In this document: piece after piece, positions 1 through 64,000 of the stretch
How positions within the stretch are numbered: the stretch's first letter is position 1
Layout: each line of letters opens with the position of its first letter
From: Raillietiella orientalis
Lineage: Eukaryota
Direction: 5' to 3'
Assembly (NCBI GenBank): GCA_036172245.1
Contig: JAYWIR010000116.1
Location: forward strand, 1-64,000
Length of the DNA stretch: 64,000 nucleotides
Notes under the pieces: model-generated
The model's database searches: none
Seen by the model: only the letters and a program-made list of their open reading frames with translations
What the model was told of the DNA's origin: nothing
Position numbers and translations under genes: made by a program

Positions 1-2909
1 ATCCGTCTTTACTCTAGGACTCCCGACGATCGACGCCTGGCGGAGTATAAAGCTAGGGCTGAGCGACAGACCCGGCAATCCGTGTCGGCCAGCTTGCTGG
101 ACGCCCAAGTCCAAAAATGCTCAGCTCCGGCGTAAATCAACCGCATCCTGCAAGACTATTACTCCTTCTACGCGCGTGGAACATCAGAGCGCGCCGTGGC
201 GCAGCGCTAGCTGCCGCAATGCGTCCATGCGTTACAGGAGGAGCATACACATCAACTCGAGGAGCCTTTCTTGATGGCGGAGATCGTCTCCGCCATCGGA
301 AAGCTCAGAAAGAGGAAAGCCCCAAAGGAAGACGGTCTGAACGCGGAGTTCTATCAAGGCTTCGTGGCAGAGCTGGCCTTCATGGTGCATAGGCTTTGCA
401 TGCTGATCCGAGAACAAGGGGACGTCCCCAAATCGTTCCGGTGGGCTAGAGTACGTCTCCTGCCGAAACGAGGAGACAATAGCAACGTAGGCAACTGGCG
501 TGCCATCATAGTAGTGAATGCGGATGCGAAGTTGCTTGCCAAGCTTTGGGCTGAGCGACTGGGACGGGTGGCGGAATCCGTGGTGAGTCCGGAGCAGACA
601 TACGCTGTTCTTTGACGAACCATGGAGGCCAACCTGTTTTTCGCCAGTACATGGTGACAGTTGCAACAAAGCGAAGAGCAGGGAGGTCAAGAGAATCCTG
701 GATTTTCATCAGAACAGGAAGGGGACGCCGTTCATAGAAGAGCCGCGCCCGGTGCCCTTGCGGTCGCAGTCGATCTACGTAAAGCGTTCGATTGCGTCGA
801 CCAGGAACTCCTTCTGGAGCTCCTGGAACGCTTGGAATTCCCGGCCGTCTTCTGGACTTATTTCCGCTCCTGCGGGAGCTTCGTTGTAATAAACATCTCT
901 TTTAGCGGCCGGCACGTCTACAGCATGCCGGTTCGGCGTTGCATAAGGCAGGGTGACAGTCTGAGCCCCTTGCTCTTTAGCATCTACTTCGAGCTGGTGC
1001 TGAGGACATACAAAGAGACTCTGGCAACCCTGCCAAGCACGTGTCCCGGCACGCCTGCCGTGTCGGCCTACGCCGACGACCTTCTGCTCCTGCACCTCGA
1101 ATACACTTCGGCGTCGGCGCTCGAAGATTTCTTTATGTTGCTGCGCTGCGGGACGGGCCTCGAGGTGAACAGAGAGAAATCTTCCATCGTTCCAACATCA
1201 CGACTACTTTTAAGCAATACGGCGTGGGCCGGACGGCCGGACTGGATCCGCTTGGATATCTCCACGGGCAGGTGCTTCAAGTACCTTGGCGTTCCGTTGG
1301 AGGACTTCTGGGCTGCAGAAGCCTGGTTTGACCATCTTCAAAACGCAGCGTTGGCGATCGGTCCGTTCTAAGAAAGCAAGTTCCACTTGCAGGAACGGGA
1401 CGCGGTGTGGGACGCGTTCGCGGCCCGGCTCCTTCGCCCCCTACTTTTTGTTTGACCCGCTCCTTATTTTATTCGAAAACGAGCAGCGGGCCTCCTGAGA
1501 ACAGTTTTTTGGGGAAAAGGGAGGTCCCGTGTGAAGCTCAAAGACTTGTGCGCTCCACGTAAGGACGGTGGACTTGGCGTACTTACGCTGGAGCGCATGG
1601 AACTGCAACTACAATTCAGGACTTTCGCACTTGCCGCCGAATTGTGGGACACGCCTTGGTGCGTTCCAGCACGCCTACTGGCCCAACGATCCTCCGGATC
1701 CGGCGGACTTTTGTCATTTCTGTCTGCGCGCGTCTGCAGAAGAGCACACTGTGGCTCTATGCTGCGACGCAGCCTCGTTGCGATTCTTCAGAACGCCTAG
1801 ATCTCCTGCCTCCCAGGGAAGTACTCTGTCTGGTTGCACGAGTCAGTTTCCACCTGGGAAAAGATCTACGTTCCGGCGGGCACAAGGAACACTTGCCTGA
1901 AAAGGCACGTCCCCTGGACGCTGCAGGAGATCGTGCAGTCCCACGACAAGCTTCTGTGGGCCTTGATAACCCTTCTCACCCCAGTGCTGCTCTTTCTTGT
2001 GAATGCCAGGGACAGTAGCGATCAGGGGAAATGGACCGTGTCCTGCATCATAAGCGGCAGTACACAATCGATAAAGGCGTTGGCATCTCGACAGCTATCT
2101 GCCGCTGCGACGCCGAGTGTCCCGCCCAACGGAATTCGACGCTGGGTCGAGCTACTCGGAATATCTCCGGAGGAGATGAAGTGGCCCCCAACGTCCTGGA
2201 ACAGTGGATCCCTCCCCCTCAAATGGCAGGAGGTGACGTTGCTTGTAATTCATTAAGGTTTACCCTGTAAAGCACGCCTGTACCACATCACCCGGGGGGC
2301 TGTGGATCCCCAGTGCGACCGGTGCGGGGTAAAAGAGACCTTCCCCCACCTTCTCTTTGAGTGCAGTGCCATCCGTTCTTTATGGAATCGCCTTACGGCG
2401 ATCCTGCACTTGCGCGGATGCGGCCCCAAGGACGTTTTCAGGCGCCTCTTCTGTAGTGACGCCTTGTCCTCCCCCGCTTCTGTAGCAATCCTCTGCTGCT
2501 TTCGAGGGATCGTGGCGGCTTGGAACGCCACCAGAAGAAGACGTCAGCTAACTGGCAGTGCCTTACGATGGACTCGCCTATTCGTGCGAGCTGTATGCAA
2601 GTGGCGCCACTTAGGCGCACAGAGGACACAGCTTGTCCAGATCCTGAATAGGATCTAGAGGACCTTTTCGGGCGCATAGTGATCCCCTCCTTGCGCTCCC
2701 ATCCCTAAAACATTTATTCCCTCCCGTATTTAAACTTTTTGTTTGTTTTGTTTTTTCTGTCCCAATCCCCTTGCATCGGTAGGACCTCTCCGGCCTAGCG
2801 CCGGCAACCAGCATGCTGTTTTGGCGTGGTGCACCTTCTGATTCTTCACTCTAAAAATTAATGTATTTTTATTTTTCGAAAGAAATGCCTTGGCATATCC
2901 GGGTGAAAA
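1..2909 (+). mobile_element. Tx1/L1-like non-LTR retrotransposon, copy F1: 3' part of decayed ORF2 (linker, RT, C-terminal zinc finger) and 3' UTR; cut by the window start
   Basis: KAPKEDGL, NWRAI, PEQTYAV, DLRKAFD, RQGDSLSP, AYADD, FKYLGV and CDRCGVKETFPHLLFEC motifs broken by stops; T-rich 3' UTR ending AAATGCCTTGGCATATCCGGGTGAAAA. Confidence 0.92.
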
Positions 2910-4093
2910 CTGCGGGAACGTGAATGCGCTCCAGCGTAACCGTGCATTCTCGGAGAGTTGTTACGCGCGGTACGAATTTTGCTCTTGTTTCGGAGTCCGC
3001 CTGCTCTCCTTTCTTTGATACATGCTTGTCGTTTTTCTGTTTTTTGGCTTTTACTAGCTGCCAGCCCTGTTCTTTTTGTGCGGTTGCGGGAAGATTTTTT
3101 TCCGGCGCCGCGCTTGGAGCTTGAGTTTTTGGCTGCTTTTCTTGCCAATTCCCCGTTTTTCCGATTTTTCTTCCCCCGCGCGTTTCCCTTGCGCCTTTTT
3201 GGCGGCCGAGGGAATCAAGGTAGGGCGTTTAGGGCACACAAGACGGACGTATCCCTTCTCCCCGCACAAGTAGCACTCGATGTTTGGGCACCTCTTTCCG
3301 ATGTGTCCGACCGCATCGGAGTAGACGAAATACCGTGGCTTGCAAGCATACCAGAGGTCTACCGGTTCTCCTGCGACCTCAAGTTTGTGGGGAAGCTTGG
3401 CATCGTCTTTTGGGGTTACACGTGCCGCGGCGACGCCCCCAAATTGGCGCCCGTATCCCTCAAAGATTGTGTGCTTCGCTGACAGCGCGTGTACGTCCCC
3501 GTATTTACTTAGTTCTTCTTTGACGGCAGTGCGCGTCATGCGCTTAAATATTCTTGTCAAGTGGACCACTACCGAGTGGTCCATTGACACCAAGAAGATC
3601 TAACGGCCGTTGTGATCAGCGGGGTAGTTATCAGGCGATCGGATATGCTCATGCTCATGCACACCAGCTCAATGCGCAGCGCCCCGCTGAGCACGCACAG
3701 ACCTTCCAGATCTTCCTCAAAAACAATATTATTTTGAAGCACTCTGCTAAAAGAGCGCGCCGTTTTGTTTCAAACAAAGGGCCTACCTTGTACACAAGTG
3801 CTGACTTGTATCCACAGGCTTGATAAACGGCTTCCTCGGCCAAGGCCTCCGCACGAAGGCCGGCGACCATTGCGCTCCAAGACTTCGCCGGCTGCAAAGA
3901 CGGTCCAGGGGCTGTTGTTCCCATATCTGTAGATTGTGTGGGAGGATTTGCCCCCCACGACTACATCCACCGCGGTGTCCTCTGGCACGGCTGTTTCCGG
4001 ACCCCGACGACACACACTTAACACCTAACTACACAAAAAACTTCGGTTGTTTCCCAGACAAGCGCTAGCAAAGCGCCTAAAAAACACGTCCAC
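2910..4093 (-). mobile_element. B/C-like element: 5' UTR and N-terminal two-thirds of ORF1, truncated where F1 ends
   Basis: 5' GGACGTGTTTTTT; PEDTAVDV, GYKSALVYKVG, DLWYACKPRY, knuckle CYLCGEKGYVRLVC; ends at TLRECTVTLERIHVP. Confidence 0.85.
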
Positions 4094-7000
4094 CCACACC
4101 GACTTTCGGCGAAGGCCGGAAGCCGCTGAGCATTTTCGCGGATTCATACGAGGTTTTAGCTTGCAGACGCTTCAGTACTGGGACCGCTTCAAGCGCTCGG
4201 TCCCGGAGTTTTCCGATGAGTTCCCTATGAACCTCCTGCCTGCAGGGTTTGGTGAAAGCGCGCGTAACGAGAGATGGTGTTTACAAGCTCGATGTTACGC
4301 GCGAACACCAGAAGTACGCAGGCTAGCCGAATACCGTGCGGGAGCCGAGAGGCAGCCGTAGGAATCCGGGTCGGCCAGCTTAATGTACGACCAGGGCAGG
4401 GAGCACTCGGCCCCCGCCCAGGTAAAAGGCTTATTAAAACAATTCTACTCCTTCCTGTACGCACGCGCTCCAGCGGAACGGGATGTCTCGCGACTCCTTC
4501 CAAGAGGCGCTCCGGCGATCAAAGAGAAAGATAGAAAGACCTTCGACGAGCCTTTCACGATGGGCGAGATCAACTTGGCCATCGGAAAGCTCAAGAGGCG
4601 CAAACCTTCCGGGAAGGACGGCCTGCCAGCAAAATTGTTTCACTATTTCGCGGCGGAGCTCACTCCCCTGGTAAAGAAACTCACCTTGCTGATCCGCGAA
4701 ACGGGCTACGTCGGTGCCTCGTTTCGTTCGGCAAAGGTGCGCTCCCTCCCTAAGGGAGGAGGCCTTCGGAGCATGAGCACCTGGCGGTCGATTACTGTGA
4801 TCAAGGCGGACGCCAAGTGGCTGTCGAAATTGTGAGCTCAACGCCGGAAGCAGTTAGCGGAAAGCTCCATTAGCCCGAAGCAGACATATGCTGTTCCCGG
4901 TCGTAGAATGGATGCCAACCTGTTCCTCGCCAGCACCTTTTTCGCGCTGCAACAGGAAAGGGTCAGAATGGGAAACCGGACTTCCGGAATGTCCGCCGCT
5001 TGTAAACGGGATCGTTATGAGGAAGGGAGCCCTCGCAGTTGCACTCGATTTGCATAAAGCATTCGACTGTGTCGACCAGAGTCTCCTCTTGGAGCTCCTG
5101 GAACGCTTGGGCTTCCCGGTTTCTTTGCTGACCTACCTGCGATCTTGCTTTCGCGACGCGCTTATCCAGATCTTTTTCAGTGGACACACCGTGCACGGTG
5201 TACCAATGCGACGCGGCATACGGTAGGGAGACAGCCTGAGTCCCTTGATCTTCGGTACCTACTTCGAGTCGGAACAGAGAGCGTACAGGGAGACTCTGGC
5301 GCACCTGCCGCGCGACTATCCCGGTACGCCCGCAGTGTCATCATATGCGGACGACCTACTCCTGCTGCTACCTATGACCACCTCGGCATCGGCGGTCGAG
5401 GAGTTCTTCGACCTGCTAAGTCGGGGAACCGGGCTTGAGATGAACAGGGCGAAGTCGTACGTCATGCCTGTTGGTGTTGCACGGGCAGGGCATCCGGACT
5501 GGGTCCGTTTGAGGATCCCCACCATACGGTACTTCAAGTAAATCAATGTACCGATGGGTGATTATCTCCCTTGGGATGAGTGGTCCAGCTGCCTTCAAAA
5601 GGTAGAGACGGCGATCAGCCGGTTTAAAAGATGCAGGTTTTTCCTGCCGGAACGGGCCGCGGTGTGGAACGCGTTTGTGGCCTTCCTCCTCCGTTCCCTG
5701 CTTTTTGTTCGTCCCTTCATCACAGAGACTGAAAAGCGGACGGAGGACCTCCTATGGAGTGCCCTGTGGGATAATGGGAGGGCCCGTGTCCTGCTGGAGG
5801 ACTTGAGCGCTCCGCGTCTGGACGGCGGTCTCGGCCTCCTAACGCTAGAGCGGCTGGAGTTCCAGATCCAGTTTCGGTTACTCGCCCTATTGGCGAAATA
5901 TTGGAATAGCAGCTGGTGCGAGCCCGCACGTATCCTCGTCGAAAAGGCTACAGGCAAGGTGGGAATGTCATCCTTCCTTGCGCTCCGTCTTCGCCGCCAA
6001 GTCGGTCACTGCGGGTTGCAGCTGCGGAGAGTGGCTGACCTGATGAGGAAGAACTCAGGATGGCTCTGCTGTAGCCCCGTTAACGGACCTGCATGGCTCC
6101 AGGAAACGGTTCAGATGTGGGCAAGAAGCAACCAGGAACGCACCCAAGAAGGGCAGAGACAATTCTTCGCCCGTAAGAATCGCCCAACGCTCCGGGAGGT
6201 CCTGGAAAACCCCCCAAAACGAGCGTGGGCAAGAAAAACTTTCCTCTCTGCAATGCAGTTTTTGCTTGCGGAACATTTGGACGGAAACACTGCTTCGCAT
6301 TGGGAAGTGTATGCTAAAAACTCTAGTACAAAGAAAAAGATCGAGGAGTAGAAAACGGGAATTCTCTGCGATACTGCGGCCCGGATTACCATTCCTATTG
6401 GACTTGTGGGCTGTGGCGAGCTGCTAAATGTTCTGCGTAAACAATTAAAGTAGCCCTTGGTGCTTATGAGCACCTCCACCCTCCCCTTAATATGGGAGGA
6501 GTCGGCGCTACTGTTGCTGCATTGGGGACTCCCCTGCAACGCCCGCCGACACTATTGGACCTGGGGAGCGGGGAGCCCTAATTGTGCGAGGTGTGCAGAA
6601 CGGGAGTCACTCACTAATTTTTTTTTGGATTGTGTGGCTCTCCGGCCCCTTTGGAACCGTTTTGCCGCGGCAATCGGTATCCCGTGTGGTAACCCCAGAG
6701 ACGCAGTGAGATCCCTCTTCGTTTGCGACGCTTTTCGGCCTTCGGCCTCGTCAGCAGCCTCGCTCTGCTTTCGCAGGATCGTCGCTGCATAAAGCAAGGC
6801 AATGGGAGGAACACGCGATAAGGGTGCTGTCCAGCTCTCCGCCGAATTTATGCCAACGGCGACAGCATGGACCCATTTGGATTTAACAATCCAAAAAGAG
6901 CTTGCCGGCATCCTTGAAAGGATGTAACGGCCGCACAGCAGACTTTGATCCCTTTCCGAGCCATCCAGGTCTTTATTTTTTATATTTCTTTTTTATGTTT

Positions 7001-7176
7001 TATTTTTCGTTTTGTCCTTGGATCTTCTGCTGTCGTGGTGGACCGTACCGGAATACGAACCGGCGACCCGGCAGTCTTAATTTTGTATAACAGTGTGTGG
7101 CCGGAACACCAGCTCAGCCACCAACGCTTGTTTTATTCGAAAGAATAAACGCCCTGGCGCAACTGGGTGACAATAA
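4094..7176 (+). mobile_element. A-related element, copy G: decayed ORF2 from post-APE linker to C-terminus, plus 3' UTR
   Basis: DLHKAFD, SYADD, CARCAERESLTNFFLDC; 3' UTR resembles A1; ends AATAAACGCCCTGGCGCAACTGGGTGACAATAAA. Confidence 0.9.
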
Positions 7177-7239
7177 AGTTCACGAATGGCGGAGCTCCGA
7201 TGTTATTGGCGAAGATGCTCCTTCGCCTCCTAATTGCTA

Positions 7240-7462
7240 ACTCAATTGGCATTGTAAAAAATCCAGCGTTGTAGCGGTGCGCCTTTCCGACCGCTGTGAC
7301 AAAGCACTCGCCGCTTCCGACGACCACCCCTCTGTTGACTCCGTCGACAGCGAGGGGAGCGAGTCTTCGAAGGCGTTGGTCATCGACACCACTATCGATG
7401 ACGTAGCCTTTGCGCGAGCGGCGGAGGAGCTGGCTTTCTCGTTGCAGCCAGATCCCTCCAAG
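7240..7462 (+). mobile_element. A-family ORF1 tail fragment (host of B1)
   Basis: VIDTTIDDVAFARAAEELAFSLQPDPSK matches the A1/A2 ORF1 tail. Confidence 0.8.
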
Positions 7463-9911
7463 GTAAGTTGGACGGCGTGTTTTTCCTTCACTCCCAAAAG
7501 AGTCGTAGGAAAGCGCTTTTTCTTGTGTGTGGTGCTTTGTATACATAGTCGGTGTCCAATGGCTACGATGCCAGAGGAGACCGCGATGGAGGTAGGCGTG
7601 GGTGGGGCTACTTCGCCCCTAGAGCCTACTGGAGCAGAAGCAGCCGCCCCGGAATCATTCCCGGCCACGCCGAGGACATGGAGAGCCATGGTTTCCGCGC
7701 CCAGCGCGGAAGCTATGGCGGAGATGGCCGCATACAAGGCCTCCGGGTACAAGCCATCCCTTGTCTACCAGGTAGGCAACTTGTTTGACGGCAGGACTGC
7801 ACGCGCATTTAGCAGGGCGTTGCAGGAGTCGAATATACTAGGAAAGGATCTAGACTGCCTCTCCGTCCTCAGCGGCGGGCAGCGGGTCGAGGTGGTGTGT
7901 AAAGACGTCACCTTGGCTCACCGCCTGATTCATGCGCCGCTAAACGTTGACGGCCGCAAGATCCTGCCGATATCAATGGACCGCTCCGTGGTGGTCCACA
8001 TGACCGGCATTAGCAGCCGCATTACTCGCTCTGCGGTCGGAGAAGAACTACGAAAGTTCGGAAAGGAGCACGCACTGTGGCCCAAACCCACCATTTTTGA
8101 TGGCTACGGTAGCCTTTTTGGTGGTCAGGCTGCAGCGCGGGTCACCTCAAAAGAGAATTGTCGACTTTCCCACAAACTGAAGGTCGCGCAAGAAAGCGTG
8201 AACCTTTGGTACGTGGGGAAACCACGGTACTGCGGATACTGTTATGCCATGGGACACCTCCGTAAGAGGTGTCCTAAGATCCAGTGCCACCTGTGCAAGA
8301 GAAGGTCCACGTTAGGCGTGTGCGCCCCAAGCGCCCCAATCCGGTTCCCTTTGTCGCCAAAAAAGCACAAAGAAAACGTGCCTTGAAGGTCGCAAGACCT
8401 AAGGCGGAAAGTGTCCGCCAGAAGCTGCCAGAACCTCAACTTCCGGCGCAAAAGCCGGACGATAAACCTTCCGAAGTAATGGAAGGGGAAGAGGGCCTAA
8501 AACTTGTTGCTGCCAGAAAAGCTAAGAAAGGCACATCCGCGGAGAAGAAAGAGCATAAGCCGGCGGGGAAATCCAAAAAACCCGGTCCGCGCTCGAAAAC
8601 TCTGCGCGAGTGCACGGTTGCACTGGAACGCATCGTCGTTCCCGAGCTTGCCACCCAGAGCGAAGAGCCTCCCCTCGCCGTTGGCGCCGCGCCCGAGGTT
8701 CGCGACGTCGAACCCCCTGTTTACACAGAGGGTGAGCCGCGCGACATAACGCCGGTCGGAGCCGCGGACGCCGCGTTCGTGCAGGCGGCGGAGGAGCTCG
8801 CCTGAAAACCCCTCGCGCAAGGCCGTGCGGAGGCCGGCTCCGGCAAAGAAGGCCCCCACAGGTGAGTTAGAGCTGGCGGCCCAGAGTACATAATCCTCCT
8901 CAGAGGCACCCCCCAGGAAGTCGGGACGGAACTCCCAGAAGCCAAGGAGGCGCGTCCCCTTTACCAGCGAGGAGGAGAAGACGGAAGCCGTCGCCAGTGT
9001 GGGAACTTCGGAGGAGGAATTCCCACGCTTGGAAGCCGTCCAACCGGCCACCCCCATGGAGAAGGTTGAACAGGGGGTTGGCCGGTTCCATGGAGGAGGG
9101 CGAACAGGTATGCGCGACCCCACCTGTGGGTGACCCGCTCGACACGCCGTTACCTATGGAGGAGGGGAACAGGTGCCTTCAGCACCTGACCCTCCTGCTC
9201 CATCTAGCGTCCCGCCCCAGCAGGTGGCGGAAGCCGCATCGCCATCTTCCCATGAGTAACACCTGGGCTCGCCAGTCGCTGCCGGATTCGCGCGGCCTGT
9301 TGGAATGTCAACGGGCTGCGCGACGACGGTAACAGGCGAGATACAGCCGACACTCTGCGGGAGTTCGACCTGGCTTTGTTGCAGAAGATCCACGTGATCA
9401 CCGCGGAAGGCGTCTGACGATCAGACCGACTCGAACGATCTGATCGTCACGAATGTGTACGCCCCAACCGGTCAAAACGGATACAGCAACCGTACCAGGC
9501 TGCTTGAATCCCTGGAGCGCGACTGGTTGGCCAACACGAACTTGCGAAAGGCTCACCTGATAGCGAAAGATTCCAATCTCCGCCTGCTAACAGGTGAGCC
9601 TGAAACACAAGAGAAAGCGATGAAAGAGTTGTGCGCCGCCATGCTTGCGCGCAACTTGTTCGCGGGGGACCAGGGAATGGTCCGCAGCATCGACCACGTC
9701 TTCCTCGACGCTGACCTGTGTTCACGGGTCGGCAAACGGGGAAAGATTGCGTCGACGTTGTCGGACCATTCCCGGCTAATTTTCGAGATGCGGCCTCGCG
9801 ACAAGGGACCGCCATCCAGGGAGAGGCTTCTACCGGGGGACTGGACGCGACTCTCCGGTTCGAAGGATCACCTTCGCGAATTCCTGAGAGGCATCACGCT
9901 ATAGAGTCTTT
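7463..9911 (+). mobile_element. Element B1: 5' UTR, frameshifted ORF1 (7559-9259), APE with an internal deletion near 9410-9425; truncated at H
   Basis: MATMPEETAMEVG; knuckle CGYCYAMGHLRKRC; WNVNG, TNVYAP, SIDHVF, SDH motifs. Confidence 0.9.
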
Positions 9912-12830
9912 CTTGAAACCCGGTACGCCGGGACGTTTATGTTTTCAAATAAACTTACATAACCTGTGACTCGACCAGTAGTACAGCCGCGCCTTGGAAA
10001 CATTCAGCCTGCCGGGCTACCGGTTCACAGAACGGTGCGGTCAACCTTGGCGGCAGAGGGGAGGGGAAATTAAAGAAAAAGAAAACAAAGAAATAAACAA
10101 AATTGGGGAGGCAGCGGGAAGGGATCACTGTCTGCTGGGAGGGACCGTCATCCTCTGGAGGATGCCGGCAAGCTGTCGCTGAATGGTGGATTTCAGATGA
10201 AGCCATCGCGTCGCCATCCGCAAGAAACGTGCGGCGTACACGGTGGCGTCTTTGTAGCTGGACCCTCCCGTCTCTTTGCTAAAGGCCACGACGATCCCTC
10301 TTAGGCAGCACAGGGCTGCAAGCGAGGCCTTCGGAGGCAGGGCGTCACGGACGAAAAGGGGGCGCAAAGAGTCTCTGGTATTGCCTCCGGGAATCCCCAG
10401 GGCCTCGGAAAAGCGTTCCTACAAGGGACGGAGGGCAACACATTCCAGTAAACGGTTGGGGGAGGTATTCCCTCTCCCCGCAGCTGACACAATTGGGGTT
10501 TACACCCCACCGCGTTCAGTGGTGTCGGTGGGCGTTGCAGGGGAGGCCTCAATGCAACACCAGGAGTGCCGACTGTTGCCACTTCATGGGGAGGGTGCGC
10601 GAGTCCATGAGCACCGGGGGCCACTCCAGATGTCCTTCCGGAACATCCAGTAGCTCGCCTCAGCGCAAGAGTCCGTGTGGAGTGGTCCTCGGGGTCGCAA
10701 CTTTGGACAGCTGACCCGTTCTCGAATCCGCGAACTTCTTCTTCCTTTCGGCGATCTTGAAAGTAACCTCCCATTGTGCCGCGACGTCACTGACCAGATG
10801 TTCCCTTAGGGTAGGCAGTACCTCTGCAAGGGAGGTTCTTTGTGCCCACGCTCTCCTTCGGGGATCCTCGAAGATTTATCGGAGCGTGCGGTGGGCGTGA
10901 GGTCCGCACAGAGCTATCCGCTCGTGTTGCGGGCTCTGTTCCTGAGTCATCGCCCACGTGCGGACGGTTTCCTGCAACCAGGCAGGACCGTTCGCGGGGC
11001 GTACGAGGATCCGCTCCGAGTTGGTCTTCACGAGCTTGGCCGCCCTTCGAAGCTGAAGTCCGCAGTGGCAGATGGGGCTTCGGAGTGCAAAGTAGGACGA
11101 GAGTCCCGCATTGCCGGTGGCCCGCTCGACTAGGAGACGTGCAGGGAGGCACCAGGCGGTGCACCAATTTTTTGCCATAAAGGCAACACTCCGGAACTGG
11201 AGCTGAAGCTCCAGCCGCTCCAGCGTCAGGAGGCCAAGACCGCCGTCCCGACGCGGAGCGCACAAGTCCGCAAGACGGACTTGTGGCCTCCCTCTGCCCC
11301 AAAGGGCTATCCTCAGGAGGTCCTTCGTCCTTTTCCTAGACTTTGCTGAGGGGGGGCAAACAAAAAGCAAGGGGCCAGGGAGGGGGGCCGTAAACGCGTT
11401 CCACGCCGCGGCCCGTTCCTGCAGGTAAAACCTGCCGTCCTGGATCGGGCTGATCGCCGCCTGAGCCTTCTGAAGGCAGCCGGATTACGCATCCGCAGGG
11501 GAGTAGTCCCCCAACGGCACACCAAGGTACTTCAGGCACCCCACCGTGGGGATCCCCAAACGGACCCAGTCCTGCTGCCCTGCCAAAGCCTCTCCGACTG
11601 GCATTACAGACGACTTCGCCCTGTTCACCATAAGACCGGTCCCCCGATGCAGCAGGTCGAAAAACTCCTCGACCGCCGAAGCCGGGGTGGACATAGGGAG
11701 GAGTAGCAGAAGATCATCCGCGTATGCCGAAACCGCAGGCTTACCGGGACAGTCGCGCGGCAGGTGCGCCAATGTCTCCGTGTACGCTCTCAGCACCAAA
11801 TCGAAAAAGGCGCTAAAAAGCAGGGGGCTCAGGCTGTCTCCCTGCCGTATACCGCGTCGCACCGGTACGCCGTGCACGGTCTGCCCGCTGAAAAAGACAT
11901 TCAGGAGCTCGTCGCACCAGCTGGAGCGCAGATATGCCACTAATGAGGCCGAGAAACCCAAGCGTTTCAGAAGCTCCAGAAGGAGATTCTGGTCCACGCA
12001 ATCGAATGCCTTCCGCAAGTCGACTGCGACCGCAAGGGCTCCCTCCTGCACCCGACTATCCGACCCCTTGCTGGCGCACGCACCGGAATTCCGGCTGCGC
12101 ACCAAGCTCCTTTCTTGATGGAGCTCTACCCAGGTGGAAACGTGAAACAGGTGCGCCTCCATGCTTCGCCCGGGAACAGCATATGTCTGTTCCGGGCTGA
12201 TGAAGATGTTGGCAACCCGTCTCAGACGCTCTGCCCACAGCTTGGCTATCAACTTGGCGTCCGGATTTAATATTGAGATGGGACGCCAGTTGTTCATGCT
12301 CCTCAGGTTACCTCCCTTCGGGAAGAGCCGCACCTTTGCTGAACGAAACGAGGTGGGAACGTTACCTGTCTCTCTATTCAGCAAGGTGAGCTGATGTACC
12401 AAGGGGGTAAGCTCTGCCGCAAAAGTTTATTAGAGCTGCGCGGCAGGTCGTCCTCCCCTGGAACCTTTCGCCTCTCTAGCTTTCGGACGGACGAGATGAT
12501 CTCGTCCATCGTGAAAGGCTTGTCAAGTTACCTTTCCTTCTCTTCGCCGATCGCTGGAGCACCTTCCAGAAGCAGGAGTCGTGAGTCGTCCCGCTTTGGT
12601 GGCTCCCTCGCGTAAAGGGAGGATTAAATTTCCGTAAAATCTCGCGTTTCTAAGAGGGAGCCAAGTGCTCCCGGCGCTGGTCGTCCAGCAAGCTGGCGGA
12701 CCCGGATTGCCAGGCTTCTTTCTCTGCTCCCGCTCGATACTCTGCTAACCTCCGCATGTCGGGGGTTCTCGCGTAAAGTCGGGCATGAAAATAGCATTTT
12801 TCGTTACGCGGCCCCTCCTGAAAACCCTTG
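9912..12830 (-). mobile_element. A-related element, copy H: decayed ORF2 (linker, RT, C-terminus) and 3' UTR; upstream side ends at the C1 insertion
   Basis: 305-aa RT ORF 11485-12402 (NWRPISILN, DLRKAFD, QGDSLSP, AYADD); terminal hairpin motif at 9912-9940. Confidence 0.92.
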
Positions 12831-14827
12831 GCGAGCGGACGTGTTTTTCCTGAGCTCCCGAGCGAGTCGACAGGAAGCGGTTTTTTCTGTGTGTTTTGTT
12901 GTGTGGAACATCCTTGGTGTTCGATGGCAGCAATGCCTGAAGACACCACGATAGAGGAAGGTGTATGAGAGGCTTGCCCACCCCAGCAGCCTGCAGAATC
13001 AGGGGTGTCCGCCCCGGAATCATCCCCGGCAACGCCGAGGACGTGGAGCGCCATGGTTTCCGCGCCGAGCGCGGAAATCTTGGCAGAGCAAGCGTTCTAC
13101 AGTGCCACCGGATATAAACCATCTCTGGTTTATAAGCTAGGACCCCTCTTTAATGGTCGCACCGCCCGGGCCTTTCCTTGGGCACTGCAGGATTTCCCTG
13201 TACGAGAGGAGGATCTTGACGGCCTCTCCGTACTCAGCGGGGGGCAGCGCGTGGAGGTTGTCTGCAAAGACGTAGTCTTAGCACAGCGTTTCATTAACAC
13301 CATGCTGAATGTGGATGGCCGGAAGATCCTGCTGGTTAGCATGGACCGCTCCGTAGTGTTCCATCTAACCGGCATTACGAACCGCATGACACGATCTGCG
13401 GTGAGTAATGAATTGAGCAAATACGGTGAGTTACACGCGTTGTGGCCAAAGGCGTGGGGCATTTTCGAAGGTTTTAATAGCCATTTCGGAGGCCAGGCTG
13501 CAGCGCGTGTAACGGTTAATGAGGGTGGTGGCTTACCCCACTATCTGGAGGTCGCAAAGGAATCCGTCGACCTCTGGTACGTAAAAAAACCCCGCTATTG
13601 TGGCTACTGCTATGCAGTAGGGCACTTGCGCAAGCGGTGCCACTTGTGTGGGGTTAAGGGACACGTTCTTCGTGTGTGCCCCAAACGCCCCACCCCGGTG
13701 CCAGCTGCTGCCAAAAATACACAGGCCAAAACAATAAAAAAGGTCGAAAGACCTTATCGCGAAACTGGCCGGCCCCAGCAGCTTTCTCCTCCTCCTTTAG
13801 CCCAGGCGTCGGAGGAAAAAACTACGGAAGACGCAGGAGAGGAAAAGGGATGGACGCTGGTTAAGGCCAGAAAAGGACCGAAAAAGGGTTCACCAGAGAA
13901 AGCGGTGGCAAAGACGGCCAAAAAGTTGAAAAAATCTGGGTCGCGCTCGAAAACCATACGACAGTGCTCGGTAGCACTGGAGAGCATCAACGTTCCAGAG
14001 GCTCCCCTCGCCCTTGTATCCGCACCGAGGTTCGCGACGACGAACCCTCTGTTTGCACAAAGGGTGAGCCGCGCGAAGCGCGCGCCCAAAGCGAGGACGC
14101 CGCGTTCGCGCAGGCGGCGGAGGAGCTCGCGGCCACGCTGGCCGAGCCTGAGAACCCTTCGCGCAAGGCCCTGCGAAGGCCGGCTTCCGCGAAGGAGGCC
14201 CCCGCAGGTGAGTGCGACCTAGGGGTTGGCAGTGCATCCTCCCCGTCGGAGGCACCCCCCCGGAAGACGGGACGCAAGTCCCAAAAGCCAAGGAGGCGCC
14301 TCACCTCCACGAGCGAGGAGGAGAAGCAGGAAGCCGACGGCAGAGTGGGAATCCCGGAGGGGGAACTCCCACGTGCGGAAGTCGTCGAAAAGGACACCAT
14401 TATCTAGGAGGGTGAGCAAGGGGGCAAAGTCCTCCTTGCAGGCGAGGACCCTGGACAGCCCACCCCAATGGAGGAGGGCGAACAGGTAGGCGCGCACCCA
14501 CCTGAGGGTGACCCACCCGACGCGCCGTCACTGATGGAGGAGGGGGAGCAGGTGCTCGAGGCACCTGTCCCTCCTCCTCCACCTAGCGTCTTGCCCCAAC
14601 AGGTGGCAGACGCCGCAGAGCCGATTTCCCAGGAATAACACCTGGGCTCGCCTGTCGCCGTCGAATCCGCGTGGCCAGTTGGAACGTCAACGGGCTGCGC
14701 GACGACGGCAACAGACGAGATAGGGCCGACGCCCTGCGTGAGTTCGACCTGGCGCTGCTGCAGGAGATCCACGTGATCACCTCGGCAGACGTCCAGGAGA
14801 TCGAGAAGATCGCGGGGGGTCGACCGT

Positions 14828-15942
14828 TTATCATCCGGGTGCGCCGAAGCGTTTATTACAAACTATACGGGAACAAAGTTCCCGGACAAAGGACATAAAG
14901 TAAAGAAGGGAGTGGGATCCCCGACACGCAGGTCGGTATGCCGAAAGTTTGGAACGGGAGGGAGGGGACCACAAATACACCGTATAGAAAAAATAAAAAT
15001 AAAGGTATGGAGGGCAGGGTACAGATGTCTTTGGTTATCCCGTTTCTTCATTTCAGAACCGGCGATGGATGCCGGCGATCTCCTTCCTCACGCTCTCTGG
15101 AAGATGCGCCCACTCGGCTGCCGACGAAATGCTAGCACTTGCTAAGCCTGTGGGCTGGAGAAGGATGGCCAACTTCTCCAGTTGTCGGTGGGCCTTGTCG
15201 ATGGCGCGAATGCAACACACGGTTGCAACAACAGCACCTAAAGACAGGCCGCCTGGCGTGAAGAAGCGGCGCATCAAATCTCTCGCGGTGTCCCCCTGGT
15301 GCAGGAGAGCTGTGGCCAGCCTTCGCCACAGTCCTAGGAGGGCACCGCAGTCCAAGAGCAGGTGCGGGAGCGTTTCCACTTCCCTGCACCGCTAACAGTT
15401 TGGGTAGACAAATCCCCCGGAAACAAGGTTCGTGCGCTGGTTGGAGTGAAAACCCCAATGCACCAGCATAATCACGTCCTGCTTCCAAGAAACTGGGAAC
15501 ACAGAAGTGTTCAAACACGAGAGAGGGACCACAAGTTCTACGGGGGGCACACTCAAGTGTTCGCTTTCCCGAAGCAGTCCCTTCGGTATGTGGCGAAGCG
15601 TGGCGGCATCTGCCAGCTCGCAAGTCCTCCAGCCGCCAATAGGTCGGGTTGTTCCTGCGATGGTGCAGGCGACCTCCCATCTCGCCGGATCGCAGCTGTC
15701 ATCTCTTCCCCTGAGGGCTGACAGCGCAACGGCGAGGGGCGTGACGGCCAGGCGAGTCCACTTCTCCTGGCTGTGGCACACTTCATCCACCGTGCAGTAC
15801 GGAGAGAGGTGAGCGCAACGGAGTTCCAGGAGGGAAACATTTTGGTGCTTTCCCTAGCCGTGCAACGGTTCCTGCCGCCAGGCTTGAAAGTTCGTTGGTC
15901 GGCAGGAGATTTATTCCTGGGCTTCCAGGTGCCGCTACACCG
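14828..15942 (-). mobile_element. Element D1, 5'-truncated (about 1.1 kb), antisense in C1 APE with a 14-bp TSD
   Basis: ORF2 C-terminus (WKQDVIMLVHWGF, ETLPHLLLDC); flanks GGGGGGTCGACCGT (14814-14827) and GGGGGGTCGACTGT (15943-15956). Confidence 0.9.
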
Positions 15943-17685
15943 GGGGGGTCGACTGTACTGGCGATGCGACGCCCGCAACAACTGTGGGGTCGCGTTTCTT
16001 GTAAAGCCGGCCATCGACGCTGCCGTGAAGGGCGTACGCTTCGATAACGACGGTCGGGTCAGTCAGCTGACTCACAGCTGGTCCGACTCGATTGAATTGA
16101 TCGTCACGAACGTGTACGCCCAAAGCGGGTAAGGGGGATACAGCGACCGTACCAGGTTGCTGGAAACCCTGAAGCGCGATTGGCTGGCGGACACGAATGT
16201 GCGGAAGGCACACCTGATAGCTGGAGACTTCAATCTCCGTCTGCTGTCAAGTGAGCCCTAAGCACAAGAACGCACGTTTAACGAGTTGTGCGCTGCCATG
16301 CCCACGCGCAACTTTTTGGCGAACGCGGAGGGAATGGACCGCAGCATCGACCACTTCTTCCTGGATTCCGACTTGTGCTCCCGGGTCGGCAAACGGGGAA
16401 AAGTTGCGTCGACGCTGTGGGACCATTCCAGCATAATTGCCGAGGTTAGCCTGCGCGAGAAAGGAAACCCATCCAGGGCGTTGCAGCTGGATGAAGACTG
16501 GACGCGGCTCTCAGGTGCGAAGGAACACCTTCGCGAATTCCTGAGAGGCGTCTCTTTCCGCAGTCTCAAAGATTGGGACCTCTGCAAAGCCACGGTCCGC
16601 GAGTTCTGCGAGGAGTTGCCTTTGCACCGCCTGCCCCCCGGATTTGGAGAGGGGGCTTGGAACCATACGGTTTATTTACAGGCCCCTCGGTACGAAGGGA
16701 CCCCCAATGTTTGCCCCCTGGCCGAATATCGAGTCGGGGCCGAGCGGCAAGCTTGGAAATCCGGGTCGGCTAGCTTGCTGGACGACCAGAGTGGAGAGCG
16801 ATCAGCCTCACCCGCGATCAGGCACCTCGTGTGGCGTTACTATTCCTCCCTCTACGCTAGGGCACATCTAGAGCAAGACGCATCGCGCCTCCATCTTCCG
16901 TACGGAGCCCCGGGAATATCGGAGGAGGAGACGATCAGCCTCGACAAGCCTTTTTCTACAGGCGAAATTCTCGCCGGTATCAAAAGGCTCAAGAGGCGGA
17001 AAACTCCAGGGGAAGACGGCTTGCCCGCGAAGTTCGAAAGAGCTGGCACCCCTGCTGCTTCAGCAAACAAGGGTGATTCGAGACGAAAGCGAAGTTCCCG
17101 ACTCGTTTCGGTCAGCCAGAGTGAGGCTCCTTCCGAAAGGGGGAGACCTTAGAGATTTGAACAACCGTCGTCCGATCACGATTGTGAATACGGATGCTAA
17201 GCTGGTTGCCGGGCTATGGGCTTCGCGTCTGGGGCAAGTGGCAGAATCCATGATGAGCCCGGAGCAGACATGTGCTGCTCCCGGGCGAAGTATGGAGGCC
17301 AACCTCTTCTTCGCGAGCACATGAATGCACGCGCAGAGGTGTCAGAAGGAATGGAAAAAAAAAATCGGCAAGTTCACTTTGAGGCCACCAGCAGGGCAGG
17401 GAATGGACTCCCGGGCAGGGAAGGGGGACCTAGCGCTCGCAGTCGGTCTCCATAAGGCGTTCGATTTTCACCCGGATATCGCCGGGGCGTTTATTGTGAA
17501 AATAAACTTTTACAAAGACGTGCGGTGGCTGGACCATTGCTCCAGCAACGCACGAAGAAACACAGAGCCTGCCGGGTCACCGGTTCGCAGACCGGTACGG
17601 TCCACCACGGCAGCAGGGGGAAAGGGAAAAACAACAAAAACAAAACAAAAAAAGAAAAGAAAAGTTGGGAGGGTAAGGGAAGGGA

Positions 17686-20600
17686 TCACAGTTGCTGGTG
17701 GGGCCGTTGCATCCTTGGTAGGATGCCGGCAGGCTCCTTCTGTATTCCTGGATCCAGGTGGGGCCATCGGGACGCCCTCCTCAGGAACTATTAGGCTGAC
17801 TGGATGGCACCCTGGTCGCGTTGTCCTCCCGTAGCCTTGCTCCAAGCGGTGACGATCCCGCGTAGGCAGCACAAAGCTGCTAACGAGGCCGCTGGCCGAA
17901 GGGCGTCGGCAACGAAGAGGGCTTTCAGTGAGTCCATGGGGTTGCCGCAGGGGACTCCGATGGCCGCGGCAAAGCGAAACCAAAGGGGCCGAAGGGCAAC
18001 ACAATCCACTAGCAGGTGGGGGAGGGAGTCCCGTTCCCCACACCTGTCGCAATTGGGGTCCACCGCTACCCAGGTCCAGTGGTGTCGGCGGGCGTTGCAG
18101 GGGAGTCCCCAGTGCTGCAACAGGAGAGCCGACTCCTGCCATTTTAAGGGGAGGGCGGAAGTGTTCATGAGAACCGGGGACCACTTCAGATGTTCAATGG
18201 GAACATCGAGCAGCGCGCCCCAGCGCAGAAGTCCATTGGGGGGCTTACTCGGGGTCGCAGCGTCTGTTGACTGGACCGTCTTCCACTCTCCTATCTTCTT
18301 CTCCTTTCCGGAGATTGTTACTGTAACCACCCACTTCGCCGCAACATCGCTGTCCAGATCTTTCATCAGGGAGGGAAGCGCAGCATCGAGGGGGGTTCTT
18401 CCTGCCCACGCTCTCTTCTTTGGATCCTCCAGGATCTCGCGGAGCGTGCAACTTCTGTAACCCCCAAACAGGAACATTCGTTCCTGTTGGGAGCGTTGCA
18501 TGCCGAACTGTCCCCATCTTCGAACGGTTTCCTGCAACCAGGCACTACCGTTAAACGGGAGACAGGTGAGCAATCCTGGGTTTTTCCGATACAGCGCAGC
18601 CACCCTCCGTAGCTGGAGTCCGCATCGGTTGACGTGGCGACGGAGTGCAAGAAACGACGTCAGTCCCGTCTTGCCGGTGGCTTGCTGGAGAAGGAGACGT
18701 GCAGGGACGCAACAACAGGTGCACCACAACTTTGGAACGAGTGCCGACAAGCCGAACTATAGCTGAAGCTCCAGCCACTCCAGCGTCAGGAGGCCCAGAC
18801 CACCATCCCGACGAGGAGCGCACAAGTCCTTTAAGCGGACTCGGGCTCTCTCGTTGCTCCAAAGGGCGATACGGAGGAGGTCCTTTGTCCGCTTTTTAAT
18901 CCTCTCTGTGGGGGGGCAAACAAAAAGCAGGGGGCGGAGCAGAGGAGCCGCGAACGTGTACCAAACCGCGGCCCGTTCAGGCAGGAAAAACCTGCCGCCT
19001 CGGAACGGGCCGATCGCCGTCTCTACTTTTTGAAGGAAGCCGGACCACGCTTCCGCAGTAGAGTAGTCCCCCAACGGCACACCAAGGTACTTGAAGTACC
19101 TCACCGTGGGGATCCCCGAACGGACCCAGTCCAGCTGCTCTGCCCACGCCGCACCAACTGGCATCACGGACGACTTCGCCCTGTTCACCGTAAGTCCGGT
19201 TCCCCGATGCAGCAGGTCGAAGAACTCCTCGACCGCCGCAGCCGGGGTGGACATAGGGAGCAGCAGCAGAAGGTCGTCCGCGTATGCTGAAACGGCCGGC
19301 GTAGCGGCACAGTCGTGCGGCAGGTGCGCCAGAGTTCCCCTGTACGCTCTCAGTACCAACTCAAAGTAGGTACTGAAGAGCAAGGGGCTCAGGCTGTCTC
19401 CCTGCCGGATCCCACGCCGTACCGGCACGCCGTGCACGGTCTGCCCGCTGAAAGTAACATTGATAAGCGCGTCGCGCCAGCAGGAGAGCAGATAGGCCAC
19501 TAATGAGGCCGGGAAGCCCAAGCGTTCCAGAAGCTCCAGAAGGAGATTCTCGTCGACGCAATCGAATGCTTTTCGCAAGTCGATTGCGACCGCAAGGGCT
19601 CCCTCCCCCGCCCGACCATCCAACCCCTTGCCGGCGCACGCACCGGGATTCCGGCTGCGCACCAACCTCCTTTCATGTTGGAGCTCTAGCCATGTGGAAG
19701 CGTGGAACAGGTTCGCCTCCATGCTTCGCCCGGGAACAGCAAATGTCTGTTCCGGGCTCATGAAGATGTTGGCAACCCGTCCCAGACGCTCTGCCCAAAC
19801 CTTAGTTAGCAGCTTGGCGTCCGCATTCACTCTTGTGATGGGACGCCAGTTGTTCATGCTCCTCAGATCTCCTCCCTTAGGGAGGAGCTGTACCTTTGCC
19901 GAACGAAACGAGGCGGGAACGTCACCTGTTTTGCGTATCAGCAAGATGAGTTGCTGTACCAGGGGGGTAAGCTCAGACGCGAAAGTTTGTTAAATCTCCG
20001 CTGGCAGGCCGTCCTCCCCTGGAGCCTTTCGCCTCTTGAGCTTTCCGATGGCCGAGAGGATCTCGTCCATCGTGAAAGGCTCGGCGAGCGTCTTTCTCTG
20101 CTCCTCCCCGATCGCTGGAGCGCCTTCCGGAAGCAGGAGTCGTGAGACGTTCCTCTCCGGAGATGTCCTGGCATACAGGGAGGAGTAGTAACTCCGCAGC
20201 AGGCCGCGGATTTGGGCAGGTGCCGAGTGCTCCTGGCCTTGATCGTCCAGTAAGCTGGCCGATCCGGACTGCCAGGCTTGCCTGTCGGCTCCCGCTTTGT
20301 ATTCCGCCTGCCTGCGGATGTCGGGGGTCCTGGCGCAACGACGGGCCTGCAGGTAGGCTCGTTCGTTACGGACCCCGGTCCCAAAACCCGTTGGTAGGCG
20401 GTGCAGAGGGAACTGGTCGCAGAACTCCTGGACCGACCGCTTGAAGCGGTCCCAATCCTGGAGGTTCCGCAGACTGAAGCTCCGTATGAACGTGCGGAGA
20501 TGTTCCGCCGCGTCCGGGAGCTTCAGCCAGTCCCCTGGGAGACGCCACGCTGACGAGGGGGGGCCCCTGTCGCGCGGATGGATCTCGAGGACTAGCGGGC

Positions 20601-21267
20601 GATGGTCGGACAGCTCGCACGGTTACTTGCCGCGCCTGCCCACGCGAGGGCACAGGTGCTCGTCAAGAAACACGTGGTCAATGCTGTCTTCCATCCCCGG
20701 TGCACTGGCCAACAGATTACAGGTGTGCACCGCTATGCACACCTCGTTGACCAGGTCACGCTCGGGATTCTGCTCATCTGGTTTCAGGCGAACGTTGAAA
20801 TCGCCTGCAACCAGATGGGCATTCCGAACGCCTGCTTCGGTCAGCCAGTCTCGCTGGAGGGCAAGGTAAAACTCTTTCCTCGCCCTCCTGTTCATCAGGT
20901 CCTTGCCGCTCTGTGCGTACACGTTCGTGACGATCAGATCGATCGAGTCGGACCACCTGAGAGTCAGCTGGCCGACACGACCGTGATCGTCGAACCGCAC
21001 GCCCCGAGCCGCGGCCTCGACGGCTGGCCGAAGCAGGTAGGCGACACTGCAACTTTTCGCTCTCCCACACCTGTACCATAGCCGCCCTCCGGAGATCCGT
21101 TCGATGTCTTGCGCTTGTTCTGCAGAGATCACGTGGATCTCCTGTAGCAGCGCAAGGTCGTAGGACTCCAGAAGGGCGGCCATGTCTCGTCTCCTGCCGG
21201 CGTCTGTCATGCCGTTCACGTTCCAAACGCCGATGCGCAGACGACGACGGGAGGAGATTCGCGGCAT
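17686..21267 (-). pseudogene. A1 ORF2 (APE-RT-zinc finger), several nonsense lesions
   Basis: WNVNG, LQEIH, AGDFN, SIDHVF, SDH; 395-aa RT ORF with AYADD; CDRCGERDSLPHLLVDC. Confidence 0.92.
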
Positions 21268-22943
21268 TACTGCTGGGAAGATTAAGGTGTGGGGGAGCCC
21301 TCCTCTTGCGAGGCGGGCGGGATGTTCATGGGGGTTTCGGCCTTCTCAGGCACCTGAGGCACGTGTTCGGCCTCCACCCCCTCCATCCCCTCCGTGTCCG
21401 CGCGTGGGAGTCTCTCGGGCGACGGGTCCGGAGAGTTTCCCACGCTCATGGCACCCTCGCTTGCGGAAGCCATCTTTTCCCCTTCGACGGGGAAGGCGAG
21501 CTTCCTTGGATTTGTGGACTTACGTCCAGCCTTCTTGCGCGGTGCCGTGGAAACGGAAGCTCCGCTTCCGGCATTCCACCTCGGAGTCGGAAGTGAGGGA
21601 CTCCTGAGGGGAGGCCGGACGCCTTACGGCCTTCTTGCCAGGCTTAAGGGTTCTGGCTGCAACGAGGCTGCCAGCTCCTCCGCGGCTCGCGCGAAGGCTA
21701 CTTCATCGATGGTGGTGTCGATGACGGACGCCGCCGCCGGCTCGCTCCCCTCGCTGTTGACTGTGTCAACAGAGGGGAGGTCGTCGGTAGCGGCGAGTTC
21801 TTTCCGGCAGCGTTCGGCAACATCGAGAACGCGTTCGACAACAACGCTGCACTCTTTAATTATCGCGCTACGCTGGTCTTTCTTCTTCTGCTGGTAGGCG
21901 ATTTTCTTTTCAATCCTCCTCTCCTTCTTTGATTTTTTGGCCGTTGCCACTTGCCACTCAGTCTCCTGGCCGGCTCCCTCAACTTTTTCGGCGTTGGTCG
22001 CCGGGGTCTCGGGTGCGGCCTGGGTCTTGGGCGCGGGTGGCACAGCCTTTGCGGCAGCTTTCGCCGCCAGTCTTTTCTGCAGAAGCTATGCGCGTTTTTT
22101 AAGGATTCTCTTGGCAACCACCCGCACTGCTGCTTTTGGGCACACCTCCCTCGTGTGGCCCATTGTGCCGCATACTTGGCACTGCACATTGGGACACCTC
22201 TTGTTGAGGTGGCTTGACGTATTGCAGAAGCCACATTATTTCGGCTTCCCCACATACCAGAGGTCGACGGTTTCGCCTTCGACCACCAGTTTGTGGGGAA
22301 GAGTGCAGCCCTCCCGAACGGTCACGCGTGCAGCAGTGAGGCCGTGTTGCAGCCCCGTGTAGTCCTCGAAAGTACTAACTTTCGTCCACTGCGCGTGGAC
22401 CGTTCCAAACTGTTCTAAAGGGGCGCGAACCTGTTCTTTGCGCATTCGCGCGGTCACGCCTAACAGGTGGACCACCATGCTGCGGTCCGCCGTAGTGGGG
22501 AGAAGCCTGCGCGTCCCCATCACAACGGGGGTTTTAAGCAGTCGTTGGGCCAGCTCTGCATGTTTGCAGATGACCTCAATGTACTGATCCCCGCTGCGGA
22601 TGGTCATAGCGCTGAGCTCCTCCTGTTTCACATCGAGAGCGCGCATGCCCTTCGAGAAGGCGCGCGCGCTCTCTAAAGAATATAAATTGCCTACCTTGTA
22701 GAACAATGAGGGGTTGTACCCCTCCTCTACATAGGCCGACAATTCCGCGGCGGCTGCAGGCGATGGCGCCGACACAACGGCGCTCCACGCCCGCGCTGCA
22801 GCGGGGACCGATTCTGTAAGAGCGGATGCCTCCACCTCTATCGCCTCTGGGGGCGACGTTGCCGCCGCCCCCTGGCTCTCCATCGCCTCTGGGGGCGGCG
22901 TTGCCGCTGCCCCCTGGCCATCCCTGGTGGTCGCGTCAGGCAT
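21267..22943 (-). pseudogene. A1 ORF1 (gag-like: putative RRM, two CCHC knuckles, disordered tail), with stops and frameshifts
   Basis: Starts MPDATTRDGQG; DLWYVGKPK* followed by the knuckles; ends SQQ* overlapping the ORF2 ATG. Confidence 0.85.
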
Positions 22944-25141
22944 CGCTGCCTGATCGACCACCGAACCACACGACGCTTGCACTGGGGGAGAGTTCCTGGC
23001 AAGAGGAGCACCGAGAAAACACTTCCACCCTGGAGCGCACAAGGTGTTCGACTGTGTAGACCAGGAACTCCTCTTGGAGCTCCTGGGTCGCATGGGCTTC
23101 TCACCCTCCCTGATTTCCTACCTGCGCTCTTGCTGGCGGAATGCGTTAATTACCGTCTCTTTCAGCAATCACAAGGTGCATGGCGTGCCGGTGCGGCGGG
23201 GCATAAGGCAGGGAGATAGCCTCAGCCCCCTGCTCTTCAGCACCTACTTTGAGTTGGTGCTGAGAGCGTACAGGGTGAATTCGCCCCCTTTTTGAGCTCG
23301 TTTTCCGGTACGCTCGCCGTAGCAGGGTATTGCGACGAGCTTTTGCTTCTCTTACCTATGTTTACCCCGGCGAATGCGGTCGGAGACTTCTTCGATCCGC
23401 TCAGCCGTGGGACCGGACTGCAGGTCAACAAGGCGAAGTCGTCGGTGGTGCAAGTAGGTGCGGCTTGGGCAGGGCAGCAGTACTGGGTCCTTCTGGGGAT
23501 CCTTACGGTGAGGTGCCTGAAGTACCTTGGTGTGCCTTTGGGAAGATTTTCCCCTGCGGAAGCGTGGTCCAGCTGCCTTCAAAAAGTTGAGACGGCGATC
23601 GGTCCGTTCCTGAAAGGCAAGTTTCAGTTATCGGAACGGGCCGCGGTTTGGAACGCTTTCGCGGCCCACATCCTCCGCTCCTTGCTTTTTGTTTGCTTCG
23701 CCTCCAGAGAGTGTAAAAAGAGGACAAAGGACCTCCTCCGCGTAGCCGTTTGGGGCAAGGGGAGTCCCCGAATCCCTCTTAAGTATTTGTGCGCTCCTCG
23801 TCGGGACGGAGGTCTTGGCGTCCTGACGCTGGAGCGCGTGGAAATCCAGCTGCGGTGGCGAACCCTCGCCATCGCAGCGAAGATGTGGAGCACTCCTTGG
23901 TGTGTTCCGGCCCGCCTTCTTGCCAGGCGTGTGTCCCGATGCTAAGGACTCGCGTCATTTCTTCTGTTCCCTGGCCGGAAGATTCGAAGAAGTGGCCTTA
24001 TGCTCGGACGCATAGCAATCCTGGCGAAGGCGAATGGTTGGATAGTTTGTGGCCCCTCTAACTTCTTCGCCTTGCTGGAAGGAGACTGCTTGCACCTGGG
24101 TCAAGCAGAACCGAAGAAGCAAAGATAATATGAAGTGCCTGCGAATCGGCCCATACGATAACCGCACCCTGAAGGAAATACTGGAATTTACCCGGAGTGT
24201 TAGGTAGACGTTGACGACCCCTTGTGCTACGGCGATGCCCTTCCTCCGGAGGGCGCTTTAAAACCGCCAGAAGCCGAGGTGACAAGTCTCTTGCAGGATC
24301 GCAGGCAGGGAGAATATGTTAAGCGGCTGGACCACAGAAGAACTGGCGGACGCCACGACCCCGAGCGTCCAGCCGCGAGGTTTGACGAGATGGGGCGAGC
24401 TGCTCGCCATCCCTGCGGATGTGCTGAAGTGGTCCCCGGTACTCCAGAAATCCAGGATTCTGCCCCTTAAGTGGCAAGAGTCAGCTTTGCTACTGCTGCG
24501 CTGGGGTTTACCTTGCAACGCTCGCCGCTTCCACTTGACAAGGGAAGCTGTGGATCCTGAGTGTTCCAGGTGCGGAGAGGGGGAATTGCTCTAACACCTT
24601 ATTGTGGACTGTTCTGCCCTCCCACCCTTCTTTGCGAACGGTTTGAAACGACCCTCGGGCCTTCTAGGGGCAACACCTTTAGGGAAGTTTTTCGTCTTCT
24701 ATTCGTGAAGGACGCCCTGCAGCCAGCCGCACTCCTCGTAGCCTTGTGCTACGTCCGAGGCATCGTGGCGGCATGAAGGGACATCAACAACGGAGTGGGT
24801 TCCCACGCAAGGGATGTCATCCCATATGCCCAACGCTTCTTCCGGAGAGCTGCCGGATGGCTTAACTGGGGAGTATACGGATGGACCTCGAGGGCTTTCT
24901 TAACGGATGCGCCATCCGCTCAGTGACTAGTGATTCCTTCCCTGCCCTCCAACTTCTTTTTGTTTGTTTATTTTTTATTTATCTTTTTGTTTTATCTTTA
25001 TCTCCCTTTGCTGCTGAGGAACCCTACGCTTGTCCTCGTCCCGGCGTCCCGGCAGGTCCTGTGTATATGGCCGTGAGCGAAGCCTTGTACCGCGGATTAA
25101 GAGTTTATTAATAATCGTCCCGGGCTTACGCGGGTGTCAAT

Positions 25142-26296
25142 TACCAATAGGCCCTGCTAAGGAGGAGTTAGCCATGAAGGAGGAGGAGGAGACAGTTCAC
25201 AACCGCTTTCCCATGCCGTCCGTTCCAGCCGAGGAATCGGCACCCATGGAAGAAGGGGAGTAGTTGCGAGAAACCCGCCCCCTTCCACCGTTGCGGTCTG
25301 CCGAGGAATCGACCTCATGGAGAAGAGAGAACCGGTGCACGGTGCTCCCATTTCTCCATCCGTTTCGCCCGACCAGGTTCCGGTTGCCCCATTGTCACTT
25401 TCCTAGAAATAACACCTGGGCTCGCATGTCGCCGTCGATTACGCGTGACCTGCTGGAACATCAACGGGCTGCGCGACGACGGCAACAGACGAGATACGAC
25501 CGCCACCCTGCGTGACTTCGACCTGTTGCTCCTTCAGGAGATCCACGTGATCACCGCGGATCACGCCCAGGAGATCGAGAGGATCGCAGAAGGACGGTTG
25601 ATGTGGCATTGCGGCGACCGCAGCACCTTCGGTGTCGAGTTCTTTCTTAAGCCAGCCGTCGACGCTTCCGTGGGGAGCGTGAGCTTCGATGACAAAAGTC
25701 ATGTTGGACAGATGATTTTCAGCTGGCCTCCGACACGATCGGTCTCATCATTACCAACGTGTACGCTCCGAGCGGTAGCAATGGGCACGCGGAAAGAATT
25801 CAGTTTTACCAGCACCTGAAGCGGGACTGGCTGAATGACGCGGGTGTGAGCAATGCCCACCTGATAGTCGGGGTCCTTAACCTCCGCCTACTCTCAGATG
25901 CGTGCTGCACGCAAAAGAACGTGCTGATGGAGTTGTGCTACGCAATGCGCGCGAGCAACTTGATGGTGGGACACCCGCAAATGGAGAACAGCATCGACCA
26001 CGTTTTTCTCGACCACGACCTGTGTACTCGAGTCGATAAACGAGGAAGGCTCCCGTCGATGTTGTCCGACCATTTCCGTCTTATCTTCGATGTTTGTCCA
26101 CGCGATAAGGCACTGCCATCTAAGGCGTAGGGTATACCAGGGGTTTCTACGAGGCTCCCAGGTGCGGCAGATCATTTCCGCCAATTCCGTAGGGGCGTTA
26201 TCCTCCGGAATCTCGAGGCTTGCGACGTCTTCAAGCGTTCGGACAGCGAGTTCTGTGAGAAGTTTTTTCGGGGCCAGCTTTCTTCCGGATTTAGGG
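25142..26296 (+). mobile_element. B/C-like fragment: ORF1 tail and APE, ending at the SGF linker (host of C3)
   Basis: APMEEGE; TCWNINGLRDDGNRR, NVYAP, SIDHVF, SDH. Confidence 0.85.
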
Positions 26297-29150
26297 CTGT
26301 CATACGTGTACTCTCGGAGCGTTTATTGCAAACTTCTACAATTGAGGTAGAAGGCTACAATACGACCATGGACACCGGACCTGTCGGAACGCCTGGACAC
26401 CGTCTTGCGTGACGCTCCCCGGCAGTGAAAAGGTATGGGGAAAAAAACAAAAAGAAAAATAAGAAAACATATCGAAAACAAAAAGAAGTTGAAGGACTTG
26501 GAAGGGGTCACTGGACAATGGCAGAAGGGCCCATCCATTGAAGGAAGCTCTTTAAGTCCTTGTGCATTGTTTCCAGATGGGACCATTCTGTGGCTCTCAC
26601 TAGGAAGCTACGAGCGTACAAGATGACGTCCCTCTCGTGTTGGTCCATTTCTTCGTCGCGGGCATGGCTTCAGGCCGCCACAATACCTCGGATGCAGCAC
26701 AGTGCCGCCACAGCTGCGGCTGTCTGCAGTGCGTCCCTCACGAAGAGAAGCCGAAGAACGTCTCTGGGCGCGCTGCCCATAGGGAGCCCGTGGGTCGTCC
26801 CCAACCGTTCCCGAAGGGGTCGGAGGGCATTGCACTCCACAATGAGGTGGGAGAGCGATTCTCGATCTTCGCTTCTGGCAGACGCAGGATCCACAGCTCC
26901 CCTTGTCCAGTGGAAGCAGCGTGCGTTGCAGGGTAGACCCCAGTGCAACACTAGCAACGCCGACTCTTGCCACTTAAGAGGCAGGATCCCAAATTCACGT
27001 GAAATCGGGGGCCATTTCAGCTTATTAATCGGGATAGCGAGCAGTTTGCCCCATCTGAATAAACCTCGCGGGTGGACGCTCAGAGTGGTGGAATAGGCCA
27101 GCTCTCTCGCGGTCCATCCTCTCAACATCTTCACCTAGCCTGGAATCCGCCAGGACACTTGCCACTTCGGCGTCTGGCTGCTGTGCATCGCCCTTCGTAG
27201 AAAGGGCATGGCCGTGACAAGTGGTGTCGTCTCCGCCCATGTGCAGCTCGCGCGAATTGCCATAATATCCCGTAGAGTATGGCGGGCGTACATGCTGGAC
27301 CGCAGGCTGATGCAGGATTCTCCACTCCGCAGGTTTAGCATAGCCCAGATGCCAGCAGTCTCCCACATTCAGGCGGATAAGTTGGCGGGGCAGCAAACCA
27401 TCTAGCTGTTCTCAATCGCCAGGGTTGCCATGCATCCTAGCAGAAGGCTGCCTCTTCGAATCTTCCGGCCTGGACACAGAAGGAAAGATGCGAGTCTATC
27501 GCATCGAGACACACGGCTGGAGAGGAGACGGGCCGGAATGCACCAAGGGGTGCACCACATCTTCTCCGTGATGCTCATGGTGCGCCAGTGCAGCTGAATT
27601 TCCAGCCGCTCTAACGTCAGGAGGCCAAGAGCGCCGTCCCGTCGCGAAGCGCACAGGTCCTTCAAAGGGACACGGGGCCTCCCCTCGCCCCAAGAGCCTA
27701 TGCAGAGGAGGTCCTACGTCCTCTTCTTCACTTCGACGAAATCGTGGCAAACAAAAAGCAAGGGGCGGAGGATGGTTGCCGCAAACGCGTTTCATACTGC
27801 AGCCCGTTTCCGCAAGTGGAATTTGCCCTCCAGGAACGGGCCGATCCCCAACATCATTTTCTGAAGGCGGCCTGACCATGCTTCTGACAAGAAGAAGTCC
27901 CCCAGAGGAACGCCAAGGTACTACAGATATGCGCCCGTAGGGATCCTTAGGCGGATCCAGTAAGGCCGTACTATCCACGTCGTTCCAACTGCCACCATCG
28001 ACGATTTTTACTTGCTGACCCGTAGCCCTGTCTCACGGCTTAGCAGGTCGAAGAAATATTCGACTACCATTGATGGGGCGGACATTGGGAGCAGGAGCAG
28101 ATCGTCGGCATATGCGGACACGGCAAGCGTGCCGAAGCACGAGCTTGGCACGGCAGCCAAAGTCATCCTGTATGCTCTCAGCACCAACTCGAAGTAGGTA
28201 CTAAAGAGCAGGGGACTGAGGCTATCACCCTGCCGAATCCCACGGCGCACCGGCACGCCCTACACGTTCTGTCCTCTGAAACAGATATTTGTCGGCGCGG
28301 CGCGCCAGCAGGAGCGCAGGTACGCCGTTAAGGTAGGTGGGAAGCCCATGCGATGCAGAAGCTCCAGGAGAAGCTCCTGGTTCACGCAATCAAAATTTTA
28401 TGAAGATCGACTGCTATCGCTAGGGCACTCTTGCCCGCCCGGCTGTCCCCACCCTGACTAGCGGTCACCGTTAAATTGGGGTTACCGAGACATCTTTAAT
28501 ACTCTTTGACTTCTCTTTGCAAATAAAACCATGTGCTGGCGAAGAAAAGGTTGGCCTCCATACTTTGCTTGGTAACAGCGCAAATCTCCTCCGGGCTAAT
28601 TACGGATTCGGCTACCTGTCCGAGCCGCGCAGCTTACAGTTTGGCAGCCAACTTTACGTCCGTGTTCACGACAGTGATAGAACGCCAGTTGGTTAGCTTA
28701 CGGAGGTCTCCTCCCTTAGGAAGCAGCCTCATCTTTGCTGACCGGAACGAGGCAGGAACATCTCCTACTTCCTGGATCATCTGTGTAAACCTATGCACCA
28801 AGGGTATCATCTCTACCGCTGAGTTTTGAAAAAACTCCGCCGGTAGGCCGTCCTCTCCTGGTGCCTTCCGACTCTTGAGCCTTTTTATCGTGGTGATGAT
28901 TTCCTCTGTCGTGAAAGGCTTGTTTAAGCTTTCCCTTTCCTCCTCTTCTGTTACCGGGGCTCCTTCCGGGAGCAGCATTCGCGAGGCTTCCCGCTCGTGA
29001 GGCGCACTGGCTTATAGGGAGGAATGAAATTCCCACAAGATGTGTTGTATCGCGGCCAGGGCCAAGTGTTCACGGTGCTGTTCGTCCAGCAGGGTGGACG
29101 GCCCGGATTGCCAGGCTTGGTGCTTGTTTCCGGCTTGGTTGTCGGCCAGA
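26297..29150 (-). mobile_element. C-like element, copy C3: decayed ORF2 (linker, RT, C-terminus) and 3' UTR; left end precise, right end approximate
   Basis: KAPGEDGLPAEF, QGDSLSP, AYADD; C-terminus resembles C1 23038-25141; 3' motif at 26297-26327. Confidence 0.88.
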
Positions 29151-29560
29151 TGACTGAGTAGGTGGTCTTTGAGTAACGATGGGGATGGAAATGCGCCCTA
29201 TCATTGTAAATACCATGCGAATACGAATGTTGCCGGCGCCATAGGGAATCTCTCTCTATGGAGATGACTTCCCGATGAATGGCATTCCAGCTATTGCTGC
29301 CTTTCCGCGATGCGGTGTACCTATCTGTGATTCCGCGTACATAATAGAGAAATGCCACACACACAGCTGCTGGCAAGGCATCCTGCGTCAGGAGACGAAG
29401 GAAAATGTTCCTCAGCTTTCAAAAAGGAATGTTTAGTCCCGAAGTAATTCGATTCGATATTGGGTGGAAGGCGGTACATTCGTTTGTCAAGTAAGGAAAT
29501 TTCTCCCTTCCTCCTCACCTGCACAATGGTAATGCAGAAATCCTTATGTCCAGAGGAAAA
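29150..29560 (-). mobile_element. Highly degenerate remnant of an ORF2 C-terminus (zinc-finger region)
   Basis: DALPAAVCVAFLYYVRGI resembles DALRPAASLAALCCLRGI of neighbouring elements. Confidence 0.5.
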
Positions 29561-31310
29561 ACTTGCTGTACAAAGGAGTAACAGGAGCGAAGCTGTCCCC
29601 GGCTAATCGAGGGTGGATGAGTCATTGTCCCAGTGGCACCAACGTCCTCTTGGGTTTACTCCACTTCCTTCGAAGGAATGCCGAGCAGCACTCTCACGGC
29701 AGCAGAAATAGTTCCGATGGTAAATCCGAACGATCCGTTACTATAAGTACCAAAGCGTCCCGTTAGCAACTACTTAACTGCGGAGACGTGATCCAGCTTA
29801 CTCTGAAATGCTGACACGGCCATCCTTTCGTTTTTGGACGGTCAACGTATCTTGTGAAAACTGACTGAGGTATAGAACACGTTCGTGGACCCACTTTTGC
29901 ATTCCTTGCTTTCTCTTTGTTTCTCAACTCAAAATAGTAAGAAAGAAAATTAGAAACTCGAAGTGATCGATTTCTGGAACAAAAAGACGACACGATACCA
30001 ATTCGAGGACACGTGCACACTGCATTGGGCTGACAGCTACAGATACTCGATGCTAGAAAGGCAAGAGTTTTAGCTCCAGATAAGGATTCTTGCTTTTGCA
30101 GCGAATTTATCGATCACTTAGTGCGGCATTCCAGCATGACTTCACATTCAGTAAGTCAGAGAAAACGAGGGAATTGCGTTTTTGGTCGCACTCCGTCGCC
30201 ATCACATTGTCCACTGTGGTTTGCGGCTTCCTAGGATGAGAACTTGAAAAGCAAGGTTTTAGGATGAGTCTACTGCCACCGCAGTAACGGTAACACCTGA
30301 ATACAGGAAACCGCATGCATGTGGAGCAGACACCAGACGAACAGATGAAACTGGCACAACGGTCGTCGCCCATACGAAACAACCGTTGCTTGCTGCGTGA
30401 GATCATGGAGGATCCCAGTGAAAGTGCGTGAGCAGTAATTTCTCGCCGCTGCGCTGTCATCTCTCAGAGAATACCTCAGCAGCTCATAGCGAAGAAATAA
30501 GAAGTAAGGATCATCCCTTTTGGCAGACAGAAGAGACCAAGCATGTGAAACCGGAGCACCTCAAGGACGCTGAAAGCTGACCCAATAATGAAGAAACGTG
30601 TTAAACCGAGGAAAGTGACCAGCAAAATCAGCCAGCAATCTTAGAAAAACAGGGACCCTCAGAAAAGGATGGATTTACCATGACTTCTGTTCGGAGCAGT
30701 TCTTGAAACTACAAGAAAGATTTCCTATACCAATGAAGCAAATATATGCACAACAACCAGCACACAGACAAGAAGCCCTGAAATAATTGATGGGAAGGGG
30801 AGGTTTGATGGAGGATGCTGATGGCTTTGAAAATCGGAAAATCTCCTGTTCATCGTAGTGACTCCAAGTTTGAAGAATGACTTCTCCCTTTAATAAGAAT
30901 AACATATTCGAGAACTTCTTTCATGAGTTTTACATCAGAGAAGGCAAGCAAAATGTAGATCTGTTGTCAATTCATACCAACGGAACAGCGTTTTGCAAAC
31001 GTTCATCGAAACCAAATTAAAAACAAGACAAAAAGCAAATGTCGTTATAGGAAAATATAAAGAAGTATGTGAGAAGCAAAAATAAGTGGGCGACAGACTC
31101 CTATGGTTACAAGAAAAACGAGCAAAAATGCAACATAACCTAGGAAACCAATTTAAAATACTAAACCTACCTAACTTTATTTCTCCCTTTCAGGCACACT
31201 AGTTAGCTTCATCTTATAGAAGATTCTAAATAAACCCTTCCAAAAAGGTAAACAACTCAATATTACATATACACAACTCTAAGTATTCTGAAATTCTAGC
31301 TGTTTCCGCC

Positions 31311-31697
31311 ATGAGCTTAGGCTTTCAAGAAATGTCAGCACGACAACAGCTGAGGGTCCTCGCAGCAATCGATATACTGAGCAAATGGGTAATGAGGACT
31401 CCATTTGACGCGGCATACCTGAGCGAGAGCCTTTGGAAATTCATCAGAGAAGCAAGCCAGCATGACGACATTGAAACAATACCATTCATTGCTAACTATT
31501 TGAAAAAGAAACTCCGGGATAGTGGAATATCCACAATTGGAGATCTGCACCTACTACTCAGCAATAGTCAGTATAAAAGGAAGCCGTTTCTAGAAAGTAT
31601 AACCGACCTCATAGGCGATTATCGACCGGATACTAAGGAACAACTGAGATTTTTTGCATTAATCCTGTACTGCCGGATAGCATTTAAAGGCGAGTGA
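31311..31697 (+). CDS. 128-aa helix-hairpin-helix protein, putative barrier-to-autointegration-factor (BAF)-like
   Basis: Intact ORF, CGCCATG start, same length as the 55019-55405 paralog; ungapped by-eye alignment to BAF (F10, E13, I26, L30, KKL32-34, G38, F59, E61, D65, G68). Confidence 0.7.
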   Translation: MSLGFQEMSARQQLRVLAAIDILSKWVMRTPFDAAYLSESLWKFIREASQHDDIETIPFIANYLKKKLRDSGISTIGDLHLLLSNSQYKRKPFLESITDLIGDYRPDTKEQLRFFALILYCRIAFKGE

Positions 31698-31770
31698 AAT
31701 CCAAAAACTGCAGATAAGAAAAAAAAGAAGAATGTTCAAGTGATGAATCTAAAAGACACAAAAATATACC

Positions 31771-32065
31771 GGGTTAATTTAGGTTAGTTTAGTTTAAGTA
31801 TGGTTAGTTCAAGTTAAGCAGGGTGAGTTTAGGTTAAGTAAGATTAGTTGAGATTAAGTAAGGTTACGTTAGGGTAGGTTAGGTTCAGTAAGGTTGTCTT
31901 ATGGTACGGTAGGTTAAGTTAGGGTAGGATAGGTTAGGGTACGTTAGGCTAGGGTAGGATAAATGAGGGTGAGTTAGGTTAGGGTAGGTTAAGTTAGGTT
32001 ACGCAGGATAGGTTTGGTGATGTTATGTGACGTTAAGTTAAGTTAGGTTAGCTTAAGTGAGGCTG
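31771..32065 (+). repeat. Degenerate pentamer array, (TTAGG/TTAAG/GTAGG)n
   Basis: e.g. GTTAGGTTAGGGTAGGTTAAGTTAGGTTA with about 5-bp periodicity. Confidence 0.9.
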
Positions 32066-32089
32066 AGTTCGGTTGTTTTCAGACTCCGT

Positions 32090-33890
32090 GCGGTTTTATT
32101 CCACACTTTAGTCTTGGGCACCTCCGGAAAGGGAGGCGTCGCAACATTGCTTTAAGATGAACTCCGACGATGGAAATAGAAGAGACTGGCATTGTTCACT
32201 AGCATTGGGTTCCACTTCAGATCTTCAATCGGAACATCGAGCAACACTCTCCTGCTCAGAAGTCCATGAAGAGGCGTACTCGTGATCACAGAATCATTTA
32301 GCTGACCGGTCTTCCTCTCTCCTTGCTTCTCCATTCCTAAGATTTTCACTTCAACCTCACACTTCACCGACTTATCGCTGTACGGATTATAAATGTGAGA
32401 GCAGCAGCGAGGGGGTTCCACCTGGCCACGCTATCTTCTACGGATCCTTGGAGAAATCACGCAGCGTGCAATTTCTGGAGCGCTTAGCAACAAAACGTCC
32501 TTCCTGTTGGAAGCGTCGCATGCCGCTCTGTGCCTACGTGCGAACGGCGTCCTGCAACCAGGCACTACAGTTCGCTGGACGACAGTTGTTCTACCGTTGA
32601 TTTTCTCAAGTCAGGTCAGCCGCCCTCTACATCTGGAGTCCACAGGGGTTGATGCGCCTGCGATGAAGTGCAAGTAAGCTTGTGAGTCCCGTCCTTCCAA
32701 TGGCTCGCAAGGAGTGGAGACGTGCAGGTTTGCAACAGCAGTTGCGTCACAACTGCGGCACTACGGCCTTCATCCGAAATGGGAGCATCAGTTACTGCCG
32801 CTACAACGTCAGGTGGCTGACAAGGCCTTCCCAGCGTGGAGCCCACAATTCCTTCCTGCAGACTTAATCCTCCCGTTTTCCCGAAGGGCAATAAAGAGTT
32901 GGACATTCGTTTGCTTTTGATTCTGTATGTGTGCGGGAAAACAAGCAACAGGGTACGAAAAAGAAAAGCCGGGGACAAGTTCCAAACCGAGGCGCGAGAA
33001 TGCAGGAAAAACCTGACTCCCTGGAACGGGCCGATCGTCGCCTGTACCTTCTGGAGGCAGCTGGAACACGCATCAGAAGAGAGATAATTCCCCGTCGGTA
33101 CACCGAGATACTTGAAGTACCGTACCGCAGGGATCCCCAAACGGACCCAGTCCGGCTGCCCTACCCACGCCGCACCGACTGGCATCACGGAAGACTTCGC
33201 CCTGTTCACCTTAAGCCCAGTTCCACAACATAGGAGGTCGAAGAACTCCCGACCGACAATGCCGTGGTGAACCAAGGGAGCAGCAGAAGAATTTCGTCCA
33301 CAGACGCTAAATCCGGAGGCGTACCGGGACAGTCGCGCGACAGGTTCGGCAGGATTCCCATGTAGGCTTTCAGTACCAACTCAAAGGAGATACTGAAGAG
33401 AAAGGGGCTCAGGCTGTCTGTCTGCCTTATGACGCGTCGCACCTTCACGCCGGGCACGGACTGTGCGATGAAAAAAAGGTTGAACAAAGTGGTCGCTCCA
33501 GATGAAGCGCAGATAGGCCAACAGTAAGGTCGAGAAGCCCAAACGATCCACAAGCTTCAGGATAAGTCTCTGATCGACACAGTCGAATGCAAAGTGCACG
33601 TCGACAGCAACCGCCAGGGTTCCTTTCCACACTCGACCACCCGACTCCTTAACGAGCCACGCACCGGAATTCCGGTTGCAAATTTAGCCCCTTTAATGTT
33701 GAAGCACTATCCTGATGCACGCGTGGAACAAGTTCCCCTCCATGCTTCTCCTATGAACAGCATATTTCGGTTCCGGGATCACGAAGGCATATGCAACCCG
33801 TCCCATAATCTCCATTAGACGTCCAGGCATCGGGAGAATTAAGGGCATGTAGAATATCTCTGCTATTGGCCAAACCTTCCCCGAAACCAG
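32090..33890 (-). mobile_element. Old A-related ORF2 fragment with an internal deletion near 33820 (host of C2)
   Basis: PGFGEGLANSRD, GTLAVAVDVHFAFDCVD, RQTDSLSP, YFKYLGV. Confidence 0.85.
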
Positions 33891-35940
33891 GACTGAAAGG
33901 ACGGGTTTTTCCTTCGCTCTCGAGTGTGTCGACAGGAAGGCGTTTTTTCTTGGTGCCTTTTGTGTGGAACATCGTTGGTGTCCGATGGCATCCTTGCCTG
34001 AGGACACCACGATGAAGGTAGGAGTGGGGAAGGCTTCTCCAACCCCACAGCCTACTGCATTAGGGGCATCCACCCCGGAGTCATCTTTGGCCTCGCCGAG
34101 GACATGAAGCGCCATGGTGACCGAGCCCAGCGCGCAAGCCATGGTGGAGATGACCGCATACAAGGCCTCCGGGTACAAGCCGTCGCTTGTGTACCAGGTA
34201 GGTAACTTGATTGACGGCCGAACGGCACGCGCATTTAGCAAGGCGCTGCAAAATGCAAACATCCTAGAGAAGGATCTTGACGGCCTCTCCGTCCTCAGCG
34301 GTGTTCAAAAGGTCAAGGTGGTGTGCAAAGACATCACCTTGGCTCACCGCCCGATCCATGCGCCGCTGAAGCTTGACGGCCGCAAGATCCTCCCGGTATC
34401 AATGGACCGCTCCGTAGTGGTCCACTTGACCGGCATCACAAACCGCATGACACGGTCAGCGGTTGGTGAGGAATTAGAGAAATATGGTGAGGTGCACGCG
34501 CTGTGGCCTAAACCCACGATCTTTAATGAATATGACAGCCTTTTCAGGAGACAGGCTGCGGCGCGTGTTACTGTTAAAGAAAATTGTGGGCTTTCTGACA
34601 AACTGGAGGTTGCACAAGAGAACGTGGACCTTTGGCATATGGGAAGCCCCGGTATTGCGGGCACTGTAATACCGTGAGACACCTACGGAAACGGTGTCCC
34701 AATTTACAATGCCACTTGTGCAAAGAGCGGGGCCACGTTCGGCGCGCGTGCCCCAAACGCCCCACCCCGGTTCCCCAACTGCGAAAAAAGCGCAGTAGAA
34801 ACGCGCCTCAAAGACCGCGAAACCCAAGGCGGAAAGAGGCCAGCAGAAGCTACCTGCACCTCAACCTTCTGCGCAAAAGTAGGAGGAACAGCCTTCCCAA
34901 GCAGAGGAAGGTGAACAGGGCTTGCAAGTTGTAAAGGCCCGGAAAGAGAGGAATGATTCCAGCGAGAAACCTGAGAAAGCGGAGAAAAAGGAGACCCGAA
35001 AACCAAAAAAACCCAGTCTGCGATCGAAGACTCTCTAGGAGTGCTCGGTAGCACTGGAATGCGTCATGGTTATCGAGGATGCCACTCGAGGAGCCTCCCC
35101 AGGACGTTTCCGCCGCGCTCGAGGTTCGCGAAGGCGAACCTTCTGTTTACACAGAGGCTAAGCCGCGCGACGCGGTCGCGGAAGGCGAGGATGCCTCTTT
35201 CGCGAAGGCGGCGGAGGAGCTCGCAGCTACGCTGGCCGAGCGTAAGAAACCCTCACGGAAGGCCGTGCGGAGGCCGGCTCCCGCGAAAAAGGCCCCCACA
35301 GGTGAGTTGTACCTGGGGGCCGGAAGCGCATCCTCCTCCGCAGAGGCACCTCCCAAAAAGTCCGGACAAAAGTCCCCGAAGTCCCGGAGGAGGCTCCCAG
35401 AAGTCCCGGAGGAGGCTCCCTTACACCAGCGAGGAGGAGAAGCCGGAAGGAAGCGGTAGCGTGAAAATCCCGCGGTGAAAAATCCCACGCTCGGATGTCG
35501 TCGAGCGGGTCACCCCCATGGAGGAGGGAGATACGGAAAGCTAAGTCTTCGCTGCAGTCGCCGACTCTAAACGGCCTGCTTCCATGGAAGAAGGCTAACA
35601 GGTAGGCGCGACCCCTCCTGTGGGTCACCAGCCGAAAGCGCCGAAGCCGATGAAGAAGGGGGAGCCGGTACTCCAAGCACCTGTCTCTCCTCCTCCTAGC
35701 GTCCATCCCCAACAGGTGACGGACGCCGCACTACCAGTGTATCAGGATTAGCACCTAGGCTCGCCTGTCGCCGTCGGATCCGCGTGGCCAGTTGGAACGT
35801 CAACGGGCTGCGCGACGACGGCAACAGACGAGATGCGGCCGAAACCCTGCGTGAGTTCGACCTGGCCCTGCTGCAGGAGATCCACGTGATCACCGCGGCA
35901 GACGTCCAGGAGATCGAGACGATCGCGGGGTGTCGGCTGT
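33891..35940 (+). mobile_element. Element C2: 5' UTR, decayed ORF1 (33985-35751) and APE start, ending at D2
   Basis: 5' UTR shares GTCGACAGGAAG and TGTGTGGAACATC with C1; knuckles CGHCNTVRHLRKRC and CHLCKERGHVRRAC; WNVNG. Confidence 0.9.
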
Positions 35941-38026
35941 TTATCACCCGCGTGCGCCGGGGCGTTTATTAAAAACTATCCGGGAACAGAGTTCCTGCAA
36001 AAAGGGAAAGAAAAGAGAAGAAGAAGGTGAAATCCTCGACACGCAGGACGGTATGCCGAAAGGCGGAAACAGAAGGGAGACGACCACAAATACACTACTA
36101 TAAAAAATAAGAAGAAAAATATGGAGGGCAGGGGACAGGAGTCTTTGGTCAGTCCGTTCATTGCTTTGAAAACCGGCGATGGATGCAAGCAATCTCTCTT
36201 CTTAAGTCCTGTGGCAGATGGTCACACTCGAAGGCCGACGACATGCTTGCGCTGGCTAATCTGGTCGGCTGACGAAGGATAGCCATATTCTAACTCTCGG
36301 TGGCCATTGTCGATGGCACGAATGCAACACACGGTAACAACGACAGCACCCAAAGACAGGCCGCCTGGCGTGAAGAAACGGCGAATCAAGTCCATCGCGG
36401 TGTCCTTCTGATGCAGGAGAGCTGAGGCCAGCCTCCACCAAAGTCCTAGGAAAGCACCGCAGTCCAGGTGCACGTGCGGCAGCGTTTCCACTTCCCCGCA
36501 CAGCTTACAGTTTGGGGAGACAACTCCCCCGCAAACACGGTTCGTCCGCCGGTTGGAGTCAAAATACTAATGCACCAGCATGATGACGTCCTGCTTCTAC
36601 GAGAGAGGGAACACACAAATTTTCAAACAGGAGGGAGGGACCACAAGTTCTTCGGAGGGCACACTCAAGTGTTCACTCCACCGAAGGAGTCCCTTCGAGA
36701 TGCGGCGAAACGTGGTGGCGTCTGCCAACTCGCAAGTCCTCCAGCCGCCAATAGGTCGGGATGTTCCTGCAATGGAGCAGCCGACCTCTCATCTCGCCGG
36801 TTCGCAGCTGTCATCTCTTGCCCTGAGGGCTGACAGAGCGTCGGCGAGCGGCGTGACGGCCAGGCGAGTCCACTGCTCCTGGCTGTTGCACACCTCGTCC
36901 ACCGTGCAATACGGGAACAGGTGAGCCCAATGAAGTTTTAAAAGGCAAACATCCTGGTGCTTTGCCCAGCATGCAACAATTCCTGCCGTCAGGCTTGAAA
37001 GTTCGTTGGGTTGCAGGAGATCCGTTCCTGCGCTGCCAGGAGCCAGTAGATTGGTTTCAATGAAAAAACGAAACTATTCCTGGTTCGTTCCGTATGTGGA
37101 CGCAGCGAAAGAAGTCCATCGCTGCCGGTGCAGCACCGAAGTAGCAGGCGCACGGGCGCGCACCAAGGAGTGGTTCAAGGGTTAGCGCACAGGGCCAACA
37201 TGAGAAGCTGCACCTCCAGCTCGATTCTCTCCAGCGTCAGGATGCCTAGGGCAGAATCCCGATGCGCAGCCGCCAAGTCTTTCAGGCGAATCCTGTACCT
37301 AGCAGGACCTAAGAGAGCATTCCTCAACAGGCTGTGCGCCTCAAGCTTTGCCGAGTAGGAAGGCGGGCAAACAAAAAGCAGGTAGCGCAAGATAAGAGCA
37401 ACAAAGGTGTTCCATATCGCGGCCCGCTTAGACAGGAGAAACCTGCCATTCTGGAAGAAGCTCAGCGCAATCGTAGACTTCCGAAGGCAGTCCGACCACA
37501 CTTCCACTGGGCTGATGTTCCCCAGCCGTACGCCCAGATATTGGCTGGACGAAGCGGTCAAGATCCCCAGGCGGACTCAGTGGGACTGCCCCTCCCACGC
37601 CGCATTAATAGGTACGACCATGCTCTTGCTCCTGTTTACGCTCACGCCCGCTCTACGGCAAATTAGCTAGAAGAAATCCTCGAGACAGGACGCAAAGGTG
37701 ATCATGGGTAAAAGGAGATGAAGGTCCTCGGCATAGGCCGCCACGGACGGCGTTCCTGGACAAAGGCTTGGCAGCTTGGCCAGCGTCAGCCTGTGCGCCC
37801 TCAGAACCAACTCAAAGAAGATCCTGAAGAGCAACGGGCTCAAACTCTCGCCCTGCCTGAAGCTACGTCGCAGCGCCACGCCGTACACGTGGCAGCCCCT
37901 GAAAAACATGGGAATGAGAGCGCGGCGCCAGTAAACGCGCAAATACGAAACAAGGTGCACTAACAGACCAAGGCGTTCCAGGAGTTCCAGGAGGAGATCC
38001 TGATTGACGCAGTCGAACGCCTTGCG
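35941..38026 (-). mobile_element. Element D2: RT from KAFD to the C-terminus plus 3' UTR, antisense in C2 APE; host of A2
   Basis: RKAFDCVNQDLL, RQGESLSP, AYAED; 3' 1.1 kb homologous to D1. Confidence 0.9.
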
Positions 38027-41000
38027 TGCTACAGGGTGGACGTGTTTTCTCGGTGCTCCTCGTGCCAGAAAGTCTCCCCCAGTGCAAGCAACGTGTGGTT
38101 CGGTGGTCGATCAGGCAGCGATGCCTGACGCGACCACCAGAAATGGCCAGGGGGCAGCGGCAACGCCGCCCCCAGAAGCGATGGAGAGCCAGGGGGCGGC
38201 GGCAACGTCGCCCCCAGAGGCGATGGAGGTGGGGGCATCCGCCCCCACAGAATCGGTCCCCGCTGCAGCGCGGGCGTGAAGCGCCGTTGTGTCGGCGCCA
38301 TCGCCTGCAGCCGCGGCGGAATTGTCGGCCTATGTAGAGGAGGGGTACAACCCATCATTGTTCTACAAGGTAGGCAATTTATATTCTTTAGAGAGCGCGC
38401 GCGCCTTCTCGAAGGGCATGCGCGCTCTCGATGTGAAACAGGAGGAGCTCAGCGCTATGACCATCAGCAGCGGGGCTCAGTACGTTGAGGTTATCTGCAA
38501 ACATGCAGAGCTGGCCCAACGACTGCTTAAAACCCCCGTTGTGATGGGGACGCGCAGGCTTCTCCCCACTACTGCGGACCGCAGCATGGTGGTCCACCTG
38601 TTAGGCGTGACCGCGCGAATGCGCAAAGAACAGGTTCGCGCCGCTTTGGAACAGTTTCGAACGGTCCACGCGCAGTGAACGAAAGTTAGTCCTTTCGAGG
38701 ACTACACAAGGCTGCAACACGGCCTCACTGCTGCGCGCGTGACCGTTCGGGAGGGCTGCACTCTTCCCCACAAACTGGTGGTCGAAGGCGAAACCGTCGA
38801 ACTCTGGTATGTGGGGAAGCCGAAATACTGTGGCTTCTGCAATACGTCGGGCCACCTCAAAATGAGGTGTCCCAATGTGCAGTGCCAAGTATGCGGCACA
38901 ATGGGCCACACGAGGGAGGTGTGCCCAAAAGCAGCAGTGCGGGTGGTTTCCAAGAGAATCCTTAAAAAACGCGCCCGGCTTCTGCAGAAAAGACTGGCGG
39001 CGAAAGCTGCCGCGAAGGCTGTGCCACACGCGCCCAAGACCCAGGCCGCACCCGAGACCCCGGCGACCAACGCCGAAAAAGTTGAGGGAGCCGGCCAGGA
39101 GACTGAGTGGCAAGTGGCAACAGCCAAAATATCAAAGAAGGAGAGGAGGATGGAAAAGAAAATCGCCTACCAACAGAAGAAGAAAGAGCAGGGTAGCGCG
39201 ATAATTAAAGAGTGCAGCGTCGTTGTCGAACGCGTTCTCGATGTTGCCGAACGCTGCTGGAAAGAACTCGCGCTACCAACGACCTCCCCTCTGTTGACAC
39301 AGTCAACAGCGAGGGGAGCGAGCCGGCGGCGGCGTCCGTCATCGACACCACCATCGATGACGTAGCCTTCGCGCGAGCCGCGGAGGAGCTGGCAGCCTCG
39401 TTGCAGCCAGAACCCTCCAAGCCTGGCAAGAAGGCCGTAAGGCGTCCGGTCTCCCCTCAGGAGTCCCTCACTTCCGACTCCGAGGTGGAGGCCGGAAGCG
39501 GAGCCTCCGTTTCCACGGCACCGCGCAAGAAGGCTGGACGTAAGTCCACAAATCCAAGGAAGCTCGCCTTCCCCGTCGAAGAGGACGAGATGGCTTCCGC
39601 AAGCGAGGGTGCCATGAGCGTGGGAAACTCTCGGGACCCGTCGCCCGAGAGACTCCCACGCGCGGACACGGAGGGGATGGAGGGGGTGGAGGCCGAACAC
39701 GTGCCTCAGGTGCCTGAGAAGGCCGAAACCCCCATGAACATCCCGCCCGCCTCGCAAGAGGAGGGCTCCGCCACACCTTAATCTTCCCAGCAGTAATGCC
39801 GGGAATCTCCTCACGTCGTCGTCTGCGCATCGCCGTTTGGAACGTGAACGGCATGACAGACGCCGGCAGGAGACGAGACATGGCCCCCTTCTGGAGTCCT
39901 ACGACCTTGCGCTGCAGCAGGAGATCCACGTGAACTCTGTAGAACAAGCGCAAGACATCGAACGGATCTCCGGAGGGCGGCTATGGTACAGGTGTGGGAG
40001 AGCGAAAAGTTGCGGTGTCGCCTACCTGCTTCGGCCAGCCGTCGAGGCCGCGGCTCGGGGCGTGCGGTTCGACGATCACGGTCGTGTCGGCCAGCTGACT
40101 CTCAGGTGGTCCGACTAGATCGATCTGATCGTCACGAACGTGTACGCACCGAGCGGCAAGGACCTGATGAACAGGAGGGCGAGGAAAGAGTTTTTCCTTG
40201 CCCTCCGGCGAGACTGGCTGACCGAAGCAGGCGTGCGGAATGCCCATCTGGTTGCAGGCGATTATAACGTTCGCCTGAAACCAGATGAGCAGAATCCCGA
40301 GCGTGACCTGGTCAACGAGGTGTGCATGGCGGTGCACACCTGTAATCTGTTGGCCAGTGCACCGGGGATGGAAGACAGCATTGACCACGTGTTTCTTGAC
40401 GAGCACCTGTACCCTCGCGTGGGCAGGCGCGGCAAGTTACCGTGCGAGCTGTCAGACCATCGCCCGCTAGTCCTCGAGATCCATCCGCGCGACACAGGCC
40501 CCCCCTCGTCAGCGTGGCGTCTCCCAGGGGACTGGCTGAAGCTCCCGGACGCGGCGGAATATCTCCGCACGTTCATACGGAGATTCAGTCTGCGGACACT
40601 CCAGGATTGGGACCGCTTCAAACGGTCGGTCCAGGAGTTCTGCGACTAGTTCCCTCTGCACCGCCTACCCACGGGTTTTGGGACCGGGGTCCGTAACGAA
40701 CGAGCCCACCTGCAGGCCCGTCGTTACGCCAGGACCCTCGACATCCGCAGGCTGGCGAAATACAAAGCGAAAGCCGAGAGGCAAGCCTGCCAGTCCGGAT
40801 CGGCCAGCTTGCTGGACGATCAGGGCCAGGAGCACTCGGCACCTGCCAAAATCCGCGGCCTGCTGCGGAGTTACTACTCCTCCCTGTATGCCAGGGCACC
40901 TCCGGAGAGGAACGTCTCACGACTCCTGCTTCCAGAAGGCGCTCCAGCGATCGGGGAGTAGCAGAGAAAGACCCTCGACGAGCCTTTAACGATGGACGAG

Positions 41001-41420
41001 ATCCTCTCGGCCATCGGAAAGCTCAAGAGGCGAAAGGCTCCAGGGGAGGACGGCTTGCCCGCGGAGTTTTATCAAACTTTCGCGGCTGAGGTTACCCCCC
41101 TGGTACAGCAACTCACCTTGCTGATACGCGACACAGGTGACGTTCCCGCCTCGTTTCGTTCGGCAAAGCTGCGGCTCCTCCCTAAGCGAGGAGGTCTGAG
41201 GAGCATGAACAACTGGAGTCCCATCACAATAGTGAATGCGGACGCCAAGTTGGTGGCTAAGGTTTGGGCAGAGCGTCTGGGACGGGTTGCCAACATCTTC
41301 ATGAGCCCGGGACAGACATATGCTGTTCCCGGGCGAAGCATGGAGGCGAACCTTTTCCTCGCTTCCACCTGGCTAGAGCTCCAACATGAAAGGAGATTGG
41401 TGCGCAGCCGGAATTCCGGT
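38027..41420 (+). mobile_element. Element A2: 5' UTR, ORF1 (38121-39796) and ORF2 from 39796, truncated before the RT KAFD motif
   Basis: Near-identical inverted copy of A1 19640-23037; MPDATTRNGQG; TAATG junction at 39794-39798. Confidence 0.93.
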
Positions 41421-42968
41421 CAGTCCGTCAGTCATGCGACGGATGGTAGGATGGAGGAGATCCACTCCCTGCCCTGCAGGCGGCCTCAAAGTGGGGTTTC
41501 AGATTCTTCCTTTCCCTTCCTTTTCACACCTCTGCGCGTGCATCCATGTGCTCGCGAAGAACAGTTTGGCATCCATACTTCGCCCGGCAACAGCATATGT
41601 CTGCTCCGGGCTAATTATGGATTCTGCCACCTGCCCCAGACGCGAAGCCCATAGCACAGCAACCAACTTGGCGTCCGTATTCACAATCGTGATCGGACGC
41701 CAGTTGTTCAATTTTTTAAGGTCTCCCCCTTTCGGAAGGAGCCTCACTCTGGCTGACCGAAACGAGGCGGAAACATCGCCTTCGTCTCGGATCAGCCTTG
41801 GCATCTGAAGCAGCAGGGGTGCCAGCTCTTCCGCGAAGCTCTGATAGAACTCCGCGGGAAAGCCGTCTTCCCATGGAGCTTTCCGCCTCTTGAGCCTTTT
41901 GATACCGGCGAGAATTTCGCCGGTGGTAAAAGGCTTATCGAGGCTTAACGACTCCTCCACCCCTATTTCTGGGGCACCATCCGGAAGCAAGAGCCGCGAG
42001 GCTTCTTGATCCGGGGGCGCCCTGGCGTAAAGGGAGGAATAATAACTCCGCACGAGATGCCGTACCGACGCCGGGGACGAACATTCCTGGCCCTGGTCGT
42101 CCAGCAAGCTGGCCAACCCGGATTGCCAGGCTTGGCGTTCGGCCCCGGCGCGGTACTCGGCCAGGCGACGGAAATTAGGGGTTCGCTCGTACCTTCGAAC
42201 CTGTAAATAGGCCCGATGGTTGCGAGGACCCGCGCCGAATCCGGATGGCAGGCGGTCCAGGGGGAACTGCTCGCAGAACTCCCGGACCGATTCCTTAAAA
42301 AGGTCCCAGTCTTGGAGATTCCGGAGCGTGACGCCTCTCAGGTATTCGCGAAGGTGTTCCTTCGTACCTGAGAGTCGCGTCCAGACCCCTGGCAGACGCC
42401 AGTCCCTGGATGGAGGTCCTTTGTCGCGAGGCCGCATCTCGAAAATTAACCGGGAATGGTCCGACAACGTTGACGCAACCCTCCCCCGTTTGCCGACCCT
42501 TGAACACAGGTCAGCGTCGAGGAAGACGTGCTCAATGCTGCGGACCATTCCCCTCTCACCCGCGAACAAGTTGCGCGCACGCATGGCGGCGCACAACTCG
42601 TTCATCGCGTTCACTTGTGTTTCCGGCTCACCTGTTAGCAGGCGGAGATTGAAATTTATCACCCGGTCACGCCGGGGCGTTTATTAATAATAATAAACTG
42701 GTCAGGGACAATGTCCTTAACCAACAGAACGACAGAGAACATAGAAAAATTACCGGCACGCAGGCCTGGTAAACAAACCGCTCGCAGCGCGGGAGGAATG
42801 AGGGGAAACAAACAAAAATCAAAACCTGGAGGGAAGGGTAACGGGTTTTTGGTTAGGCTCCGTAATCACGGGGATTTACACGATGAGCACCTAAAAGGTT
42901 CCGAAGCCTATGGGGACGCATGTGTAAAAAGAAAATACAAATTTAGTTTATGGAGGGTAGGGCAATGA

Positions 42969-45900
42969 TCATCGGGTTGGCCGCTGATGAGAATGTGTAA
43001 ACCGGCGGTGTATTGCGGAGAGATTCCTCTTTGTCTCCTCTGTCAAATGAGGCCATCTAGCGGATGCTCCCATGTAGAAAGATGCTTTGCTGATAACCTC
43101 TTGGTGCTGTCCGTTGATCACCAACGCCTGGCGGACGGAAACTATCGCGCGTATGCAACCGATGGTTGCAATCCTTGCGCTTAGTGAAAGCCCGCTCGGC
43201 GTGAAGAATCGTCGCAGCAAGTCTCTTGCGGTGTCCACGGGATGCAATAGTGCTGTTGCCAGCCTACGCCACAGTCCTTGTAGGACACCGCAGTCCAGAA
43301 GTAGGTGCGGAATCGACTCCGTCGATCCGCACCGAACGCAGTTCGCAGACGCAAGTCCCCCGGAGTCACGATGCCAACGCTCGTTGCACTGAAAACCCCA
43401 GTGAACGAAAAGCAGCACGGCTTGTTTCCAAGCAAGGGGGAGCAGCGAACTGTCAATACACTGTGGAGGGACTACAAGTTCTTCTGCCCATCGGAGGAGT
43501 CCCTTTGCAGTAACACGAGGAGTGGCGGCGTCCGCCAACTCACTTGTCTTCCAGGTGCCAAGGAGTTTGGTTCTTCCCGCTATCGTGCAGGAAACCTCCC
43601 AACTCGCCGGTTGGTAACTGTCGTTTCTTGCCCTGAGAGCAGACAGCGCTGCGGCAAGAGGCGTGGCAGCCAGGGTAGAAAACTTCACCTCGTCCTGCAG
43701 TACTTCTTCCAAGAATCGTGGAAAAAATTGGCGCAGGGGGCGAAGACCTTCAGGGCGTATTCCTTGGAACGCCGCCCAGGATTCAACAGACTCCTGCTGC
43801 CAAGCTTCAAAGTTCATTGGGCGGCAGGAGATCCAAGTGTGTGCTTCCAGAAGTGCGGTCAACTGCCGCAATGGAAAACCGAAACACCGCTTCCTGTATT
43901 CAGTGCCCGGCAAAAGCGAGAGAAATCCTCCGCTGCCGGCGCATCTCCGCAGGAGAATGCGAGCTGGCACACACAGGGGGGATGTCCATAGCTGGGCACA
44001 CAGTGCCAGCAGTCGGAACTGCACCTGCAGTCCGATTCGCACCATTGTCAGGATACCCAAACCAGCATCCCGACGCGGAGCTGACAAATCTTTAAGGCGG
44101 ATCCTGGATCTCGCCGGACCCCAGAGAGCGTTCCTGAGCAGGCGCTTAGCCCGCTGTTTTGCCGCATAGGGGGGGTCCAAAACAAAAAACAGGGGACGGA
44201 GGAGGGGGGCCACAAAGGTGTTCCAAATAGTCGCCCGTTCCTGCAAGGTAATCTTGCCGTTAAAGAACGGGCTGATGGCCAACTCTGCTTTCTGAAGACA
44301 GTTCGCCCACGCTTCGGCTGCGCCGAAAGCGCCCAACGGAACGCCAAGGTACTTAAAGTACCCGCCGGTGGGGATCCCCAGGCGGATCCAGTCGGACTGC
44401 CCCTCCCACGACGTACCCACAGGAACGACCACGCTCTTCTCTCTGTTCACGCTCACGCCCGCTCCCCGACGAATCAGGTCGAAGAAATCCTCCACACTGG
44501 ACGCCGGGGTGGACATGGGGAGCAGAAGAAGCAGGTCATCAGCGTAGGCGGCCACGGCAGGCGTTCCCGGGCAGGAGCTTGGCAAGTGAGACAGCGTCAG
44601 CCTGTATGCACTTAGCACCAACTCAAAGAAGATGCTGAAGAGCAACGGGCTTAAGCTGTCGGCCTGTCGGATGCCCCTACGAACGGGAATACCATACACG
44701 CTGCAGCCGCTAAAAGTGATGCAGGTTAGCGCGTGCCGCCAGCACGCGCGCAAATACAGCAGGAGTTGCGCCGGGAACCCAAGGCGTTCCATAAGCTCCA
44801 AAAGCAGCTTCTGGTTTACGCAGTCGAACGCCTTGTGGAGATCGACCGCGACCGCCAAGGCACCTGGCTTTCCCTTCTGCCGTCGGCGCCTGTTCTTTTT
44901 GCCTGCGGCAGTGACTTTCGCAGCAGCCTGGCTTCGCTGCGCCACAACTTCCTGCAGCTGCATCCATGTACGCGCGAAAAGGATGTTCGCCTCCATGGAT
45001 CGCCCCGGAACCGCGTAGGTTTGTTCCGGGCTCACCACAGATTCCGCGATTCTTCCTAACCGCGCGATTTACAGCTTGGAAAACAACTTGACGTCCGAGT
45101 TCACCAAGGTGATCGGACGCCAGCTGCTAAGTTGGCGCAAGTCTCTGTCTTTCGGCAGGAGACGCACCTTCGCTGAGCGGAAGGAATCGGGGACATTCCC
45201 GGATTCACTCATCAGCGTCGCGAGTTTCAGCATCAAGGGAATGAGCTCCACTGCAAAGCACTGATAAAACTCTGCAGGGAGCCCATCCTCGCCTGGCGCC
45301 TTTCGTCTCTTCAGCCCAGCGATGGCGGACGAAAATTCATCCGCCGTGAAGGGCTCGTCGAGACGTTCGCGTTCCTCCTCGCCGACAACACGAGCATCCT
45401 GAGACAGGAGTATCTCAGAAAGAATATCCTCCGTCGGGGATTCCGCGTAGAGCGAGGAGTAGTAGCGTCTCACAATGCGGCGTACTTCGGCTGGGGCCGA
45501 ACATTCCTGGCCCTTGTCGTCCAACAGGCATGCTGCTCCGGACTGCCAGACCTGGCGCTCGGCTTTCGCCTTGTACTCTGCGAGACGCCAGACATCCGCG
45601 CGTCTCGAAAACGTGCGCGCCTGCAGAAAGTCTCTACTGTTGGCCACGCCCTCTCCAAAACCGCGTGGAAGCCGGTGCAAGGGGAATTGGCAACAGAACT
45701 CGCGGACAGATCTTTTGAGATCGTCCCAGTCCGCAAGTTCTTGAATGGCAAAGCCCCGGAGGTATCCACGTAGATGCTCCGCAGCCTCCGGTTGGCTAAG
45801 TCAATCCGCTTGCATCCTCCAGCTTTGCAACGGAGGCCCCCTGCCTGGCGGAAGGATCTCAAACTCCAACCTGTGGTGGTCAGAAAGCTCAGTCAACAAT

Positions 45901-46541
45901 CTTCCTCTCCTACCCACACGCGAATGCAGGTTTTCATCGAGGAAAACGTGATCGAGCGATCTTTCCATTCCAGGTTCGCTGACCATCAAGTTGGCGGCGT
46001 GCACGGACGCGCACATCTCGATGGTCAGCGCGCGCTCCCTCGGGCGGCTCCAATCGTCGGAGAGCAGGCGGACGTTGAAGTCCCCAGCGACGAGGTGCGC
46101 CACTTGGAAGCCGGAGCTGTTGAGCCACTGGCTCTGCACCTCACCAAAGAAAGCTACTCTTTCTTCGAGGTAGCGAGAGCCACTCGGCGCTTAGACGTTC
46201 GTAACGACGAGATCGATGGACTCGGACCACTTGATGACAAGCTGGCCTATCCGTCCGTTGTCATCGAAACGAACACTACGCACCGCTTCCGCCATTTTTC
46301 CTCTTACGAGGAACGCGACGCCGCACGTGTGTGCGCCGCCGCACCGCCAATGAAGCGTTCCGCCTGCGCGCTCCTCGATTTCGGCTGCCTGCTCGTCGGA
46401 GATTACGTGAATCTCCTGCAGCAGCGCGAGGTCGAAGGGGCGCAGGGCGTTGGCTACTAATCGCCTCTTCTCGTCGTTCTGCAGTCCGTTCACGTTCCAA
46501 CACGTTACGGACAGACGACGAGAAGACGCGATTCCCCGCAT
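42969..46541 (-). pseudogene. E ORF2 (APE-RT-zinc finger) with a few stops
   Basis: WNVNG, LQEIH, AGDFN, SLDHVF, SDH; 689-aa ORF with DLHKAFD, AYADD and CVRCGSTESIPHLLLDC. Confidence 0.93.
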
Positions 46542-48488
46542 TACTGCTGGGAAGGTGGCGGCTTTTTGCTCGCTTTATCCGGCGAGTAGACGGCGAGCAG
46601 CACGACTGGCAGGCGGGGACGGTCGCCACCGTCCTCTGTCGTGCTGCATGCATGTAATGCCTCCACGCCAGGCTGAACCCCGTCGGGTTTCGTGGAGACT
46701 TCGCGTTGCTTCGCGGCGAGCGTTGCCTGGCTGCCTACTTTTGATCGGCGCGCACACGCTTTCGAACGAGTTGTCCTCGTCTCGGTGATCGGAACGGCAT
46801 CCATTTCGGAGTCCGACCGGCGCATGTTCGATCGGGTTTCGGCCTTCCGCGAAGCAGTGACAGGTTCTGCTGGATTGACAGCTGTCCTGTTGTCTTTTTC
46901 CGTCTCCAGAGCATCGCTTTTGGTGACGGCTGCTTTCCCGGCGCGCGCGTTTTCAGCGTGCTCACGCGCAGTTGCACGAGGGACCTTTGCTGAAGTCTTC
47001 TTTACTTCATTACGGTTCCTCACTTCGCGTGGCGCCGTAAATGGAGATTGTGCTCCATTGCCATCTTTGAAGCCATCAGCGTCTTTGGACGGGAGCACTT
47101 TCGATGGCTTCGACACGCTCGTCATGGACGCTGCTTTCCGAAGGGCTTTCAATCCCTTCGTTGGCATGGCATCCGCGCCAGTCGAGAGCTTGCTCTCCGA
47201 CTGCGACGGCGTGAGATTTTTCTCCGCTTTCGCGGTGTTGGATCGCGACGCGGATTTTTTTTTGCCGACTTTCGAAGTCGACACGGCACAACCCTTCTTA
47301 CCCGATTTGGGCTTCTCAGCCACTGCAGGAGGTGAAGGAATGGATCTGACGGTACTGGAAGTGTCCTTACCGCCGTTGTCCATTGGCATCCCCGCCGGTC
47401 GCTCGAACTCCGAAAGAGCCGGGCGTGCTTGGGAAGGACAGCTATTGCGCCTAGGGGGACTTACCATTGCCCCGGATTCCCCGCACCCTTTCTTTTGCGA
47501 CTCCCCTGCCGCGAGAGGGGGCGCGCAGGACTTCGCGTGCGAGGTTTCCTGCTGCTTTGAAGCGACATTCCGCCTCGCGTTTTTTCGGAATTTCTGCCTT
47601 GGGGTCTCCAGATTTTTCGCAGATTTTTTCTTTTTATCCGCGCTTTGTTTCTTAAGATGAAGCTCCGCGGCTGCCTTTTTTCGCAAAAGATCCGGGCAAT
47701 TTTTCAATTGGTGCCCGGATAGTTTGCAATAACGGCATTTTCCAGAGGGGCATTTATCCAAACAATGCCCCTCCCTCCCGCATTGCTCGCACGTTCTTAC
47801 TTTGCCCGCGAACCACAGGTGAACGACCGTGTCTTTCACTTGTAGTTTCGTGGGCAGCAGACGGCGGTCCGGCATTGTAAGCCGGACTCCATCGACTCCG
47901 CTGTGTATGGACGGGAAGTCCTTGAGGTTGCTACGCATCCTCCACAGCGCATGGACCGTGGCGAATTTCGCCAACGCGTTCCGAATATCAATATCGGATT
48001 TTTCCGACTCGATGTCGAAAATCTCCGCCACAAATGAATCGTCCATGGCGTCCGGGAAGACCTTCTGCCCACGGATCGACAACGGGTGGCGCAGCAAAGC
48101 GTTGCACAAGTGCAGCGTCTTTGCAACGCACCTTGAAATAGCCCATGTCTTTTACGGGCATAATGGCGAGAAGGTCCTCCTCCCGCACGCCAACAAGGGT
48201 CAGTTCATCGTTGAACTGATTCCCGTCGCGCGCAGAAAGAAAACCACTCAACTTATATCGGAGAGCAGGTCTATAGCCTTGGGCTACGTATGCCCGCAAC
48301 TCCGACTCGTCGAGTGGTTTCCCTTTGACGGCTGCTGTGGCAGCAACGTCAGCAAAACTCCTCTCCATTGGCGAGAAAGACGAAGTGGAGGCGGCCGTAG
48401 GTTCCGCGATTGCAGATCCGGATGCCGTTCCTCCAACTTCAGTAGCTTCAAGTTGGGTCGACATCGTCGTCAAAATGTACGACGCCAA
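46541..48488 (-). pseudogene. E ORF1 (gag-like, two CCHC knuckles, long basic tail), one frameshift near 48110
   Basis: 166-aa plus 522-aa ORFs; CEQCGREGHCLDKC and CRYCKLSGHQLKNC. Confidence 0.88.
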
Positions 48489-50858
48489 GATGAAGCGGAT
48501 GAAAGCACGGAGACGAGAGCGAAGAAAAACACGTCCGCACTCGATTGAAATCTCCCGCTATAACGTGAGCCTTCCGCACGCTCGTGTTCGCCAGCCAGTC
48601 GCGCTTCAGGGATTCAAGCAGCCTGGTACGGTTGCTGTATCCCTTTTGACCGGTTGGGGCGTACACATTCGTGACGATCAGATCGATCGAGTCCGACCAG
48701 CCGAGAGTCAGCTGACCGACCCGACCGTCGTCATCGAAGCGCACGCCCTTCACGGCAGCGTCGATGGCCGGCTTCACGAAGAACGCGACCCCGCAGGTGT
48801 TGCGGATGCCGCATTGCCAGTACAGCCGACCCCCCGCGATCGTCTCGATCTCCTGGACGTCTGCCGCGGTGATAACGTGGATCTCCTGCAACAGGGCCAG
48901 GTCGAACTCCCGCAGGGTGTCGGCTGTATCTCGCCTGTTACCGTCGTCGCGCAGCCCGTTGACATTCCAACAGGCCGCGCGAATCCGACGGCGACTGGCG
49001 AGCCCAGGTGTTACTCCTGGGAAGATGGCAGTGCGGCGTCCGCCACCTGCTGGGGCGGGACGCTAGGTGGAGGAGGGGGGTCAGGTGCTGAAGGCACCTG
49101 GTCCCCCTCCTCCATCGGTGCCGGCGCGTCGGCCGGATCACCCGCAGGTGGAGTCGCGCCTACCTGTTCGCCCTCCTCCATGGAGGCGGGCTGTTCAGGG
49201 TCGGAACCTGCAGGGGAGACTTCACCCCCCTGTTCACCCTCCTCCATGGGGGTGGCCGCATCGACGACTTCCGAGCGTGGGAATTCCTCCTCCGAATTTC
49301 CCACGCTGGCGACGGCTTCCGTCTTCTCCTCCTCGCTGGTGGAGGGGAGGCGCCTCCTGGGCTTCTGGGACTTGCGTCCCGACTTCCTGGGGGGTGCCTA
49401 CGAGGAGGAGGATGTGCTTCCGGCCCCCAGGTCTAACTCACCTGTGGGGGCCTTCTTCGCCGGAGCCGGCCTTCGCACGGCCTTGCGCGAGGGGTTCTCA
49501 CGCTCGGCCAGCGTGACCGCGAGCTCCTCCGCCGCCTGCGCGTCCGCGGCGTCCGCGGCTTCGACCGCCGCTATGTCGCGCGGCTCACCCTCTGTATAAA
49601 CAGAGGGTTCGCAGTCGCGAGCCTCGGGCGCAGCGGAAACGGCAAGGGGAGGATCGACGCTCCGGGTGGCAATCTCGGGAACGACGATTCGTTCGAGTGC
49701 CACCGTGCACTCGCGCAGAGTTTTCGAGCGCGGACCGGGTTTTTTCGGCTTTCCGGCCGTCTTGCGCTCTTTGCTCTCCGCGGGTGGGAGTTTCCTCGGC
49801 TTTCTGGCCTCTACAAGCTTCCATCCCTCTTCGCCTTCCACCGTTTCAGATGGTTTATCCTCCGGCTTACGCTCCGGAGGTTGAGGTGTTGGCAGCTTGT
49901 GCTGGCCCTTTTCTACTTTCGGTCTAGTGACCTTTGAAGCACGTTTTCCCTGCGCTTTTTTCGCGGCAGGGGGAACCGTGGTGGGGCGTTTGGGACACAC
50001 GCGCCGAACTTGGCCCCGCTCCCCGCACAAATGGCATTGTATATTGGGACACCTTTTACGTAGGTGTCCCACGGTATCACAATGCCCTTAATACCGGGGC
50101 TTCCCTACATACCACAGGTCGACGTTTTCCTGCGCCACCTGTAGTTTGTGGGGAAGCCCACAATTCTCCTGTACGGTGACCCGCGCTGCAGCCTGCCCAC
50201 CAAAAAGGCTATCGAAGCCGTCGAAAATAGAGGGTTTCGGCCACAGTGCGTGCACCTCACCGTCCTTTCTTAATTCCTCACCAACCGCTGACTGCGTCAT
50301 GCGGCTGGTGATGCCAGTCATGTGGACCACCACGGAGCGGTCCATTGATACTGGCAGGATCTTTCGGCCGTCTACGTTCAGCGGCGCATGGATTAGGCGG
50401 TGAGCCAAGGTGACATCTTTGCAGACCACCTCGACCCGCTGCCCGCCGCTGAGGACGGAGAGGCCGTCCAGATCCTTCTCAGTAACGTTCGCGTCCTTCA
50501 ACGCTTTGCTGAAGGCGCGCGCTGTCCGGCCGTCGAACAAGTTGCCTACCTGGTAGACAAGCGATGGCTTGTACCCGGAGGCCTTGTATGCGGCCATCTC
50601 CGCTATGGCTTCTGCGCTGGGCGCGGCCACCATGGCGCTCCATGTCCTCGGCGTGGCCGGGGATGATTCCGGGGCGGCTGCCCCTGCTCCAGTAGGCTGT
50701 GGGGGCGAACTAGCCTCCCCCACTCCCACCTCCATCGCGGTGTCCTCTGGCGTCGTGGCCATTGGACACCGACGATGTACACAAAACACCACACAGAAGA
50801 AAAAGCGCTTTCCTACTACTCTTTGGGGAGTGAAGGAAAAACGCGTCCTCCAACTGGC

Positions 50859-52252
50859 CGCGGAGGGGTCTGGCTGCAACGATGCAGCCAGCTCCTCCGC
50901 CGCACGTTCGAAGGCGGCGTCATCGATCACGGAATCGATGACGGACGCTTCCGCCGGTTCACTCCCCACGCTGTTGACATATTCAACAGTGGGTTGCTCG
51001 TCGGTAGCAGCGATTTCTACAATGCGACGTTCGGCGGGGACGCGTTACACGACGACGCTGCATTCTTCTAAATTCCCGCTAACCTGCTGTTTTTTATTTT
51101 GGTAGGGGAGCTTTTTTCGATTCGTCGTTCTTTCTTCGACCTTTTTTTCTTTTTCGCTGTGACTTCTTGCCATTCCATCACCTACCCGCTTTTGTCAATC
51201 TTTTCGGCATTCGTTGTCGGGGTGTCGGCTCAGGCCTGGATCACGGGATTGGTTGCACAGCTTGAGCGGCATCCTTCGCCGCCAGTTTTTTCTGTAGCAG
51301 CCGCGCGCGTTTTTTTAGGTTCCTCGCGGAAACCACGCGCACAGCGGATTGTAGACACACTTCCTTCGTGTGGCCCATTGTCCCGCATACCAGGCACTGT
51401 ACATTGGGGCACCTCCTTTTGAGGTGTCCCGACGTGTTGCAGAAGCCACAGTATTTGGGCTTCCCCACGTACCAGAGGTCGACGCTTTCTCCGCCGACCA
51501 CCAGTTTGTGGGGAAGGGTAGAGCCCTCTTAAACGGTTACAAGGGCAGCTGTGAGGCCGCACTGAACTGTGGTACAGTCCTCGAAAGGACTAGGCTTGAT
51601 CCATACTGCATGGACCGTGACTTTTTTTTCCAACGCGGCGCGTAACTGTTCTTTCCGCATGCGCGCGGTTACTTCTAAAAGGCGGACCAGCATACTGTGG
51701 TCCGCCGTAACGGGAAGGAGCCTGCGTGTCCCCATTATCACGGGGGTTTTAAGGAGCCGTTGGGCCAGATCTGCATGTTTGCAGATCACCTCTACGTACT
51801 GCCCCCCGCTACGAATGGTCATAGCGCAGAGCTCCTATTCTTTAAAATCGAGAGCGCGCATCCGCTTCGAAAAGGCGCGCGCACTCTCAGCAGATTACAA
51901 CTTTCCTACCTTGTAGAATGGTGATGGGTTATAACCTTCTTCCACATAGGCAGATAATTCCGCCGCGGCTGCAGGCCATGGCGCCGACACGACGGCGCTC
52001 CACGCCCGCGCTTCAGCGGGGACCGGTTTTGTGGAGGCGGACACCCCCACCTCCTTCGCCACTGAAGGCGACGTTGCCGTCGCCCCCTGGCACTCCATTT
52101 CTTCAGAAGGCGACGTTGCCACCGCCCCCTGACACGTACTGGTGGTCGCGTCAGGCATTACTGCCTGATCGACCACCAACACACACGAAGCCTACACCTA
52201 GGAACGGTTCCCGGCACGAGGAACACCGTGGAAACACGTCCGCTCTAGCCAA
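50859..52252 (-). mobile_element. Diverged A-family copy A3: 5' UTR and ORF1 up to LQPDPS (host of B2)
   Basis: MPDATTSTCQG at 52158; knuckles CGFCNTSGHLKRRC and CLVCGTMGHTKEVC. Confidence 0.9.
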
Positions 52253-52277
52253 CGTAAATCTTTCGACTGCGCTCGAC
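52253..52277 (+). other. About 25-bp remnant of an RT KAFD target site
   Basis: CGTAAATCTTTCGACTGCGCTCGAC versus F1 CGTAAAGCGTTCGATTGCGTCGAC (778-801). Confidence 0.7.
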
Positions 52278-52409
52278 AACTTAATCAGGTAATTGTGCTC
52301 GTGTGTGCCCGGAGAGGGGAAGTATTTCGGACGAAACTACAAAAGAAGCGGCGAGGAGATCGCGGCAAAAGACCTGCAGTGGTCCCGTGCAGCAAGACCA
52401 GATGCCAGG

Positions 52410-54189
52410 ATGCAGGCACCTAGAGTAGGAGCGGAGAGAGCGTCGTCCCCCATGGAAGCCATGGAGGTAACGTGCGGCAACGGCGAGGCGGTGGCAGGCA
52501 TGCCGACGATCGCGCCCGCGGCGGGCTTTGCTGCGCCGGCGGCGGCGATGCCAAGGGTCGTGCCCTCGGCGACGACGTTGAAGGTCGTGCCCGCGGCGGC
52601 GACGCCGAGAATCCTGTAAGCGGCATGGAAGGTCGCACCTGCGGCGGCAATGCCGAGGTTGCCGCCCGCGGCGGCAACGGTGGCGACGTCAAGGGTTGCG
52701 CTCGCGGCGGCGGCGTCCCAGGCAGGACCCGCGGGCGTCCACGTGGTTCAGGGCGAGACGCCATCTTGTTCGGCTGCGGCGGCGCAGCCCTTTTCCTATG
52801 CGTCGGTGGCGGCTGGACAGGCGAGTGTCCACCCACCAAGAAAATTCGGGAAGCCGCTATGCGGTAAAGTCCAAAAGGTGGATCGGCCGATCGTGGAGTT
52901 AGGGCCGAATGTGAAGCTCATCATTTTGAAGACTGGGCTGATCAAATTCAATAATATCATGGAGGTGTATCTGTCCCTTGATAAAACGGATATCAATTTT
53001 GATCGCATAGAGGCGATCATACCGGCAAATAACGGGTTCATAGTCTTCACAGACTGTGAAAATTTTATAGAGCGATTGATCCAGAAGGGGATCAATATGA
53101 AAGGGAGGATGGTTTGTGGTATTGCCGAAATGCCATACACAACCGTTTTTTTGAACGGCATCTCCATCCTCACACCGCAACTAACGGTGTGGAACTTTTT
53201 GGAGCAGTATGGGGAAGTTCTGGACCTTGAATTCCAGAACTTCTCTGGAAATATATTTTCTGGCGACATGATCGCCAAAATGAAGTTGAAAGAGGGAGCT
53301 GTGATCCCTGGATTAGCCGTTCTTGACGAACAATCCCAGGGAATGAACGTGCGTTACCGGCAACCGCCGATATTCTGCACCGGGTGCAAGCAGTTCGGCG
53401 ACAGGGCCGGTGCTTGCCCAACGTGTCGTCGTTTCCGCTGAACAAAGTAGGACATCAAGTCCGAAACTGCCCGCAGCCGGTGGTGTGCTCCTTCTGCAAG
53501 AAACACGGACATGCCAGATGGAGCTGTCCGGACTTTGCAACTGCAGAAGGATTCGAGGTCTCTCTCCCGTGAGAGAGAGAAACACCAAGCAGGCGGAACA
53601 GCATGAGAAGGCAGGAAGGCCGCAGAAGGTGAAAGAAGCCATCCCGGTATTGGAAGACGGCTTCATACAGGTAGGAAAGAAAGGAAAGAGGAGGATGCTC
53701 GTCAAGGAGCAAGAAGCTCCTCTTATACTGGAAGGTGAAGAGCAAGAAGGCGTGAAGATGGAGGTAGTGCAAAAAGGCGCGGAAAAAGAAATAGCTGAAG
53801 CCACTCCGGTGTCGCAGGAGGCTCTGCAATCTACGGAGGAGTTGGCATCACTGGCTAATGTAGTCCTAGAGGTGCAGAGCGGTCCCCAGCAAGAGAAAAT
53901 CTTGCAGAAGATCTGCAATGCACAGGAGAAGGTCAACCAGGTTGTGAAGGTCATTCGCGTGCAACAAATATTGCACACGAATAAGAACCGTTGCATTCTT
54001 CGAGAGTTCCTGAAGGATCCCAGTAGAAGCATGTTAGCAGTAAAAAGAACCTTGCGCAGGGTTCAAAGAAAGAACAGACGCCGTAGCGCTGTCATCAATC
54101 AGGGAATAGCTCGGCAACAGCATAGCGGAAAAGTGAAGAGTCGATATCTTCCCTTCCCTTCCCTCATACAGAAAGGACCGGGTGTATAA
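52410..54189 (+). pseudogene. L1 ORF1/gag-like protein (Ala/Pro repeats, RRM-like region, three knuckles, charged tail), disrupted
   Basis: YTTVFLNGI...FLEQYGEV; FCTGCKQFG, NKVGHQVRNC, CSFCKKHGHARWSC; stop at 52617 and frameshifts near 53440-53570. Confidence 0.8.
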
Positions 54190-55018
54190 AACAGAAGCAG
54201 CTCAACGACGCTGAAAGAAAGCCCCGTAACGAAGAAACCTGTTAAACTAAGGAAAGAGACCAACGAAATCAGCCAGCAATTTTGAAAAAAAAGAGTCCCT
54301 CAGTAAAAGATGGATTCACCGTTGCAGCTGTTTGGAGCTTGATACTACAAGAAAGATTCCCTACACCAATGAAGCGGACATCCGCACTACAACCAACACA
54401 CACCGAAGAAGCTCTCATATAATTGATGGGAAGCCGACGGCTTATGGTGGAAGCTGATGGTACTCAGGAGTCGGAAAACTATCAATTCATCTTAATGTCG
54501 CCAAGTTCCAAGAACGACTTGTTTCTTTGGACCTTGCGCACGGGCAGTATCGTAGGCAAGGAAGGCGACTGAGCCGCGATTATTACTAGTAAGATACTTC
54601 TACCTTTGAGAAGAAAAACATGTTCTAGAACTCGTGAAATGAGTTCAGCTTCTAAGAAGTCAAGCAAATTAAAAATGAGTTCTGAGGTAATGACAACGGA
54701 GCAGCTTTTAGCAAACTTTATCGAAAACCAAATTGAATGAAACACAAAACCAAATGTCGGCATAGCAAAATAAAAATAAAAAATGAGACAAGCGAAAATG
54801 AGTGGATTAGAGTTTGTTTCATGGTTACTAGAAAAACGAACAAAAATGCAGCACAACCTAGGAAACCAATTCAAAATTCCAAACTTTAATTATCTGTTTT
54901 AGTCACACTAATAAGCTCCATCTTATAGAAAATTTCATATAGACACTTCCAAAAAGTTAAACAACTAAATATCACATAGCCATAACCTTAGAAATTCTAG
55001 ATTGCAGGGTTGATCGCC

Positions 55019-55405
55019 ATGAACTTAGAACCCTCAGAACTGTCAGGTTATGAAACCTGGACGGTCTTCAAAGAAGCCCGTAAACTGACCGAATGGGTGA
55101 AGAGGACTGAATATGTCTGGGAATTACAGAACGAGCACTTTGGGAATTTTATCAAAACAGCAACCCTATCTGACCGCATTGAAACAATTCCATTCATTAG
55201 TAGATATTTGAAATTTGAACTGTGGAATAATGGAATATACACAATCGGAGATCTGTACCAACTACTCAGAAGAAAAAGTTATAAAGAGAAAAGGTTTGTA
55301 AGCAGAATAATCGCAATCATAGACGATCACCGAACGGAACCCAAGGAAGAACTGAAATTACTTACATTGGCGTTGTACTTCTGGATAATGATGAACAAAA
55401 AATAA
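55019..55405 (+). CDS. 128-aa putative BAF-like helix-hairpin-helix protein, paralog 2
   Basis: Intact ORF from CGCCATG at 55019; about 50/128 identities to 31311-31697 with no gaps (hand count); LYFW matches the BAF C-terminal LREW position. Confidence 0.7.
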   Translation: MNLEPSELSGYETWTVFKEARKLTEWVKRTEYVWELQNEHFGNFIKTATLSDRIETIPFISRYLKFELWNNGIYTIGDLYQLLRRKSYKEKRFVSRIIAIIDDHRTEPKEELKLLTLALYFWIMMNKK

Positions 55406-55473
55406 AACCCCAAAACTGCAAATAATATAAAAAATTTTTTAAATGGTGATTCTAAAATGTGCAAAGATGTACC

Positions 55474-55668
55474 GGTCAAGTTCGTTCAGGTTATGTAAGG
55501 TTGAGTTAAAACAGGTTAAATTAGGTACAGTTAGGTTAAGGTACTTCAGATAAGGGTAGCTTAGGTTGAAGTGGGTTAGGTTTGTCAAAGTTAGGTTAGA
55601 TTAGGTTGGGTTAAGTGAGCTAAGATGAGGTTAAGGTAGAAATTGCTAGGCTAGGTTAGGTTAAGTTT
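55474..55668 (+). repeat. Degenerate (TTAGG)n-like array
   Basis: GTTAGGTTAGATTAGGTTGGGTTAAG...CTAGGTTAGGTTAAG. Confidence 0.88.
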
Positions 55669-55669
55669 C

Positions 55670-58600
55670 GGACACCGGGACCTAACCTTCTTTCGATTCT
55701 TTGTTCTTTCGATCTTTCGATTCCTGCATATTAACTTCCTGGTGTTTGTAGAGACGTGCAAAAACCACGGGATAATCCTAACCAATTTGTTGTCCCAAAT
55801 TTCCTTAATTCTAATTACTATTTTGAGGTGATTGGTGTTCACCAGTGCATGTTTTCGTATCCAAGTGGGGTCCATATTTTCCACTCTCCTTGTTTGACAA
55901 TTCGAGAGTCCTGACGTCAGTCAGGACTCTCCAATTGTTGACCAGCTGCGAGTAGGCTCTGTGCGCCTCATAATGCCACACATCCCATTTGGTGGCAAGC
56001 TCTAAGATTTGTCGCACGTCCAGAAGCTGCACAGAACATTTGAGCGATTTCATCCCGGTCCCGCCTTTGTCTCGCGGTCGGCACAAGGGTTTCAGCCTGA
56101 CCCGTGGCTTAAACTCCCTCCATAGTATCCTCCGTTGCCGTTGTTTTACAAAGAGAACCTTAGTAAGGAGAACTCCTTTCACAGGTTTGCCCTTCGCTTT
56201 CAACAGAAGTCGAGTCTTTCGTATTTTGCAGCTTCTTCTCTTGTTTTCCCCAAGATTCCCTTCCACATTTCCTGCGAAGCCCAGGCATCGCCGATGTGAT
56301 CTCCCAGGTACTTGATGTTATCCACTACTCGGAATCCTGCTTTATCTAAGGCGGTAAGGTCCAGGATTCGGATGGGCAACAGCTGAGATTTCTGAGCGTT
56401 GATCTTCAAGCCCAAACCATCCTCCATAGAATCGACGACACCAAGGAACGCATGCTGATACTTGTCTTCCTTCAAGAAGAAGAGCAGATCATCCGCATAA
56501 GCCAGGTGCGTCAATCTGTACTCGTCAAGGCGTATTCCTCGGATACGGCCGCCATGGTGGACAAGTGGCGAAACCGCTTCCATATAAACTACGAACAGCA
56601 TCGGACTAAGGGCGTCTCCCTGAAGGATTCCCCTTTCCATCCTGATTTCTGCCGTATAATTTCCATTAATTCTTATTATGAAGTACTGCCCTCCGAGATT
56701 CTTCTCCACGTAGTCGGCAAAGTATTCTGCGTAGCCCATTTTCCTCAGAATCTACATCAGCATTCCATGGTCCACGGTATCAAACGCCTTCTCCATATCC
56801 GTGCCGACCAGCACCAGGTTGTCACCTATGTCGCGACTGTAATCTAACGTTGCTTGGACTCACTTCACGTTGTCAGACATGCTGCGTCCGGGCTCCGCGC
56901 ACTTCTGCATTGGAGAAATGACAGATGGCATCGTCTTGCTTAGACGGATAGTCCAGATCTTGGCTTACTATTTGGCGTCCGTGTTCATGATGGAAGTGGG
57001 CCGCCATTGGATGACCTGAGTCAGGTCTCCTGCCTTAGGCATCAGGCTCATGCGACTCTCGTCGAACGACTCGGGAAGCCTTCCTTGTTCTTGGATTCGA
57101 AGTGTGAGCTCGTGGAACAACCGCAGGTAGGCGTTTATTTGCCGCTGATAATGCGAGATTGGCGCGCAATCAGGGCCTGCAGCCACGTCCTTACGGAGTC
57201 CTGCGAATGCCTGTTGCACTTTATCCATGAAGATTCCCTCTTCTAGGCTATCGTGCTGTTGCTGAGTGATTCGTTTCTGCAAGAATCGAAGAAAATCGTT
57301 CAGCTCGCATATTGACAATTCACGCCGTCGAAAGTGGGAGGTGTTTTGTTGATGAAAGTCCTCTGCGATTTCTTCTGGCGTGTGTTGGAACTGATCTTTC
57401 AGTTGGATGCAAAAGATATCCGTTGAAAGATTTCTCTTCTCCTGCACGCCTATTTTCCCTTTTACGTTGCGGCACACGTACCGGCTCTCGTACTGGTTCC
57501 AATATTTGGAAAGCGAGCGATCTTGGATGTTTTGCTCTCGGTAGGCTTCCTTCCTTATCTTCCTGTATTTGAATTGCGCGTTGCAGAACACGTGAATGGT
57601 GTGCTTTAACCTGTCCTAGTCCTCAACTTTTCGGATTGTTGTGTCGCGCAGGAACGCCTAGAAGAAGTATGGTGACAGGGAAGGGTTTTAAACCAGAAAG
57701 GCATACACATGAGTGCAGCCCTTGTGCCTACTTGATTCCGGGCGTTCTCCGTTCGCAACGTGAACCACAGCAACGGATGACCCGAGAGCAGAATCTGGGT
57801 GTCTCGGAATCTTTGCACGCGGTTCTCGATTTCTTGAATAAAAATTACGTGGTCTATATTTTTGTGTCTGGCCGTTAGCCAAAGCAGTCCAAACTCGTCG
57901 GAGAGCTTCCGATGCCCCACTTTTCCTCCGGTATCCCTAAACTGTGTGTTGATGCCCGGTATATTGAGATCGCACACGATAACGACGATGTCTTTTGGTG
58001 CGACCTGGCTGAGCAGAAGATCCCTCACAGCGTCTGCACATCAATGCTTTTCCAAGTGGGGTCCGTAAAAGTTGACCAGAAAAAGGTGAACCGCGCAGAA
58101 CCAGGACATCGGAACTTCAACGATGCGTCTAGATCACCGAGAAAAGGAGTTAAGAACGGTGCGCGAGATTCTATTCTTGATGAGGATCGATACGTCGTTG
58201 GTCTGTCTCTCTCCTCGACACAAGTACAATGTAGCATTTAGTCGCAGTTCGACTTCGCGGCAGATCTTGTCGTCTGTTTTGTGGGTCTCCTGCAGGTGGA
58301 TATTCTCCTCGCGCTCTATTTTACGCTCGATCGTCCTTTTTTTCCCTGGTCGCGCATCCCATCCACGTTCCAGGAGGCAATCTTGACACTCCTAGAGGAC
58401 GACCGGAAGTAAATCTTGCGATACACTTTTTAGTTCTAAATATTCTAGTATTGTTCTGCTTTGGAAATGCCGTGGGCTTCTTTCAAGTAGAAGGCTCCTC
58501 TCCCGTTTCGCTTCCAGACTCCTCGAGATCCGTGATGTCTTTTGCTGTGGTCTCTTTTCTCATAACTACTCCGCGGCCTGCACGCTTTGTCGGCCTACGA

Positions 58601-59790
58601 GAGAGCTCTTTTTGTTCCGAGGCTGCAGTTCTGGCTGAGAATCCCTGAGGAACCGCCTCTACTCGAACGTCGAGGCGGCCAATTACTACCGCGGATAAGC
58701 TATTGTACTGCGGTGAGGATAGGAGTAACGGTTCGTCCTGCATTGTCCTTTCCTCATTCTGTGGGGTCCTAGCTATCCATTAAGGTGGTTGGTTTTCCTT
58801 CAACCACCATTTTTTGTTGCTTTTCCCTTCAGTTACGTTCAATTCCTCCGACGCTGCTGAAACAGGAGAAAGTTCCTTATTAAGTTCTTTTCTCTTTCTT
58901 TTTTCTTTTCTTTTTCTTGCTTCCGTGAAGAATGCAGCCGCGCTTGTGCTGACTTCCTCTACTTCTTTTTCTTCTTCTTTCCTCTGAACTGTCGGCAACG
59001 GGGAAATTCCCTGCGCATCGAGCCACTTCCAATATCTTGGGCATTCTTTCTTGACGTGTCCCGATTTCTTGCAGTGGTGACACTGAAGGGCCTTTGTGCA
59101 GGCTTTGATAAAACGACCATGCTGACCACAATGGAAACAACATGCTCTCAGGCATGAACCCAGCCGATGGCCAAACTGCTTACATCCAGTGCAGAATGTG
59201 AACTCCATACGGTATCGCACCAGCACATGTTAAGAGTATACATCTATACAGACTTCTCCCGACATCCTCGCATCATCAAACAGCCTGATTCTGGACACTG
59301 CTTCTTCGGTGAAGACTCCTATCATTAAAGGACGAAAGGACATTTGTACTTCTCCGCATTCGAATGAAAATCCCACGCAACCTCTTCTGCGGGAAGCCAC
59401 TGATCTCCGTAAAGAACACGGTGGTATAACTTTCCTCTTCCATTTCGCGCAGGTGACGTCCGTTCATAACTATTCCATGTTCCAGGAGCATTTCCTGGAA
59501 TTCTTCATCCTTGCTGTAGAATGTAAAACCGATTGCACTTGAAATGATGGCCTTAACATCGTTAAAGTTTACCTTTCTTTCGTGCGACACGAAACAAATA
59601 TCCCTGAAATTCTGTATTTACAACATATCAGATTTCAAGGAAACAGGTTTTACATCTGGCTCCATCTTCCACATGGGTTATTTGACAAGCTTTACTTGAA
59701 TTACGAATAACACTGCTTCTCTCGCCAGCGTTAACGCTGAAACGCCTGAACTCGTTCACAGCGCCGCCGTTACCACTGCGTAGGAACGAA
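55670..59790 (-). mobile_element. Element J: distantly related, lower-GC L1-clade element with decayed ORF1 (about 59780-58430) and ORF2 (from about 58410), 3'-truncated
   Basis: Three knuckles (CTGCKQFGH, CFHCGQHG, CHHCKKSGHVKKEC); KIASWNVDG, NIDHVIF, QWRPTSIMNTDAK, DMEKAFD, QGDALSP, AYADD. Confidence 0.9.
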
Positions 59791-59799
59791 ACGGTGATG

Positions 59800-60030
59800 C
59801 TGCTCCGGACCCCAACACAGCTACTACCATCGATGGCCTTGGTGGGAAAGTCTCCACGATATTTTCGTGTGGTTCGTATCCGTCGCCTGGAGGAGTTCAA
59901 CTCTAAAGCCAAGAGGCATGCCTGGCAATCCGCGTATGTCTGCGTACTGAGCGAGCAAAGCCAGGAGCACTCAACCATGATGCTGGATTTTGCGGGATTT
60001 TTACATCTCCCTGTATGAGAGAAAAACACA
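59800..60030 (+). mobile_element. Short ORF2 linker remnant
   Basis: RRLEEFNSKAKRHAWQS...EQSQEHS matches RRLAEYKAKAERQAWQS...DQGQEHS. Confidence 0.65.
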
Positions 60031-60039
60031 CGAACCTTC

Positions 60040-61060
60040 TTCGCCCTCGGGTCCTCTACAGCTGCTTCTGAGCTGAAGGATGGCTCAGCATTGGGTTGGA
60101 TGGCCAGGCGGGATTCTGCCAGTTCCTAGCCTTTGTCCTGTTCTCCCGGCATCTCTTCACTCCTCGCGCCTACCGCGACAAACCTTTTGCGATTGGGGCA
60201 CATCCGCCTGATAAGCCCCCTTCTCCGCAGCATGAGCACACGATGTTTTGTGACATGTAATCTCCGGGGCATTTTCTCTTCAGGTGCCCCGAAAACTTGC
60301 AAAAGCCGCAGTAAACGGGTTTCCCCACGTACCACAGTTCGATCTCCTCCTCCCCAACCTGCAGTCTGTGGGGTAGCCCACCCTCGGCACGGAGCGTCAA
60401 GCGCGCAGCGGCATAACCACCGAATGCCCTGGTGTAACCCAGGAGATTGGGTTGTGCCCACAACGCGTGGACGGTTCCCAACTTTTCTAAACTTCCGCGA
60501 GCGGCGGTCTTTACCATTCGCATCGTGATTCCGGTGAAGTGGACTACGATCGAATTGTCCGCCGTGAACGGGAAAATTCTTCTCCCGTTCACGCTTACCG
60601 ACCGGCGGAGCAGCTCTTGGGGCATCCCTGCAGACTTGCAGTTCAGCTCAACAATCTGCCCGCCAATTCTAACCGAAAGCCCGAAGACTTCGTCCTCCGG
60701 CACTTTAAAATTTTTGAATTTCGCGGCGAAAGACCGCAAGACCGCGGGGGAATATAGGCCTACTACCTTATAAAGCAGGGCCGGGTTGTACCCGTCGGCC
60801 ATGTACGCCCGCTGTTCCTATGCTGGGTGCGGCGCAAACGCCGCCAACACCGCGCTCCAAGCCCTCTCCGGGGCGGGGAACGAATCTGTGGGGGGATGGG
60901 ACCCACATCCATGGGTTGGAAGAACGACGCTCGCTCTCCCCCCTCCGCAATTTGGCGGCGTCCTCGGGCATTTCTGCGCATAAAAAACCGCGCTAGAAAC
61001 ACTGGAAACACCCGCGAAAACGAAGATTCTTGCGAGCTCCACAAAAACAAGTTTACTCAC
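60040..61060 (-). mobile_element. Diverged ORF1 5' fragment with 5' UTR
   Basis: GYNPALLYKV, LPHRLQVGEEEIELWYVGKPVYCGFCKFSGHLKRKC. Confidence 0.85.
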
Positions 61061-61079
61061 CGCGGTAACGTCACCAATT

Positions 61080-62745
61080 CAAACCCAGATGTGCCAAGGC
61101 ATTTATTTCATGGAAATGAAAATACATTAAAATGTCGCGTGGCAAACCCGAAGGTTCACCACTCCAAAACAGCTTGCTGGTTGCCGGTTCTATGCCAGAG
61201 AGGTCCTTTCGATGCGCGGGGATAAGGAATAAAAAACAAAAGAAACAAAAAGTTCAAATGTGGGGGGGAACAAATATTCTAGGGATGGGAGGGAGGGGAA
61301 GGGATCACTTTGCGCGTTAATAGGTTCTCTAGATCCTACTCAGGATTCGGACAAGCTGAGTCCTGTCTGCGCCTAAGTGGCGCCACTTGCAGACACTGCG
61401 CGCGGAAAGGCGAGTCCAGTGTAAGGCGTTGCCGGCTGGCTGACGCCTTCTTCTGGTGGCGTTCCAAGCCGCCACGATTCCTCGGATGCAGCAGAGGACT
61501 GCTACACTAGCGGGCGAGGACAAGGCGTCACTACAGGAGAGACGCCTTAAAACGACCTTTGGGCCGCAACCGCGCAAGTCCAGGATCGTCGTGAGACGAT
61601 CCCACAAAGAACGGAGGGCGCTACACTCAAGAAGAAGGTGAGGGAATGTTTCTTTTTGCTCACACCGCTCGCAGTTAGGATCCACAGCCCCCCGGGTGGT
61701 GTGGTACAAACGTGCTTTGTAATCCCCAGAGCACCACAAGCAACGCCACATCCTGCCATTTCAGGGGGAGGAATGCACTGTTTCAGGACGCTGGGGGCTA
61801 CCTCATGTCCTCCTAAGATAGTCCGAGTAGCTCTCCTCAGCGTTAAATTCCGTTCGCCGGGACACTCGGCGTGGAAGCGTCAGCTAGCTTGAGATGTCCA
61901 CGCCTTTATCGATTTTGTCCTGCTGCCTATGGTGCAGGACACGGTCCTTTTCCCCTGCTCGCTACTGTCCCTGACGATTACAAGGAAGGGCAGCACTAAG
62001 GTGAGGGGGGTTATCAGGGCCCACATTAGCTTATCGCGGGACCGCACGATCTCCTGCAGCTTCCAGCGGGCGTGCCTTCGCAGGCAAGTGTTCCTCGTGC
62101 CCGCCGGAAGGTGGATCTTTACCCAGGTAAACAATGCCTCGTGCAACCATGCAGAGTAGTTCCCTGGGAGGCAGGAGATCCAGGCGTTTTCTCGTACCAC
62201 AACGTCCATGCTACGCAAGAGAAAGCCCCCCTGGGCTTCTCTGCGGTCGCGCGCCAACAAAAACGACAAAAGTCCGCCGAATCCTCAGGCTTGTTGGACC
62301 AAGAGGCGTGCTGGAACGCACCAAGGCGTCTTCCACAAATTGACTGCAAGGGAGAGAGTCCTAAAACTCAGTTGTTTTTCCATGCGCTTTAGCGTAAGAA
62401 CGCAAAGTCCACCGTCCTTACGTGCAGTGCACAAGTCTTTGAGCCTCACACGGGACCTCTTTTTGCCCCAAATGACTGTCCTCAGGAGGCCCGCTACTTC
62501 TTTTCGAATAAAATAAGGGGCGGGGCAAACAAAAAGTAGGAAACGAAGAAGAAAGGCTGCGAACGCGTTCCACACCGCGGCCCGTTCCAGCAAGTAGAAC
62601 TTGCCTTCTTGGAACGGATCGATCGCTAACGCTGCCTTTTGGAGACGGTCGGACCAGGATTCTGCTGCGCAGAAGTCCCCCAACGGTACGCCGAGGTACT
62701 TGAAGCACCTGCCCGTGGGGATCCCCAAGTGGATCCAGTGCGATT
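61080..62745 (-). mobile_element. Element F2, 5'-truncated ORF2 C-terminus and 3' UTR
   Basis: Closely similar to F1 about 1240-2909; CERCEQKETFPHLLLEC. Confidence 0.9.
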
Positions 62746-62791
62746 GTCTCCAAAAGGTCCAGTCCAGAGTCGTTCAGCGAGTGGCCGAGCA

Positions 62792-63487
62792 GCGTCCGCC
62801 GTTTGCCACTCGAATATGCCGGGGCATTTATTATTCTAATTTTCTACAAAAATTAGATGATAAAGTCTTCCAAAAGTTAATTGTGGGAAACACTTGGTTT
62901 TCCCACCTTGGTTGACGTGTCTGTTGCCGGTGCATAGACCGGTTAAATCCATTCCCGAGGCACATGGGAAGGAAAAACTAGAACAAAAACAAAAAAAAGA
63001 GAGTTAACGGGGAGGGAAATAGTTGTATGGGGAGAGGGGGGGGGCAGGGAAGGGATCACTGGGCGCCTGGGTCGGTCCTCCGAATCCTGTTAAGGATGCA
63101 GTCAAGTTCTGCTTTAACTGTGAAAGGTAGACGTCACCTGCGTCCGCCGTTTGCCACCCGGATATGCCGGGGCATTTATTATTCTAATTTTCTACAAAAA
63201 TTAGATAATAAAGTTTTTCAAAAGTTAATTGTGGGAAACACTTGGTTTTCCCACCTTGGTTGACGTGTCGGTTGCCGGTGCATAGACCGGTTAGGTCCAT
63301 TCCCGAGGCGCATGGGAAGGAAAAACCAGAACAAAAACAAAAAAAAGAGAGATAACGGGGAGGGAAACAGTTGTATGGGGAGAGGGGGGGGGCAGGGAAG
63401 GGATCACTGAGCGCCTGGGTCGGTCCTCCGCATCCTGTTCAGGATGCAGTCAAGTTCTGTTTTAACTCTGAAAGGTAGACGCCACCT
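62792..63487 (-). repeat. 348-bp direct tandem duplication of the 3' end of element K
   Basis: Units 62792-63139 and 63140-63487 with scattered substitutions; each starts GCGTCCGCCGTTTGCCAC on +. Confidence 0.92.
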
Positions 63488-64000
63488 TGTCGCCGTCTCT
63501 AAAGAGATCGTCGTTTAGTGGATGGCGTCCCTGCATCTTGGGCCTCTTCTTCTGGCGTGCCACCTTGGCACAATGCCGCGCACGCAGCACAGGACTGCTA
63601 GAGACGCGGCGGGGCGCAGGCCGTCACGCAGAAAGAGGCGACGGTAAATTTCCTTAGGGTCGCCTACTGGAAGGTGGAGGATTGGGGCGATTCGACTCCA
63701 GAGTCCATCCAGGGCGACACACTCGAGGGTGAGATGCGGGAAGGTTTCTCTTTCTCCGCACTCGACACAGCGGGCATCCACATTTCCGAGTGTCCAGTGA
63801 GACAGGCGTGCTCTGCTTAACAGTCCCCAGTGCAGAAATAGCAACGCCGTCTCCTGCCACTTCAACGGAAGTGTGCCGCAATCCCAACACGCTGGGGGCC
63901 ACTTCACCTCCTCCGGAGGTATTGCGATCAGCTCTCCCCAGCGCGCAAGTCCGTGAGGCGGGACGCTCGGGGTGGCAGCGTCCGTGAGCTCATGAGTCGT
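63149..64000 (-). mobile_element. Element K, ORF2 C-terminus and 3' UTR; cut by the window end
   Basis: PLKWQETALLFLHWGL, CVECGERETFPHLTLEC. Confidence 0.9.

Follow-up and report, generated by a model that had tools for sequence, protein, structure and literature searches.

Several LINE families insert at recurrent, family-specific sites within one another in two nested clusters

Introduction

R1 targets the 28S rDNA, SART and TRAS target telomeric repeats, and families of the Tx1 clade target snRNA, tRNA and 5S genes and microsatellites; in Xenopus, Tx1L targets another transposon, the DNA transposon Tx1D. The LINEs described here resemble such site-specific APE-type LINEs in that (i) each family has one exact multicopy target, (ii) target site duplications (TSDs) are of fixed length, (iii) copies finish at a defined 3′ end and not in a poly(A) tail and (iv) the target may act as a safe harbour. 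They differ in that what is targeted is the protein-coding sequence of sibling LINE families, and in that the targeting is mutual (PMC4640811 and PMC7265360 deal with members of this comparison group).

The other close comparison is with Zepp of Coccomyxa (‘Chlorella’) C-169 and ZeppL of Chlamydomonas and its relatives, which are L1-group LINEs and, like the elements studied here, encode APE and RT and insert into copies already present. Zepp carries poly(A), whereas our elements end in hairpins, GGGT and a short tail. Clusters of the Zepp type have been proposed as the centromeres of several green algae, which raises the question of how the elements reach no sites but their own clusters. The accessible portion of PMC3446292 describes these clusters, which measure tens of kb, as GC-rich and nested, with few or no host genes, 1.5–42 kb in length and of 61% GC versus 53% for the genome. 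The locus analysed here has the same architecture, as far as the accessible parts of PMC3446292 and PMC8226300 describe it: its clusters are localized, nested, made of the elements themselves and GC-rich (55–62% inside versus 40–51% alongside), and its closest named proteins are of plant L1 type. Unlike the Zepp and ZeppL clusters, it contains several diverged families that host each other, each with its own site, precise to the nucleotide; the insertions are mostly antisense. For Zepp, the accessible sources describe tandem arrays of 3′ ends and not coding-motif targets, and a Zepp target site may already be described; self-targeted nesting is published, and only the multi-family, site-precise form would be new.

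Results

Composition of the clusters

The window, by which we mean the whole 64-kb stretch of DNA that was analysed, holds two nested clusters of APE- and RT-encoding LINEs without poly(A) in positions 1–52290. Fragments were mapped by tblastn, for which the queries were two ORF1s and a read-through ORF2 taken from the copy at 17794–21345 (minus strand), and the clusters so defined (1–29146 and 32182–52255) are almost wholly LINE sequence. A degenerate TTAGG(G)-like repeat (31779–32055, plus strand) lies between them, and a related AT-rich repeat follows each cluster (30548–31651 and 54189–55359).

About four family groups are present (A, B/C, D/E and X), with ∼50–70% amino-acid identity between coexisting families. 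Pfam detects RVT_1 and Exo_endo_phos in many frames; the full-length A copy, Aref, carries both in a single reading frame (Exo_endo_phos 6e-11, RVT_1 up to 8e-24), and both also occur in other copies. The APE-then-RT order of ORF2 places the elements among APE-type LINEs of the L1/Tx1 group, and PDB sequence matches include L1 ORF2p and L1 endonuclease. Translated ORF1 of A and C contains CCHC zinc knuckles, and ORF2 has a C-terminal Cys-His motif (zf-RVT on the copy at 63518–64000; CDRCGERDSLPHLLVDC in Aref). The label ‘Tx1-like’ given to these elements in an earlier note on this DNA finds no support: the named database proteins that come closest are of plant L1 type and carry zf-RVT, at 22–28% identity, and none is named Tx1. 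Every LINE copy here carries stops or frameshifts.

The copies bear the marks of target-primed reverse transcription (TPRT): 12 conserved 3′ termini in the window, variable 5′ truncation (D1, D2, A′, H and S15) and TSDs of 8 nt (E), 11 nt (Aref) and 13 nt (D1). At the 3′ end, two small hairpins precede GGGT and an A-rich tail of 4–7 nt; the hairpin is conserved, and a comparison of 10 ends shows wobble and compensatory changes in it.

Recurrent insertion sites

Sixteen insertion events are recognized in the window; 12 of them can be assigned to six site classes, of which five are recurrent (a caret marks each junction below). In these five classes, members of one family have inserted independently at the same nucleotide, which is the behaviour of sequence-specific LINEs, although the evidence base is this one window and position enrichment was measured there only.

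The largest class lies in the RT motif KAFD, where the earlier note had correctly counted three A-type elements in antisense orientation at the identical nucleotide. The 5′ ends of Aref (23040^41), A2 (38023^24) and A3 (52255^56) adjoin AAGG/AAAT..TTCGAC, and the Aref 3′ end (17464^65) adjoins AAGGCGTTCGA in C. Aref (17465–23040, minus strand) comprises ORF1 and an ORF2 of 1184 codons with three in-frame stops; it lies antisense in KAFD of C and is bounded by the 11-nt TSD AAGGYGTTCGA with one mismatch (17454–17464 and 23041–23051). A2 (38024–41459, plus strand) runs from the A 5′ end to ∼q578, lacks its 3′ half and interrupts D2 at KAFD. A3 (50849–52255, minus strand) is an older A-type 5′ end with ORF1, whose 5′ end adjoins a short RT remnant, AAATCTTTCGACTGCG.. 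(KSFDC; 52256–52290, plus strand), its host.

Two older A-like copies define a second antisense class, absent from the earlier note, at NL^QDWD. H (4092–7175, plus strand; q270 to the 3′ end, tail GGGT+GACAATA) is hosted by an E-like ORF2 fragment (S4; ..AEHLR..IREL; 7176–7283, minus strand), with the junction after the L codon. A′ (9911–12835, minus strand; q317 to the 3′ end) lies antisense in B1, and its junction (9910^11) is at the same site as that of H and not at KAFD. The statement that H had hit B was therefore mistaken: the H 3′ end (7175^76) is in the E-like antisense fragment, and it is A′ that sits in B1.

In the APE motif GGRL, the 3′ ends of D1 (14827^28) and D2 (35940^41) both follow ..TCGRC(Y)GT, which bears out the two antisense D insertions reported there. 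The host of D1 is C, a full-length element (12836–25136, plus strand, from 5′ start to 3′ end) that D1 and Aref split into three pieces (12836–14827, 15944–17464 and 23041–25136). D1 (14828–15943, minus strand) extends from q926 to the 3′ end and is flanked by the 13-nt TSD GGGGGTCGAC(Y)GT with one mismatch (14815–14827 and 15944–15956). D2 (35941–38023, minus strand; q591 to the 3′ end) occupies the same nucleotide in C2 (33899–35940, plus strand), of which the 5′ start, ORF1 and the APE as far as GGRL are found.

C and C2 are themselves antisense insertions, at HR^LPxGF. Their full-length 5′ starts (12835^36 and 33898^99) stand at the L codon of LPxGF, at most 1 nt apart, with A′ as host of C and S18 as host of C2 (32182–33898, minus strand; a decayed A-like RT with a 93-nt PxGF remnant, FSPGFGEGLANSRDIL, closest to E). 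A third antisense case had been counted at PxGF, but only these two hold. The remaining element, S15 (26301–29146, minus strand; q347 to the 3′ end), is only loosely C-like, from a distant family, and its 3′ end (26300^01) lies 23 nt further along its host, the B/C-like copy S14 (25137–26300, plus strand; ORF1–ORF2 spacer to PxGF).

The two remaining classes are in sense orientation. The 5′ starts of B1 (7472^73) and B2 (50848^49) both follow ..AGTTGGA in the tail of an A-type ORF1, again as reported; the hosts are a tail fragment (7284–7472, plus strand, with protein similarity from 7256) and A3. B1 (7473–9910, plus strand) includes the 5′ start, ORF1 and the APE to ∼q295. B2 (minus strand) is present as a proximal piece (48544–50848; 5′ start, ORF1 and the APE to GDFN) and a distal piece (41460–42655; q182–576), separated by the full-length E (42656–48543, minus strand). 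The E insertion at GDFN, with the TSD ATTTCAAT, is the single member of its class and agrees with the earlier description.

The hosting is mutual between A and C: C is inside the A-like A′, and the younger Aref is inside C. The targets had also been described as conserved coding motifs. Among 1158 five-codon windows, KAFD ranks 12 in conservation and fits that description, GDFN (150) does so weakly, and GGRL (398) and PxGF (412) are ordinary, the D target being conserved only within the B/C group.

Chance and regional targeting

With 16 events forming 120 pairs and a probability of 2.7e-4 per pair, 0.032 coincident pairs are expected by chance versus seven observed. This bears on the possibility that insertion is aimed at the cluster region through chromatin or a centromere protein, with no sequence specificity, so that shared positions reflect a short nick preference and survivorship. 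In PMC3446292 and PMC8226300, Zepp and ZeppL clusters occupy a single locus on each chromosome, a distribution that could equally result from regional targeting. In addition, many perfect sites in our window are empty (e.g. AAGGCGTTCGA of E and GGGGGTCGGCTGT of B2). Motif sites without interruption number 8 for KAFD, 5 for GGRL, 6 for PxGF and 6 for GDFN. Four of the 16 events are at once-seen sites outside the named motifs. These are X2, the C 3′ flank, the insertion of X1 and the S2 5′ start. X1, a LINE of the X group truncated at the start of the window (1–2909, plus strand), has its 3′ end, GGGTGAAAA, antisense in ORF1 of S2; S2, of a C-like family (2910–4091, minus strand; 5′ start and ORF1), adjoins H at ∼q269. 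Regional targeting alone nevertheless seems decidedly unlikely, given the same-nucleotide, same-orientation hits in five classes, and one short shared nick preference cannot suffice because nick contexts vary from family to family (TTCGA^TT, CYGT^AC and GAAAT^C).

Independence of the insertions

The recurrent insertions are independent events and not copies of one another: guests and hosts have diverged to different extents, the 5′ truncations are not the same and the hosts come from different families. Identity between Aref and A2 is 96.0% over 3393 nt, but between their host flanks it is 70.2% (238 nt); B1 and B2 are 84.6% (1607 nt) and 91.8% (328 nt) identical in hosts that share 72.5% (189 nt). 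A3 is only 78–79.5% identical to Aref and A2. D1 stops at q926 with its own TSD, whereas D2 extends to q591. C and C2 lie in hosts of different families, ∼40% alike beside the junction, and so do A′ and H.

These comparisons largely refute, within the window, the view that a single insertion founded each junction class and that segmental duplication or gene conversion in the cluster then multiplied it, which we regard as very improbable. Duplicated blocks do exist: an alignment of 14020–15933 with 35113–37044 spans the C/D junction, host and guest divergence of the D pair are close (79.6 and 82.5%), and both clusters are followed by the related AT-rich repeat. The A and B pairs, in contrast, combine similar guests with diverged hosts, D1 is delimited by its own TSD, and a single copied event would not account for hosts of different families at the C/C2 and A′/H junctions. 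The same-nucleotide recurrence claimed in the earlier note is thus real, precise and independent in this window, where it withstands the criterion that the note itself had set for rejecting it.

Composite units are a further alternative, in which a guest landed once and was then co-transcribed and retrotransposed with the upstream host; the main candidate is B with the A ORF1 tail. An 83% alignment crosses the A-tail/B junction in both copies (7308–9080 versus 51013–49223), an open frame (7241–8383) spans it, and B1 is preceded by only ∼190–220 nt of A tail, as expected for a 5′-truncated composite. We consider this origin unlikely, as the host is significantly more diverged than the guest (72.5% versus 84.6–91.8%) and the A3 copy preceding B2 begins with an A-type 5′ end of its own at a KAFD remnant, like an A insertion made in situ. 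Nor is it applicable to the antisense classes.

The region is highly repetitive, and junctions could in principle be assembly chimeras in which a stretch of shared sequence led reads from different repeat families to be merged. Of 708 contigs from one public run only 29 are at least 99% alike, and they give no read-by-read confirmation of the junctions. The contigs include a B/C-type copy in which D is absent at the same 9-nt overlap; it may be the B2-like copy and is therefore no independent support. Misassembly, however, unites homologous positions in the same orientation, whereas here antisense host sequence with TSDs borders complete 3′ termini or 5′ starts, and a chimeric origin is scarcely credible.

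Some joins do not fit a simple nesting history. The 5′ flank of C is the PxGF region of A′ in antisense, but its 3′ flank is the ORF1–ORF2 spacer of S14 in sense. The locus has therefore undergone rearrangement, and some of its junctions could be secondary. A head-to-head join of A2 and B2 (41456–41459) is without explanation.

Discussion

A model for cross-targeting

We propose that each family or subfamily probably integrates by TPRT at its own defined sequence within copies of other families, and that the clusters grow by nesting. The younger A lineage would insert antisense immediately after AAGGCGTTCGA (KAFD), and the older A lineage (A′ and H) in the same orientation following the L codon of NL^QDWD. 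D would insert antisense following GGGGGTCGRCYGT (GGRL) of B/C-type copies and C antisense at HR^LPxGF; B would enter in sense near the end of an A-type ORF1, and E in sense following GATTTCAAT (GDFN). Because these targets would exist only inside sibling elements, new copies would land in old ones and the cluster would enlarge. The site may be read by the encoded endonuclease or by annealing of the 3′ end.

A broader reading, which we hold tentatively and at somewhat less than even odds, is that these LINEs form a guild of siblings that partitions its members’ ORFs, with one precise site per lineage that can be switched within a lineage, from NL^QDWD in older A to KAFD in younger A. The A lineage’s own KAFD codons have GCA where the KAFD sites that were hit have GCG, which hints at self-avoidance. 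The habit may work as a safe harbour, and the cross-targeting pattern may extend genome-wide. The earlier note had gone further, suggesting that each insertion also inactivates a competitor, as it might; its observation is confirmed, and its interpretation is partly supported.

If cross-targeting operates as proposed, endonucleases that read sequences found only inside siblings would constitute a simple cluster-targeting mechanism, and under the guild reading cross-targeting alone would build and confine Zepp-type, possibly centromeric, clusters without a chromatin cue. The families would also provide a natural series of related APE endonucleases with different long targets and one target switch within a lineage, of value for understanding how LINEs choose their targets and perhaps for redirecting them, as well as a clear case of transposon–transposon interaction that is mutual and not one-way.

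Outside the two clusters, 348-bp tandem 3′ ends are present at 62792–63496. They look like the arrays made by repeated use of one target in R1/R2-type double or tandem insertions (compare bioRxiv 10.1101/158386), which, unlike the insertions in the clusters, each involve a single family and hit host genes or satellites.

Element anatomy and grouping

GC content is 55–62% at 1–29 kb and 32–52 kb of the window and 40–51% at 28–32 kb and 54–60 kb. On either strand, Pfam places RVT-type reverse transcriptase (RT) domains and APE endonuclease domains in numerous frames, and no host genes, Rfam RNAs or tRNAs were recognised when looked for in the window. The reference LINE copy, Aref (17465–23040, minus strand), is full-length, with a 5′ leader, an ORF1 carrying CCHC knuckles and an ORF2 of 1184 codons that encodes APE, RT and a C-terminal Cys-His motif and has only three in-frame stops. 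The read-through translation of this ORF2, with X at the stops, supplies the coordinates q1–1184; homologous fragments were mapped with it by tblastn, and ORF1 was mapped likewise. The start of full-length copies is marked by GGACGTGTTTT, before which lies a short family-specific leader. Poly(A) is absent from the element ends, which carry a conserved 3′ motif, AATAAACGCCCCGGCG-N5-6-CCGGGT, and then an A-rich tail of 4–7 nt. The motif folds as a 5-bp hairpin retained in 10 ends; three of its pairs show wobble changes, and there is one two-sided change.

Amino-acid identity sorts the fragments into four groups: (i) A, with Aref, A2, A′, H, S18 and A3; (ii) B/C, with B1, B2, C, C2 and S14, and with S15 and S2 as looser members; (iii) D/E, with D1, D2 and E; and (iv) X, with X1, X2 and a copy at the window end. 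D2 is not the 3′ half of B2, as its RT shares 49% identity with C and 59% with E. Both young A copies contain two repeats of a 42-bp unit near the ORF1 start (22836–22918 and 38146–38228).

Insertion sites recur within families

With all junctions tabulated in host-sense orientation, the A-group guests at the KAFD motif are antisense at q592 of the host. Aref interrupts C, its 3′ end at 17464/65 preceded by AAGGCGTTCGA and its 5′ end at 23040/41 adjoining AAGGTGTTCGA; the 11-nt target-site duplication (TSD) contains a single mismatch, and on either side the host frame resumes. The 5′ end of A2 lies in KAFD of D2 (38023/24, adjoining AAGGCGTTCGAC), and that of A3 also falls in a KAFD site (52255/56, adjoining AAATCTTTCGAC). 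Guests at GGRL are antisense at host q86. D1 (14828–15943) has GGGGGTCGACCGT before it, GGGGGTCGACTGT after it and a TSD of 13 nt, and D2 (35941–38023), in C2 and preceded by GGGGTGTCGGCTGT, occupies the same nucleotide. Two sites receive guests in the sense orientation: B1 and B2 start at 7473 and 50848 in the A ORF1 tail, both preceded by ..AGTTGGA, and full-length E (42656–48543) lies in GDFN (q182) of B2, with TSD ATTTCAAT and B2 resuming on either side. The earlier note had counted three A, two D, two B and one E insertions at these respective motifs, and all of these counts stand.

Its three antisense C insertions in the PxGF linker stand in part. At this site (HR-LPxGF, host q315), C has a full-length start at 12836, at the L/F codon three codons ahead of GF, and the full-length start of C2 (33899) lies at most 1 nt from the C position on the host; the third case, the antisense 3′ end of S15 in S14 (26300/01), is 23 nt further along the host.

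A further class had escaped that first reading. At about host q295, directly after the L codon of (R/Q)(N/E)L-(Q/A)DWD, the 3′ end of H (7175/76, tail GGGT+GACAATA) adjoins a 108-nt E-like antisense fragment (..AEHLR..AIREL), and the 3′ end of A′ (9910/11, tail GGGT+TTCAAGA) adjoins B1 at ..ITL*SL. Because both junctions follow this L codon, the older A-group site differs from the younger A site; homology with B2 and C rules out a placement of A′ at KAFD. Four events lie at sites used once or have a flank without explanation: the 3′ ends of X1 (within S2 ORF1) and X2, the 5′ start of S2 (in H, at q269) and the 3′ flank of C.

Chance does not account for these coincidences. For 16 events (120 pairs) on a 5571-nt element in two orientations, with a tolerance of ±1 nt, 0.032 coincident pairs are expected and seven are seen (Poisson tail ∼7e-15): three at KAFD and one each at GGRL, PxGF, the ORF1 tail and NL-QDWD.

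Recurrences are independent events

A recurrent junction could also be one insertion copied later, in which case host and guest would be equally diverged. At KAFD, Aref and A2 are 96.0% identical over 3393 nt, against 70.2% over 238 nt of host flank; A3 is 78–79.5% identical to both and is thus the older event. In the ORF1 tail, B1 and B2 are 84.6% (1607 nt) and 91.8% (328 nt) identical, their hosts 72.5% (189 nt). The PxGF hosts of C and C2 are LAKGFQEGPRNEK (A′) and FSPGFGEGLANSRDIL (closest to E), alike at 19/48 nt by our count, and the NL-QDWD hosts belong to the B family for A′ and are E-like for H. At GGRL, divergence alone is indecisive, at 79.6% for the hosts and 82.5% for the guests; D1 stops at q926 inside its own TSD, and D2 extends to q591. 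Copying of single insertions with equal divergence is thus contradicted in four classes, and the recurrences are independent. A 94% block shared by 19642–23278 and 41420–37786 was considered as a duplication including host flank, through transduction or gene conversion, and rejected, the separately aligned flank reaching only the 70.2% identity cited for KAFD.

Hosts and guests

The reciprocal network proposed from the first reading is real in outline, as the host–guest pairs show: C lies in A′, Aref and D1 in C, A2 in D2, D2 in C2, E in B2, B2 in A3 and A′ in B1. The proposed link from H to B falls away, the host of H being an E-like fragment. For hosts of known family, guests are almost never in their own group, at present numbers only a trend; the probability that none of the five A-group events would hit A-group DNA is ∼0.12, from estimated element lengths.

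The targets had been described as conserved motifs. When 1158 five-codon windows were ranked on their mean pairwise nucleotide identity among ten lineages, this held for KAFD (rank 12), but none of the other three ranked sites is among the most conserved sequence (GDFN 150, GGRL 398 and PxGF 412). The D target is conserved in the B/C group only.

The target sites are unsaturated. Intact copies in the window number eight for KAFD, five for GGRL and six each for PxGF and GDFN, and empty sites include perfect matches to occupied ones (AAGGCGTTCGA in E and GGGGGTCGGCTGT in B2). The Ala codon of KAFD is GCA in A-group elements (AARGCATTCGA) and GCG at A-occupied sites (AAGGCGTTCGA), as compared at positions 19572, 12012 and 5056 versus 17454, 38023 and 44834. 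This contrast may reflect self-avoidance by the A group, on small numbers and with the perfect site in E empty.

Two joins do not fit. The C flanks disagree: 25137–25360, after the C 3′ end, is the S14 ORF1–ORF2 spacer in sense orientation, with MEEGE-type repeats, and its reading as the remainder of A′ was rejected, similarity exceeding shuffles in 0/7 comparisons. In addition, A2 (plus strand) ends at ∼q578 head to head with B2 (minus strand) at ∼q576 in a palindromic rearrangement (join 41456–41459), each element breaking 31–43 nt upstream of its own KAFD codons; one guess is recombination between two separate A-in-KAFD insertions. The cluster has therefore been rearranged, and not every junction need be primary.

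Probable mechanism and relation to known LINEs

Within the window, the observation of LINE families with recurrent insertion sites in each other is confirmed and extended. The mechanism we consider most likely, with fairly good confidence, is site-specific target-primed reverse transcription, by which each family would insert at a defined target within its sibling elements. Functional analogues include the one-family, one-target LINEs R1, Tx1L and SART. Among named proteins the closest are of plant L1 type with zf-RVT (22–28% identity), and among solved structures they are L1 ORF2p and R2. None of the named matches is called Tx1, and the Tx1-like label of the first reading stays a candidate one.

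Self-nesting Zepp-like LINEs are already known. Zepp in Coccomyxa C-169 forms clusters of 1.5–42 kb and 61% GC, one per chromosome, which are proposed centromeres (PMC3446292); these, and the ZeppL clusters in Chlamydomonas and relatives (PMC8226300; bioRxiv 10.1101/2022.06.16.496473), resemble the window in being GC-rich nested LINE clusters. A literature search that did not extend to the first Zepp papers found no account of several families that each have a defined, different target within the coding sequence of the others; an earlier description of a Zepp target site is possible. The multi-family, nucleotide-precise, mutual form, including the target switch in the A lineage, appears to be new and deserves a genome-wide check.

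Searches beyond the window

Relatives exist in the environment, since a 619-aa JGI metagenome protein shares 56% identity with E across 438 aa, with KAFD uninterrupted. ESM Atlas matches are RT/zf-RVT clusters only. A metagenome scan with the 3′ motif AATAAAYGCCCCGGCR returned 118 loci, all rejected as chance or unrelated repeats: tblastn found ORF1/ORF2 similarity in 0/118, and the extended 3′ motif was also absent. A viral contig scan with a 699-aa ORF gave no match. One sequencing run, available as Logan contigs, has matching words (word share 0.12). Of its contigs, 708 were placed on 7001–27000, 422 of them <90% and 29 at least 99% alike. The joints listed among them are mostly switches between paralogues; one, 14813 to 15943 (two contigs, nine shared letters), represents a B/C-type copy without D and may derive from a B2-like copy.

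Several features lie outside the two clusters. Each LINE cluster is followed by an AT-rich repeat (∼40% GC; 30548–31651 and 54189–55359, 73–77% alike) in which no protein family was recognised. Between the two clusters, a degenerate TTAGG(G)/TTTAGG-like repeat of ∼280 bp (31779–32055, G-rich strand on plus) may represent an interstitial telomere-like tract; this is of interest in that chromosome ends are where Zepp was first described. More distant LINE material on the minus strand (56039–57654, 58783–59229 and 60188–60889) comprises an RT sharing 28% identity with Aref, an ORF with a zinc knuckle and an ORF1 of 43% identity. Finally, 62792–63496 holds a tandem pair of 348-bp units that are 94% alike; each unit is an X/Y-type LINE 3′ UTR with its terminus, and GCAAACGGCGGACGC follows each. 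This looks like a tandem 3′-end array built by repeated insertion of heavily 5′-truncated copies at one site.

Follow-up and report, generated by a model that had tools for sequence, protein, structure and literature searches.

Target-specific LINEs have been described that insert into rDNA, telomeric repeats, small-RNA genes, microsatellites or DNA transposons. In the literature searched, no LINE is described that takes the codons for the catalytic motif of other LINEs' reverse transcriptase (RT) as its fixed target. For LINEs of the L1/Tx1 clade, homing into other transposons is established (PMC4494074; PMC4640811). Tx1 inserts into the piggyBac element Tx1D, Tx1-Mar into Mariner-N4_AMi and Tx1-9_AMi into Harbinger elements (PMC4494074).

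An earlier note on the window analysed here (the whole stretch of DNA, 64 kb) had claimed that one LINE family, family A, inserts antisense at the (R/H)KAFD codons of the RT in three different hosts. The analysis indicates that family A, which lies in a dense cluster of nested LINEs, is probably a target-specific LINE of the L1/Tx1 type with a preference for the coding sequence of RT motif A, (R/H)KAFD, in LINEs of other families.

A Complete Family-A Element within a Host RT Gene

Only one family-A copy, A1, shows both junctions. The features of A1 and its host C1 are as follows.

12837..25157, plus strand: host C1, a C-type LINE (5' end GGACGTG at 12837; 3' end near 25157)
17451..17464, plus strand: left copy of the target-site duplication, 14 bp, CATAAGGCGTTCGA, in the His-Lys-Ala-Phe-As(p) codons of C1
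17465..23037, minus strand: A1, a complete, full-length family-A LINE with APE and RT, 5573 nt
19561..19575, minus strand: A1's own motif-A codons, CGAAAAGCATTCGAT then TGCG, unoccupied
22920..22962, minus strand: conserved family-A 5' hairpin in A1, GGTGGTCGATCAGGCAG..ATGCCTGACGCGACCACC
23038..23051, plus strand: right copy of the duplication, CACAAGGTGTTCGA, followed by the remainder of C1's RT

Two antisense inserts are nested in C1, a D-type fragment (~14827-15941) and A1. From its 5' end, A1 consists of an 11-nt leader, GGAAGTG, the 5' hairpin, ORF1 (frame-shifted), ORF2, a 3' hairpin and the tail GGGTGAAAA; ORF2 is interrupted by three in-frame stops and comprises an APE endonuclease, an RT and a C-terminal CxxC..HxxxC. 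The protein of C1 reads ...LAVGLHKAFD | HKVFDCVDQELL... across the insert (ORF2 coordinates aa 595 | 592). With both copies of the duplication located and the host ORF2 continuous across A1, the claim that A1 is bounded by a 14-bp duplication in C1 holds. Judging from the junction, the first-strand nick would fall after the last base of the left copy, TTCGA^CTG. In A1's own motif-A site, the base past this putative nick is T, not C.

The two copies of the duplication differ at 2 of 14 positions, both differences being transitions. This is rather many for an element that is 4.5% diverged from the second copy, A2, so A1 may be a recombinant between two A copies sitting in different hosts. In a public run (X1), 0.23 of the sampled words were present, and 279 short contigs were placed on 17000-23500 at 85% likeness; those listed were 201-366 nt long and mostly 85-95% alike. 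Among the short contigs listed there was neither a joint skipping 17465-23037 nor a loose end at 23037/23038, and one C1-like contig of 357 nt stops 3 nt beyond 17464.

A Second Copy in a Different Host

35940..38026, minus strand: D2, host of A2, the 3' part of a D-type LINE (ORF2 aa 591 to the 3' end)
38027..41459, plus strand: A2, a family-A copy with an intact 5' end, corresponding to A1 positions 2-3435
38101-38143: the same family-A 5' hairpin in A2

The KAFD 14-mer of D2, CGCAAGGCGTTCGA, occupies 38013-38026 (as the reverse complement on the plus strand) and ends directly before the first base of A2 at 38027, in agreement with the earlier description. D2 is nearest to the LINE E (70% identity) and only 61% identical to the 3' part of C1, which bears out its assignment to another family. 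Its own 3' end falls in the endonuclease-coding site of element G. A2 lacks the 3' 2.1 kb and a second junction; it ends 28 nt short of its own KAFD 14-mer, where it is joined tail-to-tail to the third copy, A3.

A1 and A2 are 95.5% identical over 3435 nt, yet their host flanks, in which the RT gene runs on for over 650 nt, are only 64.3% identical over 661 nt. A1 and A2 are therefore separate insertions into hosts of different families, and the argument against block duplication that had been made from their likeness stands.

The Chimeric Third Copy and Its Remnant Target

41460..42654, minus strand: continuation of A3 (ORF2 aa 182-576) beyond the nested E, tail-to-tail with A2
42655..48542, minus strand: E, a full-length LINE inserted into A3 in the sense direction; its 8-9-bp duplication reads GATTGAAA(T) on the plus strand
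48543..52252, minus strand: 5' part of A3, an A-type module and, after it, a complete 5' end and an ORF1 of the C type, then ORF2 aa 15-184
52135-52177: the same family-A 5' hairpin in A3
52253..52289, plus strand: target remnant of A3, CGTAAATCTTTCGACTGCG plus ~18 nt still reading like CVDN.. of RT

A3 had been described as a diverged member of family A. This is correct for its 5' 1.39 kb (52252-50849), which is 77% identical to A1 positions 12-1391; the rest is a complete C-type LINE that opens with its own 5' end, GGACGCG, at 50848, and A3 is thus a chimera. The chimeric junction is common to A3 and element B. Directly after the first base of A3 (52252, minus strand), the KAFD-like 19-mer CGTAAATCTTTCGACTGCG begins at 52253 in the register of A1 and A2, as had been claimed. 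The flank is RT-like for only ~19-37 nt, and beyond this it is unrelated to anything else in the window. Of the three different hosts originally proposed, C1 and D2 are supported, while that of A3 is reduced to a remnant of ~37 nt.

The ORF2 of A3 is of the C type, and elsewhere C-type 5' ends lie at a second site, in the LPxGFGxG (GFG) codons. The position of A3 at KAFD can be credited to an A-type endonuclease only if an older A insertion, trans-mobilisation or 5' transduction is assumed; the remnant could stem from an earlier KAFD site by 5' transduction. Insertion of A3 into A2's own KAFD codons was considered and rejected, as the 14-mer of the remnant agrees with A1's own site in just 10 of its 14 positions. 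It was also considered that the 3' half missing from A3 is the 3' part of D2, which would place A2 in A3's own KAFD codons. As a simple reading this was rejected because the D2 3' part is 61% identical to the 3' part of C1 and the A3 piece 84% identical to the 5' part of C1, though the element may be a mosaic.

A3 ends 40 nt ahead of its own KAFD 14-mer position. Breaks at these positions, 28 nt upstream of the element's own 14-mer in A2 and 40 nt in A3, are what would be expected if the 14-mer were a cleavage hot spot, although this is circumstantial. E lies at none of the recurrent sites; its own KAFD site (44823-44837) fits the target and is unoccupied.

Register, Chance and Empty Sites

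In all three A copies, alignment places exactly 18 nt between the target edge and the end of GGA(C/A)GTG, as the earlier note had stated. The same register and antisense orientation are shared by 3/3 A-type 5' ends, so that insertion at the (R/H)KAFD codons is nucleotide-precise among the three A copies of this one 64-kb window. Four other terminal full-length 5' ends are available (C1, G, M and E), none of which lies at KAFD and three of which lie at another fixed site. Sorted by type, A-type ends are at KAFD in 3/3 cases and at GFG in 0/3; those of C1, G and M are at KAFD in 0/3 and at GFG in 3/3. With ~10 RT motif-A sites and 128,000 strand-positions, simple arithmetic gives p ~8e-5 for a random end hitting the exact register and orientation, and ~6e-9 for the second and third KAFD matches jointly. 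The 14-mer has six matches in the window against 0.28 expected; this excess reflects only the many RT paralogues and is no test of insertion.

All three occupied motif-A sites carry TTCGACTG. Seven unoccupied ones were examined: TTCGACTG is present in three (F, E and P), TTCGATTG in three (N, H and A1's own), and one (J) is degenerate. That the matching sites of E, F and P are empty counts against site-specificity. The ORF2 of H is 82% identical to that of A1 in the compared regions, yet the 3' end of H lies elsewhere; the endonuclease region of H is absent. In metagenomes, an exact scan for the family-A 5' hairpin returned no stretches, and a protein-guided scan with the 699-aa ORF of E gave 24 pattern matches, none of which was confirmed.

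Protein Domains and Classification

When the three stops of A1 ORF2 were read as X, Pfam domains Exo_endo_phos (aa 40-248, E = 4e-11) and RVT_1 (aa 489-757, E = 1e-20) were found. The best PDB match of ORF2 is human LINE-1 ORF2p (E = 2.4e-42), with R2 proteins at about E = 1e-12. Database homologues (n = 61) are at best only 24-30% identical; several contain zf-RVT. Most are unnamed; among the distant ones with a name are RT proteins of frogs and fish and L1-like proteins of plants. By domain order and closest relatives, family A belongs to the APE-type non-LTR (LINE) retrotransposons of the L1/Tx1 superfamily. The hallmarks of target-primed reverse transcription (TPRT) are present: a 14-bp duplication and the tail GGGTGAAAA in A1, a 5'-truncated D-type insert, and the 8-9-bp duplication of E.

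Proposed Mechanism of Insertion

The favoured explanation is TPRT that is specific both to the family and to the sequence, the endonuclease of family A, rather than another component, reading the site. This endonuclease would nick the host RT gene on its sense strand, between the A and the C of GCGTTCGA^CTG, and the freed 3'-OH would prime reverse transcription at the 3' end of the A RNA, which bears small hairpins and GGGTGAAAA. The opposite strand would be cut 14 nt upstream, and the full-length cDNA would be joined at an invariant 5' end, the 11-nt leader ahead of GGA(C/A)GTG. The predicted outcome is an antisense insert between 14-bp duplications, CRYAAGGYGTTCGA, that splits the catalytic Asp motif of the host.

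Two Further Recurrent Sites

Two other fixed ORF2 sites in the window carry antisense LINE-in-LINE inserts and are used by other families. The LPxGFGxG codons (site 2) account for four junctions and an endonuclease-coding site, GGGGGGTCGACTG (site 3), for two.

4091/4092: site 2 junction (M|F)
12825..12836, minus strand: site 2 example, where host H resumes 9-12 nt upstream of the Gly codon of LPxGFGxG, adjoining the 5' end of C1
14814..14826, plus strand: left duplication copy at site 3, GGGGGGTCGACCG, in the endonuclease-coding region of C1
~15943-15955, plus strand: right duplication copy at site 3, GGGGGGTCGACTG
26289/26290: site 2 junction (K|J, 3' junction)
33898/33899: site 2 junction (P|G)

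The inserts in the LPxGFGxG codons come from C-like families and those in the endonuclease-coding site from a D-type family, both antisense and with 12-14 bp duplications. The site 3 copies enclose a 5'-truncated antisense D-type insert with a duplication of 13-14 bp. Each of the three recurrent sites is in a conserved ORF2 motif, and 9/9 junction events at these sites are antisense. A common nick core, TCGA^CTG, for the KAFD site and site 3 was considered and is weakened: the D-type junctions fit TCGACTG^T, 3 nt from the A-type position, when a T>C change is allowed in the left copy.

The cluster is also rearranged. Composite blocks are common to 12837-15933 and 33899-37044, and a 348-bp tandem duplication is present. 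Twin priming or inversion was considered as the source of the K|J and A2|A3 arrangements; by reasoning, the geometry does not fit. Scans with Rfam and for tRNA and tmRNA gave no matches in the window.

Alternative Explanations

The recurrent sites might be set by homology or DNA structure instead of a family-specific endonuclease. In one version, the RNA of the element forms an R-loop with the antisense strand of the host and bares the sense strand for nicking and priming; in another, the local inverted repeat GCAGTCGA..N14..TCGACTGC acts as a structural hot spot. Either would suit three sites that are all conserved ORF2 codon blocks, present in the inserting element too, with every one of the nine junctions antisense. 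The inverted 8-mers do occur in the motif-A region, and A3 sits at KAFD despite its C-type ORF2. However, each site is tied to one 5'-end type (A-type ends to KAFD; C1, G and M to GFG), whereas E (in sense orientation), H, N and F use other places. Moreover, nucleotide-precise junctions and a constant duplication length resemble endonuclease-defined targets, and we know of no established insertion mechanism of this kind for APE-type LINEs. This explanation is therefore considered unlikely.

It is less probable still that only a progenitor or a few A copies targeted KAFD, family A not being strictly site-specific. The KAFD piece of A3, and perhaps others, would then have been acquired by 5' transduction, with transcripts starting in the old flank. 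The flank of A3, RT-like for ~19-37 nt and then unique, is what such an event could leave, but later deletion or insertion of the adjoining low-GC LINE explains the remnant equally well, and the flanks of A1 and A2 stay RT gene for more than 650 nt.

Descent of the A-KAFD junctions from one ancestral junction by segmental duplication, unequal crossing-over or gene conversion in the repeat cluster is very improbable, for despite the heavy rearrangement (the A2|A3 fusion, the composite blocks, the A3/B chimeric junction and the 348-bp tandem duplication), identity falls from 95.5% to 64% exactly at the junction, the two host families differ, A1 shows host continuity and a proper duplication, and conversion between A1 and A2 would need tracts ending exactly at the first base of the element.

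Implications

A broader reading is possible, though we would lean against it: a guild of LINE families living on one another, in which each endonuclease is specific for a different conserved ORF2 codon block of the others (KAFD, LPxGFGxG or endonuclease-coding) and antisense insertion disrupts the target ORF2. An element might gain self-immunity through synonymous changes in the site that it carries itself (TTCGAT for TTCGAC in A1 and its relatives H and N). Were this true, reciprocal hyperparasitism alone would suffice for nested LINE arrays, such as centromere-like clusters, to be built and kept confined, and a transposon arms race would be taking place at the level of catalytic-motif codons.

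If the targeting rule applied genome-wide, it would provide a sequence-level mechanism for the growth and confinement of nested LINE clusters. Transposons would also be seen to inactivate the very competitors that serve them as a safe harbour, and a set of related APE endonucleases, each recognising a different site of 10 bp or more, would be available for studying the evolution of specificity.

Comparison with Known Systems

For R1, TRAS and SART, site-specific LINEs of insects, cleavage of both strands at a defined sequence by an APE-type endonuclease is described, with precise duplications or deletions, as appears to be the case here (PMC1919474, PMC7265360). Those elements are of the R1 clade and target 28S rDNA or telomeric repeats, whereas the ORF2 found here is nearest to L1 ORF2p.

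Nesting has been described for Cnl1 of Cryptococcus, a LINE that favours insertion within its own copies and forms nested arrays (PMC9942834). Cnl1 nests in tandem (same) orientation in subtelomeres; the inserts in this window are antisense, lie in RT and endonuclease codon motifs, and cross families. Zepp and ZeppL of green algae likewise form nested LINE clusters by insertion into existing copies, and like the elements here they are GC-rich relative to their surroundings and of the L1 superfamily (PMC3446292, PMC8226300); the likeness noted here is one of nested-cluster habit. Nesting of Zepp gives tandem arrays of 3' ends, and the available part of that account notes no codon-level target or antisense rule (PMC8226300).

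The Tx1-clade elements are likewise APE+RT LINEs of the L1/Tx1 group that occupy one fixed position inside another transposon family, a multicopy "safe" target, with precise junctions (PMC4494074). As described there, they target DNA transposons and small-RNA genes, whereas in this window the sequence entered is the one coding for the catalytic RT motif of other LINEs. Insertion here is also always antisense, and several LINE families share one cluster, each with its own ORF2 site; this comparison is one of target habit. On the best reading, family A is a variant of the target-specific L1/Tx1-type LINEs, and the new part is TPRT into conserved ORF2 codons of other LINEs.

Insertion of Family A into the RT Codons of Other LINEs

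It is rather probable that LINE family A (copies A1, A2 and A3) targets the (R/H)KAFD codons of RT motif A in the ORF2 of other LINEs. The model rests on a tiny sample from one window, and all junction, site and family results refer to these 64 kb. A nested non-LTR retrotransposon pile (GC 55–62%) fills nearly all of the window, in which tRNA, tmRNA and Rfam scans found zero families. ORF1 of these LINEs carries CCHC knuckles, read by eye, and a Pfam search of ORF1 gave no match. ORF2 encodes an apurinic-type endonuclease, a reverse transcriptase and a C-terminal CxxC..HxxxC. Of the proteins with solved structures, human LINE-1 ORF2p is the nearest to it (E = 2.4e-42), and the best database relatives of ORF2 are just 24–30% identical. 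Single in-frame stops break long frames at 18757–21345, 42969–45800, 10876–12426 and 49398–51044. A variant genetic code was set aside as their source and the stops were taken as decay; TAA accounts for 7 of the 12 tabulated over these four frames and TAG or TGA for the remainder.

17465–23037, minus strand: A1, 5573 nt
38027–41459, plus strand: A2, 95.5% match to A1 positions 2–3435
52252 (first base), minus strand: A3
7241–9917: B, 83–91% identical to A3
42655–48542: E, full-length LINE nested in A3, with an 8–9-bp duplication

On the plus strand of the host C1, the left junction of A1 reads ...GTCGGTCTC CATAAGGCGTTCGA / TTTTCACCCGG and the right junction ...CCACCCTGGAGCG / CACAAGGTGTTCGA CTGTGTAGACC. 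The 14-mers at both edges are a target-site duplication differing by two transitions; uninterrupted paralogues have one copy only. C1 is a single plus-strand LINE, whose RT reads ...LAVGLHKAFD / HKVFDCVDQELLLELL... across A1 and whose ORF2 coordinates run 595/592 over the insert. A2 starts directly after the reverse complement of CGCAAGGCGTTCGA, part of the minus-strand RT of a D-type LINE (D2). Past the first base of A3, the plus strand continues with CGTAAATCTTTCGACTGCG. Each of the three copies has, from the target edge inward, an 11-nt leader and then GGA(C/A)GTG, which together make 18 nt. The earlier note had described these three junctions and this register in four statements, all of which are present in the sequence and correct.

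The same note had argued against block duplication, which can indeed be rejected for A1 and A2: the inserts are 95.5% identical, whereas the host flanks are 64.3% identical over 661 nt, and the change falls at the first base of the element. In distance matrices built from the 750 nt that precede the motif and the 800 nt that follow it, the upstream part groups C1 with A3 (84%) and the LINE J, and the downstream part of D2 is an outlier (61% to C1; E is nearest, 70%). This position and the flank divergence indicate that the two hosts belong to different families.

Structure of A2 and A3

A2 ends at the equivalent of A1 position 3435, 28 nt short of its own KAFD 14-mer, and its 3' junction is lost. 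At 41459/41460 it is fused tail to tail to a minus-strand C-type ORF2 piece, which stops 40 nt short of the position of its own 14-mer. This piece belongs to A3, with which B is collinear over the point where E splits A3. The fusion could stem from a deletion that removed the stretch from one cleaved motif-A site to another, or could be what is left of an A copy in the KAFD codons of A3.

The assignment of A3 to family A holds for its first 1.39 kb (77% to A1) and fails for the remainder, a complete C-type element that starts at 50848, where it has a 5' end (GGACGCGTTTTTCC), a 5' hairpin and an ORF1 of its own. This 5' end is joined in sense orientation to the A-type module at position about 1391, and A3 is a chimera of an A-type 5' module and a C-type element. 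The internal junction is common to A3 (50848) and B (7473), which are 84% identical as copies, and would mark either a chimeric family that propagates (template switch) or a nest that was duplicated. The A3 target is RT-like over about 19–37 nt only, the rest being unique within the window. This stretch may represent a host that was truncated, or else a segment carried over by 5' transduction from an earlier KAFD site. Right after this remnant starts the second copy of a separate LINE-like family of low GC (about 40%), the two copies of which (29685–32060 and 52300–55700) are 69–73% identical and end in degenerate TTAGG/TTAGGG-like repeats (31779–32055 and 55481–55666).

Site Usage

Ten RT sites were surveyed at motif A, all outside the low-GC RT at 56242–57654. 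Inserts sit at three of them, in C1, in D2 and at the A3 remnant, each with TTCGA/CTG. The seven empty sites read TTCGACTG in F, E and P and TTCGATTG in N, H and A1 itself; that of J is degenerate. The variant TTCGATTGCG, found at motif A of A1 (19561–19579), H (12001–12019) and N (778–796), is unoccupied in all three. Its GAC>GAT substitution, synonymous and located at the base following the inferred nick, could point to target immunity, or to C>T decay of the ordinary kind.

Among seven terminal full-length 5' ends, the three of A-type all lie at KAFD, those of C1, G and M at a second site (site 2, the LPxGFGxG codons), and that of E elsewhere. Twelve 3' ends were recognised by the conserved AATAAACGCCCCGGCG...CCGGGTG(A-rich) terminus or by eye: one at KAFD (A1), two D-type ends at a third, endonuclease-coding site (site 3), one at site 2 (J) and eight elsewhere or unassigned. 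A LINE 3' terminus (AATAAATGCCCCGGCA...) is also carried by a 348-bp unit at 62792–63487, tandemly duplicated at 94% identity.

Besides the tiny sample, four findings speak against a simple targeting model. The A1 duplication is mismatched at 2/14; A3 lies at KAFD despite its C-type ORF2; H ends elsewhere, though its ORF2 is 82% identical to that of A1 in the compared regions; and three matching sites are unoccupied.

Other Recurrent Insertion Points

12836/12837: site 2, 5' end of C1 against host H
33898/33899: site 2, 5' end of G against host P
4091/4092: site 2, 5' end of M against host F
26289/26290: site 2, 3' end of J against host K
14814–14826 and about 15943–15955: site 3 copies in C1
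35927–35939: site 3 in G

Site 2 (A1 ORF2 aa 317–324) is also used in antisense. The hosts H, P and F are distinct elements that run antisense to their inserts and resume 9–12 nt upstream of the LPxGFGxG Gly codon, abutting GGACGTG 5' ends; the 3' end of J adjoins K right after this codon. The single register of these junctions therefore implies a 12–14-bp duplication. Site 3, again antisense, is GGGGGGTCGACTG in C-type LINEs. In C1, a 5'-truncated D-type fragment is bounded by GGGGGGTCGACCG and GGGGGGTCGACTG, and at the homologous point of G (GGGGTGTCGGCTG/TTTATC) lies the 3' end of D2. These are separate events, the C1 insert being truncated and D2 reaching at least to aa 591. A3 carries the site unoccupied (about 48830), and B has lost it (9414–9428) through a 162-nt deletion.

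Proposed Mechanism and Known Systems

From the A1 geometry, the primer strand would be the host sense strand, ending ...GCGTTCGA-3', and a second cut would fall on the opposite strand, 14 nt upstream. Both together would make the insertion necessarily antisense and split the catalytic Asp motif. The conserved family-A 5' hairpin is strong in all three copies (z = -4.1 to -6.2; 22920–22962 in A1, 38101–38143 in A2, 52135–52177 in A3), and two repeats of a 42-nt unit lie just downstream (A1 22836–22918, A2 38146–38228). The 3' hairpins are conserved (z = -1.8 in A1, -2.3 in E; not significant at the two D-type ends). Both kinds are likely cis signals.

The most economical cause of KAFD targeting would be a sequence-specific APE endonuclease, by analogy with R1, TRAS and Tx1-type elements as treated in the consulted parts of PMC1919474, PMC7265360, PMC4640811 and PMC4494074. 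Our literature search retrieved no LINE with the RT motif-A codons of other LINEs as a fixed target and no LINE family set with separate ORF2 codon targets; the original Zepp papers, outside this search, might bear on the matter. Self-nesting LINE clusters are described for Zepp/ZeppL (PMC3446292, PMC8226300) and Cnl1 (PMC9942834), in the sections consulted. That L1/Tx1-group LINEs home into other transposons is already established: Tx1 goes into Tx1D, Tx1-Mar into a Mariner family and Tx1-9_AMi into Harbingers, as described in the consulted part of PMC4494074.
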